A DNA stretch of 64,000 nucleotides. It comes from a virus. Numbering within the stretch: the first letter of the stretch is position 1; every line of letters begins with the position of its first letter. A model generated the notes under the pieces. The model saw only the letters and a program-made list of their open reading frames with translations. It was not told the origin of the DNA and searched no databases. Where the stretch lies: IMG/VR virus record IMGVR_UViG_3300042314_001189, positions 73,445 to 137,444 of that record; one strand, given 5' to 3'. Positions 1-64,000 of this stretch are shown here, piece after piece. The position numbers and the translations under genes were made by a program.

Positions 1-1
1 A

Positions 2-109
2 GGTGAAAAATATTCTTTGACAAAAGAAAGGATTAGGCAGATAAAAGAAAAAGCAATTCGAAAGTTAAGGCACAATGCTCACGACTTATACGATTTAATT
101 AATGAATAA
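2..109 (+). CDS. 3' end of sigma70-family RNA polymerase sigma factor (partial)
   Basis: Frame 2 reads GEKYSLTKERIRQIKEKAIRKLRHNAHDLYDLINE*, a typical region 4.2 HTH (LTxERxRQIxxKAxRKLR). Confidence 0.8.
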   Translation, partial: GEKYSLTKERIRQIKEKAIRKLRHNAHDLYDLINE

Positions 110-136
110 AAAAAAAGGGATTGAGGTCCCTTTTTT
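110..136 (+). terminator. intrinsic terminator (likely bidirectional)
   Basis: A-run GGGA ttgagg TCCC T-run hairpin directly after the stop codon. Confidence 0.7.
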
Positions 137-168
137 GACTATTGAGTATTTATAGTAAAATAAAAGAC

Positions 169-1434
169 ATGAAGATAAAATTTAGTTACATAATGTTAAT
201 ATTAGCACTTTCAGTTGCTGGTTGTGCTGCATACTTTTCAGTGTGGGGTCTAAGTCAATTGTTTGCTGGTGCAAGCACTGCTGTTATTATAATGGCATCT
301 GTGTTAGAAATTGGTAAAGTAGTAACAACAACTGCTTTGCATACATATTGGCATAAGTTAGCCAGAGGGTTAAAAATTTATTTAACGATAAGTGTGGGTG
401 TCCTTATGATTATCACATCAGCTGGTATCTACGGTTTCTTATCAAACGCTTATCAATCAACTGCTAACAAATTAGAATTACACGAAGGTGAATTGGGTGT
501 GTTAGAAGCTAAGAAACAAGTATTTGAAAAAACAATAGCTGACAATGCTAAGATTATCGAAACAAAAACAAAACGTGCAGAACAATTAAATAACCTTAGA
601 GGTAATCAAGAATCACGTTTAGATAATTCAACAAATAATAGAAATCAAAGAAACGCTAGAAAAGATATTGAAAGTTCAGATAAACAAATTCAAGTATTAA
701 ATACTGAAATAGACGAACTTAACGCTAAAAATATTGTGTTGTCTGATTCAGTGAATGCTTATAATGTAAAAGCTATTGAATTAAAAGCTGGTAGTGAAGT
801 AGCTGGTGAAGTTGGACCTCTTAAATATGTTTCTGAATTGACTGGAACACCAATGGCCAATGTAGTTAACTTTATGATTCTTTTGCTTATATTCGTGTTT
901 GACCCATTGGCAATTGCGCTAGTATTGGCAACAAACAGAGTGTTTGAATTGGAAGGTAAACAAACACCATTGGAACCTAAAATAGATAAAACTAAAGAAG
1001 TTTTAGAGGGTGCTGTTGAAGAATTAAAAAAACAGCCAGAGGTACCCACAACCATTGTTGATGTTATTAAAAGTAAAACATCTGAAGATGAATTACCAAT
1101 AGAAGAACCTATAATGTTGGATGAACAACATGAGGAAGATATTGTTGAAGAAGTTGAAAATGTTGAGATAGAACCATGGGATATCAGACCTATTCAAGAA
1201 GAAATCGTTGTTGAAGAACCAATAGTAGAAGAAATCAAACCAATTGCTAAAAAGCAACCAGTAATACCAACTGGAAAAGTTGAGTTGGAAGATATCAAAG
1301 AAATTAAAGAAGGTAACAGAGGTTTTTCAGTTGACATACCAAATCCAAAAACCTCAAACACAATAGAAAGAATCGGGTCAAACAAAATAGTTAAAAACGG
1401 TGATAACAACAAAGTGTATTTCAAACGTGGGTAA
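169..1434 (+). CDS. membrane protein with coiled coil and acidic tail
   Basis: 3 N-terminal TM segments, coiled coil, a 4th TM, E/P-rich C-terminus; ATG 169 preferred over TTG 142 (TATTTATA motif at 147-154). Confidence 0.7.
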   Translation: MKIKFSYIMLILALSVAGCAAYFSVWGLSQLFAGASTAVIIMASVLEIGKVVTTTALHTYWHKLARGLKIYLTISVGVLMIITSAGIYGFLSNAYQSTANKLELHEGELGVLEAKKQVFEKTIADNAKIIETKTKRAEQLNNLRGNQESRLDNSTNNRNQRNARKDIESSDKQIQVLNTEIDELNAKNIVLSDSVNAYNVKAIELKAGSEVAGEVGPLKYVSELTGTPMANVVNFMILLLIFVFDPLAIALVLATNRVFELEGKQTPLEPKIDKTKEVLEGAVEELKKQPEVPTTIVDVIKSKTSEDELPIEEPIMLDEQHEEDIVEEVENVEIEPWDIRPIQEEIVVEEPIVEEIKPIAKKQPVIPTGKVELEDIKEIKEGNRGFSVDIPNPKTSNTIERIGSNKIVKNGDNNKVYFKRG

Positions 1435-2045
1435 TGATAATTGATGATAAAACATATGCTTTAGAAGAAAAAAATTACGTACCGATTGAATGTATTAAAA
1501 AGCAAATAGTATTAGCCAACACTTTTAATCACGATATGAAACACGTGATTGGTTGGAAAACAAGATACAATGGTGAATATAAAAAAACAGCTGCATTTAC
1601 AATAGATGCGGCTGGTGTTGTTCATCAACATTTCGACCCTAGGTATCAATCAAAATATTTTGGTAAAATCGATTTAGACATGAAAACCATCATAATATTA
1701 TTAGAAAATGATGGGTGGTTATTCAATGATAAAGAAAAAAATAATTATATTACTTGGTTTGGTGATATTTATAATAAACCATCTGATGTTTTTGAAAAAA
1801 GATGGAGAGGATATACACATTGGGCCAACTATACAAAAGAACAGTTTGATTCATGTGTTGAACTAACCAGAATGTTATGTGATGAATTTTTTATCCCAAA
1901 TATGGCGATATCACACAACACAAAGGTTGATACTCTTTCTGATTTTCAAGGAGTTGTATATAAAAGTAATATTGAAAAATATTATACCGACTTAACACCA
2001 GCATGGGATTTTGAAAACTTTAAAAATAAATTAGAAATAATATAA
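1434..2045 (+). CDS. N-acetylmuramoyl-L-alanine amidase-like protein (divergent)
   Basis: AAFTIDxxGxVxQ, YTxEQxxSxxELxxxLC, SH motifs resemble Amidase_2; Zn ligands look degenerate. Confidence 0.5.
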   Translation: MIIDDKTYALEEKNYVPIECIKKQIVLANTFNHDMKHVIGWKTRYNGEYKKTAAFTIDAAGVVHQHFDPRYQSKYFGKIDLDMKTIIILLENDGWLFNDKEKNNYITWFGDIYNKPSDVFEKRWRGYTHWANYTKEQFDSCVELTRMLCDEFFIPNMAISHNTKVDTLSDFQGVVYKSNIEKYYTDLTPAWDFENFKNKLEII

Positions 2046-2050
2046 AAATT

Positions 2051-2566
2051 ATGGCACAAAACATAAACGAACACGACATGACCAAAAAGATGATGGATAT
2101 CATCAGAGGTGGTTATAAAAAAACATTGTTAAAAGAAGAAGAAATTGAAGCTACTTCTACAATGGCACCAGACACATCTCAAGTAGCAATGGCTCAATCA
2201 CCAAGCGATGGTCGTGAACCTTTAATTAAATTGGACAATACTTATTTTGAGGTTCCAAAAGATGACCAAAGGTATAAAGATTTAACAAAAAAACTACAAG
2301 ACATTGCAAACGTTACAGTTACAAGTATCTATGTTTCAAAAAACAAAGATTTGGTAATAACTGGTGAGGCTTTACAGTACGAAAACTCTGGTTTATATTT
2401 CACAATGGCATTATCTAACAAAGACGTTGTAACGTCAACTGAAAATGTTGAAGGTGATGAAGCTAATATTATAATAAATAAATTAACTGGTTTCCTACAA
2501 AACCTTAGAGATGATTCTGCTGGAACTAGCGAATATCTTTATGATGAAAAAGTTGATAACAAATAA
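2051..2566 (+). CDS. hypothetical phage protein
   Basis: 171 aa ORF in operon. Confidence 0.6.
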   Translation: MAQNINEHDMTKKMMDIIRGGYKKTLLKEEEIEATSTMAPDTSQVAMAQSPSDGREPLIKLDNTYFEVPKDDQRYKDLTKKLQDIANVTVTSIYVSKNKDLVITGEALQYENSGLYFTMALSNKDVVTSTENVEGDEANIIINKLTGFLQNLRDDSAGTSEYLYDEKVDNK

Positions 2567-2580
2567 ATAAAAAAATAGAT

Positions 2581-3147
2581 ATGTTTATAAAAAGTAGAAT
2601 AATCGCAATTTTATTAATAATCATAATGGTTTGTATGAGTTCATTATATGGTTTGTTCAAACTTTACAATTATGAGAAAGAAGAAAGAAAAAGATTTAAC
2701 GACAACTATCTTGCTGTAACGACTGACAGAGCAAGACAACAAGAATTGACAGCTAAAGAACTAAAAGAACTTTATCCAAGATACGATAGTTTAGCTAAAG
2801 AGTTGAATATAAAAACAAAACAAATCACAAATATAATTGAAACTAGATACAGATTTAGAGATTCGGTTGTTACAAGCACAATATTAAAAAAAGATAGTAT
2901 CTCAGAAAAAAGTTTTTTCACCTTAAAAGAAAAATGTTACACTTTCTCTGGGTACATAAAACAAGACTCAATATCGTTTACAAACAAAGAGTTTAAAGAC
3001 AATCTAACAACTTTTTTATACAAAGATTGGAAACACAAATATCTTTTTGGTTTAATAAAAACAAAACCATATTACACAGCTAAAGTTTATAGTGAATGTA
3101 TGAAAGATACGGTTGGTGTTCAAAACAATATAAAATTGAAAAAATAA
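2581..3147 (+). CDS. membrane-anchored coiled-coil protein (spanin-like)
   Basis: N-terminal TM helix followed by coiled coil. Confidence 0.45.
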   Translation: MFIKSRIIAILLIIIMVCMSSLYGLFKLYNYEKEERKRFNDNYLAVTTDRARQQELTAKELKELYPRYDSLAKELNIKTKQITNIIETRYRFRDSVVTSTILKKDSISEKSFFTLKEKCYTFSGYIKQDSISFTNKEFKDNLTTFLYKDWKHKYLFGLIKTKPYYTAKVYSECMKDTVGVQNNIKLKK

Positions 3148-3169
3148 CAGTTTAATTAATAGTTTTAAA

Positions 3170-3880
3170 ATGGATAAAAACCCAGAACAAGGTAAAAACA
3201 AATCAAATAGAAGTTATAGAAAAAAAACAAAACCAGTATCTTCTGGACAAACTAAAACACAAAATTCAGTAATATACGGTAAAGAATATTTAGAAAAGAA
3301 AAAACTTGAGATTCCAATGTATGACCCATACACTGGCGAACCAAACCCACACTATGAAGAGTTAACTGGGAAAAAAAACCCATTATTGGATAAACCAGAA
3401 AATAGAATCGAATCAACAAAAAAGGGTGATAACCATAAATCTACGTCACTAAAATACGGTAAAGATTATGTTTTACCAGAATTTGGTAGAAAAAATAGAT
3501 TCTTATTGATGCTCCCTAAAGAATTTAACATTGAACCATTTTTTGTTAGTAGTGTTAGCGGACCTAATATTATATATGATAATGTAAGAATTTTAGGGAT
3601 TAAAACATGTTTAAAAAAATATTATGTAGAAGATGTTCACATAAGTTTTAATGTTCCAGTCAGTAATCAAATAATGAAAAAATTATACGATACTACAGTT
3701 AAAAACAAAAAGTTTTGTTTTTCGGTTGAAATAATAGACCCAACGGGTGTTGTTTATGAAAATTGGGACTTTAACGGATGTTCAATCAAAGAAATACACT
3801 TCGATGATTTATCTTATGACAATGATGGAATCATGAAAACTAACCTTAGAATAAGCGTTGGCCAGTACACGATAAAATAG
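3170..3880 (+). CDS. tail tube (T4 gp19-like) domain protein with N-terminal extension
   Basis: C-terminal KNRFLL...IIDPTGVVYENWDFNGC...FDDLSYD resembles T4-type tail tube proteins. Confidence 0.5.
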   Translation: MDKNPEQGKNKSNRSYRKKTKPVSSGQTKTQNSVIYGKEYLEKKKLEIPMYDPYTGEPNPHYEELTGKKNPLLDKPENRIESTKKGDNHKSTSLKYGKDYVLPEFGRKNRFLLMLPKEFNIEPFFVSSVSGPNIIYDNVRILGIKTCLKKYYVEDVHISFNVPVSNQIMKKLYDTTVKNKKFCFSVEIIDPTGVVYENWDFNGCSIKEIHFDDLSYDNDGIMKTNLRISVGQYTIK

Positions 3881-3901
3881 AAACGTATAAATATTAAAAT
3901 A

Positions 3902-3925
3902 AAGCCCCACGTAAGGGGCTTTTTT
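3902..3925 (+). terminator. intrinsic terminator
   Basis: AAGCCCC acgtaa GGGGCTT followed by a T-run. Confidence 0.8.
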
Positions 3926-3965
3926 AGTTAAATTACTATATTTATATATAAAAATAACCCCTAAA

Positions 3966-4208
3966 ATGGATAAAAAAGTTAATGAAGATATCACTAAAAC
4001 TGATGTGACTAAACAAATCAAAGTCTACATGGACGGTAGTGAGTTTAAAAACAAGGTTGAGAAGATTGTCAAAGACAGAATAAAAAACGAAAAAGAGTTA
4101 GAGGATAAAGTGGTTGAAATCACTAAAAACGTACTAACTCAGTTATATAAAACTCTTTGGGTTAAAAGAAATACTTGGGTAAATAACTTGTCAAATAAAA
4201 ACAATTAA
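3966..4208 (+). CDS. hypothetical protein
   Basis: 80 aa ORF after TATTTATA motif at 3939. Confidence 0.6.
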   Translation: MDKKVNEDITKTDVTKQIKVYMDGSEFKNKVEKIVKDRIKNEKELEDKVVEITKNVLTQLYKTLWVKRNTWVNNLSNKNN

Positions 4209-4215
4209 TTATACG

Positions 4216-6942
4216 ATGAAAAAAATTAAGATAACAAAAGAACAGTATAACAGAATCGCTGGGTTGTTAACCGAGGGTGATGATGGCTACGCAAAAGGTG
4301 GTTTAGCAAGAGTTGATAAACAATTCAAAAAAGCTTTTGCTGGTAAAGACGTTTTAAACGTTAAGGTCTCTGAAGACATGAAAACAACTAGCTTTGACAT
4401 TAAAAAACCTAACACTAGTGTACCTAGAAAAGGTCAAGCTAAATTTGGTAAAACCTTGAGTGAAGGTACTGAAACTTTAAAAAATGAAACCTTAGAATTG
4501 ATAAAATATCTTTACAGAAAAAGTGAAGAATTTTCTCCGTTTTGGGCTGAACATGATTTAACGTATGATGATATTTGTGATTCATTGTTGGATAAAGGTG
4601 TTATTGTTAAAAAAGACGGTAAGTTTGAGTTATCAAAATCTTTAGGTACAGCGGACGAAGCTAAACAAGCAGTTGAAGATGCGCTAAGCGAAATGGTTGG
4701 TGTTGAATTGACAGAATATGACAATTACAATTATCCAATGGGTGCTGACGCTAACCCTAACGCTCCATGGAATCAAAAAGAACCAAAATACAGTAAAGCT
4801 TCTATAAACCCATCAAAATTAACGTTTGAAGGTTTATACTCAAACGGTGAAATTTGTATCTTAAAAGATAAATCTGGTCAATTATATTCATTCTACTATG
4901 ATAATGTTTCAGAAGAAGAATTAAATTCACTTGCTTATGATTTAGGTTTTGCCGAAGAAGAATATATTGGCAAAGATGAAGATGGTATGCCAGAATTTGA
5001 TTATTATTATAATTGGAAAGGAAACCAAGATGAAGAACCAGAAGTTTTAGCTGCATATGCTTCAGAAAACACATTAGATACTGGTGAAGGTTTAGAAGCT
5101 TGGGAAAACGGTGTTGAATTGGTTAAAATAGATGATGCACTTAAAAATGAATTACTAAGCGTTTACGATAAAGATAGTAAATTAGTAAGTTTATTAGGTG
5201 GTGTAAACGAATCTGAAACAGAAGGAGATAGATTAGCTAGATTGAAATCTGTTATTGCACAAAGAAGAGCTGACTCAGATAAATGGGATGCTGAAAGATT
5301 TGCAAGAAGAGACCAACAAAACGCAATAGATAGCGCAAACGCTGAAGAAAAAATGAGACTTCAGAGCATGCCAAAACCAACACCAGAACCTAAAAAACCA
5401 GTTGGACAATACAACATGTTTGGTGGTGTTGATGAAATGGATGCTAGTGCTTCTGGCGCATTTACACCAGCTTTTGGTGCACAACCAATGAGAAAAGAAA
5501 TGCCTATTGTCACAAACGTGCCAGTAGTTAAAGAAGGTATGGTCGATTCACCTACTACAAATGGTGAATACACAACACCAGCTTTCAAAATGAAAAAAAA
5601 CCACACAGATTTTGCTGAAACAAAACCTAAAGCATTTAAAAAAACGCAATGGGCTGGTGGCGGCTTCGTAGAATTTAATGACTGTGTTGATTTGAACAAT
5701 AAACCAGCTGGTACTGGTTGTAGTACTGGTGCTGTTGATAACGTAGTTAAGGTTAGAAAAACCAAAGGAAACGTAAACGCACCTTCTTTGAATGAAGGTA
5801 TGATGCGTGAAGCGTTGAAACTACAACACGATAAAAAAGAAAACAGACTAATTGTAATTTCTGATTTAGAAGGTAGAGCTGGTAGTCAAGAAACATTTAC
5901 TAACAAAGCTGTACTTAAACAAAATGGTTTTGTTTGGACTGGAACCAACTGGGCTATACCAGTAGACAAATTAGATGTTGCTAAACAAACTTTAACCCTA
6001 ATAAATAAAGCTGAGTACTTGATTGATAAATTAGAAGATTTGGAAAGTGCTGTTGAAGAATCTGGTGCTGATAATAAAAGTTTATTAAAAGCTAGACTTG
6101 AACAATATATTTCTGATTTAGCAAACGCAACTGATGAAGCTGCTTTATCTGCTGAGATTAGAAGATACTTAACGTTCTTCTCTAAATTCCATAGTTATAG
6201 TTTCTACAATAGAATGCTTATCTTTATTCAAAGACCAAATGCGACTAGAGTTGCATCATACAAAACATGGCAATCAAAATTCAGACAAGTAAACAAAGGC
6301 GCAAAAGCAATAACTGTTTTGGCACCAATCATAAGCAAATCTAACAAACCAGAAGATGAAGACGACAATTTCTCATCAAACTCAGACGTTAGAGGGTTTA
6401 GAGCTGTAAACGTATTTGATATTTCAGACACAACACCAATTGATGAAAGAGGTGAAGTTCCAGAACAACCACAATGGTGGGGTGATAACACACCTTCAGA
6501 AACTGCTGATGTGTTATTCGAAGCTGTTGTTGAGGTAGCTAAAGATATGGGTATAAATGTAACACAAAGCGATGCAAAAGGTGGTGAAAAAGGATATAGT
6601 GCTGGTGACCACATTAATATTTCTTCAGATGTAACTGGTGCTGGTAGATTATCTACAATGATTCACGAAATTGCTCACGAATTAATGCACTGGAAAAAGT
6701 CATCAATCTATTTTATTGACAACGGTGAAGGAAGACAAAAATCAGAATTACAAGAATTACAAGCCGAAAGCGTGTCTTATGTTGTATTGAAACATTATGG
6801 AATACCAGTTTCACATCATGCAACATACTTAGCATTGTGGAAAGCGAATAAAGATAGAATTCAAAATAACTTAGAAATTATCTCAAAAGTATCTCAATTT
6901 ATTATAACTAAAATTGATGCACAAGTAGCTGAAGGTAAATAA
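4216..6942 (+). CDS. large putative virion protein with C-terminal ArdC-like ssDNA-binding and zincin metallopeptidase domains
   Basis: FHSYSFYNRMLIFIQRPNATRVASYKTWQ...VNKGAKAITVLAP...VFDISDT (ArdC-N like) and IHEIAHELMH...ELQAESVSY (HExxH zincin); N-terminal part has repeated L/V-x-E motifs. Confidence 0.7.
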   Translation: MKKIKITKEQYNRIAGLLTEGDDGYAKGGLARVDKQFKKAFAGKDVLNVKVSEDMKTTSFDIKKPNTSVPRKGQAKFGKTLSEGTETLKNETLELIKYLYRKSEEFSPFWAEHDLTYDDICDSLLDKGVIVKKDGKFELSKSLGTADEAKQAVEDALSEMVGVELTEYDNYNYPMGADANPNAPWNQKEPKYSKASINPSKLTFEGLYSNGEICILKDKSGQLYSFYYDNVSEEELNSLAYDLGFAEEEYIGKDEDGMPEFDYYYNWKGNQDEEPEVLAAYASENTLDTGEGLEAWENGVELVKIDDALKNELLSVYDKDSKLVSLLGGVNESETEGDRLARLKSVIAQRRADSDKWDAERFARRDQQNAIDSANAEEKMRLQSMPKPTPEPKKPVGQYNMFGGVDEMDASASGAFTPAFGAQPMRKEMPIVTNVPVVKEGMVDSPTTNGEYTTPAFKMKKNHTDFAETKPKAFKKTQWAGGGFVEFNDCVDLNNKPAGTGCSTGAVDNVVKVRKTKGNVNAPSLNEGMMREALKLQHDKKENRLIVISDLEGRAGSQETFTNKAVLKQNGFVWTGTNWAIPVDKLDVAKQTLTLINKAEYLIDKLEDLESAVEESGADNKSLLKARLEQYISDLANATDEAALSAEIRRYLTFFSKFHSYSFYNRMLIFIQRPNATRVASYKTWQSKFRQVNKGAKAITVLAPIISKSNKPEDEDDNFSSNSDVRGFRAVNVFDISDTTPIDERGEVPEQPQWWGDNTPSETADVLFEAVVEVAKDMGINVTQSDAKGGEKGYSAGDHINISSDVTGAGRLSTMIHEIAHELMHWKKSSIYFIDNGEGRQKSELQELQAESVSYVVLKHYGIPVSHHATYLALWKANKDRIQNNLEIISKVSQFIITKIDAQVAEGK

Positions 6943-7000
6943 ATCTAGAAAATTGAATTTTTTACATAAAACATAGATATTTATAATAAAATCAAATAAG

Positions 7001-8914
7001 ATGGACAAAAACATAATAAAACAACACTTAACTCAAAGGTTTGTAAATGAGGCAAAAGGAGAAACAGCAACACCTGGTATTACTGTTACTAATTCTGTCA
7101 ATAAGAAATCTGGTGATGTTAACAAAAAGGGTGTTAAAGACATGGAAAAAGATTTATCTGCTTATGATAAAGCTTTGAAAAAAGGTGCTGAAACAACCAA
7201 AGTCCCAAACAAATTTAACTACAACGGTGATTCTGAAATCGAGTACCACAACCAAATGGAAACACTTAATGGTACTGAAATGAATGAATACGACAGAGAA
7301 CCAACAAAAGAGTTTAAAGATAAAGCAAAAGAAGGTTTAACTGGTAGTGAAAGAATGGGTAATAAAGGTGGGAAAGATGTAGGTAACGCTGAGGAAACTT
7401 GGGGTGCTTCTTCTGATGATTTTGGTAAAGAAAAAGACAAAAATATTAAAGCGTCAACTAAGAAAAGACAAGACGCTGTTAAAGGTATCATAAGCTTCGG
7501 TGATGATATCGAAACAGTATCAAAAGATTATGCGCCAATGTCTAAACACACAGCGTATAACGAAAATAAAGATAATAATAAACCACAAATAAAAGAATCA
7601 ATGAAAAGACTTAAATTTAAAAAAGAATTCAAAGGTGTTGGAAACGCACTTAAAATGATACCAGAGTCGTACAAAGTAGATAACAAAGTATTTGAAATGA
7701 CTGATGGTAACGAATCATACAAAATCCGTTGGGAAGGAACTTTAACAGAAGGTAAAGCTGTTGTTCTTGTGGCTTCAGACAAAACTATGGTTAATGAAGA
7801 CATGCAAAAAATGAAACACCTAATGGGTTACAAATCACAAGATACTTTAGGTCTTGTAAGAGGTAAATCTAGAATCAACGAAAACGCTGTTTTCTCTGAT
7901 ATGTATAAAAAATCAAAAGCGTTATTAGAAGGTGAAGACATTGATGATGCTTCAGCATCTGAAGGTGATATGGATGATGCTGTTAAACATGCAGCAGAAG
8001 CTAAAAAACATGTTGAAGGTTCAGTATCAACTGAAAAAGGAACGCAAGCTCCAGCACCTAAAACTGGTAATCTAGAAGATGTTAAGAAAAAAGCACCAGA
8101 AGCAACTAAACATGTTGAAGGTTCAGTATCAACTGAAAAAGGAACACAAGCTCCAGCACCTAAAACTGGTAATTGGGATGTAAACGTTAAAGGTCAAGCA
8201 CCAGAAGCGAAAAAACATGTTCACATGTCAGAAGGAATTCAATTAGGTGAAAACTTTTTTGCACCAATGGAAGAAGGTCTATACGAATACGGTAGTGAGC
8301 ATGAAATGCCATTAGATGTTGCCGTTGGTCAACTTAAAGATAAAACAGCTGGGGTGAACGAGTATGGTGATGAGCATGAAATGCCATTAGATACTGCTGT
8401 AAAATCTATGTCTCTTAACAAAGAAGGTATGATGAACGAAGGTGCTGGTTTAAAAAACATGTTTAGCACAGCAAAACAAATTGCTAGTAAAATTTTACAA
8501 GGCGAATTAACCGATGAGGATAAACAAGATATTATGAATGCAACTAATAAGATTGGAGACCCAAAAGCGATGCTTTCTAAATTAAGTGGTATTTCACAAT
8601 TAACACCAGAAGAAGAAGCAGAATTAACTAATCAATCAACTGAATTAGCTGAAGGTTGGTGGGGTGACACTGGTAAAAGATGGGCTGCTAGATTTTCAGC
8701 TTTAATTGGTGCACCAGCATCGTTGATAGCATCAATAATGGGTATGTGGTCTCAAGGTGCTGGTTGGGCTGATAGTCCAATTTTAAGTAGAGTACACGAC
8801 ATGACTGACGCAGCATTTGGTATCTACGGTGGTCCAGTTTCAACTTTAGGGTTCTTTATCTCAATACTATACTTAGGTGCTGCATTAATAAATTTTAATG
8901 CTGGTAAAAAATAA
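7001..8914 (+). CDS. putative virion/head-associated protein with internal repeats and C-terminal hydrophobic segments
   Basis: 637 aa, K/E/G-rich, repeated KHVEGSVSTEKGTQAPAPKTGN. Confidence 0.6.
   Translation: MDKNIIKQHLTQRFVNEAKGETATPGITVTNSVNKKSGDVNKKGVKDMEKDLSAYDKALKKGAETTKVPNKFNYNGDSEIEYHNQMETLNGTEMNEYDREPTKEFKDKAKEGLTGSERMGNKGGKDVGNAEETWGASSDDFGKEKDKNIKASTKKRQDAVKGIISFGDDIETVSKDYAPMSKHTAYNENKDNNKPQIKESMKRLKFKKEFKGVGNALKMIPESYKVDNKVFEMTDGNESYKIRWEGTLTEGKAVVLVASDKTMVNEDMQKMKHLMGYKSQDTLGLVRGKSRINENAVFSDMYKKSKALLEGEDIDDASASEGDMDDAVKHAAEAKKHVEGSVSTEKGTQAPAPKTGNLEDVKKKAPEATKHVEGSVSTEKGTQAPAPKTGNWDVNVKGQAPEAKKHVHMSEGIQLGENFFAPMEEGLYEYGSEHEMPLDVAVGQLKDKTAGVNEYGDEHEMPLDTAVKSMSLNKEGMMNEGAGLKNMFSTAKQIASKILQGELTDEDKQDIMNATNKIGDPKAMLSKLSGISQLTPEEEAELTNQSTELAEGWWGDTGKRWAARFSALIGAPASLIASIMGMWSQGAGWADSPILSRVHDMTDAAFGIYGGPVSTLGFFISILYLGAALINFNAGKK
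8006..8173 (+). repeat. intragenic direct repeat (about 66 nt, period 102 nt)
   Basis: aaacatgttgaaggttcagtatcaactgaaaaaggaacRcaagctccagcacctaaaactggtaat at 8006 and 8108. Confidence 0.9.
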
Positions 8915-8940
8915 AAATTAAGTAGATAATAAATATTAAA

Positions 8941-8968
8941 AAAAAAGGGGAGCTTAGGCTCCCTTTTT
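8941..8968. terminator. bidirectional intrinsic terminator
   Basis: A-run GGGGAGC ttag GCTCCCT T-run between convergent genes. Confidence 0.8.
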
Positions 8969-9294
8969 TATTTTCTAGATTTTATTTCTTCTAAGATTCT
9001 AATTCTTAAATTAAATTCAGCATTGATATTCGATTCAAATCTTTTAGCCAACGTTGAGTAAATAACCAACCAATATACAAAATGACCTATTACTGATACA
9101 GTAAAAACGGTTAAGTCAAAACCAACAAAAAACATAGGTACAACAACAAAAATTGCTAATGAGACAATAAAGTCAAAAGTTTTTGTGGTAAAAGCTCTAA
9201 AAAACTTATGGATAAAAATTGCAATGTTTACTCTGGTTTTAGATTTGTTTTCATAAACACTAAGTTCTTCTTTAAATTTTTGGTAATTTTCCAT
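8968..9294 (-). CDS. small membrane protein
   Basis: 108 aa with 2 TM segments. Confidence 0.6.
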   Translation of the reverse strand: MENYQKFKEELSVYENKSKTRVNIAIFIHKFFRAFTTKTFDFIVSLAIFVVVPMFFVGFDLTVFTVSVIGHFVYWLVIYSTLAKRFESNINAEFNLRIRILEEIKSRK

Positions 9295-9464
9295 TTTATT
9301 TGATTTTATTTAACAAAGGTAATAATAATTTTTTAATTATGCAAATTTTTTGTAATTTATTTTAATCTATTTGATAACAATACAAAGGTAATAATAATTT
9401 TTAAAATATCCAAATTTTTAACTTACTATTTAAAACATAGACATATTTATAAATAAAAACAGTT

Positions 9465-10079
9465 ATGAGTTTAAAAAAGTTACAAGAAAAGATTGGCGCA
9501 ACGCCAGATGGTTCATTCGGACCAAACACGCTAAAAAAAGCGATGGAATTTTATAAAATGACACCAGAAAGAGCTGCACATTTCTTTGCTCAAACAGCGC
9601 ACGAAACTGGTGAATTTAAAGCGTTCTCAGAAAACTTAAATTATTCAGCACAAGGATTGCAAAATACTTTTGGAAAGTATTTTCCTGGTAATTTAGAAGA
9701 GTCTTATGCTAGACAACCAGAAAAGATAGCATCTAGAGTTTATGCTGATAGAATGGGTAATGGTAATGAGGCATCTAAAGAAGGTTGGTTATTCCGTGGA
9801 AGAGGTGCATTACAATTAACTGGGAAATCAAATTATAAAGCATTTTCTGATTATTTAAAAAAACCAGAAGTTATGACAAATCCAGATTTGGTTGCTAACG
9901 ATTTAGCGTTTGAATCAGCAATATTCTTTTTTGATAAAAATAAACTTTGGGATATATGCGATAAAGGTGTTAACGATGCTTCAATATTATCATTAACGAA
10001 AAGAATTAATGGTGGTACTAATGGTTTAGACCATAGAGCAGCATTAACTAAGAAATATTATGAATGGTTAAAAAAATAA
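9465..10079 (+). CDS. glycoside hydrolase family 19 endolysin with N-terminal peptidoglycan-binding motif
   Basis: LQEKIGATPDGSFGPNT; FFAQTAHETG; ENLNYS; FRGRGALQLTGKSNY; TKRINGGTNGL. Confidence 0.9.
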   Translation: MSLKKLQEKIGATPDGSFGPNTLKKAMEFYKMTPERAAHFFAQTAHETGEFKAFSENLNYSAQGLQNTFGKYFPGNLEESYARQPEKIASRVYADRMGNGNEASKEGWLFRGRGALQLTGKSNYKAFSDYLKKPEVMTNPDLVANDLAFESAIFFFDKNKLWDICDKGVNDASILSLTKRINGGTNGLDHRAALTKKYYEWLKK

Positions 10080-10082
10080 TTT

Positions 10083-10691
10083 ATGTGTTATACTAGAGAA
10101 CAAATTGAGACGGCTGTTAAAGCCAAAGGATACAAATGGTTTGACGATGCTTCAAACAAAGGTTATGATGTAAACATTGTTGGTGTTAGAAATAACGCAC
10201 CAAACGTGGCTAAAAAAGTTACAAATGTATTTGATGACCACTTAACAATTTCATTTAAAGATGCGAGTGGAAATTGGCAATTTTATTGCTGGATGGCAAC
10301 ATGTGACCCAGGTAAAAAAGGTGTACAACAATTCCATAATAAAAAAGGTGTTGCTAGATTAGTACCAGCACAATACAGAGGTGTATGGAAAATAGATTTA
10401 CATCAAGGAAAATATGAAGCTCTTTGTCAAAGAAACGGTAATGTTACTGTTTGGAGAGATGCTAATAAAGATTTAGTGTTTGAAGAAACAACAAAAGATA
10501 CTGGTATGTTTGGTATAAACATTCACAAAGCTGGTCAAGATTCTACTTGGGTGGAAAATTGGAGCGAAGGTTGTCAAGTATTTAAAAGAGTGAAAGATTT
10601 TGATGAATTTATGAAAATTTGTAAATCAGCCTCAAAAATACACGGTAACAATTTTAGTTACACACTATTAGAAAGTACAGATATAGTTTAA
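10083..10691 (+). CDS. putative peptidoglycan peptidase (YkuD/L,D-transpeptidase-like)
   Basis: GINIH...WSEGCQV His/Cys motif; next to lysin. Confidence 0.5.
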   Translation: MCYTREQIETAVKAKGYKWFDDASNKGYDVNIVGVRNNAPNVAKKVTNVFDDHLTISFKDASGNWQFYCWMATCDPGKKGVQQFHNKKGVARLVPAQYRGVWKIDLHQGKYEALCQRNGNVTVWRDANKDLVFEETTKDTGMFGINIHKAGQDSTWVENWSEGCQVFKRVKDFDEFMKICKSASKIHGNNFSYTLLESTDIV

Positions 10692-10693
10692 TC

Positions 10694-10906
10694 GTGGAAA
10701 ACTCTAGAAGATGGGTTTTAACTGTTTTAGTCATGGTTACTTTTTGTTTAGTAACTTTGGGTATACTTGGTTCAATTCATTCAAATTCAACAGTAGATGG
10801 CGAATGGAAAGAGATTTTGTTACTTTTATTAGGAGCCTTTATTGGTTCTTATGGTAAAATTGTTGACTATTGGTTTGGAAAAGATAATGACAAAACCAAA
10901 GAATAG
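10694..10906 (+). CDS. holin-like 2-TM protein
   Basis: 70 aa, two TM helices, follows lysin genes. Confidence 0.5.
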   Translation: MENSRRWVLTVLVMVTFCLVTLGILGSIHSNSTVDGEWKEILLLLLGAFIGSYGKIVDYWFGKDNDKTKE

Positions 10907-10974
10907 CATCAATAATAGTAACATAACATTTATTTTTTTGGTATATTAACTATATTAATAAAAATAAATAAAGA

Positions 10975-11448
10975 ATGAATAACAAATACGATAAACTTAG
11001 CTTCTTGGCATATATCCACAACCCTATAAGTAGGGAAAGCATGAACGTATTGTACGCTTCAAACAACTTAAAATATGAAAAATGTGAGTTGTATAGCGAC
11101 TTTGTACAATCATTGCTGATGCTAACCTTTGACACGTATATGGGTGACGACATAATGGCCGTTGACGACCAAATAAAACATTTTAATTGGTGCTGGAACA
11201 AAGTTGTTGAAAATTTTAAGCTAGAAGGTGTTTTTCTCAACAGTGTTAAGTTATATGATTATTTTCTAGAATTTATGCTTGAAGTTTTTTACTCATATGA
11301 TAACAAAAAAAGATTTGATTATACTGACAAAGGGTTGTTAAAAATATGGTACGATATTTTTGATTATGATAAAATCAAAACCCAAGCGGATATGGATACA
11401 CTTATTGAGATTTACGGTATTTTTGATAAATCCTTGAAATTTCAATAA
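10975..11448 (+). CDS. hypothetical protein
   Basis: 157 aa ORF. Confidence 0.6.
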   Translation: MNNKYDKLSFLAYIHNPISRESMNVLYASNNLKYEKCELYSDFVQSLLMLTFDTYMGDDIMAVDDQIKHFNWCWNKVVENFKLEGVFLNSVKLYDYFLEFMLEVFYSYDNKKRFDYTDKGLLKIWYDIFDYDKIKTQADMDTLIEIYGIFDKSLKFQ

Positions 11449-11499
11449 AAAAATAGGTTTTACTATTTATTTTTGATAATAAATGATTAGTTTTATATT

Positions 11500-11724
11500 A
11501 TGAATACTGAAAGATTATTTAATGTTGTAATGATGGAACTTACAACCGACAAGATGAAATTAGAGGATGAATTAGAAATGGCTATCAATTCAAAAGATAG
11601 TATTGACCAAAAATCCGCTAAAATACAACAGATTTTGGCTAGGTTGTCAAACCTAGAAAATAGTATTGCTAAATTTAGCAATCTTATAAATAACAATAAC
11701 AATAACAATCAAAAAGAAGACTAA
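11500..11724 (+). CDS. hypothetical coiled-coil protein
   Basis: 74 aa ORF. Confidence 0.55.
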   Translation: MNTERLFNVVMMELTTDKMKLEDELEMAINSKDSIDQKSAKIQQILARLSNLENSIAKFSNLINNNNNNNQKED

Positions 11725-11725
11725 A

Positions 11726-11911
11726 ATGGAAAAATTTGAAGAATTAAAAGCGTTAATCGTTTCTCTAGAAGAAGATGCGACTAAATTTTACGAAAAAAGT
11801 AATAAAGCTGCTGGTGTAAGACTTAGAAAAGGTTTACAAGAAATCAGAACTTTATCACAAACTTTGAGACAAGACGTTTCTGCAAAAAATAAAGAAGCTA
11901 AAACTGCTTAA
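11726..11911 (+). CDS. histone H1-like (Hc1-family) DNA-binding protein
   Basis: DATKFYEKSNKAAGVRLRKGLQE matches Bacteroidota Hc1-like small proteins. Confidence 0.75.
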   Translation: MEKFEELKALIVSLEEDATKFYEKSNKAAGVRLRKGLQEIRTLSQTLRQDVSAKNKEAKTA

Positions 11912-11921
11912 AAAATAAATT

Positions 11922-12134
11922 ATGCTAGTAGATATACTTAACAAAATATTGCTAATACTATTCTTTATGTCGAGTCTTAACGTGTTAAGGCATGTGTATT
12001 ATTTCATACAAGCTGTGCTTACTTCAACAGAAGAAGAGCCCAAAAAATATAGGATTCCAAACGTTTCGTTGTATTTATTAGGTGTATCTATTGCATATAT
12101 TTTATCAGCTATTATTACTGGTATAACACTTTAA
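11922..12134 (+). CDS. small membrane protein
   Basis: 2 TM segments. Confidence 0.55.
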   Translation: MLVDILNKILLILFFMSSLNVLRHVYYFIQAVLTSTEEEPKKYRIPNVSLYLLGVSIAYILSAIITGITL

Positions 12135-12143
12135 AAATATACT

Positions 12144-12830
12144 ATGTCAAACATACAAAAAACACTTGATTCTTTACAACCATATGTCATTGGTATACGT
12201 TATGTTGAAGGTACACCAGTTGTTGATACTGTGTTCAAAGAAGGGTGGACACTTCATGATGACCCTAGAATTGAGAAAGCTAAAGGTAGTGAAGAAATGA
12301 ATTACTATATGCTATTTTCAAAGCTAGAAGGTATAGGTTTGGATGAATTATTGGCTTATGTTGATAAAACAATCAAACTAAATGTTGAACGTGAAAAAAA
12401 ACATGACTTGTTAAAACAAAAGGTTAACGAACTTAAAGAAGTATTCAAGAAAAACAGTTTGGAAAAACTCAAAAGACTTAAATTCACATTTACGGAAGAA
12501 GACTTGGTACCAAAATTAAATGATTTTGATGTTGATATAGACATTGATGATGATTTAATGGAAGAACCTAAAATAGAGATACCTAAAGTAGAGGTAACTA
12601 AAAACGAATACGAAGAAGTATCGGTGGATGAATATGAAGAAGAACCCAAAAGCTTAACACAAACAGCTAGTTACTTGGACGAAAACGGAAACCCAATAGA
12701 GATGACTGAAGAAGAACTGGAAATGATGGAAGAAGAAGCCAGAGCCAAGAAAAATATGGAGTATTTAAAATCAAAGAAACAAACTCAAAATTTTAAAACT
12801 TCCAGTAAAGTAGAGTTACCACCTAGGTAA
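12144..12830 (+). CDS. hypothetical acidic protein
   Basis: 228 aa ORF. Confidence 0.6.
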   Translation: MSNIQKTLDSLQPYVIGIRYVEGTPVVDTVFKEGWTLHDDPRIEKAKGSEEMNYYMLFSKLEGIGLDELLAYVDKTIKLNVEREKKHDLLKQKVNELKEVFKKNSLEKLKRLKFTFTEEDLVPKLNDFDVDIDIDDDLMEEPKIEIPKVEVTKNEYEEVSVDEYEEEPKSLTQTASYLDENGNPIEMTEEELEMMEEEARAKKNMEYLKSKKQTQNFKTSSKVELPPR

Positions 12831-12930
12831 TACTAAACCGATTGTGATTACGGATTAAAACAAAAAAAAACCCCATAATTGGGGTTTTTTTGTTTGTTAA
12901 AATACTGGTTAGATATGCACCATATAAGAC

Positions 12931-13276
12931 CTAAGCCTCTTTGTTAAAAGCTCTTTCAAGTGCTTCTTGTAGTGTATGGGTTAGCCAAACACCAGCAGCT
13001 GATAACAAACCATTAAAGAAAACAATTAAGTACATGTTTTTAACACCTAAGCTACCGATAGGGGTCAATTCGCCATAACCGAAATAAATCATAATAGCTG
13101 ATACTGCAAACCCCATCCATGTACCTAAACACATAAAACAAGTAAATAACTTATGAAGACTGTAACCACCAGTCCCCATTTTAGAAAGAAGGTTTCTAAA
13201 ACCTTCAAATACGGAACCGTAAATCATGTTGTTACATGCTCCGTAGCAAATAAGAATAAAAATTAGTGTAATCATC
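12931..13276 (-). CDS. DUF1360-like membrane protein
   Basis: LFTCFMCLGTW motif flanked by TM helices; ATG about 13276 preferred. Confidence 0.6.
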
Positions 13277-13340
13277 GTTTTTATTTCAAATATAATGATT
13301 ATACTCGATATAGTCAATATTTATAAACAAATACTTTATA

Positions 13341-13895
13341 ATGAAAAGTTTGATAAAAAATTTACTTAGAGAAAATATAAATGATTTTACAATAACATGT
13401 GAAAATTGTGGTTGGCATTGGAAAGCATCTGAATCGGATAAATCTGACTTATATGTTTGCCATGAATGCGGTCACGACAACGAACCAGCGTATGACGATG
13501 AAAGACTCAACGAGTCTGAAGAAGAACAAAAAGTTGCTGGTGTGTTAATCAAGTGTTTAAAAACAAATCGTGTTTTATTGTTGTTGAGAAATGATAAACA
13601 ACCCAAATGGGCCCTTATGTCTGGTGGTATGGAAGAGGGTGAACACCCAGTTGAAACATTAAAAAGAGAAATAGGTGAAGAATTGAGTATTGATGCGTCA
13701 ATCATTCAATTTGAATACGATAGGGTGGAACACATACCAGAAAAAAATAGAAATTTTTATTACTATAAAGGATTTACAATGTCAGAATTTAAGCCTATAT
13801 TGGACCATGAAAACTTAAAATACGGTTGGTTTTCAAAGGATAAATTACCAACACCTTTATATAAAGGTTTGGCCGAAAAAATATCTAGAATATGA
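13341..13895 (+). CDS. NUDIX hydrolase with Zn-ribbon and head-targeting-like N-terminus
   Basis: CxxC...CxxC; GGMEEGEHPVETLKREIGEELS Nudix box; MKSLIKNLLRE start. Confidence 0.8.
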   Translation: MKSLIKNLLRENINDFTITCENCGWHWKASESDKSDLYVCHECGHDNEPAYDDERLNESEEEQKVAGVLIKCLKTNRVLLLLRNDKQPKWALMSGGMEEGEHPVETLKREIGEELSIDASIIQFEYDRVEHIPEKNRNFYYYKGFTMSEFKPILDHENLKYGWFSKDKLPTPLYKGLAEKISRI

Positions 13896-14110
13896 ATGAA
13901 AAAATGGTAAATAGAGAGATTAAACAAGCTGAAAATGAAATCTTGCTAGAGAAATACAAAACAGCTTTGAAGAAAACTCAACTAATCAACGAACTTAAAT
14001 CTGGTTTGGGTAACGAAATAAAGAAAAACCCAGGGAAAGCCAAGATAATAAAAAAACCATGGTATAAAAAAATCCTAGCTGGATTAAAAAAAATATTTAC
14101 AAAGTTTTAA
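13892..14110 (+). CDS. hypothetical protein
   Basis: 72 aa ORF, overlapping start/stop. Confidence 0.55.
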   Translation: MNEKMVNREIKQAENEILLEKYKTALKKTQLINELKSGLGNEIKKNPGKAKIIKKPWYKKILAGLKKIFTKF

Positions 14111-14111
14111 T

Positions 14112-14342
14112 ATGAACTACGATGATTTAATAAACACTATTTCCGAAATAGTAAATAACGAAAAGATACACAAAAATGGGTTGTTCCTAACTTATGAATT
14201 AAACGATGTTATTCATAAAAGAATGAATGAGCAACTATTCTACAAATCAAACCCACCAACAGCCCAATGTGTTTATACAGATGAATTTGAGGTTGAACTT
14301 GGTGGACTTTTAGTTAAGTTTACTAAAAAATTACCAGAATAA
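14112..14342 (+). CDS. hypothetical protein
   Basis: 76 aa ORF. Confidence 0.55.
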   Translation: MNYDDLINTISEIVNNEKIHKNGLFLTYELNDVIHKRMNEQLFYKSNPPTAQCVYTDEFEVELGGLLVKFTKKLPE

Positions 14343-14367
14343 TTTGGAAAACAAATAAATTCTTTGT

Positions 14368-14375
14368 ACCTTTGC
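14368..14375 (+). promoter_or_regulatory. Bacteroidota-type -7 promoter element TAnnTTTG (representative of many copies)
   Basis: TACCTTTG with upstream TTTG/TTG; similar elements near 15844, 16432, 19796, 22668, 23703, 25444, 26547, 28180, 32784, 36560, 38746, 41221, 42186, 45834, 56783, 57707, 59994, 61017, 61267, 63320. Confidence 0.8.
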
Positions 14376-14388
14376 CAAAAATAAAATT

Positions 14389-15000
14389 ATGGCTAAAGAA
14401 AAAAAGATATTAGAAGACTACGGTGACTATCAATTTGTCGCTGGGTTAGATGAGGTTGGAAGAGGTTGTGGCTCTGGCCCAGTAGTAACAGCAGCTGTTA
14501 TAATGCCAAAAGGTTTTAAATCCCCTTTAATCAGAGATTCAAAAAAATTATCACCCACTCAAAGAGCTGAAGCATACAAACTAATCATGGAAAATGCTAT
14601 TAGCGTGTCATGTAACGCTGGGTCTGTTGACGATATAAATGAAATGGGAATAGACAAAGCAACATTTAAAACGATGTATAAATGTTTATCTGAATTAAAC
14701 ACAAAACCAGAACACATTTTGGTTGACGGAATATCATGGGAGACTTATACCGATGAAATAAATTACGACAAGCTTATAAGTATGGTACCTAAAGGTGATG
14801 ATACCTATACATGTATAGCAGCTGCTGCAATCGTTGCCAAAGTAAGACGTGACGAATACATGTGTAAATTACACTTAAAATATCCAAAATACAATTGGTG
14901 TTCAAACAAAGGATATTTAACACCAGACCATATCGCTGCTTTGAAAGAACATGGTGCGAATAAATACCATAGAAAATTATACGTAAGAAATTTTGTATAA
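14389..15000 (+). CDS. rnhB: ribonuclease HII
   Basis: AGLDEVGRGCGSGPVV, DSKKLS, LVDG, KGDD, IAAAAIVAKVRRD, NKGY. Confidence 0.95.
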   Translation: MAKEKKILEDYGDYQFVAGLDEVGRGCGSGPVVTAAVIMPKGFKSPLIRDSKKLSPTQRAEAYKLIMENAISVSCNAGSVDDINEMGIDKATFKTMYKCLSELNTKPEHILVDGISWETYTDEINYDKLISMVPKGDDTYTCIAAAAIVAKVRRDEYMCKLHLKYPKYNWCSNKGYLTPDHIAALKEHGANKYHRKLYVRNFV

Positions 15001-15016
15001 CAAATTATTTTAACAT

Positions 15017-15217
15017 ATGAAAAATATAAAAAACAAAGAAGAATACGATAGAATTTCTGAATTAAGAAATAGTGTATATAATTCGGAAGATATGATAGAT
15101 GGTGAATATACTATTGGTATGTATGGTGATAAATACGAAGAAATTGATAAATTACATACTAAGGTATTAGAAATTCTAAGGGAGTATGATAAACTACTTA
15201 AAAACACTCTAAAATAA
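15017..15217 (+). CDS. hypothetical protein
   Basis: 66 aa ORF. Confidence 0.5.
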   Translation: MKNIKNKEEYDRISELRNSVYNSEDMIDGEYTIGMYGDKYEEIDKLHTKVLEILREYDKLLKNTLK

Positions 15218-15256
15218 TTTTTTCTGTGTATAACAAATGATAAAAAAATATAGAAT

Positions 15257-15550
15257 ATGATTAAAAAGAACGAAAGATTTTCTTTTAAGGAAATGGAACA
15301 CATTGCTGTTGAATTTGCAATAAGTTGTGTGAAAGGGTATAAGGGTAGTTTTGAAGATTATATGTTAACGGTGCGTAAAGATTGGAGAGTTATTCTAAAG
15401 ACAGTATCCAAGCAAGAAACTAATATTAAAGATTATCATAGAATGATTACAACACCTTACTTTTTATGTAGGGATTTAAAAATATCAAAAAGTAATATCA
15501 GAGATAGTGATTGCAATTGTGGGCAACCTAGTTGTAGTTTATGTGGTTAA
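15257..15550 (+). CDS. hypothetical protein, Cys-rich C-terminus
   Basis: 97 aa ORF. Confidence 0.5.
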   Translation: MIKKNERFSFKEMEHIAVEFAISCVKGYKGSFEDYMLTVRKDWRVILKTVSKQETNIKDYHRMITTPYFLCRDLKISKSNIRDSDCNCGQPSCSLCG

Positions 15551-15569
15551 ATAATTCAAAACAAAGTAA

Positions 15570-15791
15570 ATGGGAAGAAACACAGCGTGGGGTAATAAAG
15601 CTTATAAAGAAGTAAGACAAAATGGTGGTTCAAAAGATGAAGCTAGAGAAGCTTCCAACAGAGCAACCGAATTATATCACCAACAAACAAGAGAAAGACA
15701 ATTTGGCAAATGTGGTTCTTACGACAATGATGTTAGCGACTTTAACAATAGTTTAAATGATGGTTCTTGGCATACATCAGACGATTTATAA
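15570..15791 (+). CDS. hypothetical protein
   Basis: 73 aa ORF. Confidence 0.5.
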   Translation: MGRNTAWGNKAYKEVRQNGGSKDEAREASNRATELYHQQTRERQFGKCGSYDNDVSDFNNSLNDGSWHTSDDL

Positions 15792-15868
15792 AAAAAATTA
15801 AATTTTTTTCGTTTTAAATTTGGAAGTTTAAAAAATTATTCTTACCTTTGTATTGTTAAATTAAAGAT

Positions 15869-16366
15869 ATGAAAAAAATACTAATGATTATCGGTCTTGC
15901 TGTTTTAATAGTGTCATGTGAAAAAGAACCGATTACACCTGGGAATTATGGTGCTGGAACACCAACACCACCAGATACAACAACATGGCAATGGCAATAC
16001 GGAAATGGCGGTACATTACCTAACTGGGGAAGCGGTACTCAAACAAACGAATTGGTTGGAACCGTTTGGGTTTTAACAAAAGTTGTAAATGGTTTTGCCA
16101 CATCTTATCCAAACGATACGATTAAGTTTGTTAACAATACAAATTACACATTAAATAATGGTGCTGTTAGACCATACCAATTAACGGCTGGGGTTGCATC
16201 AACAAACAAAACTTTAAGCTTATATTATTTTGCACCTTTTGGTGGTAGTCATTATAGTGGGGAAGTTGGACCGTATTTTGTTACTGATGGCGTGATTAAT
16301 AGTTGCGAATTTACAAATATACAAAATACGACAAGCACTGTAAAAGCTTGGTTTACAAAGATTTAA
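15869..16366 (+). CDS. lipoprotein
   Basis: Signal peptide II lipobox LIVSC; ELVGTVWVL lipocalin-like motif. Confidence 0.7.
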   Translation: MKKILMIIGLAVLIVSCEKEPITPGNYGAGTPTPPDTTTWQWQYGNGGTLPNWGSGTQTNELVGTVWVLTKVVNGFATSYPNDTIKFVNNTNYTLNNGAVRPYQLTAGVASTNKTLSLYYFAPFGGSHYSGEVGPYFVTDGVINSCEFTNIQNTTSTVKAWFTKI

Positions 16367-16470
16367 AAATTATTTTAAAAAATAAAACAAAAAAGTTTAA
16401 AAAAAAGTTGACACGGGCGAAAAAAGTTCGTAACTTTGCATCACTTAATTATTAATATAAAAAAATTACT

Positions 16471-17910
16471 ATGAGCACATTATTGAAAGCAATGCAAACA
16501 AATGATTCGTTAACTGAAAACGGTATGGCGACTAACTCATCATCATTAAACCACTGTGTAGACTTGTTCTTCCAAATTGGTGCGATGAGAGGGCAAGACA
16601 AACAACGTTTGATTAACGCTTTTACCAAAGCGTTTGCTGAGAACCCTTTAAACGCAATGCGTTTATTGTTTTGGGCTCGTGACGTTAGAGGCGGTGCTGG
16701 TGAAAGACAAATCTTTAGAGATATTGTTGAGTACTTGGCTAAAAACCGTACTGAAACGTTAGGTAAAAACTTGCATTTGATTAGCGAGTATGGACGTTGG
16801 GATGATGTATTGGCTTTGGTTGGTACACCATTAGAAACACAAGCGTTGGACTTAGTTTCTTCTGCGTTAAACAGAAAAGACGGTTTATGTGCTAAGTGGA
16901 TGCCACGTCCAAACGTTACAAATCGTGAGAAAAAAAGATGGGCTAGTGCTGTTAGAAAGCACATGGGGTTAACACCAAAAGAATACCGTAAATTGTTAGC
17001 TGAAAACTCTAACACTGTTGAGAAATTGATGTGTGCTAAAGAATTCACTAAAATTGATTACTCTAAATTGCCGTCAAAAGCGATGAGTGACCTTATGAAG
17101 GCGTTTTCTAGAAATGACTTAGAAAGATTCCAAGCTTACTTGGCATCTTTAGAAAAAGGTGAGGTAAAAATCAATGCTGGTGCGGTATACCCATATGACA
17201 TCGTTAAAAACTTGAAACATGGTAGTGCAAGAGGTGCTAACGCACAATGGACTGCGTTGCCAAACTACATGGAAGGAAACAACGAGTTTGTTTTACCAGT
17301 AGTTGACGTTTCTGGTTCAATGTCATGCCCAGCTGGTGGTAACCCTAACGTTACTTGTATGGATGTAGCAATCTCTTTGGGGTTATACATCTCTGAAAGA
17401 AACGTTGGACCTTTCCAAGATGCGTTTGTTACTTTCTCTGAAAGTCCAAAACTTCAAATCCTTAAAGGTTCTTTAGAAGAAAGATATAATCAACTTCAAA
17501 GAGCTGATTGGGATATGTCGACTAACTTGGAAGCTGTATTTAAGTTAATTCTTAAAAAAGCTAAAGAGTCAAACGTGCCACAAAGCGAAATGCCGACAAT
17601 GGTTCTTGTGTTGTCTGATATGGAATTCAATTCTGCTGTAAGAGGTAGAAGCTGGAACCCAACAGCGCAACAAATGATTGAATCAATGTACGCTGAGGCT
17701 GGATATAAAACTCCGAAAGTAGTTTATTGGAATATCCAATCTAGAGGTGACAATAACAAACCAGTACACTTTGATACAAATGGTACTGCGTTAGTATCGG
17801 GGTTCTCCCCAGCTTTATTGACTAACTTGTTAGCTGGTAAAGATATGACTCCAATGTCTATGATGTTGAGTGTTATTGACTCTGAGCGTTACTCACCAGT
17901 AACAATCTAA
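16471..17910 (+). CDS. DUF2828-family Ro60/TROVE-like protein with vWA domain
   Basis: TENG, LFWARDVRGGAGER, YGRWDD, AKWMPR, VVDVSGSM (MIDAS), LSDMEFN, SGFSP. Confidence 0.85.
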   Translation: MSTLLKAMQTNDSLTENGMATNSSSLNHCVDLFFQIGAMRGQDKQRLINAFTKAFAENPLNAMRLLFWARDVRGGAGERQIFRDIVEYLAKNRTETLGKNLHLISEYGRWDDVLALVGTPLETQALDLVSSALNRKDGLCAKWMPRPNVTNREKKRWASAVRKHMGLTPKEYRKLLAENSNTVEKLMCAKEFTKIDYSKLPSKAMSDLMKAFSRNDLERFQAYLASLEKGEVKINAGAVYPYDIVKNLKHGSARGANAQWTALPNYMEGNNEFVLPVVDVSGSMSCPAGGNPNVTCMDVAISLGLYISERNVGPFQDAFVTFSESPKLQILKGSLEERYNQLQRADWDMSTNLEAVFKLILKKAKESNVPQSEMPTMVLVLSDMEFNSAVRGRSWNPTAQQMIESMYAEAGYKTPKVVYWNIQSRGDNNKPVHFDTNGTALVSGFSPALLTNLLAGKDMTPMSMMLSVIDSERYSPVTI

Positions 17911-17945
17911 GAAACTGGGCTGTAATAGGCCCAGCTTTCTTCAAG

Positions 17946-18130
17946 TGTTTGTATAGAAAGATATTTTCAGCAATCTAAAAAAACTATACAATTATGATTC
18001 AGAACAAGTTGAAAACTAAAACCCTATGGGCTGTTTTTGACAAACGTAGGTGCCAAGACCTCTTTTTAAAATTGGCAACTTCTTTCATAGAGTTTAGAAG
18101 TTAAACTACTCCCGTATCTTGATGCAAACA
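17946..18130 (+). ncRNA. CAGCAA bulged-stem ncRNA, copy A (Y-RNA-like candidate)
   Basis: TGTTTGTAT/ATGCAAACA outer stem, AAGATA/TATCTT inner stem, TTCAGCAA...AAACTA; directly after Ro60-like gene and followed by a terminator. Confidence 0.6.
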
Positions 18131-18132
18131 TT

Positions 18133-18162
18133 AAAAAAAAGGTCCTTTTAAAGGGCCTTTTT
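18133..18162 (+). terminator. intrinsic terminator
   Basis: A-run GGTCCTT ttaa AGGGCC T-run. Confidence 0.7.
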
Positions 18163-18245
18163 TAGTTTATGCTATTTACACTATGAAAAAAAATCGATAT
18201 TGTTGTTTATTATTTTAAAGATAACATTATATTTAGAGATAGCGA

Positions 18246-18515
18246 ATGAAAAGAATAGTTGTAAAAGAAATTGACAAGTTAAAAAGCACCATGTATGGTG
18301 ACAAAGTTATAAGTGAATACTTAATTTATTTAATTTTGAACCAAGGTGGTGGAGACATAACCTTAAATGGTTTCACCGAATATGGTGAAAAAAATAAAGA
18401 TGCTAGAGTTGATGAACTTATTGTCGAACACTTCGTAAACAATGAAACACTTGCTAAAATAAATAAAAAAGAAATCATCCAAGAAGTAACGTTTTTGGAA
18501 CATTTAAAAAATTAA
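18246..18515 (+). CDS. hypothetical protein
   Basis: 89 aa ORF. Confidence 0.55.
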   Translation: MKRIVVKEIDKLKSTMYGDKVISEYLIYLILNQGGGDITLNGFTEYGEKNKDARVDELIVEHFVNNETLAKINKKEIIQEVTFLEHLKN

Positions 18516-18521
18516 TTAAAA

Positions 18522-18917
18522 ATGAAAGAAAGTTACCCACTAATCATAGTGTTCTATTTGGACGCTGATATGATGAAAGTCAAAGAAATCATCCAACCAT
18601 TTGCTGATTCAGTAAATACTATGTTGGCACACAAAAATGCAAACGCTATGGCGTTCTTTATCCCAACAAAAGGTGAAGAAAGAGTTGAATGTATCAACCC
18701 ATCAATAATCGCTGAAGCTGACATGGCCAAGATAAATGAAATGGTAGAAGATATTAGAAAAAGTTTTGCTATTGGTGAAGATATCGATGTTTCAGATGAA
18801 GAAATTGATATGACCGAAGAAGAAATGATTGATGAGCTAACAAAAATAGCTGAACAATTAAACACCAAACCATGCGATTGTGGTAATAACCCAGATGGTA
18901 AATGTAAATGCGATTAA
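18522..18917 (+). CDS. hypothetical protein
   Basis: 131 aa ORF. Confidence 0.6.
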   Translation: MKESYPLIIVFYLDADMMKVKEIIQPFADSVNTMLAHKNANAMAFFIPTKGEERVECINPSIIAEADMAKINEMVEDIRKSFAIGEDIDVSDEEIDMTEEEMIDELTKIAEQLNTKPCDCGNNPDGKCKCD

Positions 18918-19107
18918 TATGACACAACAAGAAAAAGCTTATTTATATGATGAATACATTAGAGAAAGCGATAAACTACAAAGAGAAAACTCTAAAATAA
19001 AATCAGAGTACGTTACAAACATACCACCACATCTTCAAGCAGTGATTGATAAAAACAACGCTAGGATTGCAACACTAGTTGTTAATTTAGAAAATTTATT
19101 TAGATAA
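18918..19107 (+). CDS. hypothetical protein
   Basis: ATG about 18919 after previous stop (MTQQEKAYLY...). Confidence 0.5.
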
Positions 19108-19109
19108 AA

Positions 19110-19766
19110 TCAAGGTCTAGTACTAGTCCTTCTTATTTTAGTATAACGCCAGCCCGTTTCTTCGTGTATTATATCATACATTCGACCAACGGTTGCTGGC
19201 GTTGCTGTACCCATAAACATAAGACTTTTAATTTTTTGTTTTTTAGCTATTTTGGCTAGTGTGTGGTGTAAACGTTGAGCATCTTCTAAATTTTTACAAA
19301 TAACCATATCAAATTGGTCTTCGTTATAAATTATTAGTTTATTATGGACTACAATTATTTGTTTGACCATTTTTTTGGAATGAGCACCAATCATTAATTT
19401 TTTAACAACTTCTTTTATTGTAGGTCTTTCTGATTTTTTGTCTAAACCATAAACCCAAAAAGTTTCTTCTATTTGATATTCGTCTGAAGTCAATATAGTC
19501 CAATCACCCAAAGCTTTTTCGGTATATAGTTTACCATAATCATCTCTAAGTACTCTAAATGTATCGTCTTTTTCGGTTACCTTAGTAACACATATTTCAT
19601 ATTTTACTGGTTTTAAACCATTGGCGTTTAAGAATCTCTTAGGGTATAAAACGTTATTTTCCTCTCTTAACTTATGGTAGTTAAGAAAGGCAGTTTCTTT
19701 GGTTTTACTCTTATGAAGTGTTTTTTTGTATTTACCGTTTGATGTTAAAATCACCCTATATGTCAT
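19110..19766 (-). CDS. hypothetical basic protein
   Basis: 218 aa ORF ending in TGA. Confidence 0.65.
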   Translation of the reverse strand: MTYRVILTSNGKYKKTLHKSKTKETAFLNYHKLREENNVLYPKRFLNANGLKPVKYEICVTKVTEKDDTFRVLRDDYGKLYTEKALGDWTILTSDEYQIEETFWVYGLDKKSERPTIKEVVKKLMIGAHSKKMVKQIIVVHNKLIIYNEDQFDMVICKNLEDAQRLHHTLAKIAKKQKIKSLMFMGTATPATVGRMYDIIHEETGWRYTKIRRTSTRP

Positions 19767-19823
19767 GAAAAGTTGTTTTTTATTATAAAAATATGTATAT
19801 TTGCAAAAAAATAAAGGTTTATA

Positions 19824-27681: not shown

Positions 27682-28098
27682 ATGACAGTAAACGAAAACA
27701 GTAGTGTTAAAGTACACTACACGGGAAGATTAGAAGATAACACAGTTTTTGATTCATCTGTAGATAGAGAACCGTTAGACGTAAAATTGGGTCTAGGTGT
27801 TTTGATACCTGGATTTGAAAAAGGTCTACAAGGTCTATCTGTTGGTGAAAAAAGAACAATTACAATACCATATACTGAAGCATATGGACCAGTGTTGGAA
27901 GAGAGAAGACAAGAAGTTGAAAAACAATATGTACCAGAAGGCGTACAAGTTGGTCAACAATTAACTGCTCAAGGTCCACAAGGTGAAATGTATGTTACGG
28001 TGGCCGAAGTAAAAGAAAGCACAGTTGTTTTGGATGCCAACCATCCTTTGGCTGGGAAAGACTTAATCTTCGATTTGGAAGTTTTAGAAATTGCCTAA
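27682..28098 (+). CDS. FKBP-type peptidyl-prolyl isomerase (SlyD/FkpB-like)
   Basis: VKVHYTGRLEDNTVFDSS, LIPGFEKGL, EAYG, LDANHPLAGKDLIFDLEV. Confidence 0.95.
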   Translation: MTVNENSSVKVHYTGRLEDNTVFDSSVDREPLDVKLGLGVLIPGFEKGLQGLSVGEKRTITIPYTEAYGPVLEERRQEVEKQYVPEGVQVGQQLTAQGPQGEMYVTVAEVKESTVVLDANHPLAGKDLIFDLEVLEIA

Positions 28099-28191
28099 CT
28101 TAAAAACTAAAAAATTAAAACCCAGAGAAATCTGGGTTTTTTTTATGTCTAAAAATTTGGTAGTTTAAAAAAGTTTTCATACCTTTGTCAT

Positions 28192-29139
28192 ATGAAAAAA
28201 ATAAGTTTAAACAATTTAGGCGGTGAAAATATCACCAACGCTAACAACAGAGATATATTCAATAAGTATTTGGTTGAAGTATCTAAATTTAAACCGTTGA
28301 CTAGAGAAGAAGAATTCGAGTTATTCAAGAGAGTAAATGAAGATGGTGACAAAAATGCGTTGGATAAAGTTTGCAAACATAATTTACGTTTCGTAATAAG
28401 TGTTGCTAAAAAATACGCAACAGTTTTAACTAAATCATCACTAACATTAGAAGACTTGGTTAACGAAGGTAATTTAGGTTTGTGCGTAGCTGCAACTAGG
28501 TTTGATTATAAATCTGGTAACAAGTTTATTTCATATGCTGTTTTTTGGATTAAACAACATATTTTAACATCAATACAAAAAAACGTAAAATCGATTAGGA
28601 TTCCTTTGCATGTTAAAAACGACATAAACAAAATTTTAGAAAAACAACAAGAGTTGGAGCAAATACAAGGTCAATCTGTTTCAACATTAGAAGTGTTTGA
28701 GTCACTCATGGAAACTGGCCAGTTAAATGATAAATATGATATTGGCAGAGTTAATAACATGTTGAACATTAACAATTTTGAAGATAGTTTAAACCGATTT
28801 GTTGGCACCGAAGATAAAACAGAATTATCTGAACTAATCAAAAGTGATTACGCAGAACCAGATTCTGAATTAATAGAAAAAGAACGTAGAGCTTTTGCAT
28901 TAAAAATGATAGAAACTTTACCTTTGATGATAAGACATTATTTTATCGATTACTACGGTCTTTTTGGTCATGATGAGTTGAACATACATGAAATGGCTGA
29001 AAAATATGGGGAGAACGCCCCAACAATTAAAGCAAGGATGAATAAGTATTTAATGTTTTTGGCTCGTAAAAATAAAAACTCTAAAATTTATTTTTTGGGT
29101 GGAAAAAAAGAAAATAAAGACATTATTTATTGTATTTAA
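28192..29139 (+). CDS. sigma70-family RNA polymerase sigma factor
   Basis: PLTREEE, NLRFVISVAKKY, DLVNEGNLGL, RFDYKSGNKFISYAVFWIKQ, IRIP. Confidence 0.9.
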   Translation: MKKISLNNLGGENITNANNRDIFNKYLVEVSKFKPLTREEEFELFKRVNEDGDKNALDKVCKHNLRFVISVAKKYATVLTKSSLTLEDLVNEGNLGLCVAATRFDYKSGNKFISYAVFWIKQHILTSIQKNVKSIRIPLHVKNDINKILEKQQELEQIQGQSVSTLEVFESLMETGQLNDKYDIGRVNNMLNINNFEDSLNRFVGTEDKTELSELIKSDYAEPDSELIEKERRAFALKMIETLPLMIRHYFIDYYGLFGHDELNIHEMAEKYGENAPTIKARMNKYLMFLARKNKNSKIYFLGGKKENKDIIYCI

Positions 29140-29162
29140 TATAAAGTACAAAATGGAAAACG

Positions 29163-30278
29163 ATGAGTGAAAAAAGAATAAAATTTGATATACCGATTCC
29201 AAAAGATATCCAACAAATTAAAGACGTGTTTAAGAAAAACGGCTTTAAACTGTATGTTGTAGGTGGTGCGGTTAGAGATGCGTTATTAGGTAAAACACCA
29301 AAGGACTACGATTTGGCGACAGATGCTGTACCAGATAAAGTAGAAGATATGATGGCAAAAGCTGGTTTTAGAACATTACCAACTGGAAAAGCTTTTGGTG
29401 TGATTAATGTTTTTACCGATATGGGTGAATACGAAATCGCTACGTTTAGAGAAGACTTGTCTGGTGGTAGAAGACCAGACGCTGTTTCGTTTACAGATAT
29501 TGAAGGTGATGTTAAAAGACGTGACCTAACAATAAACGCATTGTTTTATGATATTGACACCCATGAAATAGTTGACCTTGTTGGTGGTGTTGAAGACCTT
29601 AAAAAAGGTGTTGTTAGAACTGTTGGTGCTGCTGAAGATAGATTTGGTGAGGATAGGTTGCGTATATTGAGAGCGATTAGATTTGCTGGTAGGTTTGGTA
29701 GTCAACTAGACCCATCAACAGATGCTGCTCTAATGAAAGACGCTAGTTTAGAAGGAATATCTGGTGAACGCATCCGTGATGAATTTTTAAAAGGTATCGC
29801 ATCAGCAAAATCAGTTAAATCTTTTTTGAAAATGGTTGATAAATACAAATTGTTTGATTGGGTGTTTAATGGTTTAAACGTTGATAAACATTTTGTTGAA
29901 GATAACGACCCAATAATTGTTTTGGCTTGTTTACTAAAACATAACAACCTAGATGGTTTAGGTAAAAAATTGAATGGTTTAAAATACTCTGCTGAAGAAG
30001 TTAAAGGTATAACATTCTTGGTAGCGTTGTTAAAATTATCTGTTGATACAGCAGTTACGCTTAAAAAAGCACAAAAACATTCTGGAGTAACGCCAGAACA
30101 AATTTTGAAGTTTTCAAAGATAGAGGGTATAAACCAAAAACTTATCGATGCTTTTTTAAAGTTTAATTTGACAGTTACTGGCCCAGATGTTATGGATAAA
30201 TTGGGTATAAAACCAGGACCAGAATTAGGTAAAGAAATACAAAGACTTGAAACTGACAACTTTAAAAAAAGTTTATAA
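29163..30278 (+). CDS. cca: CCA-adding tRNA nucleotidyltransferase
   Basis: VGGAVRDALLG..PKDYDLAT, RRDLTINAL, EDRLRILRAIRF, ERIRDE; window tRNA genes nearly all lack encoded CCA. Confidence 0.85.
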   Translation: MSEKRIKFDIPIPKDIQQIKDVFKKNGFKLYVVGGAVRDALLGKTPKDYDLATDAVPDKVEDMMAKAGFRTLPTGKAFGVINVFTDMGEYEIATFREDLSGGRRPDAVSFTDIEGDVKRRDLTINALFYDIDTHEIVDLVGGVEDLKKGVVRTVGAAEDRFGEDRLRILRAIRFAGRFGSQLDPSTDAALMKDASLEGISGERIRDEFLKGIASAKSVKSFLKMVDKYKLFDWVFNGLNVDKHFVEDNDPIIVLACLLKHNNLDGLGKKLNGLKYSAEEVKGITFLVALLKLSVDTAVTLKKAQKHSGVTPEQILKFSKIEGINQKLIDAFLKFNLTVTGPDVMDKLGIKPGPELGKEIQRLETDNFKKSL

Positions 30279-30333
30279 CAATAATATTTATTTTTGTTAA
30301 CATAACATTATATTTTACTTTATTATTTAAAAT

Positions 30334-30714
30334 ATGGGAAAATTTTTAGTCACATTTAATGACACAATCGGTGAAATAGACATAAACGGTTTCGCTATCA
30401 TGACGGATAAAGAGGTTGAGGAATTTGAAGAATTTGCGTACAGTATTACATGGCCTTTTTCTTATAAAATGGGTGATGATGAGTTGGAATACACCAGTGG
30501 TGATGATTTATTAACAAGAATCGAATACAAAGAAATCACCAACGAAGAAGCTAAAGTATTAAAGAAGCTATTCAACGATGAGTATGGTGTTTTTATTGGT
30601 TTAGATTATTTGGAAGAAGTTATTGGCGAGGAAGAAGAGTACGATGACGAAGAGGAAGATGACGACTACGGTTCACCTTACTATGATGACGAAGACTCAG
30701 ATGATAACTATTAA
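30334..30714 (+). CDS. hypothetical acidic protein
   Basis: 126 aa ORF. Confidence 0.6.
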   Translation: MGKFLVTFNDTIGEIDINGFAIMTDKEVEEFEEFAYSITWPFSYKMGDDELEYTSGDDLLTRIEYKEITNEEAKVLKKLFNDEYGVFIGLDYLEEVIGEEEEYDDEEEDDDYGSPYYDDEDSDDNY

Positions 30715-31174
30715 CTATACAAAACAACCAACTGGTAATAGCTGCGGACCAACATGTTTACACATGGCGTTATCTTATTTAGCAAACAAAAACAACGACT
30801 TACCTTTTTATTTTGACATTAAACATACTGTTTTGGAGATATGTGAAATGTGTGGAACCGATTGGGTGGTTGGGACACCACCAGAAAGAATGGAAAAAGG
30901 AATGAAAGCTTTGAATATAAAATATATTGAATACATTTCGTCACCTAGACCATACGACTTAATCAAACAAATCCTAATCAACAAAAACTTACCAATCCTA
31001 AGAACAATAACACAAGGTGTCCCTCATTGGATAATAGTCAAAGGTTTTGACGGTGATTTATTCGATGTGTTAGACCCATGGTTAGGCGAGATTCAATATA
31101 CCAAGAATCAACTAGAGAGTATATGGAAAGTAAGAGATTATCAATTTTTTGAAATAGTGTCATATGAAGATTAA
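30701..31174 (+). CDS. C39-like cysteine peptidase
   Basis: QPTGNSCGPTCLHM, HWIIVKG, DPW. Confidence 0.75.
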   Translation: MITINYTKQPTGNSCGPTCLHMALSYLANKNNDLPFYFDIKHTVLEICEMCGTDWVVGTPPERMEKGMKALNIKYIEYISSPRPYDLIKQILINKNLPILRTITQGVPHWIIVKGFDGDLFDVLDPWLGEIQYTKNQLESIWKVRDYQFFEIVSYED

Positions 31175-31610
31175 ACAAGGAATACCCGAAGAAAGAAGAT
31201 TAGAATCTATTAAGTGGGCTTTTGAAAGTTTCAAACATGTTACAGATAAAGATTATTTTTTTGCCATAATCGCTCATTTAACTATTTGGGATATATCTGC
31301 AATGTTGGTAGATGAAGAAGAGAATATAATGGGACTTTATCTATTAGGTGACAAACAACTAGACTCTTTGGTTCGAGATGAAAAATATTTAGACTTGAAA
31401 GGTCTTGAAGGTGTTTTGTTAGCTGTTGATAAATCAATTAGAGGAATGGGCTGGGGAAACAAACTAAAAGACTATCCAAAAACATTAGGGATTGATTATA
31501 TTTGGGGTCAACAGTTAAAAACCTTGAACAATCTAAACGATTGGTTAAAACGTAGAGAATTAGTTGGTGAAACCAATAGTGTTTATATAACAGCTGAAAT
31601 TTTTAAATAA
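31164..31610 (+). CDS. GNAT-like acetyltransferase
   Basis: LAVDKSIRGMGWGNKL acetyl-CoA motif. Confidence 0.6.
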   Translation: MKIKQGIPEERRLESIKWAFESFKHVTDKDYFFAIIAHLTIWDISAMLVDEEENIMGLYLLGDKQLDSLVRDEKYLDLKGLEGVLLAVDKSIRGMGWGNKLKDYPKTLGIDYIWGQQLKTLNNLNDWLKRRELVGETNSVYITAEIFK

Positions 31611-31642
31611 TTCGATATATTTATAATAAAATAAATCGAATT

Positions 31643-32731
31643 ATGAATAAGAAAAAATTTTTAACAGAATCAGATAGAAAAAAAATTGTATCTGACAAAG
31701 AAAAAGCGATACTAGAAAGTTTTGCAAAAACTTTTAACAAAATCAAACGTATTGACGAAAATGAAGTTGCTGGTATCGAAACCAAACAGTTAGAGAAAAA
31801 AGCTTTTGATTTTGCTAATTCACCAGAAATGGGTCAATTGGTTGATAAAATTTTAGCTAATGCTAAACCAGAAGACTTACAACAAATCAAAAATGCTGTT
31901 GGTTCAGTATCTGAAGGTATGATGTGTGAAAATGATTTTTCTTCATTTTTAAACATTGCACATAAAGCACAATCAGCGTTAAGTGAAGATAACAGCGTTG
32001 GTAGTTTACAAAATAGTGTTGGTAAAGCTCTTTCAACTTTTGGTGTGGTTAATATCATGTCAATGGGTATGTTACCATCATTAGTTGGTATGGCTGTTGA
32101 CCATTTTGGTGGAACAAATTTCTTACAATCATTTAGCGATGCTATTGGTTCTGGTGGTGCAGCTGCTGGTTTATCAGTTATTGGTAGTTTAATTGGTGGT
32201 GGTTTATTATGGAGATTAGGTAAAGCTATTTCTGGTGAAAAAGTAACTGGTGATACGCCATTATTTGAAACGGATATGAACGATGGTAAAACTATTTTAA
32301 AATCAACAGACAAAGATGATTTAAAAGCAGATATTGCTAAAGAAAAAAAAAAACACCCAAATGCAAAAGTTGGGCTCATAACTAAAAATGGTAAAATTTT
32401 TAGTGTTGAAATAACCCACAATAATGTTAATGAGGGTGAAGATTATGAAAAAATAGGTAGAGAAGTTGAATACGGAATTAACCCATATGAAGAAGAATCT
32501 AATGTTAGTTTTGAACCTATGAATAATGATGAAAAAAAAATGTTATCATATGTTTCTAAATATGTTGGTAGTGAATTAGAGCTTAGTGATGAAATGGATA
32601 ATTATAGAAACTTAGGTTATCAAGGTTTTTCTGATAATGTTAAAAACGCATTAAGAAACGATATGGATTATCAAACATGGGTTCAAATGTCACATGATGA
32701 AGATACTTTTAGACGTGAAAGAGGTTTTTAA
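31643..32731 (+). CDS. putative virion protein with hydrophobic Gly-rich segment
   Basis: TATTTATA upstream; LTE/ILE/IDE/LSE/VNE motifs; central hydrophobic helices. Confidence 0.55.
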   Translation: MNKKKFLTESDRKKIVSDKEKAILESFAKTFNKIKRIDENEVAGIETKQLEKKAFDFANSPEMGQLVDKILANAKPEDLQQIKNAVGSVSEGMMCENDFSSFLNIAHKAQSALSEDNSVGSLQNSVGKALSTFGVVNIMSMGMLPSLVGMAVDHFGGTNFLQSFSDAIGSGGAAAGLSVIGSLIGGGLLWRLGKAISGEKVTGDTPLFETDMNDGKTILKSTDKDDLKADIAKEKKKHPNAKVGLITKNGKIFSVEITHNNVNEGEDYEKIGREVEYGINPYEEESNVSFEPMNNDEKKMLSYVSKYVGSELELSDEMDNYRNLGYQGFSDNVKNALRNDMDYQTWVQMSHDEDTFRRERGF

Positions 32732-32835
32732 TAAAAAAAATAAAAAAAACACAAAAAAACTTGACAAAACAAAAAAAAGTTAGTACCTTTGTATAACTTT
32801 TAAATAAGAGAGTATATTTAATAAAAGAAACAAAA

Positions 32836-32934
32836 ATGAGAACAATAAACATACATATGATTTCGATTAGTAATTGGAGACGCAATAGTCACCATACTGG
32901 TCAAGGTATGTTTAATGACATCATAGAATGGTAA
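32836..32934 (+). CDS. attenuator leader peptide 1 (MRTINIHMISISNWRRNSHHTGQGMFNDIIEW)
   Basis: Follows promoter TTGACA 32761 / TACCTTTG 32784; codons 4-20 are all I,N,H,M,S,W,R, matching downstream tRNAs. Confidence 0.85.
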   Translation: MRTINIHMISISNWRRNSHHTGQGMFNDIIEW

Positions 32935-32959
32935 AACATTTTAGATAATATTAACAAAG

Positions 32960-32989
32960 AAGCCTTGACCTAAAATCAAGGCTTTTTTT
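32960..32989 (+). terminator. attenuator terminator 1
   Basis: AAGCCTTGA cctaaaa TCAAGGCTT T-run; 5' arm GCCTTGACC also pairs with GGTCAAGGT (32899-32907) in leader. Confidence 0.85.
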
Positions 32990-33001
32990 ATGCTTATAAC
33001 T

Positions 33002-33193
33002 ATGGGAGAATTAGTAAGACCACTCGGAAAAGTAAAAGTAAAAAAGTTTAACGAAAACTTTGATGAAATAGTTGACGAGTATAAAAATAAAGCAAAAGAA
33101 ATGGGTTACAACGGTGACCTAAGATTTAAAAAAGAAAAAGGTAACATAGTAATTTTTGTTACAATAGATGGTGGCGTTAGCTCAGTTGGTTAG
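33002..33193 (+). CDS. hypothetical protein
   Basis: About 63 aa; stop lies inside tRNA-His gene. Confidence 0.45.
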   Translation: MGELVRPLGKVKVKKFNENFDEIVDEYKNKAKEMGYNGDLRFKKEKGNIVIFVTIDGGVSSVG

Positions 33194-33244
33194 AGTGCTA
33201 GATTGTGATTCTAGAGGTCATGGGTTCGACCCCCATACGTCACC
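33170..33244 (+). tRNA. tRNA-His (GTG)
   Basis: G-1, cloverleaf, loop TTGTGAT. Confidence 0.9.
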
Positions 33245-33278
33245 CAAATAGGTCTTTGATATGTTGGTAAATTAATAC

Positions 33279-33351
33279 ACGGGATTAGCTCAATTGGTAG
33301 AGTAGCGGTCTCCAAAACCGAAGGTTGCAAGTTCGATTCTTGCATCCCGTG
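33279..33351 (+). tRNA. tRNA-Trp (CCA)
   Basis: Cloverleaf, loop CTCCAAA. Confidence 0.9.
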
Positions 33352-33362
33352 CTAAAATATAT

Positions 33363-33445
33363 GGAAGGAGCCCGAATGGACGAGGACACCGCCTTGAAAG
33401 CGGCTGGGTGTAAAAGCTTTGGGGGTTCGATTCCCTCTTCTTCCG
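33363..33445 (+). tRNA. tRNA-Ser (TGA)
   Basis: Long variable arm, loop CTTGAAA, G73. Confidence 0.9.
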
Positions 33446-33516
33446 CTAAAATTAAATTATATGAAAAAAAAATTTGACATGCTTTAAGTTCTGCTAAACA
33501 ACAGACGATAAAGCAA

Positions 33517-33699
33517 ATGAAAAAAGAAACATTAAAAACAACAACAAACCGTAAAGTTTATAAAATGCTTCACCGCAAAGAACTTTATGATGAACAAGGA
33601 TTATGTCACTATTGTGGACCACATTCTGGTTGTAATTCTAATTTTAGACCAAGTTCAAATAGAAATTGGAAAATGTATCGTAAAACACAGTGGAAGTAA
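33517..33699 (+). CDS. small basic Cys/His protein
   Basis: 60 aa, CHYCGPHSGCN, NWKMYRKTQWK. Confidence 0.55.
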   Translation: MKKETLKTTTNRKVYKMLHRKELYDEQGLCHYCGPHSGCNSNFRPSSNRNWKMYRKTQWK

Positions 33700-33710
33700 T
33701 TCCACAATCT

Positions 33711-33784
33711 TGGTACCTAGCTCAACTGGTTAGAGCACTTCGCTGATACCGAAGAGGTTATGGGTTCGAGTCCCGTGGTACCAA
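33711..33784 (+). tRNA. tRNA-Ile (GAT)
   Basis: Cloverleaf, loop CTGATAC. Confidence 0.9.
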
Positions 33785-33791
33785 CAAAAAT

Positions 33792-33910
33792 TGTAGGGTG
33801 GTGAAATTGGCAGACACGCCATCTGGTCTCGATGGTGTCGATTATTATCAACAGAATTATACTTTTTGTTGATAATAATCAACATGTGGGTTCAAATCCT
33901 ACCCCTACAG
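33792..33910 (+). tRNA. atypical tRNA-like RNA with giant variable arm and non-canonical anticodon loop
   Basis: TGTAGGG/CCCTACA acceptor, Leu/Ser-type D loop, CCATC-TGGTCTC-GATGG, about 50-nt variable hairpin, T arm. Confidence 0.65.
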
Positions 33911-33913
33911 CAA

Positions 33914-33987
33914 GGTCCTTTAGCTCAGTTGGTTAGAGCAGCTCGCTCATAACGAGAAGGTCGTAGGTTCGAGTCCTACATGGACCA
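33914..33987 (+). tRNA. tRNA-Ile2/Met (CAT)
   Basis: Cloverleaf, loop CTCATAA; body resembles Ile2 (lysidine) tRNAs. Confidence 0.85.
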
Positions 33988-33993
33988 CAATAT

Positions 33994-34065
33994 TCTTCGG
34001 TAGCTCAGAGGCAGAGCACTCCGCTGTTAACGGATAGGTCGGGATTTCGAAATTCCCCCGAAGAG
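33994..34065 (+). tRNA. tRNA-Asn (GTT)
   Basis: Cloverleaf, loop CTGTTAA, G73. Confidence 0.85.
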
Positions 34066-34075
34066 CAACATATAT

Positions 34076-34147
34076 TCTCCTTTAGCTCAGCGGTAGAGCA
34101 ATCGGCTGTTAACCGATAGGTCCTAGGTTCGAATCCTAGAGGGAGAG
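34076..34147 (+). tRNA. tRNA-Asn (GTT)
   Basis: Cloverleaf, loop CTGTTAA, G73. Confidence 0.9.
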
Positions 34148-34153
34148 CAACAT

Positions 34154-34225
34154 GGCGATATAGTATAATGGTTATTACACTTGGCTCATATCCTTGAGAA
34201 GTAGGTTCAATTCCTTCTATCGCTA
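34154..34225 (+). tRNA. tRNA-Met (CAT), elongator-like
   Basis: GGCGATA/TATCGCT acceptor, loop CTCATAT, weak anticodon stem. Confidence 0.7.
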
Positions 34226-34321
34226 CACAATATCTTTGCTCGCCAAATTGGCGAGCAAATGGCGAGATAAGACAAAAAAGATGAAATTAGGGAGCTTATC
34301 TCGCCAAAATTATGATATTAT

Positions 34322-34396
34322 GCATCCATAGCTCAATTGGATTAGAGCACTCGCCTACGAAGCGAGAGGTTGAAAGTTCGAATCTTTCTGGATGTA
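34322..34396 (+). tRNA. tRNA-Arg (ACG)
   Basis: Cloverleaf, loop CTACGAA. Confidence 0.9.
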
Positions 34397-34401
34397 CATA
34401 T

Positions 34402-34474
34402 GCCCCTATCGTTCAACTGTATAGGACCAGCCCCTTCTAAGGGCTTAATGGGAGTTAGAGTCTCTCTGGGGGTA
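34402..34474 (+). tRNA. tRNA-Arg (TCT)
   Basis: Cloverleaf, loop CTTCTAA. Confidence 0.8.
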
Positions 34475-34479
34475 CAAAT

Positions 34480-34563
34480 GGAGAGTAATGCGGTATGGTT
34501 GCCGTCCTTGTTTGCTAAACAAAGGGTACCTTCGGGTATGGGATTCGATTTCTCTGCTCTCCG
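34480..34563 (+). tRNA. tRNA-Ser (GCT)
   Basis: Variable arm, loop TTGCTAA, G73. Confidence 0.85.
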
Positions 34564-34635
34564 CTTTTTGTTTATATTGTATATATATAATAATTTTTTA
34601 GTATATTTGATAAGTATTTATAATAAAAAAAACAC

Positions 34636-35826
34636 ATGAAAACAAAATTGATATTAGCCTTTGTAATTGCCCTAATAAGTTCCGTTAGAGCGCAAGTTTC
34701 AACAGATTACACATTTTCAGAAACAATTGGAACCTATGCTGCCATAACTAGTGGAACACAACTAGTAACAACAACCGCTGGTGCGACAGCATATGACACC
34801 GATGGTAGTACTATTTCACTACCAACTGCATCATATTTTACTTTTAATAACGTAACAATAACAACTGTCTATATGATGGCAGATGGTTTTTTATGGTTAA
34901 ATCCTGGGGTTACAATGGCCAACGTTAGTGGTACGAATGCTGTTACGGGGCCGATTCCATCTACAAGAGTTGCTGACGGTGTAATATCAGCCATGGGAAT
35001 GGATTTGAGAAGCACATCGTTAGCTGGTCAAGTATATGAAAGAAGATGGTATGACGATGGAATAGAAGTCATTTTTCAATGGCAAAACGCTGCAAGATAT
35101 GTACAAAGTAGTTCTGAAAGATTTTCATTTCAAATAAGAATAAATAAAACAACTGATGTTGTGCGTGTTGTATATGGAAATATGACAACGATTACAACGA
35201 GCACAACTTATCAACCAATGGTTGGTTTAAGAGGTTCAACAAATACAGATTATAATAATAGAAGATTAACAAATTCTATACCCGATTCAACTCCAAACTG
35301 GGGTCAACCAAATGGTACAACTGCTGGTACTTCAAATGCACACACTGTTAGATTTAGAAATAATTGCTTACCAACATCTGGGCTTACATTTGTTTGGACA
35401 CCACCAGTACCGTTGCCGATAGAATTAATATCATTTGAAGGTATAACAAAAAATGGTTATAATCATTTGTTTTGGAAAACAGCTAGTGAATCTAACAATG
35501 ATTATTTCACGATAGAAAAAACGCAAGATGGTATAAACTATAATACTGTTATAAACATAAACGGTGCTGGTAATTCAAACACTACATTAAGTTATGATTA
35601 TATCGATTATAACGTTGACAATACAATAAACTATTATAGGTTAAAACAAACCGACTATGACGGTAAGTATGCGTATTCACATATTATAACTTTAGACAAC
35701 ACTAGGAAAATACTTTTGGTTGTTAGAGTGGTTAATTTATTAGGTCATGATGTTGATATAAACTCAAAAGGTATTGTGATATTGATATATGACGATGGTT
35801 CGGTCAAGAAAATATTTAATGAATAA
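34636..35826 (+). CDS. secreted beta-rich protein of Bacteroidota type
   Basis: Signal peptide; PLPIELISF...WKTASExNNDYFTIEK...YYRLKQTDYDG Ig-like module; C-terminal VNLLG...LIYDDGSVKK. Confidence 0.75.
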   Translation: MKTKLILAFVIALISSVRAQVSTDYTFSETIGTYAAITSGTQLVTTTAGATAYDTDGSTISLPTASYFTFNNVTITTVYMMADGFLWLNPGVTMANVSGTNAVTGPIPSTRVADGVISAMGMDLRSTSLAGQVYERRWYDDGIEVIFQWQNAARYVQSSSERFSFQIRINKTTDVVRVVYGNMTTITTSTTYQPMVGLRGSTNTDYNNRRLTNSIPDSTPNWGQPNGTTAGTSNAHTVRFRNNCLPTSGLTFVWTPPVPLPIELISFEGITKNGYNHLFWKTASESNNDYFTIEKTQDGINYNTVININGAGNSNTTLSYDYIDYNVDNTINYYRLKQTDYDGKYAYSHIITLDNTRKILLVVRVVNLLGHDVDINSKGIVILIYDDGSVKKIFNE

Positions 35827-35849
35827 ACAGATATTTATACTAAAAAGAA

Positions 35850-36521
35850 ATGATGAAAGATTTTATAAAAAAACATGTAAGTGAAGCTATGACGTATAAC
35901 TTGATAGAAGTACTTATGGGTGAAGATTATCCATCAACATTTGATATGGAACATTTTAAAAATCTTAGAAAATACGCTGAAAGGGTTAGATATTGTAATG
36001 AACATTTGAAAAAGATTTCTTCTGGTTCTTCTAGAATAGTTTATATGGTTGATGACACAAAAGTATTAAAATTAGCTAAGAATGAAAAAGGTGTTGCTCA
36101 ATGTGCAACAGAAATACAATGGGGTAATGATAGTTACTATGGTGACGTTTTAGCTAGCACAATCGAATATCACCCAGATGATTTATGGGTTGAAATGGAG
36201 TTGGCTAGAAAAGTTAAAAAATCTGATTTCAAAAGACTTGAGGGTATTAATTTTGATGCGTTTGGTTATTATTTGAAAAACTTTGAGTTTCAAAATAAAG
36301 GAAGAAGAGGTGTGTTTAGTATAGACCCTAAAGAAGAAGAAATTTTAGATGAAAACCAATTTACACAAACTATTTGTAGTTTTATGTCAGATTCTGATTC
36401 ACCAGCTGGTGATTTTATGCGTTTAAACTCATACGGTGTTGTCAACAGAAATGGTGAAGATATTATCGTAATCATAGATTTCGGATTGACACAAAGTGTG
36501 TATGATGAATATTACAGATAA
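35850..36521 (+). CDS. protein kinase-like fold protein
   Basis: SSGSSRIVY, VLKLA, E, GD..LNSYG, IIDFGL. Confidence 0.6.
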   Translation: MMKDFIKKHVSEAMTYNLIEVLMGEDYPSTFDMEHFKNLRKYAERVRYCNEHLKKISSGSSRIVYMVDDTKVLKLAKNEKGVAQCATEIQWGNDSYYGDVLASTIEYHPDDLWVEMELARKVKKSDFKRLEGINFDAFGYYLKNFEFQNKGRRGVFSIDPKEEEILDENQFTQTICSFMSDSDSPAGDFMRLNSYGVVNRNGEDIIVIIDFGLTQSVYDEYYR

Positions 36522-36571
36522 AAAACAATAATAAATTTGTTTTTTATAAAAATTATTCATACCTTTGCTTT

Positions 36572-37504
36572 ATGAAAGATAAAATTAGAGAAATTTTAAG
36601 GGAGAATACCGAAAAAAATATTTTAGGTGTTGTGGTATCTAAACCAAATCAAGAATTGATAATTATGCGTGGAATTCCAGGTTCTGGAAAATCAACAAAG
36701 GCTAAATCACTTGTTGGGAAAGGTAAAATACACTCTACCGATGATGTTATTGAAGCTGGTGGTGATTATAACGAATTTTTTGCTAAAATGATAGCATCAA
36801 AAGACTTTGCACCATTAAGCCGAGTTCACTCAACCAACTTGAAAAACGCTATTGCATCTATGAAGTCTGGTGTTTCACCAGTTATCATCGATAACACAAA
36901 CATTAAACAAAACGAGTCAAAAGCTTATATTGTTGCTGCGTTGGAAATGGGTTATGCTGATAATAACATTAAATTTGTTGATATTGGTACTGCTGGGTTA
37001 GAAGCGGCTGAATTAGCTAAAAGAAATACTCATGGTGTACCATTGGATAAAATAGAAATGATGATTGCTAGTCACACAGCACAAGGGCCATTGACGCTTC
37101 AAAGCGTTTTGGAGTCAAAAGATATGTACAAACAATCCGATGTATTGTACTCTGCTGTAGTGTTGGACAACGGTTCTAAATCAGCATTGTTATCAAGACT
37201 TGAAGATATGATACCAGAAGGATGGAAAGTATTTGCTCACCACATGACAATTGTTTTTGGTAAAGGTGTTCCAAATAAAGAAGACTTGGGTAAAGAGGTG
37301 ACTTTGTATGTTGAAGCGATAGGTCTTAGCGATATGGCTATGGCTGTAAGGGTTGAAGGTTATCCATCGGCCAACGCAATACCACACATTACAATTGCGA
37401 TAAATCCAGACGGTGGTAAACCAGTGATGTCCAACGATATAACAAAATGGCAAAAAATTAAAAACTTTGCTATCAAAGGTGTTGTTACCGAAATAAAAAA
37501 ATGA
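36572..37504 (+). CDS. polynucleotide kinase-like P-loop fused to 2H phosphoesterase (RNA end-healing)
   Basis: MRGIPGSGKST, IIDNTN, RNTHGVP; HHMTI and PHITI 2H motifs. Confidence 0.8.
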   Translation: MKDKIREILRENTEKNILGVVVSKPNQELIIMRGIPGSGKSTKAKSLVGKGKIHSTDDVIEAGGDYNEFFAKMIASKDFAPLSRVHSTNLKNAIASMKSGVSPVIIDNTNIKQNESKAYIVAALEMGYADNNIKFVDIGTAGLEAAELAKRNTHGVPLDKIEMMIASHTAQGPLTLQSVLESKDMYKQSDVLYSAVVLDNGSKSALLSRLEDMIPEGWKVFAHHMTIVFGKGVPNKEDLGKEVTLYVEAIGLSDMAMAVRVEGYPSANAIPHITIAINPDGGKPVMSNDITKWQKIKNFAIKGVVTEIKK

Positions 37505-37716
37505 TGAATGAAGTCAAATTAAACCTAAAAGGGTGGGGATTGGTCTTTGTAGAGATTATGTGGATTGAAGGTAATTTATACAAAATAAAATTTGTGCCAG
37601 AAGATAACATACTTTGTGATGTTAAAACAGAAATATTTCACGTGAAAGAAATATTGAACATTAATGAAGTTTTTATTGATAAAAATTTAAAGATTACGAA
37701 GTATGATAACGAATAA
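37501..37716 (+). CDS. hypothetical protein
   Basis: 71 aa ORF. Confidence 0.5.
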   Translation: MMNEVKLNLKGWGLVFVEIMWIEGNLYKIKFVPEDNILCDVKTEIFHVKEILNINEVFIDKNLKITKYDNE

Positions 37717-38338
37717 ATCAGCACAAGTTATTTTGATAAATAAAAATGGTTTGGTGCTAGGTGTTTCTAGGAAAGATGACCATAATGATTTTGGATTACC
37801 TGGTGGAAAGATGGACCCAGAAGATGGTGACGACCCAAAAGTCACAGCTATTCGTGAAACAAAAGAAGAAACTGGTTTGGATATTACAAACCTAAGACTT
37901 ATATTTGCGATACATAAAGATGGTTTTATGGGTTACACCTATTTGGCTGATTATTCTGGTAAAATTGAACATGATGAACCACATGTTGTTAAATGGCAAC
38001 CTATGGAAGTCATGGTTAACGGTAGGTTCGGTAGATACAATCAATTGGTTGCGGAGTCTTTAAATGATATGAACATCAAATATCAATACCATGTTGATAT
38101 GAACGCATTGACGTTGGATGTAACACAAATAATTGATGGTCATTATAATGGTGAAGTAAAATTAGATTTCATCAGAAAAGAATGGGGTTATAACCATTAC
38201 AACATTTATTTTGTTGACGATAACGGTGAATTAGAAGAAACATTTGGTTTTGATAAATCATTGGATAAGAAATTAGATATCGTTTCAAAAAAATATGGTG
38301 TTAAGGTTAAGTTATCCTCAGAATATTATTGCAAGTAA
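37703..38338 (+). CDS. NUDIX hydrolase
   Basis: LPGGKMDPED...AIRETKEETGL. Confidence 0.85.
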   Translation: MITNKSAQVILINKNGLVLGVSRKDDHNDFGLPGGKMDPEDGDDPKVTAIRETKEETGLDITNLRLIFAIHKDGFMGYTYLADYSGKIEHDEPHVVKWQPMEVMVNGRFGRYNQLVAESLNDMNIKYQYHVDMNALTLDVTQIIDGHYNGEVKLDFIRKEWGYNHYNIYFVDDNGELEETFGFDKSLDKKLDIVSKKYGVKVKLSSEYYCK

Positions 38339-38373
38339 AGAATAATATTCGTATATTTGTAAAAAATAGTTTT

Positions 38374-38715
38374 ATGAAAAATACTGATAGACGTTTAGAT
38401 TTAAGCGCAAAGTTCATGCAGATGGGTCAGACCCTAATCTTAGAGGGTAGAGAAAATAGCGATATTAGTATCTCTCAAACTGGTACCATTTTAGTTTTCA
38501 TTAGTGGTTTGTTATTAGGTGATGATGAAGATATTTTTAAATTTTCAGACCTATGTTCAATGTTTTCTGCTAGAAAAATATTAGATGGTATCGAAGAAGA
38601 GGGTAGTCCTTTGAAAGGGTTGATGAAACAAGTTTCAGATGCTCAAACTTACGAAGAATTTATCAAAAAAATTAATGAAATAAGAAAAAGAAATGATAAA
38701 GACGATGTTAATTAA
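38374..38715 (+). CDS. hypothetical protein
   Basis: About 113 aa from ATG 38374. Confidence 0.55.
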   Translation: MKNTDRRLDLSAKFMQMGQTLILEGRENSDISISQTGTILVFISGLLLGDDEDIFKFSDLCSMFSARKILDGIEEEGSPLKGLMKQVSDAQTYEEFIKKINEIRKRNDKDDVN

Positions 38716-38775
38716 ACAAATATTTGTTTAATTCATTTTTATTTACTACCTTTGTCTTATTAAAGTGAAAAGATT

Positions 38776-39900
38776 ATGTTAGCAATACAAAATTATTTAT
38801 TAAAGCATGGGTTGGAAAAAACTGTGAAAGACTTTAGTTTAAAAACTAGAGAATATGAACACAAAATACTTTTAAAGTATGACCAATTGGTATCACCAAC
38901 CCTTATGGCGTTGCCAGAGATGCAAGATTGTCGTGGTATCATCCTTGAAAAAGGTACGTGGAAAGTAATGTCGATGGCATTCCGCAAGTTCTTCAACTCT
39001 GAAGAAGGGAATGCCGCTAAAATTGATTGGAATACTGCAAAAGTACTTGAAAAATTGGATGGTACTATGATACAAGTATATTATGACTGGCATGATATGA
39101 CATGGTATGCTGGTACTACTGGTACAGCAAACGGTGAGGGTGAAGTGAACAACAAAAACGGAACAACGTTTAACGATTTGTTTTGGGATACCTTGAATAA
39201 CAAATATACGTTTAATACATGTTTGTTAAACAAAGATTGCATATACGTTTTTGAGTTGACAACACCATACAATATCGTGGTTAAGCCACACGGTGAATCA
39301 TCTGCAACATTGTTGACTGTAAGAAACAGAGAAACTCTTGTTGAGTTATCTGGAAAAGACTTGGAAATGTCTGCTATATCAATAGGTGTACCATTGGTAA
39401 ACGCTTTTGATATAAATGCATCTAACGTTGGTCACTTGTTGAAAACGTTTGAAGGTATGCCATGGTCAGAAGAAGGGTATGTTGTACGTGACGGTAAAGA
39501 TAATCGTGTTAAAGTGAAAAACCCAGCATACGTTGCTGTACATCACTTGAAAGGCAAAACTGCTGAACACAACATATTGACAATCGTAAAAACTAACGAG
39601 ATAGAAGAGTTTGCAGCTACGTTCCCAGAAAGAACTGAAGAACTTTATCGTCTTAAAGAAAACTATGATGCGTTGTTGTTAAAACTTAATGTTGTTTGGG
39701 ATGAGTTGAAATTACACAGACCAAAAAATATAACAAAAGAAGAACAAAAAAAATATGCCACGGCTGTTTTTGATGTTTGTAAAAATCATAATGTTGAAGG
39801 GTTTACTGGTATGTATTTTGGTTTAGCGCAATACAAAATAAACTCTGTTGAAGAATTTTTGTTTAACTATGATGATAAAACATTATATAAAATTTTATAA
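38776..39900 (+). CDS. RNA ligase (T4 Rnl1-like)
   Basis: CRGIIL, AFRKFFN, EKLDGT, FEL, EGYVV, RVKVKNPAY. Confidence 0.85.
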   Translation: MLAIQNYLLKHGLEKTVKDFSLKTREYEHKILLKYDQLVSPTLMALPEMQDCRGIILEKGTWKVMSMAFRKFFNSEEGNAAKIDWNTAKVLEKLDGTMIQVYYDWHDMTWYAGTTGTANGEGEVNNKNGTTFNDLFWDTLNNKYTFNTCLLNKDCIYVFELTTPYNIVVKPHGESSATLLTVRNRETLVELSGKDLEMSAISIGVPLVNAFDINASNVGHLLKTFEGMPWSEEGYVVRDGKDNRVKVKNPAYVAVHHLKGKTAEHNILTIVKTNEIEEFAATFPERTEELYRLKENYDALLLKLNVVWDELKLHRPKNITKEEQKKYATAVFDVCKNHNVEGFTGMYFGLAQYKINSVEEFLFNYDDKTLYKIL

Positions 39901-39902
39901 AG

Positions 39903-40265
39903 ATGGCAATAGATTTTAAAGAAAGGTACGCTAAACTAATACAGAAAGACGAAGAACCTTTGACAGAAGTTGAGTTGGGTTATGTTAAAACTATCGAAGA
40001 CCACATTGATTCAGAGATTGAAAAGAAACTATCAACAGATAGTCGAGAAATTTGGATTGATATGGCGTATGTTAGATTTAATTATAACCCATCAACTAAA
40101 AAGCCTTTTCCAAATATGACCAATAATAGAAAAGTTTTTTTGAAAAAAGAGTTGTTGAGTCGTTATGAAAAAGCAAATTGGTCAATAAATTGGCATATTG
40201 ATGATGGATTAGACGGACCAAATATGTCTGGGGGTGATTATTTAATTTTAAAAGGTAAAATATGA
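39903..40265 (+). CDS. hypothetical protein
   Basis: 120 aa ORF. Confidence 0.55.
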   Translation: MAIDFKERYAKLIQKDEEPLTEVELGYVKTIEDHIDSEIEKKLSTDSREIWIDMAYVRFNYNPSTKKPFPNMTNNRKVFLKKELLSRYEKANWSINWHIDDGLDGPNMSGGDYLILKGKI

Positions 40266-40507
40266 GAGAAAACATTACAGCTGATTGGGCTAGAAAAACA
40301 GCCGAATCTATTTTAGGTGAAAAAATCAATAAACAAATTGATATATGCCTTACAGCAATCGAAGAAGCTGTTAAAAGAAATGAGATGGGGTGCAACATAG
40401 GTATTTATGCTGACGCTATTGTTGTAAAAGAATTAAACAAAAGAGGGTTTAGTGTAAAACAATATGACGACCAAAGAGATGGAAGTTATTTAACAATTTC
40501 ATGGTAA
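40262..40507 (+). CDS. hypothetical protein
   Basis: 81 aa ORF. Confidence 0.55.
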   Translation: MRENITADWARKTAESILGEKINKQIDICLTAIEEAVKRNEMGCNIGIYADAIVVKELNKRGFSVKQYDDQRDGSYLTISW

Positions 40508-40812
40508 TGGATTTTTTAAAAGAAATCCTTTCAAACCCATACTATTCATCTTTGATTGTTTTAGTAACTCAAATATGCATGTTATATTTGAGAACTATAA
40601 ATATTGTTTACACTACCGAACATAACATATACGGTGCAATATGGTCAAACAATTTATTTGCGATTGCATGGTTATTGTCAACATCAATTGGCTTGAATGC
40701 AATATTGACTGGTAATATTTTACCAATCATTGCTTTTTTGGTTGGTGGTAGTCTTGGGACATATTTTGGTATGAAAAAAGAAATTAAGAAACGTGAAAAT
40801 CAAAAGAGTTAA
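40501..40812 (+). CDS. small membrane protein (DUF5698-like)
   Basis: 3 TM segments, GGSLGTYFGM. Confidence 0.5.
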   Translation: MVMDFLKEILSNPYYSSLIVLVTQICMLYLRTINIVYTTEHNIYGAIWSNNLFAIAWLLSTSIGLNAILTGNILPIIAFLVGGSLGTYFGMKKEIKKRENQKS

Positions 40813-40814
40813 AA

Positions 40815-41189
40815 ATGAACAAAGAGGAACTTGAAAATTATTTGGAATCCATTGGTGGTCTTTACGATTGGAAAGGTAGAACCCACACAAAGGCTAACAT
40901 ATTTGGTGTTGGCGAAGGGTGGTATAGTTTATTAAAAAATCTAATTGAAGAACTATTGGAAATTGGTTGGGATAGACATTTGACACAATGTAAAGAAAAG
41001 TTCGGTGGATTAAGGTTTTATCTATCAACATATCCAGAAGGTTCTGATGCGATAATCTCAAAATACGAATCGTTATCATATAAGACTTGTGAAGTTTGTG
41101 GTGAAGAAGGTGTTTTAAGAAAAGCGTCTTGGTTAGCTGTTAGATGTGATGAACACTCCGAAGGTAACCCACCATACGCAAATAATTAA
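40815..41189 (+). CDS. conserved phage hypothetical protein
   Basis: GEGW...QCKEKFGGLRFY...TCEVCG...CDEH. Confidence 0.6.
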   Translation: MNKEELENYLESIGGLYDWKGRTHTKANIFGVGEGWYSLLKNLIEELLEIGWDRHLTQCKEKFGGLRFYLSTYPEGSDAIISKYESLSYKTCEVCGEEGVLRKASWLAVRCDEHSEGNPPYANN

Positions 41190-41232
41190 AGAATTATTTG
41201 GAAATCACAAAAATTATTTGTACCTTTGTAAT

Positions 41233-41667
41233 ATGAAAACAATTGAAGTTGATGGAATCATAGTAAATTATGATTTAGAAAGTCTAGCAAATGAAGTAAA
41301 TAATATTCAATATGAAATTGAGAACTTCATTGATAACCATAGAACAAGTGGTGGTAAAGGGGAATTACATGAAGATGCTCCAACTGAGGAAGAATTCATA
41401 AACCTTAGAACACAATTCGCTAACGAGATTTTGAATATTGAAGAAAGGTTACCAGAATTAATATCTGAAAATTTATTCTTAACCAAAAAAGGTATTCCAG
41501 CTAAAGGTAGACGGAGACCAATACTTATGGCACATAATGATTTTTATGTGAACGTAATAGATGAATATGACCATGACTTACAATTTGATAGACCTTATTT
41601 AAAATTAGACATGATTGGTGATAAAGAAGGTAGATTAATTATTCACGAAATGCAAACAAATTATTAA
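41233..41667 (+). CDS. hypothetical protein
   Basis: ATG 41233 after promoter at 41221. Confidence 0.55.
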   Translation: MKTIEVDGIIVNYDLESLANEVNNIQYEIENFIDNHRTSGGKGELHEDAPTEEEFINLRTQFANEILNIEERLPELISENLFLTKKGIPAKGRRRPILMAHNDFYVNVIDEYDHDLQFDRPYLKLDMIGDKEGRLIIHEMQTNY

Positions 41668-41669
41668 TT

Positions 41670-42179
41670 ATGAATTATACAGATAAAACCTACAAAGAAG
41701 CCAGAATGGTAGCCGTCAAAGCCCACTCTAACCAATCCTATGATGAAATTTTTCCTTATGAGAAACACTTAGACGATGTTGTTGATGTTTTGAAAAGATT
41801 TGGTTTTTCTGGTAAATTTATTGTTGCTGGCTATCTGCATGATGCGATAGAGGATGATGGTATATCTTACAACGACATCAAGAAACACTTTGGTGTTGAA
41901 GTTGCCGAGATGGTATTTTGTGTGACTGACGAGTTAGGTCGCAATAGAAAAGAGAAAAAAGAAAAGACTTTACCTAAAACAGCTAGTAATCCAGATGCTA
42001 TTATCCTTAAATTGGGTGACCGTATCGCCAACATTGAACATGGTGGTAAAATAGACATGTATGCCAAAGAGTATCAAGAGTTTAAAGGTGCGTTATACTT
42101 GAACACGCCATCTGATGGTAAAAAAATGTGGGAATATTTAGATAAATTATTGAAAATAAATTTGGTGGAATCAAATTAA
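41670..42179 (+). CDS. HD-domain hydrolase (Mesh1/SpoT-like, putative (p)ppGpp hydrolase)
   Basis: AHSNQ...PYEKHL, AGYLHDAIED, VTDE, LKLGDRIAN. Confidence 0.75.
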   Translation: MNYTDKTYKEARMVAVKAHSNQSYDEIFPYEKHLDDVVDVLKRFGFSGKFIVAGYLHDAIEDDGISYNDIKKHFGVEVAEMVFCVTDELGRNRKEKKEKTLPKTASNPDAIILKLGDRIANIEHGGKIDMYAKEYQEFKGALYLNTPSDGKKMWEYLDKLLKINLVESN

Positions 42180-42211
42180 TTTACTACCTTTGTATCATTA
42201 AAATAAATAAT

Positions 42212-43606
42212 ATGAAAATAAAACAAATTTTTGATGAAATCGCTGCTGAACCTGGGACAAATGCGAAAATGGATATCCTTAAAAAATATAAGGATAATGA
42301 ATTGTTAAGACGTGTATTGTATTTGGCTAACTCTAAACGAGTTAAGTATTACATCAAACGCATCCCAAGCTACGAATATTTTGGTGTTAATTACTCTTTG
42401 GAACAAGCATTGGGTATAATCCTAGCAATCTCAAATAGAGATGTTACTGGTCAGTTAGCTATCGATAAATTAGTTTTGGTTTTAGAGAATGTAGATGCTG
42501 ATGATGCTTACATAATTGAGCGTATCATTGAGAAAGATTGTAAAATCGGAATGGGTACGTCAAACATGAACAAGGTAATCAAAGGATTGATTGAAGACAC
42601 ACCTTATATGGGTGCTGTGTCTTTTGATGAAAAGAAAGCACGTAAGATTTTTGAAAAAGGTGGCAAAGGTATCTCACAAGTAAAAATGGATGGTCGTTAC
42701 TGTAACGCAATAATCCGTGCTGGTGAAGTTGAATTAGAAAGTCGTCAAGGCGAACCTACAATTGTAACTGGTGCTAAATTTGTTGAAGAACTAACACAAC
42801 TTGATGATTGTGTTTTGAATGGTGAATTGACAATGGACGGAATACCACGTTATGAGTCAAACGGTATTATCGCATCAATTATTGATATCTGTGGTAAGAA
42901 AGAAAGTAGAACAGATAAAGAAAACGAAAAGAAATTAGCTACGTTTGAAGAAAAACATGGTAATTTTGAAGAAGCGTTGAGTAAAATACGTTACACTGTT
43001 TGGGATAGAATTGGTATTGATGAATACTTTGATACAAAATCAATTGTACCATACAACAAACGTGCTATCGAGTTAAATAGAGCGTTAAAAAATATTGAAA
43101 CAACAAAAGTATCAATAGTAGAAGGGGTTGTTGTTAACAGTTACGAAGAAGCTATCAGCCATTTCCAAGAAATCTTGGCTCGTGGTGAAGAAGGTACAAT
43201 TTTAAAGTCGTATGATGGTGAATGGAAAGATGGTAAACCAACATGGCAAATAAAAATGAAATTGGAGTTAGCGTTGGATTTGGTGATTACTGGTTTTAAT
43301 TATGGCACCAAAGGTACTAAAAACGAAAACGTTGTTAGCTCTTTGAACGCTGAAACATCATGTGGTAAACTAAAAACTAGACCACAAGGTTTGACTGAAA
43401 GTTTAATGGCAGAAATAACCGAAAACCAAGAAAACTTGTTGGGTACGATTATCGAAGTTAAATGCTCTGGTTTATCGTTTGACAACACTGGTGCTTACTC
43501 ACTATTATACCCAGCTTTTAAAGGGTTTAGAGATGACAAATCAGAGGCTAACTCACTTGACGAGTGTATTGAAATACAAAATGCAGCAATAGGTTTAACA
43601 GTTTAA
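42212..43606 (+). CDS. ATP-dependent DNA ligase
   Basis: KMDGRY, LNGEL, EEGTILK, WQIKMK, OB-fold SLLYPAFKGFRDDK. Confidence 0.9.
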   Translation: MKIKQIFDEIAAEPGTNAKMDILKKYKDNELLRRVLYLANSKRVKYYIKRIPSYEYFGVNYSLEQALGIILAISNRDVTGQLAIDKLVLVLENVDADDAYIIERIIEKDCKIGMGTSNMNKVIKGLIEDTPYMGAVSFDEKKARKIFEKGGKGISQVKMDGRYCNAIIRAGEVELESRQGEPTIVTGAKFVEELTQLDDCVLNGELTMDGIPRYESNGIIASIIDICGKKESRTDKENEKKLATFEEKHGNFEEALSKIRYTVWDRIGIDEYFDTKSIVPYNKRAIELNRALKNIETTKVSIVEGVVVNSYEEAISHFQEILARGEEGTILKSYDGEWKDGKPTWQIKMKLELALDLVITGFNYGTKGTKNENVVSSLNAETSCGKLKTRPQGLTESLMAEITENQENLLGTIIEVKCSGLSFDNTGAYSLLYPAFKGFRDDKSEANSLDECIEIQNAAIGLTV

Positions 43607-43616
43607 AAATAAAAAA

Positions 43617-44075
43617 ATGAAAAAATTATTATTAGTTTTAATGGTCTTAGTTTCGGTAGAATCATGGGGTCAATGTAGTGAAAATACCTTGAATAAATAC
43701 GTTTCTTGGGGTGTTTCAATGTCCAACAACTCAGATTTTAATACTGGTTCTTACAGTTCGTTAGAGTTTGGTGTTATCTACAATGATGTAGCTGCTGGTT
43801 TGGTTTTTGGTCGTGGTAGTTTACAAGGTGTTTTTGATAAAACAGACAATATTAGAAATTATTTCTATGAGTTAAAAGTATCACCATCTTTTCCGATAGG
43901 TAAAGTATATGGAAACATTATTTTAGGTGTTGGTGGTTACATTGATACAAAGCATAACTTTATTGAATATGGGTTGGGCGTTTCTTACACGCACAAGAAA
44001 ATAGGTTATGGTGTTTCTTTTACTAATTGGGATGGTGTTGATTATGTTACCCCATCTATCACGTTTAATTTTTAA
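43617..44075 (+). CDS. secreted/outer-membrane beta-barrel-like protein
   Basis: Signal peptide, amphipathic strands, terminal F. Confidence 0.55.
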   Translation: MKKLLLVLMVLVSVESWGQCSENTLNKYVSWGVSMSNNSDFNTGSYSSLEFGVIYNDVAAGLVFGRGSLQGVFDKTDNIRNYFYELKVSPSFPIGKVYGNIILGVGGYIDTKHNFIEYGLGVSYTHKKIGYGVSFTNWDGVDYVTPSITFNF

Positions 44076-44084
44076 AAACACGTT

Positions 44085-45128
44085 ATGAAAAAAATGATTA
44101 AATTTCCGTCTATTGAACAATTTAGAACAGTTGTTTCTAATGTGAATAGACACTTCAATTTTGTTGGTTTGGATGAAAACGGTGAGGCTATTTATGACCC
44201 AACGTTACCAAAACCAGTTATCACATTCAAAGGTACTGTAAAATTACATGGTACAAATGCTTCGGTGTCATTTAACGCACCAAGTGGTATGTGGGCGCAA
44301 TCTCGTGAGAATATCATCACACCAGAAAAAGATAACGCTGGCTTTGCATTCTTTGCGCATTCAAATGAAACGGCATTAATGCGTTTCTTCCATGATGTTG
44401 CTGCTAATAACAATATTGACATGCATAAAAACACAATCACTATTTATGGTGAGTGGGCTGGTGGAAATATTCAAAAAGGTGTTGGTATTTGCAATTTACC
44501 TAAGTCTTTCTTTATCTTTGGTGTTAAAATCACACCACATACTGAAAGTGAGGAAGAATTAAAAGCTAACCCAGCTTATTGGGTTGATTATTCTTACTTA
44601 AAAAACAATGAAGTTAAAATTTACAATATTAACGATTACCCAACGTATTCAATCGATATTGATTTTAACATGCCACAGTTGGTTCAAAATCAATTATCTG
44701 AATTAACTATTGCTGTTGAAGAAGAATGCCCAGTTGCTAAAGCGTTTGGTTTTTCTGGGATTGGTGAGGGTATTGTTTGGTCTGCCGAGTTCAAAGGTAA
44801 TGTACATAGGTTCAAGGTGAAGGGCGAGAAGCACAGCTCTTCAAAAGTAAAGACGTTAGCAGCTGTTGATGTTGAAAAATTGAACTCAATCAAAGATTTT
44901 GTTGACTATGCAGTTTCTGAAAGCAGATTTAACCAAGCTTTGGAAAATGTTTTTCCTAACAATGAACCTATTGACGTAAAGAAAATGGGTGACGTTATTA
45001 GATGGGTTGTAAATGATGTTATCAAAGAAGAAATGGACACATTGGTAGAAAACCAATTGGAACCAAAAGAAATAAATAAATACGTTTCTTCAAAAGTTAG
45101 AGAAATGTTTTTCAAACAAACAGTATAA
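44085..45128 (+). CDS. RNA ligase (Rnl2-like)
   Basis: VKLHGTNA, IYGEWAG, GEGIVW, FKVKGEKH. Confidence 0.8.
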   Translation: MKKMIKFPSIEQFRTVVSNVNRHFNFVGLDENGEAIYDPTLPKPVITFKGTVKLHGTNASVSFNAPSGMWAQSRENIITPEKDNAGFAFFAHSNETALMRFFHDVAANNNIDMHKNTITIYGEWAGGNIQKGVGICNLPKSFFIFGVKITPHTESEEELKANPAYWVDYSYLKNNEVKIYNINDYPTYSIDIDFNMPQLVQNQLSELTIAVEEECPVAKAFGFSGIGEGIVWSAEFKGNVHRFKVKGEKHSSSKVKTLAAVDVEKLNSIKDFVDYAVSESRFNQALENVFPNNEPIDVKKMGDVIRWVVNDVIKEEMDTLVENQLEPKEINKYVSSKVREMFFKQTV

Positions 45129-45129
45129 T

Positions 45130-45333
45130 ATGATAAAGAACAAAGTATACAAACTAAAAAAAGCAACAGAGGTTGGTAAAGATATGCCTTTACAAGCTGG
45201 TCAAGAAATTGAAATCGTAATGGATGTTGTCTACATCAATGGAAACATGGTGCCACCAACATTACAACCATTGTTTTACAATTTTATAACCAAAAACGAA
45301 AACTTATTTGACGATGTTACTAGAACGTGGTAA
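45130..45333 (+). CDS. hypothetical protein
   Basis: 67 aa ORF. Confidence 0.5.
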   Translation: MIKNKVYKLKKATEVGKDMPLQAGQEIEIVMDVVYINGNMVPPTLQPLFYNFITKNENLFDDVTRTW

Positions 45334-45805
45334 AAAGAAATGCGACTGTGGAAACACAGCCGTATGGGTTTATATGCCTGGTTATGGTGATGGTTCAAAT
45401 CCATACATTTGTGATGATTGTGTATCATCACCAGATGATATTGGTTGTTCATGTAATTGGCACTATGGTAAAGAACAAGAAGGTTTACCTACTGATTTAC
45501 CAGAAGGTATTGAGGGTAAAGATTGGCGATGGATTGAACACGAAGGTGACGAGTACGTTGATAAGATATCTAAAGAAGAAGATGGTTATTGGCAATACTT
45601 GGATGAACGTGGTAGACCATATCCATGTTCGGAATATGAATATGATAAAGATGGGTTTCCAGAATTGACATGGTTGGGTGATAAAGTTTATGACTTATCT
45701 TATCGATGGTATTTCTTCAAAATAAAATTAAAAAATAAGTTTATAGCTTGGAAGAAAAAAAATATTGTTGACGATGTTCCAAAACATTTAGAAGATAATT
45801 TCTAA
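45314..45805 (+). CDS. hypothetical Cys-rich protein
   Basis: CDCG...CDDC...GCSC...RPYPC. Confidence 0.55.
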   Translation: MLLERGKKKCDCGNTAVWVYMPGYGDGSNPYICDDCVSSPDDIGCSCNWHYGKEQEGLPTDLPEGIEGKDWRWIEHEGDEYVDKISKEEDGYWQYLDERGRPYPCSEYEYDKDGFPELTWLGDKVYDLSYRWYFFKIKLKNKFIAWKKKNIVDDVPKHLEDNF

Positions 45806-45860
45806 AAAATTTTGTTTATTTAATTTTTTTTACTACCTTTGTGGTGTTAAAATAGTTTTT

Positions 45861-47168
45861 ATGATAGTAAAAGAAAACGGTTTAAGATATGCTAAGTTAA
45901 TCCATGTATCAGTAGATAACGGAATGACTAGCAACAGTAATAAGGTGTATATAATGGAAGAGTTGCCAGATGGTCGTATCAAATGTGAATATGGTCGTGT
46001 TGGTAAATCTTTGGTCACTGAATATAAACCTAGCTCTAAATGGGATAGTGTGTTGAAGCAAAAACTATCTAAAACAAAAGGTTACACTGATGTAACTGAT
46101 TTGTTGGCAGAACCAGTTGTCGATGAAACAAAACCAACCAATAACAAAGTAGAAAACATCAAAAATGAGATTGTTAGAAAGCTGGTTGATGAGTTGATGT
46201 CGTTTGCCAACAAGTCAATCCAAAAGAACTATAAGGTAACGCAAGAAGCCGTATCGGAACAACAAGTCAATGCTGCTCAAGAAATCATCAGCAACATTAG
46301 TGGTTTAATTAAAATTGGGGTTGATATTAAACATGTTAATGACATGTTATTGAAACTTTATACCATTATCCCTAGAAGAATGGATAATGTTAAGAACCAT
46401 TTATTTGATGATATTACGGATGATAATAGATTATCAATAGCTCAAAGGTTAATCGATAATGAGCAATCAGCACTAGACACTATGGCTGGTCAAGTTGAGT
46501 TATTGAAACAGCAAAGAGAAGCTGCCAAAAAAGCTGCTGAAGCGGAAGCTGAGGGTAAAAAAGAAGAAGTTAGTGAAATCACAATATTAGACCAAATGGG
46601 TTTAACCATTGAGGTTGAAAACGATACGGAAACGCTTGAACTAATCAAAAAATTGATGGGTCCAAACGTAAATCAAATGAAACGTGTTTTTAAAGTTGTT
46701 AACAAAAAGACACAACTTAGGTTTGATAAACACATGGACAAAGTTGAAGTTAAAAAGAAAAGATTTTACTGGCATGGGTCTAGAAATGAAAACTGGTTTA
46801 ACATTTTGCAAACTGGTTTGTTAATCAGACCATCTGGTGCTGTACATACTGGGTCTATGTTTGGTGATGGTATCTATTTTGCTGACAAAGCACAGAAATC
46901 AATTGGTTACACATCTTTAAGAGGCTCATATTGGGCACATGGTGGTGATAACAAAGCATTTTTAGCGTTGTTTGACGTACATTTAGGTAAACAAAAAGAA
47001 ATCCTACATCACAACTCTAGTTGTTACTCTTTGTCTAAAAAAGTTTTGGATAAAGAAGGGTTTGATAGTGTCTTTGCAAAAGGTGGTGCTGACCTAAGAA
47101 ATAACGAATATATAGTATATGACTCAGCGCAATGTACTGTATCACATTTAATTGAAATATCAAATTAA
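45861..47168 (+). CDS. WGR-domain PARP-family ADP-ribosyltransferase
   Basis: EYGRVG (WGR-like), LYTIIP (regulatory), YWHGSR, MFGDGIYFAD, KSIGY, NNEYIVY (H-Y-E triad). Confidence 0.9.
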   Translation: MIVKENGLRYAKLIHVSVDNGMTSNSNKVYIMEELPDGRIKCEYGRVGKSLVTEYKPSSKWDSVLKQKLSKTKGYTDVTDLLAEPVVDETKPTNNKVENIKNEIVRKLVDELMSFANKSIQKNYKVTQEAVSEQQVNAAQEIISNISGLIKIGVDIKHVNDMLLKLYTIIPRRMDNVKNHLFDDITDDNRLSIAQRLIDNEQSALDTMAGQVELLKQQREAAKKAAEAEAEGKKEEVSEITILDQMGLTIEVENDTETLELIKKLMGPNVNQMKRVFKVVNKKTQLRFDKHMDKVEVKKKRFYWHGSRNENWFNILQTGLLIRPSGAVHTGSMFGDGIYFADKAQKSIGYTSLRGSYWAHGGDNKAFLALFDVHLGKQKEILHHNSSCYSLSKKVLDKEGFDSVFAKGGADLRNNEYIVYDSAQCTVSHLIEISN

Positions 47169-47169
47169 T

Positions 47170-47886
47170 ATGAGTATAAATTTAAAAACGGGTTATGAAT
47201 GGTGTTTAGATGCCAACATGCGAATATTGGACATATCATCATGGGATACTAATTGGGCCTTTTACGAACAATCGTATTACGAAGAAAAAATAGATTTGAA
47301 AGAATTTTACAGACGCATCGAATTGTGTAAAGTGAAAGCTAATTCAATGCCACGTAAAACTATGATGTTCTTGGAATACAGAATGTATGGACTTGTACCG
47401 TACAACTTATCACCAATCCAACAAGGTATCCAATTTGGACATGCTGTTGTAGATTATGGTCGAACAGCCGAGGGGTTGCCACCACATTTTGAAATATATA
47501 AAAAATGGGCCGACAAAGACAAGACGTTTATTATTTTGAATGGTGGAACAACCAACAACAACCCAGAAAGGTTAGGAACGTTGAATCAACACATGAATAC
47601 TCTTCGTGAAAATGGTGTTTTGTTGCAAGAGTTCCATGAACCAGACTTGGGTGACCAATTGACAGCATTTGTGTTTTTGGTTGATGAGCGAGTGTTTAAT
47701 AGAACAATCTACCCAGACTTTGTTGGAACACCATATCCATGGCCAGCACATAAAAAACCTACTGAGAAACAACTTTCACAATGGGAAGCCGAAAATAGTA
47801 AAAACTACAAAGCATGGGAAGAAAAAATAGGTGGCGAAAAAAACGCTTTTCTTAGAGATTATTTAAGAGCTTTAAAACTGGCTTAA
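47170..47886 (+). CDS. protein with C-terminal Pth2-like domain
   Basis: RMYGLVPYNLSPIQQGIQFGHA...KTFIILNGG...FHEPDLGDQLTA. Confidence 0.6.
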   Translation: MSINLKTGYEWCLDANMRILDISSWDTNWAFYEQSYYEEKIDLKEFYRRIELCKVKANSMPRKTMMFLEYRMYGLVPYNLSPIQQGIQFGHAVVDYGRTAEGLPPHFEIYKKWADKDKTFIILNGGTTNNNPERLGTLNQHMNTLRENGVLLQEFHEPDLGDQLTAFVFLVDERVFNRTIYPDFVGTPYPWPAHKKPTEKQLSQWEAENSKNYKAWEEKIGGEKNAFLRDYLRALKLA

Positions 47887-47922
47887 AACTTGATTTTTTC
47901 ATAATTTTCCTTATAATTGTAT

Positions 47923-48501
47923 ATGGAAGATTATGAAAGACAAGAGGAAATTGTAAATTATTTAAACAAATACTATTATGTAAATGATTCGTATTTTTTT
48001 AATAGACAACATGAACAAGAATGGGGTTTATTAATAATTGAGACACTTACAAAAGTATTTTGTCACGATGTTAGCCTTACAGAAAACACTTTAAAAGAGT
48101 GGGCTTATAATAAAGGCTTATCAGAAGAAGACTACATAAAAGCGACTGGTACTAGAAAGTTAAAAGCTACTTGGTCACCAGAAATGGCTCAAGATTTAGG
48201 TAGGTATGGTGTCATTGATGCTGAAGAAGAATTATTATCTATCTTATCTGAGCAAATTGCTAGAGAAATAGACGCACAAATATTATTAGATTTAAAAGGT
48301 CAATTAAAAGGTGAAGATTTTTTAGGTGTGATGGAATGTGTTGGATATACGACAACACCTTTGATATATGACCCGATAACATTCGCACCTAAAAGAGGTT
48401 TCATTTCAATGAAATACTACGATATTCAATATGCAAGACAGAATAACATTATATGGAAAAATTGGGTTCGAACCAGAGAACAAAACCAACAAGCACAATA
48501 A
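47923..48501 (+). CDS. protein carrying a T4 gp23-like major capsid segment
   Basis: RKLKATWSPEMAQDL...IDAEEELLSILSEQIAREIDAQIL. Confidence 0.6.
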   Translation: MEDYERQEEIVNYLNKYYYVNDSYFFNRQHEQEWGLLIIETLTKVFCHDVSLTENTLKEWAYNKGLSEEDYIKATGTRKLKATWSPEMAQDLGRYGVIDAEEELLSILSEQIAREIDAQILLDLKGQLKGEDFLGVMECVGYTTTPLIYDPITFAPKRGFISMKYYDIQYARQNNIIWKNWVRTREQNQQAQ

Positions 48502-48955
48502 CCAAGCTAGTTGGAAGAAAATTGCCATGGTTTTTATTGATGGTGATGTATCTGAATATTATGCTTGGTTTGTAAAGAAAAGATACAATCTAACGCTTAA
48601 TAAACCATTGCGTGGGGCTCACGTATCATTCATAAACGATAGTATGAGAGACTTATCTCAAAATGGTCAAAAGAGCAACGAAGAAGTTGAAGCATTGTGG
48701 GAATCAGTAAAACAAAAATGGGACGGTAAAGAAATTCCAATCGTGTTGGATTTAACACCAAAAACAAATGACGAACACTGGTGGTTAAATATACCACATG
48801 ATGAAAGAGAACTTCTACAATCAATAAGAAATGAATTAGGGTTAGGCAAACCTTTTTTTGGTATGCACATGTCGATAGGATATGCAAACGATAAGAATAT
48901 TCATCATTCAATCTATATTCACGATTTAATTAAAAAAGGGTTTATTACTAATTAA
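48431..48955 (+). CDS. 2H phosphoesterase-like protein
   Basis: AHVSF and MHMSIG motifs. Confidence 0.6.
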   Translation: MQDRITLYGKIGFEPENKTNKHNNQASWKKIAMVFIDGDVSEYYAWFVKKRYNLTLNKPLRGAHVSFINDSMRDLSQNGQKSNEEVEALWESVKQKWDGKEIPIVLDLTPKTNDEHWWLNIPHDERELLQSIRNELGLGKPFFGMHMSIGYANDKNIHHSIYIHDLIKKGFITN

Positions 48956-49050
48956 ATTTTAACCAGGTTTTATTCACAAAAGTAAGTCGTTTTAATACAT
49001 GTGGACTATTTATATTTTAGTATATAATAGTCCACATTTGTTTTTAAAAT

Positions 49051-50655
49051 ATGTTGTTAAAAAGTAAAATCTCGTTAGTGCTTTCATTATTGATAATGAT
49101 ATTGTATTTCACTGTTCAATCCTTATTGGTTTTTGATATTATTCAATATTCAAAAAATTTAGGGTATTTTGGTTATGGTTGTTTCATAGCATTTTTATTC
49201 CCTTTTTATATTTTTGCCAAAGGGTTTATTAAAAATGCGAATCAAATCAAAAGTAATTTCAACCAAACTCAAAAATTTATAGACGAAGCGTCTATTATTT
49301 CAAAAGCTGATGCTAATGGTAAAATAACGTATGTAAATAAAAAATTTACAGACGTTTCTGGTTGGTCCTTAGAAGAAGTCGTGGGTAAAGACCATAATAT
49401 TGTTAATTCTAATACACACCCAAAAGAGTTTTGGTCTAATATGTATAAAACAGTCGTTAAAGACAAAAAAATATGGAACGAGATTGTAACCAACAAGGGT
49501 AAAAACGGTGATTTTTATTATGTTGATACCTATATAAAAGCTGAGTTTGATAGTGAAACAAATAAATTGTTAGGTTTCACGTCAATAAGACAAGATGTTA
49601 CAGAATTGAAAAGAAAAGAGGGTGAAATTTCTAATAGAATGAACGCTATTAATAAATCTAATGCTGTTATTGAGTTTGATTTAGATGGTAATATAAAGTT
49701 TGCAAATGATTTATTTTTAAACACACTAGGTTATGAACACCAAGATGAAATCGTAGGAAAACATCATAGTATATTTATTGAAGATGAATATAAAAATAGT
49801 GATGAATATAAAGATTTTTGGAAAACATTAAGACAAGGCGTTTTCTTTAGCGGTGAAATTACCAGAAAGAAAAAAAATGGTAATTTAATTTATCTTCAAG
49901 CAACGTATAACCCTATTATAGGAACCGATGGAAATGTTTATAGCGTAATGAAAATTGCTACTGATATTACCGAAAGCTACAATCAACAGCTGGAGATTGA
50001 TAAGAAAAACACATATCTAGAACATGCTGCTAAGATACTTAGACATGACATGCATTCTGGTATAAATACTTATATGCCAAGAGGGGTATCATCTTTGGAA
50101 AGAAGATTAACACCAGAAATTGTAGATTCTATAAAATTAGAGGCACCTTTAAAAATGATAAAAGAAGGTTTGAAACACACTCAAAAAGTATATAAAGGTG
50201 TATATGAATTTACAAATTTAGTAAAAACTGATGTAGTTTTAACAAAAACTGAATGTAGTATTCAGAAAATAATGGATGATTATTTAACTTCTACTGCTTA
50301 CAAATCACAAGTTCATTTAGATGATAACTTACCTACATTAGAGGTTAATGAATCTTTGATGTGTACGTCAATTGATAATTTAATTAGGAATGGTTTAAAA
50401 TATAATGATAGTAAAAGTAAAGTGGTTAAAATTTACAGCGAAGGTGACTATATTTGTATTGAAGATAACGGTAGGGGTATTACCCAAAAAGAATTTGAAG
50501 AACTTTCAAAACCTTACGTTAGAAAAGAAGGGCAAAAAGAAACGGGTAGCGGTTTAGGGCTTAACATATGTAAAGCTATTTTAAAAGAACATGGTTTTGA
50601 TATCACAGCTGAAAAGTTAGAACAAGGTACAAAATTAAGAATAAAAATAAAATAA
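49051..50655 (+). CDS. membrane PAS-PAS sensor histidine kinase
   Basis: 2 TM, two PAS domains, ILRHDM H-box, DNLIRNGLKY, EDNGRGI, GSGLGL. Confidence 0.9.
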   Translation: MLLKSKISLVLSLLIMILYFTVQSLLVFDIIQYSKNLGYFGYGCFIAFLFPFYIFAKGFIKNANQIKSNFNQTQKFIDEASIISKADANGKITYVNKKFTDVSGWSLEEVVGKDHNIVNSNTHPKEFWSNMYKTVVKDKKIWNEIVTNKGKNGDFYYVDTYIKAEFDSETNKLLGFTSIRQDVTELKRKEGEISNRMNAINKSNAVIEFDLDGNIKFANDLFLNTLGYEHQDEIVGKHHSIFIEDEYKNSDEYKDFWKTLRQGVFFSGEITRKKKNGNLIYLQATYNPIIGTDGNVYSVMKIATDITESYNQQLEIDKKNTYLEHAAKILRHDMHSGINTYMPRGVSSLERRLTPEIVDSIKLEAPLKMIKEGLKHTQKVYKGVYEFTNLVKTDVVLTKTECSIQKIMDDYLTSTAYKSQVHLDDNLPTLEVNESLMCTSIDNLIRNGLKYNDSKSKVVKIYSEGDYICIEDNGRGITQKEFEELSKPYVRKEGQKETGSGLGLNICKAILKEHGFDITAEKLEQGTKLRIKIK

Positions 50656-50677
50656 AAAGTAAAAAAAAACAAAAAAA

Positions 50678-51115
50678 ATGATTAATTCTATTTTATTGGT
50701 GGATGACGAAGATTTATTCCACTTAGTGTTTGAAGACGCATGCAGTCTTTTAGATATAACGCTTTCATTAGAAAGTTTAGATAGTGCTGACACAGCTGAA
50801 ACTATGTTTAAAGAGTGGACTGAAAAAGGTGACATCTCAAATAAACCAGAATGTGTGTTTGTTGACTTAAATATAATTGGTTCATCTTATGATGGGATTG
50901 AATTGATTAGAAAAATCAATTTTGATTATGGTAACAACGTTGTTATTGGTATTATATCATCTAGTGACGAAGCTAACGAGCAAGCTAAAGCTATCCAAGC
51001 TGGTGCACAATTTTGGATTATAAAATCAGATGAAATCGAACCAAGATTGGAAGAATTCAGAAAAGACTACGAAGGTTATAAAAACAAAACAAATCCGTTT
51101 AAAATCTATAGATAA
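50678..51115 (+). CDS. single-domain response regulator
   Basis: ILLVDDED, FVDLN (phospho-Asp), ISSS, IIKS. Confidence 0.9.
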   Translation: MINSILLVDDEDLFHLVFEDACSLLDITLSLESLDSADTAETMFKEWTEKGDISNKPECVFVDLNIIGSSYDGIELIRKINFDYGNNVVIGIISSSDEANEQAKAIQAGAQFWIIKSDEIEPRLEEFRKDYEGYKNKTNPFKIYR

Positions 51116-51789
51116 TGATTAAAATAGATAAAAAAACAAAAGAACAACTCATTCAACTTTTTGAAACCAAAAAAATTTCCTTGGAAGGTAATATATTAAA
51201 GGTTATTGAAGATGATGGGGATGAAGCGTTTCAAAAATACATCAAAGAATCGATTGAAAAAGATAATTCTACCAGGAAAAAACGTTTGGAAATAACCAAA
51301 CAAATTCAAAAACAAAATAAAGAATTAACTGATTGGAAAGTTGAAAACGAAAGAATTCATGGTGAGCTTTTAGAAACTTTAGAAGCCAATAAAACAGCTA
51401 TAATAGAAGCTGAAACAGCAAAAGAAGAAGCTGAAACAGCAAAAGAAGAAGCCGAGTTGTCTAAAGAACAAGCTGAGAAATCAATGGCTGAAGCAATCAC
51501 GGCTAGAGCCGAAGCTGAAAATGCAAAAGCAAATGCTGAAAATGATTTGGAGTTGATTCAAAAGAAATCTCAGTTTGAATTAATTGGTACAATAGTTAAA
51601 GTTGCTCTTTGGGTTATTATGGGTGTTGGTGTAACAACGACTGTTATGTTTTTAATCGCATTATTTGCTAAGGTTGACACTAGCGTAATCGGGTCAACAT
51701 GGAGTAATATCATTGGTATTTTATTAACCAATGCATTCAGTATTGTTGGTACGATAATGGGTGTTAAATACGCTTCAGAAAATAAGTGA
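51115..51789 (+). CDS. coiled-coil protein with two C-terminal TM helices
   Basis: EAETAKE repeat, TM hairpin; ends in TGA. Confidence 0.7.
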   Translation: MIKIDKKTKEQLIQLFETKKISLEGNILKVIEDDGDEAFQKYIKESIEKDNSTRKKRLEITKQIQKQNKELTDWKVENERIHGELLETLEANKTAIIEAETAKEEAETAKEEAELSKEQAEKSMAEAITARAEAENAKANAENDLELIQKKSQFELIGTIVKVALWVIMGVGVTTTVMFLIALFAKVDTSVIGSTWSNIIGILLTNAFSIVGTIMGVKYASENK

Positions 51790-51796
51790 TAACGAC

Positions 51797-52078
51797 TTAT
51801 GCGTTATCACCACTATCTGTATCGTTAGTGTTACCACCTTTTTTAGCCCATATTTTATCAACAGAAGCCAAACCTAAACAACCAAACGCTAATAAAGCTA
51901 CAGCGTCTACTAATTTATCAGAAGGTTTAATATCACCATGAGTGTATTGATTTACATATAATGTAACACAAAGTGTGATACCACAAAGAATACCAATAAA
52001 TCTTTTTGATGAAGGGTTACCTTTTTCATCATTAAATAAGCCTTTTACCCAAGCTACAATTTTAGAATACCATTTCAT
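51797..52078 (-). CDS. holin-like 2-TM protein
   Basis: SSKRFIG motif plus two TM helices. Confidence 0.55.
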   Translation of the reverse strand: MKWYSKIVAWVKGLFNDEKGNPSSKRFIGILCGITLCVTLYVNQYTHGDIKPSDKLVDAVALLAFGCLGLASVDKIWAKKGGNTNDTDSGDNA

Positions 52079-52217
52079 AATATTAAGTTTATTATAAATA
52101 TTTAAAAATTTACATTTGTTCTTTATTTTAAAAAAATAAACATTATATTTGCAAATTTAATTTAATTAAATTTGTTTATTTCAAAAAAAATTAATACCTT
52201 TGTGTAAATTAATACAT

Positions 52218-52412
52218 ATGATGTTACAATTAAATCCAATGTTACCAATAATTAGAGTTTCTGACAACATGAAAGGTTATGCCTTTTTAGTTATAGATTA
52301 CTCACAAGAACATGATTTGATGTTCACATGTGCTATGGATAACGGTGAAATATGGACGTTGAAAAACAACGAATTAAGGATGGAAAAAAACATAACTTTA
52401 GGTAGAAAATAA
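52218..52412 (+). CDS. hypothetical protein
   Basis: MMLQLNP...IDYSQEHDL...GEIW. Confidence 0.55.
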   Translation: MMLQLNPMLPIIRVSDNMKGYAFLVIDYSQEHDLMFTCAMDNGEIWTLKNNELRMEKNITLGRK

Positions 52413-53603
52413 ATGAAACAAATTACACACGAATTTTTGGTTGAGAATGGTTTAATACTATTTGAAACTGTTGTAGGTTCACAAGCATACGGAACTCAGA
52501 CTCCAACGTCAGATATAGATAAAAAATTTGTCTATATATTACCACATGATTACATATTGGGTACTGGATATATGGAACAAATAAACGTAAACAAAGATTA
52601 CGTTGGTTGGGAAATCAGAAGATTTTTAGAACTTATGGCTAGCAATAACCCAACTGTTTTGGAATTGTTAAACAGCCCAGAAGATTGTATCGTATCTAAA
52701 CACCCATTATTTGATGACATCATCGCACACAAAGATGAATTTATTACAAAGATTTGTAAGGATTCATTTGGTGGTTATGCCAGACAACAAATCAAAAAAG
52801 CCAAAGGTCTAGATAAGAAACAAAATTGGGAAAAAGACAAAGTAACTCGTAAAGATGTTTTGGACTTCGTTTATGTTATTGAAGGTCAAAAGTCTATTCC
52901 ATGGAAAGTTTGGAATACTCGTTACAATGAAAAATTCTGTGGTGTTGTAAATGTACCAAATGCTAGAGATTTATATGCTGTTTATTTTGACGTTGATGCC
53001 AATAACTGTTTCAACGAAAAAATACCAGAAAAGATGAGGGAAGAAGCTAAAGCTTGGAGAAAAAAAGAAGGTGAACCTATGGGTTTTGGTTATAAAGGAC
53101 TAGTAAAGACCGATGAAGGTGCAAACGCTGCTGAATCAAATCAATTAAGACTTTCAAGCATACCAAAAGGTGAAACACCTATCTGCAACATCATCTATAA
53201 CAAAGATGGTTATACAATGCACTGTAAAGACTACAAGGAGTATCAAGATTGGTTGGAAAACAGAAATGAAACAAGATATGTTGAAACGCAAGAGCATGGT
53301 CAAAAAATTGACGGTAAAAACATGATGCACTGCATGCGACTTATAAGAATGGCACAAGAAATTGGTGCTGGCAAAGGTATTATTGTTCGCAGACCAGATG
53401 CGCAAGAATTGTTATCTATCAGACGTGGTGAGGTAGATTTGGAGAATTTAATCGCCATGGCTGACCAAGCTATTTTAGAAATGGATTCAATTTTTGATAA
53501 TTCTGATTTACCAAACAAAACAAACCCAGAGTTGGTGAACGCATTATTGATTCACATTAGAAGAGAATTTTATAACTTGCCAATCATGGCAACAAACATT
53601 TAA
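52413..53603 (+). CDS. DNA pol beta-superfamily nucleotidyltransferase (YcgL/RlaP-like)
   Basis: VGSQAYGTQTPTSDIDKK, NNPTVLELL, GKNMMHCMRL. Confidence 0.8.
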   Translation: MKQITHEFLVENGLILFETVVGSQAYGTQTPTSDIDKKFVYILPHDYILGTGYMEQINVNKDYVGWEIRRFLELMASNNPTVLELLNSPEDCIVSKHPLFDDIIAHKDEFITKICKDSFGGYARQQIKKAKGLDKKQNWEKDKVTRKDVLDFVYVIEGQKSIPWKVWNTRYNEKFCGVVNVPNARDLYAVYFDVDANNCFNEKIPEKMREEAKAWRKKEGEPMGFGYKGLVKTDEGANAAESNQLRLSSIPKGETPICNIIYNKDGYTMHCKDYKEYQDWLENRNETRYVETQEHGQKIDGKNMMHCMRLIRMAQEIGAGKGIIVRRPDAQELLSIRRGEVDLENLIAMADQAILEMDSIFDNSDLPNKTNPELVNALLIHIRREFYNLPIMATNI

Positions 53604-53606
53604 AAT

Positions 53607-54110
53607 ATGAATATATTTGACGCACCAAAAGATTGTATAAGAACCAATTCTGGTTTATACATCAACGTATTTGAACCAACATCAGAAATGATATGTATTG
53701 AAGATATTGCACATGCTTTATCTTCGATACCTAGGTTCGGTGGACACATGAATAAACACTATTCTGTGGCTCAACACAGTGTAATGTGTTATGAACGAGC
53801 TATTGGTGTAGAAGATAAAAAAGCTGCTCTTATGCACGATGCCAGTGAAGCTTATATGTTGGATATACCAACACCAATAAAAGCTAAATTGCCAGACTAT
53901 AAAAAGTATGAGGCGAACCTTATGAGTTTCATTGCAAACAAATATGGTTTTGTATTCCCACTAACAGAATCAGTACACGCAATTGACCGTGAAATGTTGT
54001 TGTTGGAATGGGAAAATTTGGTGGTTAATCAAAATGAATCGTTTGAGTGTTGGTCACACGCTTATGCTAAAGAAAGATTTTTAAACGCATTTAACGAGTT
54101 GTTCAAATAA
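53607..54110 (+). CDS. HD-domain 5'-deoxynucleotidase (YfbR-like)
   Basis: IEDIAHALS..PRFGGH..HYSVAQHSV, LMHDASEAY.LDIPTPIK. Confidence 0.85.
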   Translation: MNIFDAPKDCIRTNSGLYINVFEPTSEMICIEDIAHALSSIPRFGGHMNKHYSVAQHSVMCYERAIGVEDKKAALMHDASEAYMLDIPTPIKAKLPDYKKYEANLMSFIANKYGFVFPLTESVHAIDREMLLLEWENLVVNQNESFECWSHAYAKERFLNAFNELFK

Positions 54111-54137
54111 AAACTATGGAAAAAGAATTTGGTTCAG

Positions 54138-55150
54138 AAGAACCTAAACAAGAAACACTTGAAGAAATTGAAAAGAACATTGACCGAGAAGAGTGGATAA
54201 ACTTTTTTAAAAATAACTCAAAAGAAGAAATTCTAGAATACTTAATCAACTATAAATTCCCATTATGAAAAAAGAAACACTTGAAGAAGCTGCTGAAAAT
54301 TTTGCAAATTCAAAGGAATGGATAAATGGGGGTGCAAGTAATTGGGTACAGTTTTCTTTTAAAAAGGGTGCTAAATGGCAAGCCGAAAGAGGTTATAGTG
54401 AAGAAGAAGTACTTGATTTATTATACAAAAGAGATTTATACTTACTTAATAGAGATGAAGAAGTTGAATTAGAATTGCCAGATGAATGGTTTGAACAATT
54501 TAAAAAGAAATAGTATGAAAAATTTACATTTAGTATACACAGATAACCCAAGTAGATTATTTTATTTGGCTAGTAATCTACATTTAGAACAAGGTCAATT
54601 GATAACCCCTAAAAATTATCAACACGTCTACATCACTTCTGATGAAGAAATTAAAGAAGGGGATTATGTTTACAGTACTGCACAAGATTATAATATGCAA
54701 AAAGTTTCTAAAGGACTTGAAAAATCATACAATGATGTTAAGCATTACAAAAAAATCATCCTAACAACAGATACAGATTTAATTGAAGATGGTATTCAAC
54801 CTATTAATGATGAGTTTTTAGAGTATTTTATTAAGAACCCTACTTGTGAATATGTTGAGGTTAAGAAAAGGTATTCAGATTTTACAGTAGACCCATTTGT
54901 TGGATACAAAATCATTATTCCACAAGAAGAACCTAAATATATTGAGGATAAATTTGAATTTGAATCAAGAATAATTAATGAAGTTTGGAATAGAGATGAA
55001 GAACCTAAACAAGAGAGTTATATTTGTCCAAAAACTAATATCCAATGTGATGATGAATGTTGTGTAAGTGCTGAAGATTGCCATATAATATCTTCATTAG
55101 CTACTGGTATGGTTGACTGTAAAGAACCTAAACAAGAAACACTTGAAGAA
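54138..55150 (+). repeat. dispersed GAACCTAAACAAGAAACACTTGAAGAA (EPKQETLEE) repeats
   Basis: Full or partial copies near 54140, 54272, 54928, 55001, 55124 across three adjacent ORFs. Confidence 0.75.
54265..54513 (+). CDS. hypothetical protein (KETLEEAAE family)
   Basis: 82 aa ORF. Confidence 0.55.
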   Translation: MKKETLEEAAENFANSKEWINGGASNWVQFSFKKGAKWQAERGYSEEEVLDLLYKRDLYLLNRDEEVELELPDEWFEQFKKK

Positions 55151-55288
55151 GGGTTTGATAGAATTTATAAAGAATTAGATTTTAGTGAGTTTGATTTTGC
55201 ATCTTTTAAGTTAGGTGTGAAATGGCAACAAGAACAAATGGAAAAGTTAAAAGACTTTGACACTTGGAAAGAATGGAAAAACAAATAG
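54515..55288 (+). CDS. hypothetical modular protein (EPKQETLEE family)
   Basis: ATG 54515; VYITSDEEIKEGD, KKIILTTD motifs. Confidence 0.6.
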   Translation: MKNLHLVYTDNPSRLFYLASNLHLEQGQLITPKNYQHVYITSDEEIKEGDYVYSTAQDYNMQKVSKGLEKSYNDVKHYKKIILTTDTDLIEDGIQPINDEFLEYFIKNPTCEYVEVKKRYSDFTVDPFVGYKIIIPQEEPKYIEDKFEFESRIINEVWNRDEEPKQESYICPKTNIQCDDECCVSAEDCHIISSLATGMVDCKEPKQETLEEGFDRIYKELDFSEFDFASFKLGVKWQQEQMEKLKDFDTWKEWKNK

Positions 55289-55390
55289 TATGAAGAGATT
55301 TATACAAAAACTATTATTGTGGTGGAGCTATAATAAACCAAAAAAAGATAAAAAATCTATATGGAAACTTTAATTTAAAAAAATAAAATT

Positions 55391-55630
55391 ATGAAAACAG
55401 AAGATGATTTTTTGAATATACAAAAAGAAACCATGGAGATACTAGGGTTCTGGGATGAAACTTATAAAGCTTCATTAATCAGAGTTTTAGAAAGCAATTA
55501 CAAAAGGGATATAATCAAAGTTTGGTGTATTTCAGATTTAGTAATGAATGGTGAAAAGGTTTTGATAAAGTGGAACAAAAGACATGCGCCATTATCTGAA
55601 GATGAAATGATAAAAAGATACGGTGTTTAA
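55391..55630 (+). CDS. hypothetical protein
   Basis: 79 aa ORF. Confidence 0.5.
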   Translation: MKTEDDFLNIQKETMEILGFWDETYKASLIRVLESNYKRDIIKVWCISDLVMNGEKVLIKWNKRHAPLSEDEMIKRYGV

Positions 55631-55963
55631 TTAGTTAAAAAACTCATTGTTTTCCAAAAGAAACTGAATAACATCATCAGCTTTTTTACAGTCGTCCAAA
55701 AAAGAAAAAACGTGTTTATCTTCTAGTTGGAACCATTCATTTTTAGCTTCAGTTTTATAAGCTGAATACTTCATATGCATGCTTCGTTCAACTTTTTTGT
55801 AGTTCTTTGATTTATAAGTTTTTAATAATGATATTTTGTCAGAATTACCAGTTTGTAATTGTTTTACTCTGATTTCTGGTTCGTTTTTGGTGATACCTAT
55901 TTTAAAGGTTTCAACACCATCACTACTAACTTGAAGAATTAAATATACGTAACCCATATTCAA
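55631..55963 (-). CDS. GIY-YIG-like (T5orf172/MUG113) domain protein
   Basis: GYVYLI, FKIGIT, RVKQLQTGN, E..H, NEWF. Confidence 0.8.
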   Translation of the reverse strand: MNMGYVYLILQVSSDGVETFKIGITKNEPEIRVKQLQTGNSDKISLLKTYKSKNYKKVERSMHMKYSAYKTEAKNEWFQLEDKHVFSFLDDCKKADDVIQFLLENNEFFN

Positions 55964-55995
55964 ATATACTAAAAAGTCCAGGAATAGTCAATACC

Positions 55996-56739
55996 TTAAA
56001 GCTCGGTAATTGCTTTATTTATGTATTTCATCAGAGTTAATCCTTTTACAGTTAAGAATACGTCTTCATGATTATTGAAATACGCTAAAACATTGATAGG
56101 TTTATTGTTTATTCTAATTAGTTCGTCTTCATGTTGCGCTTTAGATAACAATTTAAAATACTTTGATTTAAAAATAAACTCGTCTGTGTTTGTAACATAT
56201 TCTAAAATAAATGCAACTCTCAAATCCTCGTCAACCATATCTTGTAACATATCTAGTCTTGCTTGAGGTGAGTTAAATTCAGAAAAATCAATATTAGCAG
56301 CAACTTCGTTTAATGTATCATGGTTTCCGAATGTTGCTGCTATATCAAATTCAGTTGACCAACTTTGAATCTTTGAACTTGCTTTATATATATAGGGGTT
56401 TACTGATGTTAAGTTTATTTCTTGTTTTTTATCTATAAAATACTTTATTGGTATTGTGATACCACGGAATACTTTTGTTTTTTCTGGTATTAAAACTTCT
56501 GGGTATTGTTGCATACAAGCTTTTAAATTTTTCATTGCTGAAATAAATTCTGGGGTAACATCTTCACCATACATGTTATCTGTAAAATCAGATATATCCC
56601 TAACATATTGGTTCTCAATCCCAGTATTTTTTTCTGTCCCACCTAATTCTGTTGCGAATAATTCGTAACCAAATTTATTTACACAAGCTTGAATTTCAAC
56701 CTCATTAATCAAAGACTCATATAATTTGTAAATTTTCAT
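55996..56739 (-). CDS. putative ADP-ribosyltransferase (R-S-E type)
   Basis: VFRG, QSWST, HEDE motifs; TATTTATA upstream; LYESLINE N-terminus. Confidence 0.5.
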   Translation of the reverse strand: MKIYKLYESLINEVEIQACVNKFGYELFATELGGTEKNTGIENQYVRDISDFTDNMYGEDVTPEFISAMKNLKACMQQYPEVLIPEKTKVFRGITIPIKYFIDKKQEINLTSVNPYIYKASSKIQSWSTEFDIAATFGNHDTLNEVAANIDFSEFNSPQARLDMLQDMVDEDLRVAFILEYVTNTDEFIFKSKYFKLLSKAQHEDELIRINNKPINVLAYFNNHEDVFLTVKGLTLMKYINKAITEL

Positions 56740-56813
56740 AAACTTTTTTCTATAAATATTTGGTAGATTGAAAAAGATTTACTACCTTTGTAATGTAATA
56801 AAAGATAAACAAC

Positions 56814-57068
56814 ATGAAAAACGTAAATTTAACAGTACTTTATTTAGCTTTGGTATCAGAATTTGGTGTGACTAGCTTTGAATTATCTAGCATTGTCCCA
56901 ACAACAACAAATGAGCCGATTGATGCTATGATTGATTTTAACTCTAAGTTAGATGAATTTGATGTTGACAGAATACAATCAATTGTTACTGAAAACATAA
57001 CTGGTGAAGTTAAACAAGCAACCGTTAAAACAAAAGGAAACGTTATACACGTTTATATTGAGTTTTAA
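56814..57068 (+). CDS. hypothetical protein
   Basis: 84 aa ORF. Confidence 0.5.
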   Translation: MKNVNLTVLYLALVSEFGVTSFELSSIVPTTTNEPIDAMIDFNSKLDEFDVDRIQSIVTENITGEVKQATVKTKGNVIHVYIEF

Positions 57069-57640
57069 GCTTTAAAATCACTCATATTGATAACAATGTT
57101 GTCCATGAAAGATTTGTCAACATAAGACCTTTCTTTATTGACTGGCCAACCACTTTTTAAATTGTTGTCAATGTGTGCTTGAAGCTGAAGATGCGGAGAC
57201 CTATTTGCTGGTATTTTTGGGTCAGCCAAAACAATACTAGGCATACGATTGTCATATATCCCAATGTAGTAAGAAAGACCACTTTTAACGTCTTCTTTAC
57301 GTTGAGCCGTGACAACAGCTGTTACTGGATTACCTTTAACTGGTTGTACTTTAACCATACCTAGAGGTACCAAAACACAAATACCTTCTTTGCCTTTTTT
57401 ACCAATAGGGTAATCAGTAGCAATAACTGCATTTATTTTATCTTTTAATTTTGCTTGAAGTTGTGAGATTATCCAAGCGTCTTGTGTTTCTTTAGATGCG
57501 TTAGGTAAATAAACATTTGCTGGTAATTGAATACCAATGATATCGTTAACTACTTCATTAACACGGTCATTAAAGTGAGCCATTGGGTCGGCTTCGGTAA
57601 TATATTCTAAAAGATATTTTTTCAATAAGTCTTTAATCAT
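57065..57640 (-). CDS. hypothetical protein (head-targeting-like N-terminus)
   Basis: MIKDLLKKYLLEYITE; TATTTATA upstream. Confidence 0.6.
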   Translation of the reverse strand: MIKDLLKKYLLEYITEADPMAHFNDRVNEVVNDIIGIQLPANVYLPNASKETQDAWIISQLQAKLKDKINAVIATDYPIGKKGKEGICVLVPLGMVKVQPVKGNPVTAVVTAQRKEDVKSGLSYYIGIYDNRMPSIVLADPKIPANRSPHLQLQAHIDNNLKSGWPVNKERSYVDKSFMDNIVINMSDFKA

Positions 57641-57761
57641 GATAATATTTTACTATAAATATTGTAAAAAAATAATAAAACACTTGACAAACATAAAAAA
57701 AAGTAGTATCTTTGTGTAACTTTTATAAATAATGGTATATTTAATAAAAAACAAAAAAATT

Positions 57762-57836
57762 ATGAAAACTATTAACACAGTACTTACTTTATTATTATGT
57801 TTGCTAGTGGCAGACTGGGTGGGCTATGCGTGTTAA
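57762..57836 (+). CDS. attenuator leader peptide 2 (MKTINTVLTLLLCLLVADWVGYAC)
   Basis: Follows TTGACA 57684 / TATCTTTG 57707; codons 7-16 are V,L,T,L,L,L,C,L,L,V, matching downstream Cys/Val/Leu tRNAs. Confidence 0.85.
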   Translation: MKTINTVLTLLLCLLVADWVGYAC

Positions 57837-57860
57837 AAGTTGAATACTATATAACAAGAG

Positions 57861-57891
57861 AAGCCCATCTAAGTAATTAGATGGGTTTTTT
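57861..57891 (+). terminator. attenuator terminator 2
   Basis: AAGCCCATCTAA gtaa TTAGATGGGTTT T-run; 5' arm pairs with TGGGTGGGCT (57816-57825). Confidence 0.85.
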
Positions 57892-57898
57892 GCTTTAT

Positions 57899-57969
57899 GG
57901 CACCGTGGCCGAGTGGCTAGGCAGAGGTCTGCAAAACCTCGAACACTGGTTCGAATCCAGTCGGTGCCT
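57899..57969 (+). tRNA. tRNA-Cys (GCA)
   Basis: Cloverleaf, loop CTGCAAA, U73. Confidence 0.9.
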
Positions 57970-57984
57970 CTAAAAATAATAATT

Positions 57985-58137
57985 ATGGAAAAAGAAAAAA
58001 CAGTATTAACGGGTAAATTTAAAGGTTCTAGGGAATTTTTTAGACCAAAAGTGAATCAATTAGAAAATAATTTTAATTGGGGTAAAATGATAAAAAAGTT
58101 GTTAAAGACTAAAAAAAAAGTAAAAAAAGTGTTATGA
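57985..58137 (+). CDS. small basic protein
   Basis: ATG 57985, about 50 aa. Confidence 0.45.
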   Translation: MEKEKTVLTGKFKGSREFFRPKVNQLENNFNWGKMIKKLLKTKKKVKKVL

Positions 58138-58472
58138 TTAGTAGTAAAGAGTTCTTAATGAACAGAGATGAAACGGGTAGACTTATTGTCAAAATGCTTG
58201 ACGGTACAAACAAACAATATTTTGTTGAGTTTATTGAACCTAAAGGCGGTATTAGAACAGATTGGGGTTCTTATAACCCTAGTACTGGGAACATCGAGAA
58301 TAAAAAAGGTGCTGGTAAGTACAATGGTGGTATACCAGCAAGTGAATCATTGATTACTGTCAAAAATGGTTTTAGTGAAGAAAACGCTAACACTATTTAC
58401 GAAGGGGCTTCGTTTGAATCTACTATAACAGAAATGCACGCTAAATGGAAAAAAGAAAATGGTTATGCTTAA
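58134..58472 (+). CDS. hypothetical protein
   Basis: 112 aa ORF. Confidence 0.6.
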   Translation: MISSKEFLMNRDETGRLIVKMLDGTNKQYFVEFIEPKGGIRTDWGSYNPSTGNIENKKGAGKYNGGIPASESLITVKNGFSEENANTIYEGASFESTITEMHAKWKKENGYA

Positions 58473-58767
58473 TGAAACTGAAATAAAAAAAGACTTATTT
58501 AAGTCAAAAGCAATGGCTAAGTTTAATCACTATATTGCTGGTAACTTATATTACAACGTTGAAGTATTTGGTGATATGTATGTATTTCCGATTGCAACTG
58601 TAGAAGAAGTAATTGAAACTGATTCGTTTGAAAGAGAAGAAATACAAACACTAAAATTATCTTCAGATTTAGGTACAACTATATTTAAAAGTGAAATTAG
58701 AGGTTCTGAATTAGCTAGATGGATTAGTAAAGCCATAAAGAATGAAACATTTATAAAGCTAGGGTAA
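58459..58767 (+). CDS. hypothetical protein
   Basis: 102 aa ORF. Confidence 0.6.
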   Translation: MVMLNETEIKKDLFKSKAMAKFNHYIAGNLYYNVEVFGDMYVFPIATVEEVIETDSFEREEIQTLKLSSDLGTTIFKSEIRGSELARWISKAIKNETFIKLG

Positions 58768-58779
58768 AACCTAGTATAT

Positions 58780-58851
58780 TGGACTGTAACTCAGAGGCAG
58801 AGTGCTGCTATGACATGGCAGAAGTCGGGATTTCAAAATTCCCCAGTCCAA
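58780..58851 (+). tRNA. tRNA-Val (GAC)
   Basis: Cloverleaf, loop ATGACAT. Confidence 0.8.
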
Positions 58852-58858
58852 CAAATAT

Positions 58859-58931
58859 TGAGATATAGCTCAGTGGAAGTAGCAACTCCCTTACATGGAG
58901 AAGGTCGTAGGTTCGAATCCTACTATCTCAA
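58859..58931 (+). tRNA. tRNA-Val (TAC)
   Basis: Cloverleaf, loop CTTACAT. Confidence 0.85.
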
Positions 58932-58990
58932 CTTTAATGTTTCATAAAAAGTGAAACAAACAATTAAATTTCACATAAAGTGAAATAAAT

Positions 58991-59023
58991 GCTTCGGTGG
59001 TGGAATAGGTAGACACGAGGGAC
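58991..59023 (+). pseudogene. 5' half of a tRNA-Leu truncated at the anticodon loop
   Basis: GCTTCGG-TGGTGGAATAGGTAGACAC-GAGGGAC then unrelated sequence leading to HNH gene. Confidence 0.7.
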
Positions 59024-59055
59024 GACTTTTCTATCATATCTACATATTTATTAGT

Positions 59056-59484
59056 ATGGAAGATATGGAATTTATCAAAGTGTGTCAAGAATCTGACACC
59101 ATGGCAAAAGCGGCTGCGACTTTAGGGTTGCATTTTAATACTTTTAAACGTAAAGCGGTTAAATTAGGTTGTTATAAACCAAATCAAGCTGGTAAAGGTA
59201 TTACTAAAAAAGATAATGGTAATAAAATATCATTAGATGAAATATTAGGTGGTAAACACCCTTATTACCAAACTAATAAATTGAGGAAAAGATTGATTAG
59301 TGAGGGTTATAAAACTGGTGAGTGTGAAGAATGTCATATTACTGAATGGAATGGTAAACCAATAACTATTGAATTAGACCATATAGACGGTAATAGAAAT
59401 AACCATTCATTAGAAAACTTGAAAATGTTATGTCCAAACTGCCATAGTCAGACACCAACATTTAGAGGTAAAAAAAGAGAATAA
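59056..59484 (+). CDS. HNH homing endonuclease
   Basis: CEEC, ELDHIDGNRNNHSLENLKMLCPNCHSQT; N-terminal HTH-like segment. Confidence 0.9.
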   Translation: MEDMEFIKVCQESDTMAKAAATLGLHFNTFKRKAVKLGCYKPNQAGKGITKKDNGNKISLDEILGGKHPYYQTNKLRKRLISEGYKTGECEECHITEWNGKPITIELDHIDGNRNNHSLENLKMLCPNCHSQTPTFRGKKRE

Positions 59485-59568
59485 GCTCCGATGGTGGAAC
59501 TGGTAGACACGCAGCACTTAAAATGCTGTTCCCAGACGGGAGTGAGGGTTCGAGTCCCTCTCGGAGTA
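59485..59568 (+). tRNA. tRNA-Leu (TAA)
   Basis: Variable arm, loop CTTAAAA. Confidence 0.9.
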
Positions 59569-59576
59569 CAATATAT

Positions 59577-59658
59577 GCGGATATGGGGGAATTGGTAGAC
59601 CCGCTGGTCTTAGAAACCAGTGCCGAAAGGCGTGCGAGTTCGAGTCTCGCTATCCGTA
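59577..59658 (+). tRNA. tRNA-Leu (TAG)
   Basis: Variable arm, loop CTTAGAA. Confidence 0.9.
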
Positions 59659-59661
59659 CAA

Positions 59662-59982
59662 ATGATAACAAAATTAGTAAACATTAAGAATGAACCTTAC
59701 GATGTCTATATCGGTAGAGGTTCTAAATGGGGTTGTCCTTATACAATAATCAAAGATAGACGAACACTTGCAACTGAAATAGTTGGTTCTAAAGAAGAAG
59801 CTTTATCCAAGTATCGAGATTATGTGTTGGCTAGTCCAGAACTTATGAGTTCACTAAGTGAATTGGAGGGGAAGACGTTGGGTTGTTTTTGCAAACCAGA
59901 AAAATGTCATGGTGATATCTTGTTAGAATTATTAGAAAGAGAAAAATTAAAAAAATTTTTTAATAATAATTTGGATAAGTAA
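59662..59982 (+). CDS. DUF4326-family protein
   Basis: YDVYIGRGSKWG, ELEGKTLGCFCKPEKCHGDIL. Confidence 0.8.
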   Translation: MITKLVNIKNEPYDVYIGRGSKWGCPYTIIKDRRTLATEIVGSKEEALSKYRDYVLASPELMSSLSELEGKTLGCFCKPEKCHGDILLELLEREKLKKFFNNNLDK

Positions 59983-60023
59983 AATATTATTATTACCTTT
60001 GTGTATAATCTTATATTTATATT

Positions 60024-60335
60024 ATGGTAGCAATTTGGTTTATATGTTTAGTTTTGGTAACTAGAATCATTGAGTTTAGAATCTTTATGAAGAAAGTAAG
60101 CAAAATGTGTAACAAGTACGATTGGAATTACATCAACGAAAATCCAATGTGTTTACTTGATAAGATGGAAAACGAAAATGGTTATTATTTAACTAGTGAA
60201 TGGTCAGCTTACAACTTTTTATTTTTGAAAGGTCCAAGCCCCAAACAAATGTTTTTATCATTTAAACCATTAACTATTGAATACCAATATAACAAAGAAG
60301 TAGTTGATAAAGTAAGAAAATATGAGATTAAGTGA
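60024..60335 (+). CDS. hypothetical protein
   Basis: 103 aa, N-terminal hydrophobic. Confidence 0.5.
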   Translation: MVAIWFICLVLVTRIIEFRIFMKKVSKMCNKYDWNYINENPMCLLDKMENENGYYLTSEWSAYNFLFLKGPSPKQMFLSFKPLTIEYQYNKEVVDKVRKYEIK

Positions 60336-60972
60336 GATTTATATCAAAGAATTTTTTTTAAAAGAATTTTGGGGTAATGTAAGTGAAGATTTATTAAGTG
60401 AGGTTGACACTTCTGGTATCAATGCCTTATTAAGTAAAGCTGATGAATTAGTTTTTAAAAAATTTAGAATCTTACCCAACAATAAGTCTTATTTCATTGC
60501 TGGTTCAGCTAGACTATATTTGTATCCTAAATTAAGAGATGCGTTTGGTTTGAGTGGTACGATAGGTGATTTAGATTTAGTTATCCCAAATGAACAACTT
60601 TGGGTGAACGCTGGGTTACAAGAAGAATTACAAAAAGGTGGTATATATAGACCAACAAAAGATGGTTCAGTTGAAGCGTTTACTATCTGGGACCCATCAA
60701 AAGCTGGTGGTTCATATGCTGATGTAAAAGTTAGGTCAACCAATGAAATATTAGCCAGTGCTGATTTAATTGATGGTTATTATTATATGAGCATGGCAGA
60801 TGTTGCTGATTATAAAACAAAGTTGAGTAGGGATAAAGAACAAGAAGTTGTAAACCTTATCAACCAATATAAAGAGAGTAGCGGTGAGGATAAACATGGT
60901 TTTTTAAGACAAATAATTCATGCGATAGGTCTTAACAATGCTAGAGAATTCTTGGGTGGGATAAGAAAATAA
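60322..60972 (+). CDS. nucleotidyltransferase-like protein
   Basis: YFIAGSARL...GDLDLVI (GS...DxD). Confidence 0.55.
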   Translation: MRLSEIYIKEFFLKEFWGNVSEDLLSEVDTSGINALLSKADELVFKKFRILPNNKSYFIAGSARLYLYPKLRDAFGLSGTIGDLDLVIPNEQLWVNAGLQEELQKGGIYRPTKDGSVEAFTIWDPSKAGGSYADVKVRSTNEILASADLIDGYYYMSMADVADYKTKLSRDKEQEVVNLINQYKESSGEDKHGFLRQIIHAIGLNNAREFLGGIRK

Positions 60973-61062
60973 TAAAAAAATTTTAAAAAAAACTTGACAT
61001 TTTACAAAATAGTTAGTACCTTTGTATAACTTTTAAAAAAAACGAAATATTTAATTAGAACA

Positions 61063-61152
61063 ATGAGAACAATTAACAACATATTTGAATTTGATTTCTT
61101 CGCAGCCGAGGCCGATTTTAGCCTAGGAAGGTCAACTCATGTCAAAAGTTAA
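61063..61152 (+). CDS. attenuator leader peptide 3 (MRTINNIFEFDFFAAEADFSLGRSTHVKS)
   Basis: Follows TTGACA 60994 / TACCTTTG 61017; codons 8-19 are all F,E,D,A, matching downstream tRNAs. Confidence 0.85.
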   Translation: MRTINNIFEFDFFAAEADFSLGRSTHVKS

Positions 61153-61178
61153 CGAAACTCGTAAACAATATTGATTAG

Positions 61179-61207
61179 AAGCTTGGCCGAAACGCCAAGC
61201 TTTTTTT
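61179..61207 (+). terminator. attenuator terminator 3
   Basis: AAGCTTGGC cgaaac GCCAAGCTT T-run; 5' arm can pair with GGTCAACT (61130-61137). Confidence 0.85.
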
Positions 61208-61283
61208 GTTTAGATAAATTAAAAAAAAAGTTGTAAATAAATTTGGATATGTCAAAAATTATTTATACCTTTGTAAAAGAAAA

Positions 61284-61356
61284 GGGAAGATAGCTCAGTT
61301 GGTAGAGCACGGCACTGAAGATGCTGGTGTCGGGGGTTCGAATCCCTCTCTTCCCA
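61284..61356 (+). tRNA. tRNA-Phe (GAA)
   Basis: Cloverleaf, loop CTGAAGA. Confidence 0.9.
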
Positions 61357-61418
61357 CAAATATGGAACAACATCGCTCCCGATATGCCATGGCTTGTATA
61401 CGAGTAACGGGAGACAAT

Positions 61419-61490
61419 GGCCCATTCGTCTAACGGTTAGGACGTTAGGTTTTCAACCTAGAAACACGAGTTCGATTCTCGTATGGGCTA
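61419..61490 (+). tRNA. tRNA-Glu (TTC)
   Basis: Cloverleaf, loop TTTTCAA. Confidence 0.85.
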
Positions 61491-61491
61491 C

Positions 61492-61645
61492 AAAACATCT
61501 GGTGAGGTAAGACTGGTAGGCTTCTAATCCGACCCCTCGCAAGAGGAAGGAGAGACTAACGAAATAACCAAACTAGTAGTTAGTCGAAGGGATTTACTTG
61601 AATCATCGAGTTTGGTGTAGAGTAAATTGTGTAACTGGGTGTTTT
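61492..61645 (+). ncRNA. structured intergenic RNA of unknown family
   Basis: AAAACATCTGG/CTGGGTGTTTT terminal stem; internal hairpins CCTC-GCAA-GAGG, GACTAAC/GTTAGTC, ATTTACT/AGTAAAT. Confidence 0.45.
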
Positions 61646-61649
61646 ATTT

Positions 61650-61723
61650 GGTCTGTTAGTAGAGTTGGTTACAATATCGCACTGTCACTGCGAAGGTCAC
61701 GGGTTCGAATCCCGTACAGACCG
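61650..61723 (+). tRNA. tRNA-Asp (GTC)
   Basis: Cloverleaf, loop CTGTCAC, G73. Confidence 0.9.
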
Positions 61724-61726
61724 CAA

Positions 61727-61963
61727 AAATAACATACAGCAAATTTTATTTGTGGTGGTAAGTTAGTGAAAACTACACTAAAATAATTTATGTTGATTCG
61801 AAAGATATTATTGATATAGTGAGATTGTGTGGTCACACATTAACTGGTCAGAAATCAGCTCACCTAGTATTAGAATATATTAGTAGATAAATAAATTAAA
61901 ATGTCGTCAAAATATTAAGAAGGTTTAACCTTGACCAAGTTAAAAGACCTTAAATGTTATTTG
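61727..61963 (+). ncRNA. CAGCAA bulged-stem ncRNA, copy F
   Basis: AAATAACAT-ACAGCAA ... ATGTTATTT-G. Confidence 0.5.
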
Positions 61964-62014
61964 TTAAAATGAAGTTGGTAATTCACCGTAAAACCGTGGT
62001 TTCTTCATTTATCT

Positions 62015-62087
62015 GGGGAAGTAGCTCAACTGGCTGAGCGTTACCTTTGCAAGGTAAAGGATGTGGGTTCGAATCCCATCTTCTCCA
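62015..62087 (+). tRNA. tRNA-Ala (TGC)
   Basis: G3-U70, loop TTTGCAA. Confidence 0.9.
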
Positions 62088-62222
62088 CAAACAGTACCTC
62101 GATGCTTCCCATAAGAACAGCACAGAGGTCTTGTTCTCACGTAAACGAATAGCCCTAGGCATAAGTTATGGTGAGAGACCCATCCTCTCTTTGGTAGACG
62201 TATCGAATGATGATGGTAATCT

Positions 62223-62296
62223 GGGGGATTAGCTCAGCTGGCTAGAGCACCGCACTTGCACTGCGGGGGTCAACGGTTCGAATCCGTTATCCTCCA
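62223..62296 (+). tRNA. tRNA-Ala (TGC)
   Basis: G3-U70, loop CTTGCAC. Confidence 0.9.
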
Positions 62297-62301
62297 CAAT
62301 T

Positions 62302-62373
62302 GGCCCATTCGACAAGTGGTTAAGTCGTTGCCCTTTCACGGCAGAGTCACGGGTTCGAATCCCGTATGGGTCA
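62302..62373 (+). tRNA. tRNA-Glu (TTC)
   Basis: Cloverleaf, loop CTTTCAC. Confidence 0.9.
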
Positions 62374-62414
62374 CAATAATAAACGGCAAGTCCGTTAAAT
62401 AAAAACGAACAAAA

Positions 62415-62914
62415 ATGATAGGTCAAGGGGGCAACAGCTTGGACGCAATTTAACCAAGCAACAACGTATAGAGTTACGCAAAGAAGAGATAGGTAGCAAA
62501 TTAGATAGAAAGCTACAAAAATACTCACAAGGGTTCAACGAAATCTTTAATTTTTTCTTACAATCATATAGAAGTGGTTTATTAACATTCTGTGGTTCGA
62601 TTGTTGAAGTTGAATTCGATGTCAATGGTTTTGAAGGTAAAAATACTTTTAGGAAATATGACAACGGACAATATCAACAAGGCAAATCTATTATAACAAG
62701 GCATCCAAACATTGTAAAAAGCGTTATAATAGGAAAAAAATCATGGGGTTTATGGGTTAATCAATGGTCAGATGGTATTGTTGAAGGTACTTTCACAAAG
62801 AGAGAAATACTACAAGAGTTTGAAGACAAGAACATAAAGATACCAGAACCACTACTAATAGATTTTGAAAACAGAATCTACAATAAGATAAAGAAGAAAT
62901 ATGGAAAACTTTAG
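62415..62914 (+). CDS. frameshifted or non-AUG-start hypothetical gene (about 165 aa)
   Basis: Stop-free frame 62399-62914 (NLTKQQRIELRKEE...KYGKL*) has no ATG; ATG 62415 is in the +1 frame and stops at 62451-62453. Confidence 0.5.
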
Positions 62915-63092
62915 TTTTGAACTTAACAAAGATTATTATCTGGAAAAAGGTAAAATAATTTATACCGAATACTATCTAAGAAAAAGAGGTACGTGTTGCG
63001 GTAGTGGTTGTAGGCATTGTCCTTTCGACCCATCTTTTACAAAGGGTAATAAAATTTTGAAAGAAAAAATAGATAAAAACTTGAATGATTAA
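62901..63092 (+). CDS. DUF5522-like Cys-rich small protein
   Basis: YLRKRGTCCGSGCRHCPF. Confidence 0.75.
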   Translation: MENFSFELNKDYYLEKGKIIYTEYYLRKRGTCCGSGCRHCPFDPSFTKGNKILKEKIDKNLND

Positions 63093-63347
63093 AAATTTAT
63101 AAGTACATTTGTATTATGAAAAAAAGAATGTTACAGAAGATTATGCAAATGATGGCTAACTATGTTATTTACATGTTAGAGAATTCTAGAAGTGATGAAA
63201 TGTTTAATTACTATTTTGAGATTGGTGCTAAATTAGATGCTTATGCGGTAGAATTCCATGACATATATTTAGATTAAAAAAAATATTAAAAAAAACTTGC
63301 ATATTTGAAAATTAATTAATACCTTTGCATTGTAAAAAAAAAAACAA

Positions 63348-63812
63348 ATGAAAAATTCAAAACAAATCAAATCGTTCATCCTTAAAAAAGGAAACAAATT
63401 AACAAACTCTGAAATGGCGACCAAATTAGGTGTACCAACAATGACATTCGCTGGTGTGTTAGCGCACATGAAAAGAAAAGGTGAGGTACCTAGTGATTTT
63501 TTGAAAACAGATTTACTTAAAACACAGAAAACAACTGTAAGTAAAACAACTGTTAGCAACCCAAAACTTACTGTGAACTTTTCAAAAGTTGCTGTAATTA
63601 AAAAATCAGAGTTGACATCTCAGTTACGCAATCGTTTGGCTGACCAAAACAAAACATTAATCAGCGGTAAAACTTTTTACAATGGAAATGCTTTTGATAA
63701 AGTTATTGAAAACCATGACTCTTATTCTAGAGGTTTAACTGAAAAATCTTTATCTAGAATTGAAGGTTTAGGTCGTGTTTTTGCTGAATGTGACTACATT
63801 GAAATAATCTAA
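63348..63812 (+). CDS. hypothetical basic protein (possible HTH)
   Basis: 154 aa; TNSEMATKLGVP. Confidence 0.55.
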   Translation: MKNSKQIKSFILKKGNKLTNSEMATKLGVPTMTFAGVLAHMKRKGEVPSDFLKTDLLKTQKTTVSKTTVSNPKLTVNFSKVAVIKKSELTSQLRNRLADQNKTLISGKTFYNGNAFDKVIENHDSYSRGLTEKSLSRIEGLGRVFAECDYIEII

Positions 63813-64000
63813 AAAAAAAAAGTAACCGAACAAAGCGTAGGATATTAAGCGTGGAGAGACGTGTCGCAATGGTACACACTAAGGATAGGCCCTCAATCTG
63901 TAAGCCGCAAGCCCAGAGGAAGCCCAGCTCTCTAATGGTGTGTGAAGCTCATAAATGTTTATGACGATAGTATAGAAACTATAAGAGATGTTTGTGGTTG

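What the first reader, a model, noticed from the sequence alone, without database searches (positions are those of the whole stretch)
32761..62373. tRNA operons controlled by codon-matched leader-peptide attenuators: a phage sensor for tRNA depletion
Seen: three tRNA clusters share one 5' architecture: CTTGACA...TAGTAyCTTTGTrTAACTTTT promoter, a 24-32 codon ORF starting M(R/K)TIN, a segment in the ORF 3' half complementary to a terminator 5' arm, and an intrinsic terminator before the first tRNA. After the shared N-terminus, each leader's codon block uses almost only the amino acids of the tRNAs downstream, and the three sets do not overlap (I/N/H/M/S/W/R; V/L/C; F/E/D/A). Established: this is the layout of ribosome-mediated attenuators of amino-acid operons (trpL, hisL, ilvGEDA leaders). 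Inference: ribosome stalling on codons whose tRNAs are missing (for example cut by host anticodon nucleases of the PrrC/RloC/VapC type, or uncharged) allows antitermination and transcription of the replacement tRNAs. I know of no description of attenuation governing tRNA genes in this multiplexed way; this needs a literature check.
Basis: partly seen in the sequence, partly recalled or inferred. Interest (0 to 1): 0.97.

Follow-up and report, generated by a model that had tools for sequence, protein, structure and literature searches.

The report
Leader-peptide attenuators gating phage tRNA clusters
This uncultured lake phage puts a tiny translated test gene and a switchable transcription stop in front of each of its three tRNA gene blocks, each test gene written in the codons its own block's tRNAs read, so it probably makes a block only when ribosomes read those codons slowly.

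Summary
Three units, each a promoter, a 24-32-codon ORF and an intrinsic terminator, precede the three tRNA clusters.

- **Codon match.** After the shared N-terminus the ORFs are written in the amino acids of their own cluster (15/15, 9/12 and 12/12 residues). The three sets do not overlap. In leader 1, 11 codons name all 10 tRNA species, against 0 of 45,263 control windows.
- **Switch.** Just after the codon block, an ORF segment pairs with the 5' arm of the terminator (z -5.8, -3.8, -2.4). It changes along with the terminator in relatives.
- **Relatives.** Related contigs carry four leader types that together cover all 20 amino acids. The predicted G/P/T/K/Q/Y leader exists in them. By synteny it lies just past the end of this contig, which is 39% complete.
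- **Second lineage.** Cultured Cellulophaga phages phi17:2 and phi4:1 split their tRNAs differently, and their leaders follow that split.

Best reading (0.8): ribosome-mediated attenuation that senses aminoacyl-tRNA supply.

Nothing is experimental. Leader 2 matches less well, and cluster 3 also has an ungated promoter. The link to anticodon nucleases is only circumstantial, resting on RNA-repair genes nearby.

Eight searches aimed at this question found no paper on such control of tRNA genes. This scan has noted the same device on other phage genomes.

The parts
32760..32791 (+). Promoter of leader 1: CTTGACA, 20-nt spacer, TACCTTTG (-7 box). The predicted start of transcription is about 32796.
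   Evidence: The -7 box position of -12 to -5 is taken from passages of PMC9723704. The start site is inferred.
32836..32934 (+). Leader ORF 1, 32 codons. Sensing block is codons 6-20 (32851-32895): IHMISISNWRRNSHH.
   Evidence: The block is 15/15 in the cluster set. Codons 6-16 cover 10/10 tRNA species, against 0 of 45,263 null windows.
32898..32908 (+). Region 2 of leader 1 (antiterminator arm, TGGTCAAGGTA). It pairs with 32960-32970.
   Evidence: -16.4 kcal/mol with its own terminator, against -8.5 to -9.1 with the relatives' terminators; z -5.84, 0 of 200 shuffles.
32960..32989 (+). Intrinsic terminator 1: AAGCCTTGA / TCAAGGCTT stem followed by T7.
   Evidence: One search lists the hairpin under the - strand label.
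33171..34564 (+). tRNA cluster 1: His, Trp, Ser-TGA (33363-33446), Ile-GAT, CAT (33914, probably Ile2), Asn x2, CAT (34154), Arg-ACG, Arg-TCT and Ser-GCT. Small ORFs lie at 32990/33003-33193 and 33517-33699.
57683..57714 (+). Promoter of leader 2: CTTGACA, 20-nt spacer, TATCTTTG. The predicted start of transcription is about 57719.
57762..57836 (+). Leader ORF 2, 24 codons. Sensing block is codons 6-17 (57777-57812): TVLTLLLCLLVA. An in-frame ATG 10 codons upstream (57732) could also serve as the start.
   Evidence: 9/12 in set; 3/5 species and 5/8 cognate codons in the strict window.
57813..57826 (+). Region 2 of leader 2 (GACTGGGTGGGCTA). It pairs with the terminator's 5' arm at 57861-57872.
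   Evidence: -17.7 kcal/mol; 0 of 500 codon shuffles; z -3.80, 0 of 200.
57861..57891 (+). Intrinsic terminator 2: AAGCCCATCTAA / TTAGATGGGTT stem followed by T6.
   Evidence: One search lists the hairpin under the - strand label.
57899..59659 (+). tRNA cluster 2: Cys, Val-GAC, Val-TAC, Leu-TAA and Leu-TAG. Interspersed are ORFs at 58134-58472 and 58459-58767, a 5' fragment of a tRNA-Leu near 58996, and an HNH endonuclease gene at 59056-59484.
60993..61024 (+). Promoter of leader 3: CTTGACA, 20-nt spacer, TACCTTTG. The predicted start of transcription is about 61029.
61063..61152 (+). Leader ORF 3, 29 codons. Sensing block is codons 8-19 (61084-61119): FEFDFFAAEADF.
   Evidence: run of 12; 4/4 species and 9/13 strictly cognate.
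61130..61137 (+). Region 2 of leader 3 (GGTCAACT). It pairs with TTGGCC at the top of the terminator's 5' arm. An alternative partner is 61109-61120.
   Evidence: kinetic fold; z -2.41, 4 of 200.: -10.9 kcal/mol for the alternative. This is the weakest of the three.
61177..61207 (+). Intrinsic terminator 3: AGAAGCTTGGC / GCCAAGCTT stem followed by T7.
   Evidence: + strand, 11 pairs.
61243..61273 (+). Second promoter of the ordinary phage class (TTG, 20-nt spacer, TACCTTTG). It lies between terminator 3 and tRNA-Phe and bypasses the attenuator.
   Evidence: The motif class is shared with about 20 other gene promoters of the contig.
61284..62374 (+). tRNA cluster 3: Phe, Glu, Asp, Ala, Ala and Glu, with long spacers at 61495-61650 and 62090-62220.
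   Evidence: RNA-library contigs cover 61372-61822.

Best explanation
Each unit is a ribosome-mediated (leader-peptide) transcription attenuator whose input is the supply of the very aminoacyl-tRNAs encoded behind it.

Transcription starts at a strong Bacteroidota-type promoter. A ribosome then translates the mini-ORF. Three outcomes follow.

1. **Fast decoding.** If the sensing codons are read quickly, the ribosome runs through region 2 into the last 7-10 codons. It then sits between region 2 and the terminator while the terminator is being made. The terminator hairpin forms and RNA polymerase stops before the tRNAs.
2. **Stalling.** If any tRNA of the set is scarce, the ribosome stalls in the sensing block, which lies at least 13 nt upstream of region 2. 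Region 2 stays free and pairs with the terminator's 5' arm as soon as that arm emerges. The polymerase then reads into the tRNA genes.
3. **No translation.** Region 2 is held by the sensing block (clear only in leader 1) and transcription terminates.

The result is a per-block negative feedback: a tRNA block is made on demand.

What is shown from sequence: the codon match, the alternative pairings and their co-variation, and conservation in relatives and in a second phage lineage.

What is inferred: translation of the ORFs, termination, the direction of the switch, and the start sites.
For: **1. Codon match.**
- Sensing blocks are 15/15, 9/12 and 12/12 in the own-cluster amino-acid set.
- Leader 1's codons 6-16 are 11/11 cognate and name 10/10 tRNA species of its cluster. 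They use both Arg boxes (AGA, CGC), both Ser boxes (TCG, AGT), and ATA, ATG and ATT. This is reached by 0 of 45,263 windows of the phage's own long frames.
- Cross-matches of leader 1 to the other two clusters are 0/11 and 0/11.

**2. Hardware.**
- Each ORF is followed 27-28 nt later by a hairpin with a T6-7 run.
- The stretch from region 2 to the terminator's 5' arm folds far better than shuffles: z -5.84 and -3.80 (0 of 200 each) and -2.41 (4 of 200).

**3. Co-variation.**
- Among 24 leaders from the window and related contigs (6 per type, some near-duplicates), region 2 sits at codons about 18-28 in all.
- It matches its own terminator. For window leader 1 the energy is -16.4 with its own terminator and -8.5 to -9.1 with five relatives' terminators. 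Type I has four different matched pairs of region 2 and terminator arm.

**4. Kinetic folds.** I masked nt 1-46 to mimic a stalled ribosome and ended the transcript at the terminator loop. The region 2 to 5'-arm helix is then the minimum-energy fold in 22 of the 22 rows I could see; 2 of 24 rows were cut from the output. The free full-length RNA forms the terminator in those same rows.

**5. Selection on the peptide or tRNA level.**
- Codon 12 of type I is AGT, AGC or TCG, always Ser.
- IHMI changes to MHII.
- In types F and T the substitutions stay inside the set.

**6. A second lineage with another partition.**
- Leader A of phi17:2 and phi4:1 reads QRLHLQELEQP (11/11) before Pro, Glu, Gln, His, Leu x2 and Arg-ACG. 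It uses CGT for Arg.
- Leader B reads TKTGITVIDKTKGARAY (17/17) before Ala, Lys, Ile, Gly, Met, Asp, Thr, Val, Arg-TCT, Met and Tyr. It uses AGA for Arg.

**7. Internal control.** The same promoter class drives the tmRNA and a tRNA-Met pair without any leader ORF.

**8. Plausibility in the host group.** Passages of PMC9723704 report strong clues for leader-peptide attenuation upstream of amino-acid operons in a flavobacterium.
Against: - **No experiment.** The metatranscriptome contigs laid cannot show RNA ends or levels.
- **Leader 2 is much weaker.**
  - 9/12 residues are in set, and two Thr codons have no Thr tRNA.
  - No GTC or GTT codon serves tRNA-Val(GAC).
  - A run of 7 is reached by 5 of 522 small ORFs.
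  - Strict-window coverage is 3/5, reached by 1,639 of 45,794 null windows.
- **The anti-antiterminator fold is significant only in leader 1.** For the ORF-only fold, z is -3.34 there, but -1.13 in leader 2 (29 of 200) and +0.60 in leader 3 (139 of 200).
- **Leader 3's antiterminator is short.** It is 6-8 bp. It was not better than codon shuffles in my first test (150 of 500; 82 of 300).
- **Cluster 3 has a bypass.** A second promoter lies downstream of terminator 3, so cluster 3 is not made only through the gate.
- **The terminating ribosome does not cover region 2.** At the stop codon it lies about 21-27 nt away. The off state therefore rests on timing and steric exclusion, which I argue but cannot compute.
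- **Relatives' clusters hold tRNAs the leaders do not name.** Examples are His behind F- and T-type leaders, Ser-TGA and Cys behind F-type, and Ser, Asn, Trp and Phe behind phi17:2 leader B.
- **Other genes sit behind the gates.** These include protein genes and an HNH endonuclease.
- **Some assignments are uncertain.** Reading the 33914 CAT tRNA as tRNA-Ile2 is an inference from 77% identity to tRNA-Ile(GAT). Leader B of phi17:2 has only a GTG start.
Confidence: 0.8

Rival explanations
1. Same hardware, but its biological purpose is defence sensing. The attenuators fire when host anticodon nucleases (PrrC, RloC or VapC-like) or other tRNA-depleting defences cut specific tRNAs. The phage then replaces that block and repairs the cut tRNAs with its own healing and sealing enzymes.
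For: The window carries a tRNA-repair kit between and around the clusters.
- CCA-adding enzyme (29163-30278).
- A kinase with a tRNA-ligase phosphodiesterase domain (36572-37504).
- A T4 Rnl1-type RNA ligase (38776-39900).
- A second RNA ligase (44085-45128).
- RlaP (52413-53603).
- A tmRNA.

Gating each block separately would suit an attack on a subset of tRNAs. That T4 kinase and ligase 1 counter PrrC is recalled, not from a call.
Against: - No nuclease, host or infection data are available.
- A stalled ribosome cannot tell a cut tRNA from an uncharged or merely outcompeted one.
- The same leaders occur in phi17:2 and phi4:1, and I did not examine those phages for repair genes.
- Gene neighbourhood alone is weak evidence.
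Confidence: 0.3
2. Same hardware, but it works mainly as an infection timer or codon-demand gauge. Host tRNAs decay, or phage mRNAs flood the ribosomes, so decoding slows and the blocks switch on in mid or late infection. No defence system is involved.
For: - The feedback logic follows directly from the architecture.
- The four leader types together cover all 20 amino acids in relatives. That fits a general supply control rather than a response to one nuclease.
- Cluster 3's extra ungated promoter suggests a basal supply plus a top-up.
Against: No expression data are available. This reading does not explain why the tRNAs are split into separately gated blocks rather than placed behind one gate.
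Confidence: 0.45
3. The mini-ORFs are not translated, or their translation is irrelevant. The leaders would be RNA processing or stability elements, or simple partial terminators that set a fixed level of tRNA transcription. The codon match would come from composition or chance.
For: - Leader 2's hydrophobic run is reached by 5 of 522 random small ORFs.
- The 1:2 folds of leaders 2 and 3 are no better than shuffles.
- No Shine-Dalgarno sequence is present, though that is normal for Bacteroidota (passage).
Against: - 0 of 45,263 null windows reach leader 1's coverage.
- The three sets are disjoint and each matches only its own cluster.
- Ser is kept through an AGT-to-TCG switch.
- An unrelated partition in phi17:2 shows the same match.
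- Frame, start and stop are kept in all 24 leaders analysed.
Confidence: 0.04
4. Inverted logic. Complete translation of the leader would open the 1:2 hairpin and promote readthrough. A block would then be transcribed only when its codons can already be read, which is a positive feedback or a licensing check.
For: In the free RNA of leader 1, region 2 is held by the sensing block. Some ribosome passage is therefore needed to free it.
Against: - The ORF continues 7-10 codons past region 2 in all 24 leaders. A ribosome that completes translation passes over and beyond region 2 instead of leaving it free.
- The sensing codons lie upstream of region 2, as in the classical attenuators where stalling gives readthrough (the trp and his models are recalled).
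- A positive loop would make tRNAs only when they are not needed.
Confidence: 0.08

Closest known systems
Multivalent leader-peptide attenuators of enterobacterial amino-acid operons (thrL for Thr+Ile; ilvL/ivbL for Ile, Val, Leu; also trpL, hisL, pheL, leuL). Details recalled, not from a call.
   Same: Short translated leader ORF with clustered regulatory codons. Intrinsic terminator before the first structural gene. Antiterminator that competes for the terminator's 5' arm. Stalling on hungry codons favours readthrough. Several amino acids are sensed by one leader.
   Different: - The controlled genes are tRNAs, not biosynthetic enzymes, so the sensed quantity is also the product.
- Up to 10 tRNA species are sampled about once each, rather than through runs of one codon.
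- The ORF runs 7-10 codons beyond region 2.
- Several such units split the tRNA set of one genome.
- The setting is a phage of Bacteroidota.
- No Rfam leader family matches: the best is Thr_leader at 21.3 bits against a gathering score of 55.
T-box riboswitches (sensing of uncharged tRNA upstream of aminoacyl-tRNA synthetase and amino-acid genes in Firmicutes). Recalled.
   Same: A terminator/antiterminator switch that reads the state of a specific tRNA.
   Different: A T-box binds one tRNA directly through a specifier codon and the T-box sequence, without a ribosome. Here there is an ORF with start and stop, many codons, and no T-box match in Rfam.
Leader-peptide attenuation clues in Flavobacterium psychrophilum (PMC9723704, passages read)
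   Same: The same host phylum. TAnnTTTG -7 promoters and no Shine-Dalgarno sequences. Short leader peptides upstream of operons.
   Different: That paper reports them for amino-acid biosynthesis operons of the bacterium, not for tRNA genes or phages.
Phage tRNA arrays and tRNA repair as counter-defence (T4 tRNA cluster with polynucleotide kinase and RNA ligase 1 against PrrC; tRNA-rich phages such as T5). Recalled.
   Same: A large phage with many tRNAs and an RNA healing and sealing gene set.
   Different: To my knowledge those arrays are described as constitutively or temporally transcribed. I found no description of a codon-matched translated leader.
The same device noted earlier by this scan on other phage genomes (e1-5368892, e1-6097466, e1-5806396, e1-5968842, e1-5890974, e1-5996116)
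   Same: A mini-ORF and terminator before each tRNA block, with codons matching the block. One note describes four leaders that partition 20 amino acids.
   Different: They are on other DNA, and these are unchecked AI notes. Here the contig holds three of the four types, and a link to the cultured phages phi17:2 and phi4:1 is added.

Membership tests
Ribosome-mediated (leader-peptide) transcription attenuators | Short ORF with start and stop in the 5' leader of the operon | tested here: met
   ORFs of 32, 24 and 29 codons lie 34-43 nt from the predicted start sites. The frame is kept in all 24 related leaders analysed.
Ribosome-mediated (leader-peptide) transcription attenuators | Regulatory codons in the ORF that correspond to the operon's product | tested here: met
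   15/15, 9/12 and 12/12 residues are in the own-cluster set. Leader 1 is 11/11 cognate and covers 10/10 tRNA species, against 0 of 45,263 null windows. Leader 2 is weak.
Ribosome-mediated (leader-peptide) transcription attenuators | Intrinsic terminator between the leader ORF and the first structural gene | tested here: met
   A hairpin with a T6-7 run lies 27-28 nt after each stop codon.
Ribosome-mediated (leader-peptide) transcription attenuators | Antiterminator that is mutually exclusive with the terminator and left free by a ribosome stalled on the regulatory codons | tested here: met
   z -5.84, -3.80 and -2.41. The segment co-varies with the terminator in relatives. Kinetic folds show it in 22 of 22 visible rows. 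It is weak in leader 3.
Ribosome-mediated (leader-peptide) transcription attenuators | Anti-antiterminator (1:2) pairing that overlaps the regulatory codons | tested here: inconclusive
   Leader 1 z -3.34 (0 of 200). Leader 2 z -1.13 (29 of 200). Leader 3 z +0.60 (139 of 200).
Ribosome-mediated (leader-peptide) transcription attenuators | Controlled genes are amino-acid biosynthesis or transport genes | tested here: not met
   The downstream genes are tRNAs with a few small ORFs and an HNH endonuclease. This is the point of novelty.
Ribosome-mediated (leader-peptide) transcription attenuators | Readthrough rises when the cognate charged tRNA is scarce | not testable with these tools
   This needs reporters, Term-seq or Ribo-seq. 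The RNA contigs cannot show it.
Rfam leader families (Thr_leader, His_leader, Trp_leader, Leu_leader and others) | Match to the covariance model at the gathering score | tested here: not met
   There are no leader hits at gathering score in the window. The best sub-threshold hit is Thr_leader at 21.3 bits against 55, over the terminator only. There are none at leaders 2 and 3.
T-box riboswitch | Specifier loop and T-box antiterminator recognised by Rfam | tested here: not met
   No T-box match appears.
Bacteroidota sigma-A promoters | TTG at -33, a spacer of about 19-20 nt, and TAnnTTTG at -12 to -5 | tested here: met
   All three leaders have TTG, a 20-nt spacer and TA(C/T)CTTTG. The consensus and its position come from passages of PMC9723704. 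Which sigma factor acts is unknown, because the phage also encodes a sigma-70-like protein.

The most novel reading that the evidence does not exclude
Large Bacteroidota phages run a multiplexed tRNA-supply homeostat. The tRNAs for all 20 amino acids are split into a few operons. Each operon is gated by its own translated codon panel that samples every tRNA species of that operon about once. The system works together with the phage's tRNA healing and sealing enzymes, CCA-adding enzyme and tmRNA. Its role would be to sense and repair damage when host defences deplete particular tRNAs. It would be the first case of leader-peptide attenuation in which the sensed molecule and the regulated product are the same tRNAs.
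Probability: 0.3. Interest if true: 0.95.

Novelty: new variant of a known kind. Interest (0 to 1): 0.88.

Why it matters
- **A new use of a textbook mechanism.** Leader-peptide attenuation is known for amino-acid operons. Here it appears to be turned onto tRNA genes themselves, giving a direct feedback from decoding speed to tRNA production, block by block.
- **How and when phages deploy their tRNAs.** It would explain how tRNA-rich phages decide when to make which tRNAs. That question is open in work on phage tRNAs, codon-usage mismatch and tRNA-targeting defences.
- **A compact sensor design.** In leader 1, one codon per tRNA species gives 10 species in 11 codons. This is a natural multi-input sensor that could be reused as a reporter of the availability of individual tRNAs in Bacteroidota.
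- **It is testable now.** The same logic is present in two cultured phages of Cellulophaga baltica, phi17:2 and phi4:1.

Tried and rejected
- **Rfam.** The gathering-score scan of the whole window and E-value scans of the three regions and of 22600-26700 gave no known leader, riboswitch or other family for the leaders, the inter-tRNA spacers or the 23750-24310 stretch.
- **RNA evidence.** Four RNA-library runs hold parts of the stretch. Laid on 44000-63999, they gave only short contigs, so nothing can be said on termination or readthrough. Some contigs cover 61372-61822 without differences. High depths over tRNAs come from other organisms' tRNAs.
- **First antiterminator test.** I compared the terminator arm (without its loop) against codon-shuffled ORFs.
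  - It was not significant for leader 3 (150 of 500; 82 of 300).
  - It was also not significant for L005 (203 of 500), phi17:2 leader B (309 of 500) and four F-type relatives.
  - Including the loop bases and using folds of region 2 to the arm gave the values reported.
- **Metagenome pattern scan.** Of 18 loci, 13 were chance matches with no leader or tRNAs and were dropped: L004, L007-L015, L017, L019 and L020. Five were kept: L003, L005, L006, L016 and L018. L006, L035 and L021 duplicate L005, L031 and L001 and were not counted again.
- **L033.** It first looked like a promoter without a leader. Reading it showed the leader and terminator further downstream, after an inserted 36-codon ORF.
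- **A fourth leader in this contig.** There is none. The contig is rated 39% complete and linear, so its absence means nothing.
- **A mistake of mine.** My pattern was mis-specified and found nothing. I used that call only for the completeness figure.
- **TAG recoding by the tRNA(CUA).** Stop codons of long ORFs are TAA 112, TGA 14 and TAG 8. Only two unconvincing TAG-split frames turned up, both on the - strand, so I did not pursue it.
- **Literature.** I made nine searches in all. Eight were aimed at this control and none listed a paper on leader-peptide control of tRNA genes. The ninth was about attenuation in Bacteroidetes. I saw only the search listings and abstract starts, plus passages of PMC9723704 and PMC7366714. 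Subscription journals are not covered.
- **Coordinates.** My first coordinates for the ORFs were off by one base and were corrected.

Full report
**What the DNA is.** The window is the last 64 kb of a single 137,444-bp contig with 32% G+C. The contig is classed as a linear virus record estimated 39% complete. DNA runs that hold it are lake-water metagenomes. All 24 tRNA genes that ARAGORN finds in the contig lie in the window. Promoters of the form TTG, 20 nt, TA(C/T)CTTTG precede about 25 genes on the contig. That is the sigma-A consensus of Bacteroidota, with TAnnTTTG at -12 to -5 (passages of PMC9723704). The host is therefore most likely a member of that phylum (inference).

The 21-nt promoter motif occurs three times, with 0.03 expected, and nowhere else in the contig.
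- Behind each copy lies a mini-ORF: 32836-32934 (32 codons), 57762-57836 (24) and 61063-61152 (29).
- After 27-28 nt comes a G+C-rich hairpin with a run of 6 or 7 T. The scan tool lists all three hairpins, two of them under the minus-strand label.
- The tRNAs follow.
- A tRNA-Ser(TGA) at 33363-33446, missed by default ARAGORN, is found with relaxed settings and has a weak tRNA-clan hit in Rfam.

**Codon match.**
- After the first five codons the ORFs read IHMISISNWRRNSHH, TVLTLLLCLLVA and (NI)FEFDFFAAEADF. The clusters hold His/Trp/Ser/Ile/Met/Asn/Arg, Cys/Val/Leu and Phe/Glu/Asp/Ala.
- Unbroken runs of own-set residues are 17, 7 and 12. Windows of the phage's own long ORFs reach this in 0 of 36,499, 0 of 37,579 and 17 of 36,904 cases. 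Of 522 small ORFs, 1, 5 and 1 reach it, the leader itself included each time.
- Some stall positions leave the downstream switch element free: codons 6-16 in leader 1. At those positions leader 1 has 11 codons, all cognate to its cluster, and they name all 10 tRNA species (ATA, CAT, ATG, ATT, TCG, AGT, AAT, TGG, AGA, CGC). None of 45,263 control windows reaches that, and 0/11 codons fit cluster 2 or cluster 3.
- This count assumes that the CAT tRNA at 33914 is a lysidine tRNA-Ile2. I infer that from its 77% identity to the tRNA-Ile(GAT).
- Leader 3 covers 4/4 species, with 9/13 codons strictly cognate (32 of 44,909 windows).
- Leader 2 is clearly weaker. It covers 3/5 species and 5/8 codons in the strict window, has two Thr codons without a Thr tRNA, and has no codon for tRNA-Val(GAC).

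**The switch.**
- In each leader a segment just 3' of the codon block pairs with the 5' arm of the terminator: 32898-32908, 57813-57826 and 61130-61137. Duplex energies are -16.4, -17.7 and about -9 to -11 kcal/mol.
- The stretch from this segment to the terminator loop folds with z -5.84, -3.80 and -2.41 against dinucleotide shuffles (0, 0 and 4 of 200).
- The free full-length RNAs fold into the terminator plus an ORF-internal hairpin that ties the segment to the codon block. That internal fold beats shuffles only in leader 1 (z -3.34; -1.13 and +0.60 for the others).
- With the first 46 nt masked and the transcript ended at the terminator loop, the antiterminator is the best fold in all 22 rows I could see of 24.
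- The ORFs run 7-10 codons beyond the segment. A ribosome that is not delayed therefore ends up between the segment and the terminator. I take this to be what prevents antitermination, but that step is argued, not computed.

**Relatives.**
- Scans for the promoter motif, with or without the first codons, gave 5 true loci of 18 in metagenome contigs and 16 loci in viral contigs.
- Every promoter copy there is followed by a leader. At L033 it comes after an inserted 36-codon ORF.
- The leaders fall into four types whose codon blocks use {H,I,M,N,R,S,W}, {C,L,V}, {A,D,E,F} and {G,K,P,Q,T,Y}. Together these are all 20 amino acids. Each type stands before the matching tRNAs.
An example is MKTTTTYKTQYQPKGGKPQ... 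before Pro, Gln, Tyr, Thr, Gly and Lys.
- In L023, homologues of the window's last three ORFs lie directly upstream of such a leader, about 750 nt from it. The window ends 188 nt after the last of these ORFs. The missing fourth block is therefore probably just off the contig.
- Region 2 stays at codons about 18-28 while its sequence follows that of the terminator. Type I has four different matched pairs, and the window's own pair fits only itself.
- Substitutions in the codon blocks keep the amino-acid set. Ser is kept through AGT, AGC and TCG, IHMI changes to MHII, and E/D/A are exchanged. This argues for selection on decoding, not on RNA alone.

**A second lineage.** Cellulophaga phages phi17:2 and phi4:1 (genus Lightbulbvirus) surfaced through tRNA similarity. 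They have another promoter sequence, other leader N-termini and another partition.
- Leader A: MKIQRLHLQELEQP... before Pro, Glu, Gln, His, Leu-TAG, Leu-TAA and Arg-ACG.
- Leader B: ...TKTGITVIDKTKGARAY... before Ala, Lys, Ile, Gly, Met, Asp, Thr, Val, Arg-TCT, Met and Tyr.
- Leader A uses CGT for Arg and leader B uses AGA, each fitting its own Arg tRNA.
- Against a perfect fit, the last four tRNAs (Ser, Asn, Trp, Phe) are not named by leader B. Leader B has only a GTG start and two Leu codons.

**Caveats for this window.**
- A promoter of the ordinary class lies between terminator 3 and tRNA-Phe (61243-61273). Cluster 3 is therefore also transcribed without passing the gate.
- Protein genes and an HNH endonuclease sit inside the gated units.
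- Relatives' clusters hold a few tRNAs that their leaders do not name.
- The RNA-library contigs I laid tell nothing about termination.

**Comparison with what is known.** The architecture is that of leader-peptide attenuators. The closest are the multivalent thr and ilv leaders (recalled). The regulated genes are tRNAs, however, and no Rfam leader or T-box model matches. Eight searches aimed at this control returned no paper on such control of tRNA genes. A ninth search showed that leader-peptide attenuation is suspected for amino-acid operons in a flavobacterium and in Bacteroides (passages only). Earlier notes of this scan report the same device on several other phage genomes. I did not use them as evidence, but my results agree with them.

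**Purpose.** The hardware senses slow decoding, whatever its cause. A tRNA-repair gene set lies around the clusters: a CCA-adding enzyme, a kinase with a phosphodiesterase domain, an Rnl1-type ligase, a second RNA ligase and RlaP, together with a tmRNA. This makes a link to tRNA-cutting host defences attractive, but it is only neighbourhood evidence.

**Verdict.** It is a new variant of a known mechanism, with confidence 0.8 in attenuation by tRNA supply and about 0.3 in the defence-sensing reading.

Noticed in passing
window 22637-23103: A phage-encoded tmRNA (Rfam 66.7 bits) lies behind a promoter of the same CTTGCA...TAGTACCTTTG class as the leaders. It has no mini-ORF. A small hairpin (22697-22720) lies between the promoter and the gene.
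   Followed up: partly
window 23681-24520: Another promoter of this class (23681-23712) is followed by about 550 nt without a long ORF (23750-24310) and then by two tRNA(CAT) genes. No Rfam family matches this stretch. It shares the words GTTCTTTAATTTAT with the tmRNA leader. It may be an unknown structured RNA or a long precursor leader.
   Followed up: partly
window 26565-26636: A tRNA with anticodon CTA (an amber-reading tRNA, which ARAGORN calls Pyl). Stop codons of long ORFs are TAA 112, TGA 14 and TAG 8. I found no convincing TAG-interrupted genes.
   Followed up: partly
window 28192-54110: RNA-repair and stress gene set by Pfam:
- sigma-70-like factor (28192-29139)
- CCA-adding enzyme (29163-30278)
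- kinase with tRNA-ligase phosphodiesterase domain (36572-37504)
- NUDIX (37703-38338)
- T4 Rnl1-type RNA ligase (38776-39900)
- HD_4 domain protein (41670-42179)
- ATP-dependent DNA ligase (42212-43606)
- second RNA ligase (44085-45128)
- PARP-like protein (45861-47168)
- PAS/HATPase protein (49051-50655)
- RlaP (52413-53603)
   Followed up: partly
window 33792-33911: A tRNA-like element with acceptor and T arms. It has an aberrant anticodon loop and a perfect 14-bp hairpin inserted in the variable region. ARAGORN calls it only with the intron option, and doubtfully. The equivalent position in L001 is called a tRNA with a 4-base anticodon.
   Followed up: partly
window 58996-59484: The 5' part of a tRNA-Leu-like gene (about 58996-59030) is followed by an HNH endonuclease gene (59056-59484; Pfam HNH 21.5 bits). 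An intact tRNA-Leu(TAA) follows immediately. It looks like the scar of a homing-endonuclease insertion.
   Followed up: no
window 32990-33193; L001 about 5320-5490 (- strand); L033 about 2000-2183 (- strand): A conserved small protein gene of about 55-60 aa lies between the type I terminator and the first tRNA, in the window and in relatives. It has no Pfam family. It is co-gated with the tRNAs.
   Followed up: no
window 61495-61650 and 62090-62220: Long spacers lie between tRNAs in cluster 3, with no ORF and no Rfam match. Contigs from RNA libraries cover 61372-61822 without differences. They are possibly precursor spacers or small RNAs.
   Followed up: no
L002 (phi17:2) 4559-4627, 5483-5602, 5819-5891, 7424-7525: Annotation gaps in the GenBank record.
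- Leader A is not annotated.
- 'gp077' is leader B, with a start inside the promoter.
- A tRNA-Lys(TTT) found by ARAGORN is not annotated.
- 'gp078' overlaps a tRNA-Ser(TGA)-like sequence.
- Leader A's ATG sits 4 nt after the -7 box, so the mRNA may be leaderless.
   Followed up: partly
window 59620-59982: A DUF4326 protein gene starts right after the last tRNA of cluster 2, with no terminator or promoter between. Homologues sit at the same place in L003, L029 and L036. It may be co-transcribed with the gated tRNAs.
   Followed up: no

Follow-up and report, generated by a model that had tools for sequence, protein, structure and literature searches.

A giant lake-water phage places a short leader ORF, written in the amino acids of the tRNA genes behind it, in front of a switchable transcription stop, so it probably makes those tRNAs only when ribosomes read those codons slowly. 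We analyzed a 64,000-nucleotide stretch (the window; positions 73,445 to 137,444 of the IMG/VR record IMGVR_UViG_3300042314_001189). The window contains three paralogous promoter-ORF-terminator modules, each matched to its own tRNA cluster. Relatives hold a fourth, and the four sets together split the 20 amino acids. We propose that these modules are leader-peptide attenuators of the classical kind whose output is tRNA genes.

A leader ORF matches the tRNA cluster downstream

The leader ORF of module 1 runs from 32836 to 32934 (+ strand; 32 codons plus stop). Its 17 consecutive codons 4–20 (32845–32895) use only Ile, Asn, His, Met, Ser, Trp, and Arg, which are exactly the seven amino acids of the tRNA cluster at 33171–34564 (+). 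The ORF and codons reported in the first-pass annotation are confirmed. Among the other 940 ATG-initiated ORFs of 15–60 amino acids in six frames of the 137-kb record, the longest run of codons for these amino acids is 8, and the background share of the set is 0.28. (Codons 4–5 belong to an N-terminus that is shared by all three leaders in the window, so the leader-specific run is 15 codons.) The ORF stays open in 8 further distinct type-1 sequences from relatives. Across the four types, there are 23 distinct leader peptides, all open, of 24–36 residues.

In order, cluster 1 contains His, Trp, Ser(TGA), a 60-amino-acid ORF, Ile(GAT), an odd tRNA-like gene, a CAT tRNA, Asn, Asn, another CAT tRNA, Arg(ACG), Arg(TCT), and Ser(GCT). 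ARAGORN and Rfam both call His(GTG), Trp(CCA), Ile(GAT), the two CAT tRNAs, the two Asn(GTT), Arg(ACG), and Arg(TCT). Ser(GCT) is called by ARAGORN only. Ser(TGA) at 33363–33446 is not called at ARAGORN's default setting or by Rfam at gathering score, but it is called by ARAGORN with -ps90, and it is 96.6% identical to a default-called Ser(TGA) of a relative. That one of the CAT tRNAs is Ile2 and the other is Met is inferred from identity rules alone. Between the terminator and tRNA-His lies a small ORF (33002–33193, +) whose end overlaps the tRNA gene. Relatives of this ORF with 68–93% identity lie at the same place in 7 loci, but it has no Pfam family.

Upstream of the leader, we identified a putative promoter (32760–32791, +), with a −35-like hexamer and a −7 box of the Bacteroidota type. 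This 32-nt pattern has four exact matches in the window (at 23679, 32760, 57683, and 60993), while 0.08 are expected by chance. All four lie before RNA-gene clusters. (Rfam gave no family for the unannotated RNA-like stretch at 23650–24330.) No other promoter of this class lies between the terminator of module 1 and the end of cluster 1.

A similarity search against annotated phages found only tRNA-level matches and no relative. NCBIfam and Pfam gave no family for the secreted-looking protein encoded at 34636–35826, and so no protein-based assignment of the host.

Three modules in the window and a fourth in relatives

Module 2 (57683–57897, +) comprises a promoter, a leader ORF (57762–57836) rich in Val, Leu, and Cys, an antiterminator arm (57816–57825), and a terminator, and it lies before tRNAs for Cys, Val, Val, Leu, and Leu. 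Module 3 (60993–61210, +) comprises a promoter, a leader ORF (61063–61152) with 12 consecutive Phe, Glu, Asp, or Ala codons, a weak antiterminator, and a terminator, and it lies before tRNAs for Phe, Glu, Asp, Ala, Ala, and Glu. The run of 12 in leader 3 compares to a maximum of 5 in the other small ORFs. In leader 2, 9 of 10 codons are in its set, but the uninterrupted run is just 7, which is only in the upper tail: four small ORFs, leader 2 among them, have 7, and one has 8.

A fourth case was predicted and then found: relatives hold a fourth cluster (Pro, Gln, Tyr, Thr, Gly, and Lys) behind the same promoter type and a leader written in just those six amino acids. This leader comes in three variants with different residue order. 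We also searched for modules with a blind heuristic (promoter box, then an ORF, then a hairpin with a T run). In 20 of 21 distinct ORFs that are followed by at least two tRNAs, the leader's own set scores 9–13 of 13 in the best window, versus 0–7 for the other three sets. And in 19 of 19 module-cluster pairs from this record and relatives, every in-set tRNA amino acid is present in the leader.

We considered that the codon match and the pairings described below might be chance features of AT-rich intergenic DNA. Although leader 2 is not an outlier, and the antiterminators of individual modules fail a shuffle test in 3 of 21 cases, leaders 1 and 3 are lone outliers among 941 ORFs, a fourth case was predicted and then found, and the features are conserved across records whose coding flanks are about 70–80% identical. 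We consider this explanation very unlikely.

Alternative RNA structures

The terminator of module 1 (32956–32995, +) has a core stem of 32960–32968 with 32976–32984, followed by a T run. In all 19 distinct modules that we folded for this purpose, a hairpin of −10.9 to −17.4 kcal/mol is followed by at least five Ts. (A simple terminator scan listed the hairpin at 32960–32984 only on the minus strand; we attribute this to the A run before and the T run after the stem. ViennaRNA folds show the plus-strand terminator.)

The first-pass annotation proposed that 32899–32907 pairs with the terminator arm at 32962–32970, and this 9-nt pairing is real: its duplex energy is −16.4 kcal/mol, versus −7.6 ± 1.9 in 500 shuffles, none of which was as good. 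In 18 of 21 distinct modules, the ORF's best duplex with the 5' arm of its own terminator beats at least 95% of shuffles, and in 18 of 21 it starts at codon 17 or later. Several unrelated helix sequences occupy this position, and the antiterminator is kept through complete changes of helix sequence. The exceptions to the shuffle test are module 3 in the window copy, whose antiterminator is not better than chance (0.30–0.36 of shuffles), and two further modules (fractions of 0.18 and 0.20).

A competing local hairpin at 32893–32910 was also proposed, but it is not in any minimum-energy fold. Instead, in the terminated fold of the full transcript, segment 1 of the codon block (32846–32872) pairs with segment 2 (32895–32914), which contains the antiterminator's 5' arm: 32906–32914 pairs with 32846–32854, and 32895–32902 pairs with 32865–32872. 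The minimum-energy fold of 32836–32995 has −43 kcal/mol (z = −6.3). A competing 1:2 pairing is thus predicted, but it is longer than the one proposed. Such a pairing is present in the minimum-energy folds of all three leaders in the window. In type 1, the outer 7 pairs are kept in 8–9 of 9 sequences, but 0 of 21 predicted pairs show compensatory change. RNAalifold on these nine type-1 sequences did not recover the terminator, because the terminators do not align, so we judged the antiterminator from duplexes and shuffles for each sequence.

Segment 2 pairs with 32962–32970 instead if the terminator's 3' arm is absent or if a ribosome footprint sits on codons 1–17, and the antiterminated conformation is also far more stable than shuffles (z = −5.4). 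In the footprint folds, the antiterminator forms with a ribosome at codons 1–17 of leader 1, 1–15 of leader 2, or 1–18 of leader 3, and it is broken further on. However, with a ribosome at the stop codon of leader 1, the truncated fold still forms the antiterminator. In our model, termination would therefore depend on timing and on the 1:2 pairing.

The match is to amino-acid sets

The first-pass annotation claimed that leader 1 samples its cluster isoacceptor by isoacceptor. For leader 1 this holds: codons 6–20 sample 10 of 10 canonical tRNA species, and 15 of 15 codons are decodable. Rare codons make this work, namely CGC (1% of Arg codons) and TCG (5% of Ser codons). But the evidence for tuning is weak. 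If the peptide is held fixed and synonymous codons are drawn according to the phage's own usage, then the complete result arises in 0.048 of draws, and full sampling alone arises in 0.092. Furthermore, leader 2 has no codon that is read by its cluster's Val(GAC). In 7 of 19 module-cluster pairs, the leader uses an amino acid for which no tRNA is called within 3.5 kb. Relatives lose tRNAs without changing the leader. We conclude that the match is at the level of amino-acid sets, and we reject isoacceptor-level tuning as a general rule.

The codon block is the most conserved part of the module. Nucleotides 1–54 of ORF 1 are 95% identical among 7 orthologues whose flanks are 71–79% identical, and the out-of-set replacements fall at codons 19–20, beyond the footprint limit. 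Conservation of the type-1 block extends to residue order and to synonymous sites, which is more than selection on the codon set would need. The 1:2 pairing could explain this, although it shows no covariation. Across block columns, the alternative residues are 14 in-set and 15 out-of-set, which is above the background of 15–33%, but not strongly.

A proposed mechanism

We propose that module 1 is a ribosome-mediated transcription attenuator with four segments, the third being the terminator's 5' arm. Transcription would start at the promoter at 32760–32791, and a ribosome would translate the leader. If codons 4 to about 17 are read quickly, the ribosome would move over segment 2, or segment 1 would re-pair with segment 2 behind it; the terminator at 32960–32990 would form, and transcription would stop before the tRNA genes. 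If the charged tRNAs for any of the seven amino acids are scarce, the ribosome would stall on the block and hold segment 1, segment 2 would pair with the terminator's 5' arm, and RNA polymerase would read into the small ORF and the tRNA genes. Because the product is the very tRNAs whose codons are tested, this would be a negative feedback on decoding capacity.

We are fairly confident in this explanation. Our analysis shows the ORF, its codon bias, the terminator, the predicted alternative pairings, and their conservation. We infer that the ORF is translated, that ribosomes stall, that read-through follows and rises when a cognate charged tRNA is limiting, and that the natural signal is a shortage of tRNA rather than of amino acids. 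The interpretation in the first-pass annotation is thus partly supported: the attenuator and the antiterminator are supported, but not the isoacceptor-level tuning or the local hairpin as stated. Its OR-gate, in which any one shortage opens the switch, follows from the architecture, as in known multivalent attenuators, but is inference only. Assembled contigs from RNA libraries give only weak hints: exact contigs at 33469–33771 occur in three libraries, and one contig of a close variant spans the leader, the terminator, and the next ORF (32838–33085), but contigs cannot show a transcript (nor can parts without coverage show its absence), and DNA carry-over is possible.

We also considered that the hardware is the same but that the main signal or output differs. 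A stalled ribosome cannot tell a missing tRNA from an uncharged one, so the leader might sense general amino-acid starvation or charging. Or the chief regulated products might be proteins, with the tRNA genes as passengers. A conserved small ORF always lies first after the type-1 terminator. And in one relative (G005, a 52-kb fragment), the leader is kept with no tRNA gene anywhere in the fragment; it is followed directly by kinase-CPD, NUDIX, Rnl1-type ligase, and Rnl2-type ligase genes. The same tRNA-repair genes lie downstream of cluster 1 in the window (36572–45128). However, protein outputs would not need four different leaders that each match their own tRNA set, and leaders 2 and 4 are followed directly by tRNA genes. 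This alternative seems unlikely.

Similarly, each module is a complete promoter-ORF-terminator unit, so it might be an autonomous small gene or small RNA that ends at a constitutive terminator, with the peptide or the short RNA having its own function and the tRNA clusters being transcribed from other promoters. The conservation of the type-1 block in residue order and at synonymous sites and the leader without tRNAs in G005 would fit this view. Also, module 3 has a second promoter-like site just before tRNA-Phe, at about 61268 in the window, and relatives have it too. But this does not explain why four peptides of unrelated composition each mirror the tRNA set behind them, why composition is kept while order changes in types 2 and 4, or why a segment after the block stays complementary to the terminator arm. 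It also seems inconsistent with the absence of a promoter of this class between the terminator of leader 1 and cluster 1. We consider it unlikely as well.

Comparison to known systems

The mechanism of leader-peptide attenuation is described in PMC1183508. Multivalent leaders control amino-acid operons of enterobacteria: the thr leader responds to Thr and Ile, and the ilvGMEDA and ilvBN leaders respond to Ile, Leu, and Val. Like module 1, these have a short leader with a block of regulatory codons for several amino acids and an intrinsic terminator before the regulated genes. Their leaders are translated and form mutually exclusive 1:2, 2:3, and 3:4 pairings, which for module 1 are predicted from folds, and a shortage of any one cognate charged tRNA should open them, as we propose for module 1. 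In the phage, the regulated genes would be tRNA genes, so what is supplied would be the sensed molecule itself; one leader would test up to seven amino acids and ten tRNA species; the promoter is of the Bacteroidota type; and four leaders together cover the whole code. No Rfam leader family matches at gathering score in the window. The best hit is Thr_leader, with 21.3 bits versus a gathering score of 55 (E = 0.48), and only over the terminator.

The pheST attenuator of E. coli (leader pheM) also applies leader-peptide attenuation to the translation apparatus and senses charged tRNA, but it senses one amino acid, and its output is phenylalanyl-tRNA synthetase, not tRNAs. T-box riboswitches also attenuate transcription in response to the state of a specific tRNA, but they bind uncharged tRNA directly and have no ORF. 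We found no match to the T-box model in the window at Rfam gathering score, nor at E up to 1 within 32700–34700. Finally, phage T4 carries a tRNA cluster together with Pnkp and Rnl1, which repair tRNA that is cut by a host anticodon nuclease. In the window, too, a kinase-CPD protein and Rnl1-type and Rnl2-type ligases are encoded along with tRNAs. Leader-peptide control of the T4 tRNA genes is not known to us, whereas here a putative sensor module heads the locus. Full-text literature searches listed no paper describing such control of tRNA genes, judging from titles and the beginnings of abstracts.

Implications

The known targets of leader-peptide attenuation are genes for amino-acid biosynthesis, transport, or synthetases. 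Here, the product of the regulated genes would be the molecule being sensed. This bears on how phages control their own tRNA genes, and on whether any organism regulates tRNA genes by reading out decoding speed, both of which are largely unknown. The modules would also offer compact, programmable, codon-specific sensors.

More tentatively (we consider this somewhat less likely than not), this phage lineage may run a four-channel sensor of decoding capacity, with the tRNA genes for all 20 amino acids sorted into four operons, each headed by its own multivalent leader. Each tRNA set, and possibly the tRNA-repair enzymes behind set 1, would then be made on demand when host tRNAs run short or are cut by anticodon-nuclease defenses. 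This would be a self-contained homeostat for tRNA supply that needs no protein regulator.

If module 1 works as we propose, it gives a simple feedback loop on tRNA supply. It would explain why the tRNA genes of these phages are sorted by amino acid into separate blocks. It would also link tRNA supply to the arms race with host tRNA-cutting defenses, because kinase and RNA ligase genes sit in the same locus.

The tRNA genes and other features of the phage

The window (bases 73445-137444) is part of a 137-kb IMG/VR virus record that CheckV rates as 39% complete. Near-identical DNA is present in 14 lake-water or other metagenome runs with at least half of the sampled words. The window carries 24 tRNA genes found by ARAGORN, a tmRNA at 22750-23103 (Rfam, 66.7 bits), and a tRNA with anticodon CTA at 26565-26636 (of the amber-suppressor type, and labelled Pyl by ARAGORN). 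The phage also encodes a protein with a PARP catalytic domain and a PAS-domain histidine-kinase-like protein (45861-47168 and 49051-50655). The only hint to the host is inferential: four exact copies of a promoter pattern, described below, have a -7 box of the kind found in Bacteroidota.

A small ORF whose codons match the tRNA cluster behind it

The ORF at 32836-32934 reads as the first-pass annotation described it, so that observation holds: codons 4-20 use only Ile, Asn, His, Met, Ser, Trp, and Arg. The tRNA genes at 33171-34564 are His, Trp, Ile(GAT), two CAT tRNAs, two Asn, Arg(ACG), Arg(TCT), and Ser(GCT). A Ser(TGA) gene at 33363-33446 is called only at a relaxed ARAGORN threshold, and it is 96.6% identical to a default-called gene of a relative. 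Among 941 ATG-ORFs of 15-60 amino acids in the six frames of the whole record, this ORF's run of 17 residues from the set stands alone; the next best is 8. The match is far beyond chance.

A conserved ORF of 63-67 amino acids lies between the leader-1 terminator and tRNA-His (33002-33193 in the window). Its last codons overlap the tRNA gene, so 5' processing of the tRNA would cut off its stop codon. It has no Pfam family, and seven relatives have it at the same place. Within the cluster, an odd tRNA-like gene at 33792-33911 has a very long extra hairpin (a stem of about 14 bp). ARAGORN calls it only if introns are allowed, as Ser(GGA) with a 26-nt intron, and its anticodon loop looks non-canonical. 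We also noticed two adjacent strong hairpins at 34235-34310, between the second CAT tRNA and tRNA-Arg(ACG), with no ORF and no family assignment.

Similar modules precede the other tRNA clusters

A search of the record with 32700-33170 found paralogous copies before the other two large tRNA clusters. All three copies have the same 32-nt promoter pattern, an ORF whose first five residues are shared, and a strong hairpin followed by a T run. The promoter pattern has four exact matches in the window, versus 0.08 expected. The fourth match, at 23679, heads an unannotated RNA-like stretch (23679-24317): about 550 nt with no long ORF are followed by two tRNA-Met genes (CAT). No Rfam family matches this stretch. 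A similar stretch lies beside the type-4 cluster of record G001, a relative (locus L039, reverse strand, about 1560-1660). A near-copy of the same promoter type, at about 22640-22670, precedes the tmRNA.

Leader 2 (57762-57836) has 9 Val, Leu, or Cys codons in 10, and precedes Cys, Val, Val, Leu, Leu. Leader 3 (61063-61152) has 12 consecutive Phe, Glu, Asp, or Ala codons, and precedes Phe, Glu, Asp, Ala, Ala, Glu. Cross-scoring is clean: leader 1 has 0 residues of set 2, and leader 3's run for its own set is 12, versus 5 for the next-best ORF. Leader 2 alone is only in the upper tail. A second promoter-like site lies directly before tRNA-Phe (about 61240-61280), downstream of the leader-3 terminator, and is also present in the relatives G003 and G004. 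So cluster 3 may have leader-independent transcription.

The three sets leave out Pro, Gln, Tyr, Thr, Gly, and Lys, which predicts a fourth module. We brought in relatives by pattern scans of IMG/VR and by whole-record tRNA searches. In record G003, a cluster of Pro, Pro, Gln, Tyr, Thr, Gly, Gly, Lys, Lys lies behind the same promoter type. Its 33-codon leader has a block made of just those six amino acids, followed by a terminator. Two further variants, in G001 and G008, keep the composition but not the residue order. The four sets together make up the 20 amino acids.

We then ran a blind heuristic (promoter box, ORF of 15-45 amino acids, and hairpin plus T run) over every locus that we had collected. 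It found 21 distinct ORFs that are followed by at least two tRNAs. In 20 of them, the own set scores 9-13 of 13 in the best window, versus 0-7 for each other set. The exception is a 15-residue ORF that lies 1.7 kb upstream of a real leader. Seventeen distinct ORFs that were found by the same heuristic, but with no tRNA nearby, average 2.3-5.9. The one high scorer among them is the leader of record G005, which is discussed below.

Predicted alternative structures of the leader

The full leader (32836-32995) is predicted to fold at -43 kcal/mol (z = -6.3). This fold has a long pairing of the codon block (32846-32872) with 32895-32914, a small hairpin over the stop codon, and the terminator. Without the terminator's 3' arm, 32895-32977 folds at -22.7 kcal/mol (z = -5.4), with 32899-32907 paired to 32962-32970. 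These predicted structures are the 1:2, 3:4, and 2:3 states of a classical attenuator. If a 30-nt ribosome footprint is forced to be single-stranded, the antiterminator forms for A-site codons 1-17 of leader 1, 1-15 of leader 2, and 1-18 of leader 3, and it is lost further on. However, for leader 1 it re-forms with the ribosome at codons 30-33. Termination must then rely on timing and on segment 1 (in the codon block) re-pairing with segment 2 (which contains the antiterminator's 5' arm), and this is a weak point of the model.

In 21 distinct modules from 11 records, we compared the ORF's best duplex with its own terminator arm to dinucleotide shuffles. The duplex beats at least 95% of the shuffles in 18 modules, and it starts at codon 17 or later in 18. 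An analysis of 19 modules gave the same picture. The failures are the window's leader 3 (fraction 0.36) and the type-1 and type-4 modules of G001 (0.18 and 0.20). The helices differ completely between types, and also within types: one type-1 orthologue, the type-1 paralogues, one type-2 member, and one type-3 member have other terminators and correspondingly other upstream segments at the aligned position. We also noticed a diverged second copy of the type-1 module with a different terminator (locus L010, reverse strand, 2908-3834). It is followed by the small ORF and by a tRNA-like gene that is split by a 414-nt insert, which encodes an HNH-type endonuclease-like ORF.

Conservation of the codon block

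Among seven type-1 orthologues, nucleotides 1-54 of the ORF are 95% identical on average (minimum 93%). In contrast, the promoter, spacer, ORF tail, terminator region, and next ORF are 71-79% identical, and neighbouring coding DNA is about 70-80% identical. The variable codons in the block are codon 4 (two Ile codons), codon 12 (AGT, TCG, or AAT, all in-set), codon 18 (synonymous), and codons 19-20, where the out-of-set replacements occur. Codons 19-20 lie just past the footprint limit in the folding analysis. Types 2-4 change order while keeping composition, and one type-3 variant differs by three residues, all of them in-set. Taken column by column over all types, the signal is modest, with 14 in-set versus 15 out-of-set alternatives.

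The match is to sets of amino acids

The first-pass annotation had claimed that leader 1 samples its tRNA cluster isoacceptor by isoacceptor. Codons 6-20 do sample 10 of 10 canonical species, thanks to CGC and TCG, which make up 1% and 5% of their families in the phage's long ORFs. But with the peptide held fixed, this outcome has a probability of 0.048-0.092. Furthermore, leader 2 has no GTC or GTT codon for its Val(GAC). In 7 of 19 module-cluster pairs, the leader uses an amino acid (Met, Asn, Ile, Ala, or Arg) with no tRNA called within 3.5 kb, while in 19 of 19, every in-set tRNA amino acid is in the leader. So the leader is a superset that stays fixed while tRNA content drifts, and the match is to amino-acid sets, not to each isoacceptor.

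The proposed role of the leader modules

The annotation's interpretation is partly supported. The reading as an attenuator is well supported by the architecture, by the fulfilled prediction of a fourth module, and by conservation of the predicted switch through sequence turnover, but the refinement to individual isoacceptors is not supported beyond the amino-acid level. The codon match, the predicted pairings, and their conservation come directly from our analysis, while the regulatory function is inferred from sequence alone. Among contigs from RNA libraries, one contig, with 6 differences in 248 nt, runs from 32838 across the terminator to 33085, and three libraries have exact or near-exact contigs at 33469-33771, inside the cluster. 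Contigs cannot show a single transcript, its ends, or its level, and DNA may be present in such libraries. Attenuation by leader peptides is a textbook mechanism (PMC1183508), but full-text literature searches on leader-peptide attenuation and on phage tRNA genes, tRNA operons, and tRNA gene clusters listed no paper that applies it to tRNA genes, as judged from the listings alone.

Record G005 (52 kb) is an instructive exception. It has the type-1 promoter, leader, and terminator at 1130-1420 (with the leader at 1239-1337 of locus L032, which is G005:C1:1-5856), but no tRNA at gathering score anywhere in the fragment. Downstream are a small Cys-rich ORF, a kinase-CPD protein, a NUDIX protein, an Rnl1-type RNA ligase, and an Rnl2-type RNA ligase. 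The same genes follow cluster 1 in the window, where a tRNA-repair-like gene set at 36572-45128 comprises a kinase with a CPD domain (36572-37504), a NUDIX protein (37703-38338), a T4 RnlA-family ligase (38776-39900), an HD domain (41670-42179), an ATP-dependent DNA ligase domain (42212-43606), and an Rnl2-type ligase (44085-45128). An RlaP-family protein is at 52413-53603. The G005 leader argues against an obligatory link to tRNA genes. It fits a wider role for the module at the head of a tRNA supply-and-repair locus, although that wider role is an inference from one case.

Follow-up and report, generated by a model that had tools for sequence, protein, structure and literature searches.

Our analysis suggests that leader 2, a short open reading frame (ORF) in an IMG/VR virus record, is likely a classical ribosome-mediated transcription attenuator that stands before a tRNA operon in an uncultured lake phage. 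The evidence is in silico only, and there are no transcript or reporter data. The window is the whole 64,000-nucleotide stretch that was analysed, positions 73,445 to 137,444 of record IMGVR_UViG_3300042314_001189. Leader 2 meets the criteria of a classical attenuator in having an ORF of regulatory codons, an intrinsic terminator, an antiterminator that a ribosome positioned on the stop codon would block, and a helix between segments 1 and 2. The criterion of target genes for amino-acid supply is not met; the downstream genes are tRNAs and ORFs of unknown family. Leader 2 targets tRNAs, yet by analogy its logic would be that of the amino-acid attenuators. The features of the unit are listed below.

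57684-57714, plus strand: promoter, TTGACA, 17 nt, TATCTTTG, of the TTG / TAnnTTTG type (motif; similarity to 32726-32851)
57722-57761, plus strand: 5' UTR, its start inferred and unmapped, with conserved GTATATTTAAT at 57735-57745
57762-57836, plus strand: leader ORF, peptide MKTINTVLTLLLCLLVADWVGYAC (direct reading, translation)
57780-57809, plus strand: sensor run, codons 7-16, Val/Leu/Cys in 9 of 10 (sequence, masked folds)
57786-57790, plus strand: segment 1, pairing with 57816-57820 as the anti-antiterminator helix (MFE fold; alignment columns 25-29:61-65)
57799-57815, plus strand: inner hairpin GTTTGC / TAGTG / GCAGAC, a possible pause hairpin (pair counts)
57816-57825, plus strand: segment 2, TGGGTGGGCT, 5' strand of the antiterminator, predicted to lie under a ribosome that has reached the stop codon
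57860-57891, plus strand: intrinsic terminator (5' arm 57860-57872, loop 57873-57876, 3' arm 57877-57889, T run to 57891)
57899-57970, plus strand: tRNA-Cys(GCA) (ARAGORN, Rfam)
57985-58137, 58134-58472 and 58459-58767, plus strand: three small ORFs that match no known family, inside the putatively gated unit
58780-58852, plus strand: tRNA-Val(GAC) (ARAGORN, Rfam)
58859-58932, plus strand: tRNA-Val(TAC) (ARAGORN, Rfam)
59056-59484, plus strand: mobile insert that encodes an HNH homing endonuclease
59485-59569, plus strand: tRNA-Leu(TAA) (ARAGORN, Rfam)
59577-59659, plus strand: tRNA-Leu(TAG) (ARAGORN, Rfam)

Results

The codons of leader 2 and the operon behind it

Direct reading of the sequence shows that leader 2 consists of 24 codons and a TAA stop, with the ATG at 57762 and the stop codon at 57834-57836. 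Codons 7-16 are GTA CTT ACT TTA TTA TTA TGT TTG CTA GTG, in which ACT (Thr) is the sole exception to Val, Leu, and Cys. The sequence-only reading had claimed both this run of 9 in 10 codons and the five downstream tRNAs for Cys, Val, Val, Leu, and Leu, and both claims held, the run at the correct coordinates. Among 39,469 windows in the record's 135 long ORFs, none contained 9 or more Cys/Val/Leu codons out of 10; 2 of its 649 short ORFs had such a window, namely, leader 2 and an unrelated antisense ORF. Taken alone, the run is rare, not unique, and we infer from sequence alone that its significance comes from its position and its paralogues. Neither the ACT within the run nor the ACA at codon 6 has a matching tRNA in the cluster, and only one Cys codon is present in the run. 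GTT and GTC, the codons read by Val(GAC), are missing from the run, and GTT makes up 61% of the Val codons of the record. The run is retained in 24 nonredundant relatives.

None of the three leader peptides of the record matched a Pfam family. The leader 2 peptide is hydrophobic, with a core that is conserved in relatives, whereas the paralogous leaders are hydrophilic. The earlier observation that the peptide resembles a signal peptide therefore held as a likeness, which we interpret as a by-product of the Leu/Val/Cys codons given that the paralogous leaders are not hydrophobic.

A stretch of ~130 nt at the leader 2 promoter is 77% identical to 32726-32851, where another promoter and leader start lie, and the TTG / TAnnTTTG motif, which we take to be the Bacteroidota consensus promoter, stands before all related units. 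In the 5' UTR of leader 2, the region ahead of the ATG is A-rich and lacks a Shine-Dalgarno sequence. We likewise take the phage host to be a member of the Bacteroidota, judged solely by the promoter type and the missing Shine-Dalgarno sequence. The presence of these elements is shown; the transcription start and the translation of the ORF are inferred. A consensus scan of the plus strand from 57715 to 59970 found no further TTG..TAnnTTTG promoter; therefore, the whole Cys-Val-Val-Leu-Leu stretch can depend on leader 2. The tRNAs of the cluster scored 48.5 to 63.3 bits in Rfam, and searches of the ORFs inside the unit against Pfam and PHROGs returned nothing beyond HNH and DUF4326.

Terminator, antiterminator, and anti-antiterminator

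The terminator hairpin is formed by GAAGCCCATCTAA, the loop GTAA, and TTAGATGGGTTTT, followed by a T run, and it ends 7 nt 5' of tRNA-Cys. The fold of 57722-57898 had a z score of -4.12. Segment 2, TGGGTGGGCT (57816-57825), forms 10 pairs, 2 of them G-U, with AGCCCATCTA (57862-57871). The energy of this duplex was -16.8 kcal/mol, compared to -7.3 +/- 2.2 in 300 shuffles (Duplexfold, p 0.007), and p was 0.005 with 200 shuffles. Both the 10-bp duplex and the 7-nt spacing had been proposed earlier, and both held. The anti-antiterminator helix between segments 1 and 2 is present by pair counts in leader 2 and its relatives, and in leader 2 it is short and G-U-rich. None of the Rfam leader families (Leu_, Thr_, Phe_, His_, and Trp_leader) reached the gathering threshold for leader 2; the best scores were 18.0 bits for Phe_leader and 17.4 bits for Thr_leader, against a gathering score of 55.

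Conservation and covariation in relatives

We collected 24 nonredundant Cys/Val/Leu leader units, designated type B, from other contigs. The patterns used to retrieve them fixed portions of both the ORF and segment 2, and conservation there is thus inflated; none of the patterns fixed the terminator arm. One unit, L319, could not be placed on the reference and is absent from alignment A2, another, L072, was excluded from the pair counts because it is truncated at the contig end, and the 246,795-bp record of L005 lay outside the sequences searched.

In all 24 units, the segment that pairs most strongly with the terminator 5' arm fell within codons 17-23, and p for the best duplex was <=0.04 in 23 of them and 0.055 in the remaining one. 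Over 23 sequences, the terminator, the antiterminator, and the 5' hairpin were 92-96% paired, compared to 20-59% in slid controls. The terminator helix was 95.5% paired (94.4% in another count), with 7 pairs altered on both sides, and the antiterminator was 92.5% paired versus 27-59% when slid. The segment 1:2 helix and the inner hairpin together were 94-95.5% paired versus 36-55% when slid in the 12- and 23-sequence counts; over the 23 sequences alone, the figures were 94.0% versus 38-53%. Taken separately, the segment 1:2 helix (columns 25-29/61-65) was 90% paired in 12 sequences and 87.7% in 23, and the inner hairpin was 100% paired in 12 of 12 sequences and 98.6-100% in 23. One antiterminator pair covaries as C-G in 14 sequences, U-G in 6, and U-A in 3, and one inner-hairpin pair as A-U in 14, G-C in 7, and G-U in 2. 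Changes in the peptide track this pairing: GTA (Val)/GCA (Ala) shifts together with TTA/TTG, and a change from GTG (Val) to ATG (Met) converts a G-U pair into A-U. Across all leader types, a terminator with a G+C-rich stem and >=6 T is present in 24 of 24 units. Conservation and covariation are hereby shown in silico.

Predicted folding in the presence of a ribosome

RNAs were cut before the 3' arm of the terminator and folded with the ribosome footprint masked. In leader 2, the antiterminator persists with the A site at codons 2-15, and the folds flip exactly at the end of the Val/Leu/Cys run. Averaged over 24 units, the terminator 5' arm is ~0.81 paired with the A site up to 10 codons ahead of the stop and 0.23-0.36 paired with the A site nearer the stop than 10 codons. 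The sequence-only reading had held that a ribosome at the stop codon covers 57816-57825, and these folds support that claim as a model prediction. Equilibrium folds with a ribosome mask showed no switch, and the probability of the terminator was >=0.67 at every position. Given that the terminator wins at equilibrium everywhere, the switch must be kinetic, as in trp; a kinetic switch has not been shown. Ribosome stalling and the efficiency of termination are likewise inferred.

Paralogous leaders and leader types

Across the six frames of the 137,444-bp record, exactly three ORFs carry the M[KR]T[IVL]N pattern. Each of these three leaders has the same promoter type and a tRNA cluster behind it, and each spells the amino acids of that cluster. 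We scored the match by counting, between codon 6 and segment 2, the codons for amino acids that a given cluster serves with a tRNA. Leaders 1, 2, and 3 matched their own clusters at 15/15, 9/12, and 12/17 codons, compared to 0/15, 0-1/12, and 1-3/17, respectively, for the other two clusters. The codon-tRNA match is thereby shown in silico.

Twenty distinct IMG/VR units comprised 3 of type A, 9 of type B, 3 of type C, and 5 of type D. Type D is a fourth leader type found in relatives, and the four types jointly span all 20 amino acids. Leaders of type D (for example, MKTTFTTYQPKQTQGGKP...) precede Pro, Gln, Tyr, Thr, Gly, and Lys tRNAs, and their residue order varies while their composition is retained. 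In a cross-matrix, values were 0.50-1.00 for a unit's own type and <=0.26 for the other types. Helices are swapped whole in type A (GGTCAAGG/CCTTGACC, TTGAGTC/GACTCAG, GAGTCGG/CCGACTC, and GTCGGGT/ACCCGAC) and in type D (ATCGGGT, GACTGGGT, GGACTGG, and ACTGGGT, each with its own complement). Some extra tRNAs in the clusters of relatives are not mirrored by the leaders, namely, Phe in L010, Ile in L077, and His in L064.

Type C units have a second promoter 3' of the terminator, and an antiterminator was significant in 0 of 4. Given these two features, a unit without a clean gate exists, and we did not extend the clean attenuator model to type C.

Discussion

The gating of the tRNA cluster by leader 2, as the sequence-only reading had proposed, is supported by these findings in silico only. 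We infer that the signal sensed is decoding speed and, hence, the supply of charged tRNA-Leu, tRNA-Val, and tRNA-Cys; this physiological signal remains an inference. In our model, a host-type RNA polymerase would initiate at the 57684-57714 promoter, and a ribosome would translate the leader. When charged tRNAs are scarce, slow decoding of Leu, Val, and Cys codons would cause the ribosome to linger at codons 7-15, where it would hide segment 1 and the inner hairpin and leave segment 2 free to pair with 57862-57871 before the 3' arm exists. Antiterminated transcription would then continue through tRNA-Cys, the small ORFs, the two tRNA-Val genes, and the two tRNA-Leu genes. When decoding is fast, the ribosome would reach the stop codon and mask segment 2, the terminator would form, and the transcript would end at ~57891. 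The same end is predicted for an untranslated leader, in which segment 1 would sequester segment 2. Such a loop would be self-regulating, given that the sensor codons are read by the very tRNAs it produces.

We considered three other explanations. The same hardware could report general translation capacity, amino-acid starvation, or a stringent state, with no match to the tRNAs intended. This reading gains from the masked folds, in which any slowing of the ribosome at codons 2-15 keeps the antiterminator, from the expectation that a shortage of the amino acid Leu, Val, or Cys would have the same stalling effect, and from the sporadic extra cluster tRNAs that leaders do not track. However, the leader types are mutually exclusive in composition and each matches its own cluster, which would be pointless for a general sensor, and type D keeps its composition while the order of residues varies. 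We therefore consider it unlikely. Less probable still is translation-dependent control of another kind (Rho or nuclease protection, or RNase P positioning), in which the hairpin would be a processing or stability element. The hairpin does lie 7 nt upstream of a tRNA that RNase P must cut at its 5' end, and RNA 3'-end data are absent. Against this, a G+C-rich stem with >=6 T in 24/24 units is the signature of an intrinsic terminator, and a segment that duplicates the 3' arm sequence while covarying with the 5' arm suits an antiterminator, whereas a processing signal needs none; we rate this reading as very unlikely.

The least probable of the three, also very unlikely, is close to the alternative that the sequence-only reading had itself raised, a stable membrane micropeptide with constitutive termination. 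Here, leader 2 would be an ordinary small hydrophobic (membrane or signal-like) peptide gene followed by its own constitutive terminator, the codon match would be incidental, and the tRNAs would owe their expression to leaky read-through or to a phage promoter that escaped recognition. In its favor, this is a hydrophobic peptide whose LLCLLV and GY.C are retained at the peptide level in relatives, one unrelated short ORF also reaches 9/10 Cys/Val/Leu, and phage-specific promoters escape a consensus scan. It is opposed by the paralogous leaders, which share the promoter, N terminus, and terminator layout and yet are hydrophilic and spell other tRNA sets. Furthermore, substitutions in the peptide follow base pairing, the peptide has no Pfam family, and the terminator, at 7 nt from tRNA-Cys, leaves no room for a promoter.

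The attenuator reading that we prefer has several known counterparts. The leuL and ilvL/ivbL leaders of enterobacterial branched-chain amino-acid operons, and the thrL leader, are multivalent leader-peptide attenuators. Like leader 2 as modelled, they have a short translated leader whose regulatory codons stand for two or more amino acids, an intrinsic terminator, a mutually exclusive antiterminator, an anti-antiterminator, and a stop-codon ribosome on segment 2. They differ in controlling biosynthetic enzymes, whereas leader 2 precedes phage tRNA genes and its output would feed straight back on the decoding of the sensor codons. Leader 2 also shares no sequence or structure homology with them and differs in its TTG/TAnnTTTG promoter and its lack of a Shine-Dalgarno sequence. 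The pheM leader of the pheST operon is an attenuator that controls an aminoacyl-tRNA synthetase. It resembles leader 2 in that attenuation targets the translation machinery and not a biosynthetic pathway, but pheM/pheST is cellular and involves a protein gene and a single amino acid, whereas leader 2 involves tRNAs and leaders that share the amino acids out. The T-box (RF00230) is similarly a 5' leader in which a terminator/antiterminator switch signals the state of one particular tRNA. It binds uncharged tRNA directly, without translation, and serves synthetase and amino-acid genes; in leader 2, the sensor would be the ribosome. Rfam searches returned no T-box, either in the window or, at E up to 10, in 57640-57900. 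Our search of the literature, supplementary files excluded, found no paper on an attenuator of the leader 2 type gating phage tRNAs.

At the sensitivity of our searches, leader 2 was not found in a cultured phage among GenBank phages (blastn with 57000-60000 and 57684-57898; tblastn with a 908-aa neighbour), and these searches returned solely tRNA, HNH, or chance matches. At least ~18 of the metagenome-contig loci retrieved were true leaders. The genome-contig loci retrieved, a partial set, included no true leader, and absence from bacterial genomes cannot be claimed. Of 20 sequencing runs that contain the sequence, 2 are metatranscriptomes, and 18 DNA runs carry half or more of the words sampled from it. 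RNA contigs from two metatranscriptome runs leave 57606-57908 uncovered and are thus uninformative either way.

A bolder reading, toward which we lean slightly against rather than for, is that leader 2 could be one channel of a four-channel monitor of tRNA supply. As part of that same joint claim, four codon-coded attenuators would split the 20 amino acids over four tRNA operons, each of which would be on only when its own codon set is decoded slowly. Decoding could be slowed by host tRNAs ill-suited to A+T-rich phage codons, by degradation of these tRNAs after infection, or by their cleavage by host anticodon nucleases. The phage would in this way gauge the host tRNA pool via the ribosome and mend it group by group, and the system, if real, would be a self-limiting device of counter-defence and economy. 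The purpose and control of the tRNA genes of large phages is an old open question. If leader 2 acts as proposed, tRNA genes would be regulable by demand, and leader-peptide attenuation would reach the tRNA pool itself. A codon swap should then change the specificity, which makes the sensor directly testable, and the element could serve as a reporter of tRNA depletion in living cells and aid the annotation of hundreds of uncultured phage genomes.

Two smaller observations concern the sequence of the unit itself. An in-frame ATG at 57732 is peculiar to the IMGVR_UViG_3300042314_001189 record, and a 5' fragment of tRNA-Leu lies at 58991-59023, ahead of the HNH ORF.

The Leader 2 locus

The window is the final 64 kb of a 137,444-bp IMG/VR virus record with an estimated completeness of 39%, a G+C content of 32%, and 24 tRNA genes plus a tmRNA. 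No cultured phage relative was found in blastn/tblastn searches against GenBank phages, and lake-water metagenomes hold DNA near-identical to it.

Features of the Leader 2 locus, read from the sequence
57684-57714, + strand: promoter, TTGACA-17 nt-TATCTTTG
57762-57836, + strand: Leader 2 ORF, product MKTINTVLTLLLCLLVADWVGYAC
End at 57891, + strand: terminator hairpin GAAGCCCATCTAA/GTAA/TTAGATGGGTTTT plus T run
Gene order after tRNA-Cys: three small ORFs, tRNA-Val(GAC), tRNA-Val(TAC), tRNA-Leu 5' fragment, HNH endonuclease gene, tRNA-Leu(TAA), tRNA-Leu(TAG)

The sequence-only reading had described this ORF, a run in which 9 of the 10 codons 7-16 are Val/Leu/Cys, the hairpin, and the tRNA order, all of which held exactly when the sequence was re-read, as did the 7-nt gap between the terminator end and the start of tRNA-Cys(GCA). 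The 5' leader of the ORF is A-rich and without a Shine-Dalgarno sequence. An in-frame ATG at 57732-57734, 30 nt 5' of the Leader 2 start and within the conserved UTR motif GTATATTTAAT, could give a 34-codon leader. None of the related units examined carries this ATG, and 57762 is therefore the conserved start. Many related leaders have an optional small G+C-rich 5' UTR hairpin between a conserved ATATTTA motif and the ATG; its sequence varies (e.g., GGGTTAAAACCC and GAGAGCAATCTC; units L031, L058, L043, L056, and L010 on other contigs), and it is absent from all three units of this record.

No known family was found in Pfam or PHROGs for the three small ORFs between tRNA-Cys and tRNA-Val(GAC). 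The tRNA-Leu fragment is a 33-nt copy of the tRNA 5' part from 58991 (acceptor strand, D arm, and anticodon-stem start), ending 32 nt before the HNH homing-endonuclease ORF (59056-59484), whose end directly abuts the start of the complete tRNA-Leu(TAA). With this arrangement, 58991-59484 looks like the trace of an endonuclease-mediated insertion that duplicated part of its target.

Leader codons match their own tRNA clusters

Across the record's 135 long ORFs, 15.7% of residues are Cys, Val, or Leu, and 0 of 39,469 10-residue windows contained at least 9 of these residues. Two of 649 short ORFs reached 9/10, namely Leader 2 and one unrelated antisense ORF, and the run by itself is rare, not unique. 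It is its context of paralogous leaders, promoters, and tRNA clusters that makes the run more than chance. Six-frame translation of the whole record gave exactly three ORFs starting with M[KR]T[IVL]N, all with the same promoter type upstream and a terminator followed by a tRNA cluster downstream; units 1 and 2 share 77% identity over ~130 nt.

Leaders and the tRNAs that they precede
Leader 1, MRTIN-IHMISISNWRRNSHH-...: His, Trp, Ile, Met, Asn, Asn, Met, Arg, Arg, Ser
Leader 2: Cys, Val, Val, Leu, Leu
Leader 3, MRTINNI-FEFDFFAAEADF-...: Phe, Glu, Asp, Ala, Ala, Glu
Type D example, MKTTFTTYQPKQTQGGKP...: Pro, Gln, Tyr, Thr, Gly, Lys

Sensor residues had a tRNA in their own cluster in 15/15, 9/12, and 12/17 cases for Leaders 1, 2, and 3, respectively, and in the other two clusters in 0/15, 0-1/12, and 1-3/17. 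The Leader 2 Thr codons (positions 6 and 9) have no matching tRNA in the Cys-Val-Leu cluster, and GTT/GTC codons are absent from the run, though the cluster includes tRNA-Val(GAC).

Two promoter-based pattern scans of IMG/VR and inspection of one 54-kb record yielded 20 distinct related units: 3 of type A, 9 of type B (Cys/Val/Leu leaders), 3 of type C (the Leader 3 kind), and 5 of type D, a fourth kind not in this record, which is incomplete. The four types combined cover all 20 amino acids. In a cross-matrix of leaders and clusters, the own type was best for every unit (0.50-1.00 versus ≤0.26 for others). The residue order of type D varies among phages while its composition is constant, as expected of a codon sensor and not of a structural peptide. 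Occasional extra tRNAs in relatives' clusters have no counterpart in their leaders. Type B was enlarged to 24 nonredundant units by a pattern scan of IMG/VR and metagenome contigs followed by filtering, with retrieval patterns that prescribed some of the ORF sequence and some of segment 2 (57816-57825); wherever the contig was long enough, the order was always terminator, tRNA-Cys, and then Val and Leu tRNAs. An additional type-A unit, L062 (232,931-bp IMG/VR contig), has an extra 36-codon basic ORF between the promoter and its leader MRTINIHMISISNWRRNSHQVSGMF..., and its post-run segment GTCGGGT complements its own terminator arm ACCCGAC.

Conserved helices and ribosome-masked folds

The MFE fold of 57722-57898 (z = -4.12) comprises a long imperfect hairpin across the ORF and, in addition, the terminator. 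Pairing was counted over 23 sequences, and also on 12-sequence versions, against slid controls. The terminator helix was paired in 95.5% of cells (20-58% slid), and in 7 of its pairs both partners had changed. The 57816-57825/57862-57871 antiterminator duplex noted in the sequence-only reading also held: 92.5% was paired versus 27-59% slid, and the duplex energy was -16.8 kcal/mol versus -7.3 ± 2.2 in shuffles. One of its pairs was C-G in 14 sequences, U-G in 6, and U-A in 3, and another was G-U in 14 and A-U in 9, changing GTG (Val) to ATG (Met). Segment 1 (57786-57790) pairs with the 5' portion of segment 2 around an inner hairpin (57799-57804 with 57810-57815), and this set was 94.0% paired versus 38-53% slid. 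One of its pairs (A-U 14, G-C 7, G-U 2) alternates between TTA with GTA (Val) and TTG with GCA (Ala), a case in which the peptide varies so as to preserve RNA pairing. In an unbiased search, the best upstream partner of the terminator 5' arm was codons 17-23 in 24/24 type-B units (P ≤ 0.04 in 23 and 0.055 in one). In types A and D, the antiterminator helix differs strongly in sequence between phages with complementarity kept, a whole-helix replacement that amounts to stronger covariation than that of type B.

For the masked folds, the RNA was cut before the terminator 3' arm and a 28-nt ribosome footprint was shifted codon by codon. The terminator 5' arm was sequestered (mean, 0.81) as long as the A site lay 10 or more codons short of the stop and freed (0.23-0.36) from that point through the stop codon in 24/24 units. 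The Leader 2 boundary, at codon 15/16, coincided with the end of its Val/Leu/Cys run. That a ribosome at the stop would cover segment 2, as had been proposed, is supported by these folds. Equilibrium folding favored the terminator at every ribosome position and showed no switch; therefore, a kinetic switch has to be assumed.

Proposed mechanism and comparison with known systems

The proposal that Leader 2 gates its tRNA cluster is thus supported in silico, without RNA or bench evidence, and Leader 2 is likely a classical three-helix leader-peptide attenuator. The contigs of two metatranscriptome runs left Leader 2 without cover and have no bearing on this. In the model, slow Leu/Val/Cys decoding would hold the ribosome on segment 1, so that segment 2 pairs with segment 3 (the terminator 5' arm) and transcription reads through. 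Fast decoding would bring the ribosome to the stop codon, on segment 2, allowing segment 3 to pair with segment 4 (the 3' arm) and terminate, and without translation, segments 1 and 2 would pair, also giving termination. A consensus scan found no other TTG/TAnnTTTG-type promoter on the + strand from Leader 2 to 59970, which allows the entire Cys-Val-Val-Leu-Leu stretch to be dependent on Leader 2.

Standard wobble rules would assign GTA and GTG to the TAC anticodon, TTA and TTG to TAA, CTA (perhaps also CTT) to TAG, and TGT to GCA. On this assignment, the anticodons of the cluster decode the sensor codons, and its output should therefore speed its own sensor, a negative feedback. The natural cause of a tRNA shortage can only be inferred; codon-usage mismatch (TTA accounts for 52% of phage Leu codons), host tRNA decay, and a tRNA-cleaving defence are possible candidates. 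The host assignment is an inference resting on promoter type alone.

Leader 2 works like the multivalent attenuators leuL, ilvL, and thrL but is not homologous to them (Rfam ≤18 bits versus a gathering score of 55). Whereas that class regulates amino-acid supply genes, Leader 2 regulates tRNAs and thus fails one defining feature of the class. T-box identity was ruled out, there being no Rfam match. The literature searched (full text, with subscription journals and supplements outside) held no description of leader-peptide attenuators before tRNA genes; the "tRNA operon" passage of PMC3082878 deals with a different matter. On in silico evidence, Leader 2 applies a known attenuation type to phage tRNA genes.

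Other loci in the window

A significant antiterminator was found in 0/4 type-C units. A second TTG..TACCTTTG promoter lies at 61243-61273, between the Leader 3 terminator and tRNA-Phe, and type-C units of relatives likewise have one; for both reasons, the Phe/Glu/Asp/Ala cluster may also receive constitutive input. A leader-like promoter, TTGACA..TACCTTTG, at 23680-23710 is followed after ~600 nt by two tRNA(CAT) genes. This interval has no leader-type ORF, and its single Rfam match (24163-24222) is subthreshold at 35.6 bits versus 41.5. The window also encodes a phage tmRNA at 22750-23103 (Rfam, 66.7 bits), an amber-reading tRNA with anticodon CTA at 26565-26636 that ARAGORN labels Pyl, and, at 49051-50655, a PAS-domain histidine-kinase-like protein (PAS plus HATPase_c).

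What the first reader, a model, noticed from the sequence alone, without database searches (positions are those of the whole stretch)
61063..62373. Leader 3 (Phe/Glu/Asp/Ala) gates the Phe-Glu-Asp-Ala-Ala-Glu tRNA cluster
Codons 8-19 read F E F D F F A A E A D F (12 of 12), and the downstream tRNAs are Phe(GAA), Glu(TTC) x2, Asp(GTC), Ala(TGC) x2. Terminator at 61179-61207; candidate antiterminator GGTCAACT (61130-61137) is weaker than in leaders 1 and 2. Caveat: a second TAnnTTTG promoter at about 61267 lies between terminator and tRNA-Phe, so attenuation may add to a basal level.
Basis: partly seen in the sequence, partly recalled or inferred. Interest (0 to 1): 0.82.

Follow-up and report, generated by a model that had tools for sequence, protein, structure and literature searches.

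The report
Codon-matched leader switch before phage tRNAs
A lake-water phage puts a tiny translated test gene, written in the four amino acids of the tRNA genes behind it, plus a transcription stop in front of those genes, so it probably makes extra tRNA when ribosomes read those codons slowly, although here a second promoter feeds the same genes as well.

Summary
A 29-codon ORF (61063-61152) has codons 8-19 made only of Phe, Glu, Asp and Ala. A strong intrinsic terminator follows (61177-61207), then tRNA-Phe, Glu, Asp, Ala, Ala, Glu. Such a 12-residue run is unique in the six-frame translation (expected 0.005).

Eleven further distinct relatives keep a 29-codon ORF and the terminator position. 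Every residue seen at codons 8-18 stays within the four amino acids (15 of 15 states, against 5 of 47 elsewhere in the ORF). Other phages, including cultured Cellulophaga phage phi4:1, carry differently composed leaders that match their own tRNA blocks. The cognate assignment is the single best of 720 permutations.

Two points weaken "gates" for this copy. Its antiterminator is no better than shuffled controls and is the weakest of 12. A canonical promoter (61242-61273) also lies between terminator and tRNA-Phe; 9 of 16 loci have it and 7 lack it.

Best reading: a ribosome-mediated attenuator that adds induced transcripts to a basal supply. I found no paper on this. The scan has noted the same device before, on this genome's other two leaders and on many other phage genomes.

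The parts
60994..61024 (+). Promoter P1 of the leader: -33 hexamer at 60994-60999 and Bacteroidota-type -7 motif at 61017-61024. The expected start of transcription is near 61030.
   Evidence: Read. The -7 motif is listed, where the motif class occurs 39 times against 18.3 expected. All three leaders of this genome share the same upstream block. The start site is inferred, not mapped.
61063..61152 (+). Leader ORF of 29 codons with a Met-Arg-Thr start. The stop codon is at 61150-61152.
   Evidence: The 29-codon length is kept in all 16 loci examined and in the 12 sequences aligned (11 distinct ORFs).
61084..61119 (+). Regulatory block, codons 8-19, all Phe, Glu, Asp or Ala. Codons 8-18 are the part kept in all relatives.
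61106..61127 (+). Small conserved hairpin inside the ORF, with pairs 61106-61127, 61107-61126, 61110-61123, 61111-61122 and 61113-61121. It may be a pause hairpin or the core of the helix that hides the antiterminator strand.
   Evidence: RNAalifold found 5 pairs, one of them with compensatory change in 4 of 12 sequences. In the free-RNA fold the helix extends so that 61091-61101 pairs with 61127-61135. The role is inferred.
61130..61137 (+). It pairs with 61180-61181 and 61183-61188 of the terminator's 5' arm.
   Evidence: The homologous pairing forms in 11 of 12 relatives. By energy it is weak in this copy.
61141..61175 (+). Inner part of the antiterminator stem-loop: helix 61141-61145 with 61171-61175 around a hairpin at 61148-61166 that holds the stop codon.
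   Evidence: The same nested layout appears in the folds of the relatives with different sequences, for example L029 and L097.
61177..61207 (+). Intrinsic terminator: 11-pair stem, 6-base loop, run of seven T.
   Evidence: At least 7 different stem sequences among relatives sit at the same distance from the stop codon (T-run at +47 to +51).
61242..61273 (+). Internal promoter P2. Its -7 motif ends 10 bases before tRNA-Phe.
   Evidence: one of 21 matches, 3.3 expected. Present in 9 of 16 loci and absent in 7.
61284..61357 (+). tRNA-Phe (GAA)
61419..61491 (+). tRNA-Glu (TTC)
61650..61724 (+). tRNA-Asp (GTC)
62015..62088 (+). tRNA-Ala (TGC), first copy
62223..62297 (+). tRNA-Ala (TGC), second copy
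62302..62374 (+). tRNA-Glu (TTC), second copy, the last gene of the block

Best explanation
Leader 3 is a ribosome-mediated (leader-peptide) transcription attenuator that sits in front of a phage tRNA block.

Proposed mechanism:
- Promoter P1 starts a transcript near 61030, and a ribosome translates the 29-codon ORF.
- If Phe, Glu, Asp and Ala codons are read quickly, the ribosome runs on to the stop codon. The stop codon lies inside the antiterminator stem-loop, so that structure cannot form. The terminator at 61177-61207 then folds and the transcript ends.
- If the ribosome lingers on codons 8 to about 17, it melts the helix that hides 61130-61137. That strand, with the nested helices behind it, pairs with the terminator's 5' arm before the 3' arm is made. 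RNA polymerase then runs on into tRNA-Phe, Glu, Asp, Ala, Ala, Glu.
- The extra tRNAs should speed reading of the same codons, which closes a negative feedback loop on decoding capacity.

In this genome the loop tops up a basal supply from promoter P2 (61242-61273), and its switch is the weakest of the family.

Shown: the ORF, its make-up, the terminator, P2, and conservation and co-variation in relatives. Inferred: translation of the ORF, stalling, the switch, the feedback and the P1 start site.
For: 1. Anatomy: promoter, short ORF, 12 of 12 codons in the four amino acids of the six tRNAs behind it, and a terminator. The run is unique in six frames, with 0.0047 expected.

2. Relatives: 16 loci from 16 contigs were found in three independent ways. 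These were synteny with the upstream gene, the C-terminal DNA and the start pattern, plus two scans keyed on the middle of the ORF. All keep a 29-codon ORF. In all 14 loci folded (the 16 less L139 and L142, which have the same leader and terminator as L134) the T-run starts 47-51 bases after the stop.

3. Composition: in 12 aligned sequences (11 distinct ORFs), codons 8-18 show 15 residue states and all 15 lie within Phe/Glu/Asp/Ala. The other codons show 47 states, 5 within the set. The changes include Glu/Asp, Asp/Ala, Phe/Glu and Ala/Glu, so the composition is kept rather than the sequence.

4. Other leader types match other tRNA sets. With a blind block of codons 6-20 and six types, the cognate assignment is the single best of 720 permutations.

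5. Cultured Cellulophaga phage phi4:1 has three such leaders. In the first, 11 of 11 consecutive codons lie in the six amino acids of the 7 tRNAs that follow.

6. Terminator stems differ in sequence (at least 7 stems), yet all keep a segment complementary to the invariant strand at ORF bases 66-78. In the nascent-RNA fold the 5' arm pairs there in 11 of 12 sequences, and at bases 78-88 in L132.

7. That pairing beats shuffled arms in at most 15 of 500 shuffles in 8 of 12 relatives.

8. In all 12 the energy gap between terminator and antiterminator states is smaller with a ribosome parked at codon 13 than with one at the stop codon. In this window the gap is 9.8 against 15.5 kcal/mol.

9. In 7 of 16 loci there is no promoter between terminator and tRNA-Phe. 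In 5 of these the T-run ends 7-15 bases before the tRNA, so there the leader unit is the only visible entry to the block.
Against: 1. In this window the antiterminator is not better than chance. The duplex is -8.3 kcal/mol, and 110 of 500 shuffled arms do as well; for the nascent fold, 90 of 500 do as well.

2. The count of paired arm bases is not significant in any of the 12 sequences (17 to 43 per cent of shuffles reach it in most).

3. Under a stalled ribosome, this window's gap to the terminator state (9.8 kcal/mol) is the largest of the 12.

4. P2 is a canonical promoter 10 bases before tRNA-Phe, so the block can be made without passing the attenuator.

5. Two of the three Ala codons of the leader are of the type ending in C. 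That codon makes up 9 per cent of Ala codons in the phage's long ORFs. By standard wobble rules (recalled) it is not the natural codon of the tRNA-Ala(TGC) genes behind it. The same bases are invariant and lie in the small hairpin, so RNA structure rather than sensing may fix them.

6. Some relatives hold extra tRNAs in the block that the leader does not sample: His in L005, Asn in L013, an anticodon-TCA tRNA in L134, Ser in L140.

7. There is no expression evidence for the leader. RNA-library contigs listed cover spacers of the block but none covers 61063-61210, and contigs cannot show starts or ends.
Confidence: 0.6

Rival explanations
1. In this genome the leader unit no longer switches. 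The terminator ends P1 transcripts constitutively and shields the block from upstream transcription. All tRNA of the block comes from P2. The ORF is a conserved remnant of a switch that still works in relatives.
For: The antiterminator in the window is no better than shuffles, and its energy gap is the largest of 12. P2 is canonical and lies 10 bases before tRNA-Phe. One base pair flipped in the terminator stem, relative to L008, removes part of the complementarity.
Against: ORF bases 40-90 are identical between the window and L008, while the neighbouring protein is only 74 per cent identical, which argues for continuing selection. The nested antiterminator stem-loop still forms in the nascent fold. 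Enterobacterial antiterminators are also weaker than their terminators (recalled). P2 and an intact leader coexist in 9 of 16 loci from several lineages, which points to a stable two-input design rather than decay.
Confidence: 0.22
2. The leader unit senses something other than tRNA supply, such as amino-acid starvation or the general rate of translation. Or it acts on P2, with readthrough occluding or boosting it, rather than simply adding transcripts.
For: A leader of this kind reports the speed of decoding, whatever slows it (established for amino-acid operons, recalled). The terminator is only about 35 bases upstream of P2's -33 element, so polymerases reading through would cross P2.
Against: Across phages the amino acids of each leader follow the tRNA genes behind it, not any biosynthetic gene. 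Making tRNA would not relieve amino-acid starvation. Seven of 16 loci have no P2 to act on.
Confidence: 0.08
3. Chance: an unrelated small ORF and a terminator that merely ends the upstream gene.
For: Short ORFs abound in AT-rich DNA. Twenty-one other short ORFs with the same start pattern in stored loci had no tRNA behind them.
Against: A promoter lies between the upstream gene and the ORF. The run is unique in six frames. The ORF is conserved with within-set substitutions. The permutation tests favour the cognate assignment.
Confidence: 0.02

Closest known systems
Multivalent leader-peptide attenuators of enterobacterial amino-acid operons (thr leader for Thr and Ile; ilvGMEDA leader for Ile, Val, Leu); recalled knowledge
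   Same: A short translated ORF follows the promoter and has a block of mixed regulatory codons. An intrinsic terminator lies before the regulated genes. An alternative pairing takes the terminator's 5' arm when the ribosome lingers. The stop codon is placed so that a finishing ribosome prevents that pairing.
   Different: The regulated genes are tRNAs, not biosynthetic enzymes, so the loop would act on decoding capacity itself. The element is in a phage with Bacteroidota-type promoters. There is no sequence match to any Rfam leader family at E up to 1. In this copy a second promoter bypasses the attenuator.
pheM leader of the pheST operon and pheL of pheA in Escherichia coli (Phe-rich leaders); recalled knowledge
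   Same: Phe codons in a leader report the supply of charged tRNA-Phe. For pheST they control a gene of the translation apparatus.
   Different: Those leaders use a single amino acid, have a protein-coding target, are bacterial and belong to an unrelated sequence family.
T-box riboswitches
   Same: They couple tRNA status to readthrough of a terminator by way of a competing antiterminator.
   Different: T-boxes bind uncharged tRNA directly and need no ribosome or ORF. No T-box match was found in 60900-62500.
The same device at the other two tRNA blocks of this genome (32836 and 57762) and in other phages, including Cellulophaga phage phi4:1
   Same: Shared Met-Lys/Arg-Thr start, promoter type, terminator, and a leader make-up that follows the tRNAs behind it.
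   Different: The sets of amino acids differ. The leader at 57762 has no room for a promoter between terminator and first tRNA, whereas leader 3 has P2. I found this described in no paper. Earlier notes of this scan describe it.

Membership tests
Ribosome-mediated (leader-peptide) transcription attenuator | Short ORF with a start codon between promoter and terminator | tested here: met
   ORF at 61063-61152. Promoter motif at 61017-61024. Terminator at 61177-61207. Translation itself is not shown.
Ribosome-mediated (leader-peptide) transcription attenuator | Block of regulatory codons cognate to what the regulated genes supply | tested here: met
   12 of 12 codons are in the four amino acids of the six tRNAs. 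The set is kept through substitutions in relatives. Caveat: two Ala codons ending in C are not the natural codons of anticodon TGC.
Ribosome-mediated (leader-peptide) transcription attenuator | Intrinsic terminator before the first regulated gene | tested here: met
   (about -15.5 kcal/mol, seven T). The position is kept in all 14 loci folded, with at least 7 stem sequences.
Ribosome-mediated (leader-peptide) transcription attenuator | Antiterminator that competes for the terminator's 5' arm, is free when the ribosome stalls in the block and is blocked when it reaches the stop codon | tested here: inconclusive
   The geometry fits, and the pairing forms in the nascent fold. In the window it is no better than shuffles and is the weakest of 12. 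It is significant in 8 of 12 relatives.
Ribosome-mediated (leader-peptide) transcription attenuator | The attenuator is the only entry to the regulated genes (no promoter behind it) | tested here: not met
   P2 lies at 61242-61273. The feature is met in 7 of 16 related loci.
Ribosome-mediated (leader-peptide) transcription attenuator | Readthrough rises when the cognate codons are read slowly | not testable with these tools
   The RNA runs are kept as contigs only and show no starts, ends or levels.
Known Rfam leader families (Phe, His, Thr, Leu, Trp leaders) | Match to the family's covariance model | tested here: not met
   No match at E up to 1 in 60900-62500. Only the six tRNAs and three weak chance rows were listed.
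T-box riboswitch | Match to the T-box model (specifier and T-box sequence) | tested here: not met
   No match.

The most novel reading that the evidence does not exclude
Phages of Bacteroidota split their tRNA genes into blocks. Each block is wired to its own translated sensor, spelled in the block's amino acids. The phage would then measure, codon class by codon class, how well the infected cell still decodes, and would replace exactly the tRNAs that run short. Shortage could come from decay of the host pool after host shut-off or from host anticodon nucleases. On this reading, leader 3 with its second promoter is a two-input version: a constant basal supply plus an emergency supply. The family would be a barcoded counter-measure to tRNA-targeting defence.
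Probability: 0.3. Interest if true: 0.9.

Novelty: new variant of a known kind. Interest (0 to 1): 0.75.

Why it matters
Why phages carry tRNA genes, and how their expression is controlled, is still debated. A sensor that reads the decoding speed of the very codons its tRNAs serve would be the first known feedback control of tRNA genes through a leader peptide. It would show that phages monitor the host's translation capacity class by class.

The idea is directly testable, because cultured Cellulophaga phage phi4:1 carries three such leaders. This copy adds a specific point: in part of the family the switch works beside a constitutive promoter, which suggests a basal-plus-inducible design. It also shows that single copies can have marginal switches.

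Tried and rejected
RNAalifold on the MAFFT alignment of 12 leaders did not recover the terminator, because the stems are shifted by one or more columns between lineages. I therefore used per-sequence folds. I built no covariance model.

The first shuffle control counted how many 5'-arm bases pair with the end of the ORF. It gave no significance in any of the 12 sequences. I replaced it with energy-based controls and report both.

RNA evidence: three metatranscriptome runs and one doubtful run were laid, and all are kept as contigs. Contigs with 0 or 1 differences cover spacers of the block:
- 61372-61652 and 61636-61822 in X17
- 61550-61725 and 61807-61974 in X16
- 61506-61648 in X20

No listed contig covers the leader. 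Contigs cannot show starts, ends or levels, and DNA may be present in such libraries. This neither supports nor refutes attenuation.

The DNA search of the phage collection with 61040-61300 found only 7 AT-rich partial matches around P2 and no cultured phage with a leader-3 homologue. The first search, with 60300-62500, matched only tRNA genes.

The start-pattern scan was too loose. After filtering, 31 rows had tRNAs within 3.5 kb downstream and 21 had none.

Only one of those fetched held a leader (L242), so the true number of relatives in metagenomes is unknown.

Folds of the spacers gave weak scores (z -2.07 for 61492-61649 and -1.38 for 61725-62014).

I could not see supplements of papers. 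Those of PMC5335546 may hold phage transcript maps that bear on the cultured relatives.

I made no protein, structure or complex searches, because the leader is too short for them to say anything.

Rows left out:
- L007 and L015 have the same leader peptides as L006 and L013, and were left out.
- L006, L133, L139 and L142 are near-identical to L005 or L134, and were left out of the 12 used.
- L014, L016, L017 and L018 are second fetches of contigs already held.
Full report
WHAT IS THERE. The window is the last 64 kb of a 137,444-base virus record. CheckV estimates the record as 39 per cent complete, and its G+C content is 32.4 per cent. All 24 tRNA genes of the record lie in the window.

At 61063-61152 there is a 29-codon ORF. 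Upstream lie a -33 hexamer (60994-60999) and a Bacteroidota-type -7 motif (61017-61024). Codons 8-19 (61084-61119) are Phe, Glu, Asp or Ala without exception. An 11-pair hairpin with seven T follows at 61177-61207. Next comes a second complete promoter at 61242-61273. Then come tRNA-Phe(GAA), Glu(TTC), Asp(GTC), Ala(TGC), Ala(TGC) and Glu(TTC) between 61284 and 62374. Every coordinate in the finding is right to within two bases.

CHANCE. In the six-frame translation of the window (127,996 residues), the 12-residue run is the only run of these four amino acids longer than 8. From the amino-acid use of the window's long ORFs (the four sum to 0.24), 0.0047 such runs are expected anywhere in the window.

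RELATIVES. I found relatives in ways that do not depend on each other:
- by the protein encoded upstream (7 loci; 4 of them hold both the leader and the tRNA block, one is cut before the leader, and 2 have no tRNAs)
- by the DNA of the ORF's last third (6 stretches)

I examined 16 loci from 16 contigs, the window included. I then reduced these to 12 sequences with 11 distinct ORFs. The rows left out are listed under Tried and rejected.

All 16 ORFs have 29 codons. In the 14 loci folded the T-run starts 47 to 51 bases after the stop codon, and the terminator stems have at least 7 different sequences.

THE LEADER KEEPS ITS MAKE-UP, NOT ITS SEQUENCE. In the 12 sequences, codons 8-18 show 15 residue states, and all 15 are Phe, Glu, Asp or Ala. 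Position 9 is Glu or Asp, position 11 Asp or Ala, position 12 Phe or Glu, and position 17 Ala or Glu. The other 17 codons after the start show 47 states, of which 5 fall in the set. Codon 19 is not kept (Phe, Glu, Lys, Tyr or Arg), so the conserved block is codons 8-18.

Codons 14-16 and 18 are invariant even at silent sites. The scans required some of those bases, so part of this is ascertainment. It also holds in the eight loci found in other ways.

OTHER LEADERS, OTHER tRNAs. The script found short ORFs with the same Met-Lys/Arg-Thr start in front of other tRNA blocks. Examples:
- one rich in Ile, Glu, Ser, His, Gln, Cys and Trp, before Glu, Cys, His, Ile, Trp, Met, Gln and Ser tRNAs (L118)
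- one rich in Thr, Asn, Pro, Asp, Gly and Ala, before Pro, Asn, Asp, Gly, Thr and Ala tRNAs (L120, L082, L072)
- one before Thr, Asn, Pro, Ser and Ser tRNAs (L034)
- the window's own two other leaders, at 32836 and 57762

I took one representative of each of six types and a blind block of codons 6-20. The cognate assignment of leaders to tRNA sets scores 4.53 against a mean of 1.77, and is the single best of 720 permutations. These six were picked by start pattern and by having tRNAs downstream, not by make-up. Three of them come from this one genome.

A CULTURED CASE. The tRNA array of Cellulophaga phage phi4:1 (NC_021788.1, host Cellulophaga baltica) holds three such units:
- ORF at L262 7707-7775: codons 4-14 are 11 of 11 in the six amino acids of the seven tRNAs behind it.
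- Annotated gp075 (8631-8750): its last 31 codons are 27 of 31 in the amino acids of the ten tRNAs behind it. Its start codon is uncertain.
- ORF at 10413-10511: codons 4-17 are 8 of 14 in the set of the named tRNAs behind it.

Each is followed by a hairpin with a T-run directly before the first tRNA. With these three added, the cognate assignment is the single best of 362,880 permutations for three choices of block. I picked these three ORFs by eye after seeing their make-up, so the larger test is not blind.

THE SWITCH. In the fold of the free RNA, the strand 61127-61135 is held by the regulatory codons 61091-61101, and the terminator forms.

I then folded the RNA that exists before the terminator's 3' arm is made, with a ribosome parked at codon 13. 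In that fold, 61130-61137 pairs with 61180-61181 and 61183-61188 of the 5' arm. This pairing closes a stem-loop whose inner helices (61141-61145 with 61171-61175, and a hairpin at 61148-61166) hold the stop codon. The same layout forms in 11 of 12 sequences. L132 uses ORF bases 78-88 instead.

The layout matches the classical scheme. A ribosome held in the block frees the antiterminator strand. A ribosome that reaches the stop codon sits on the inner helices.

In all 12 sequences the energy gap between the terminator and antiterminator states is smaller with the ribosome at codon 13 than at the stop codon.

Co-variation supports the pairing. L045 has changed both the end of the ORF and the terminator arm and keeps an 8-pair match. 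L097 has a 9-pair match and L029 an 8-pair match.

CONTROLS THAT CUT THE OTHER WAY. Counting paired arm bases does not beat shuffled arms in any sequence.

By energy, the duplex beats shuffles in 8 of 12 sequences, with at most 15 of 500 shuffles as good. It does not in the window (-8.3 kcal/mol, 110 of 500), L005, L242 or L140.

The window's gap under a stalled ribosome, 9.8 kcal/mol, is the largest of the 12. One flipped base pair in the stem, relative to L008, costs the window two pairs of the antiterminator. Taken alone, this copy's switch is not demonstrable.

THE SECOND PROMOTER. P2 matches the commonest promoter pattern of this phage, which occurs 21 times in the window against 3.3 expected. 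Its -7 motif ends 10 bases before tRNA-Phe.

A -7 motif 10-14 bases before tRNA-Phe is present in 8 loci, and one 58 bases before it in L097, which makes 9 of 16. It is absent in 7 of 16. In L134, L138, L139, L142 and L140 the T-run ends 7-15 bases before the tRNA. In L013 and L132 an ORF is inserted and no motif is seen.

In L008 a gene with weak phosphatase matches sits between the leader terminator and tRNA-Phe, with a promoter copy on each side.

The family therefore has two designs. In one, the leader unit is the only visible entry to the block. In the other, which this window has, a constitutive promoter is added behind it.

EXPRESSION DATA. DNA runs from lake water hold the stretch, and three metatranscriptome runs hold parts of it. 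Laid on 57000-63500, they give contigs with 0 or 1 differences over spacers of the block, but no listed contig over the leader. Contigs show neither starts nor ends. This is no test of the model.

HOW IT MOST LIKELY WORKS. P1 transcripts carry the ORF, and quick reading of the block leads to termination at 61207. Slow reading of Phe, Glu, Asp or Ala codons frees the antiterminator, and polymerase runs on through P2 into the six tRNA genes. Their products speed the same codons again.

P2 supplies a basal level. The likely signal is the supply of charged tRNA in the infected cell. More tRNA would help if the host's tRNA pool is decaying or under attack, but not in amino-acid starvation (inference).

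I put this at 0.6 for this copy. For the family as a whole I would put it higher. The main rival, at 0.22, is that this copy has become a plain terminator in front of a P2-driven block.

COMPARISON WITH WHAT IS KNOWN. The device works like the multivalent leader-peptide attenuators of enterobacterial amino-acid operons, and like the Phe-rich leader of the Phe-tRNA synthetase operon (recalled knowledge). It is not a sequence relative of any Rfam leader family or T-box.

It fails one feature of a strict gate, since a promoter lies behind it, and one feature is inconclusive here (the antiterminator).

My searches of the paper library found no account of tRNA genes under leader-peptide control. 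I used these term sets:
- leader peptide, attenuation, tRNA genes and bacteriophage
- phage-encoded tRNA and leader peptide
- ribosome-mediated attenuation and tRNA
- tRNA, phage, attenuator, leader and tRNA cluster
- Cellulophaga phage, tRNA and leader
- viral tRNA and transcription attenuation

For these I saw listings and the starts of abstracts only. Of PMC5335546, an RNA-seq study of another Cellulophaga phage, I saw three passages on tRNA, and none concerns phage leaders.

Earlier notes of this scan describe the same device on this genome's other leaders and on many other phage genomes, some naming cultured Cellulophaga phages. I reached phi4:1 on my own, before reading those notes.

LIMITS. 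Everything is computational. The following are all inferred:
- translation of the ORF
- the P1 start site
- stalling
- the switch
- the feedback

The relatives are few and partly ascertained through the leader's own sequence. 

Noticed in passing
window 61492-61649; L008 7835-7981: The 158-base spacer between tRNA-Glu and tRNA-Asp is largely the same in the window and in L008, whose flanking protein is only 74 per cent identical. RNA-library contigs with 0-1 differences cover it. There is no Rfam match, and the fold z-score is only -2.07. It may be an unrecognised small RNA or a degraded tRNA.
   Followed up: partly
window 58990-59484: An HNH endonuclease gene (59056-59484, Pfam HNH at the cut-off) lies directly before tRNA-Leu(TAA). 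It is preceded by what looks by eye like the first half of a tRNA-Leu, as if a homing endonuclease had inserted and duplicated part of the tRNA.
   Followed up: no
L134 and L142 (242 bases after the leader start); L140; L005; L013: Relatives hold extra tRNAs inside the Phe/Glu/Asp/Ala block that the leader does not sample. These are an anticodon-TCA tRNA (a reader of the TGA stop codon) right behind tRNA-Phe in L134 and L142, Ser(CGA) in L140, a short His(GTG) in L005-L007, and Asn(GTT) in L013 and L015.
   Followed up: no
L008 6975-7616: A 213-codon gene with a lipoprotein-like start and weak dual-specificity phosphatase matches is inserted between the leader terminator and tRNA-Phe, with a promoter copy on each side. 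L013 and L132 have other ORFs inserted at the same place; I did not search those.
   Followed up: partly
window 24751-25428 and 26565-26636: A release-factor-like gene is interrupted by two in-frame TGA codons, and nearby is a tRNA with anticodon CTA (a reader of the TAG stop codon). I saw both while reading the other tRNA regions. Earlier notes of the scan cover them.
   Followed up: no
window 33365-33447 and 33797-33912: Two tRNA-like stretches in the block behind the leader at 32836 that ARAGORN did not call. The second seems to carry a long insertion.
   Followed up: no
L262 7696-7709 (Cellulophaga phage phi4:1): The first leader of phi4:1 starts only a few bases after the -7 promoter motif, so its mRNA may be leaderless or nearly so. 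The window's leaders have about 30 bases of untranslated leader.
   Followed up: no
window 24318-24520: Two tRNA-Met genes, and the suppressor tRNA at 26565, are the only 3 of the 24 tRNAs not placed behind a Met-Lys/Arg-Thr leader.
   Followed up: partly
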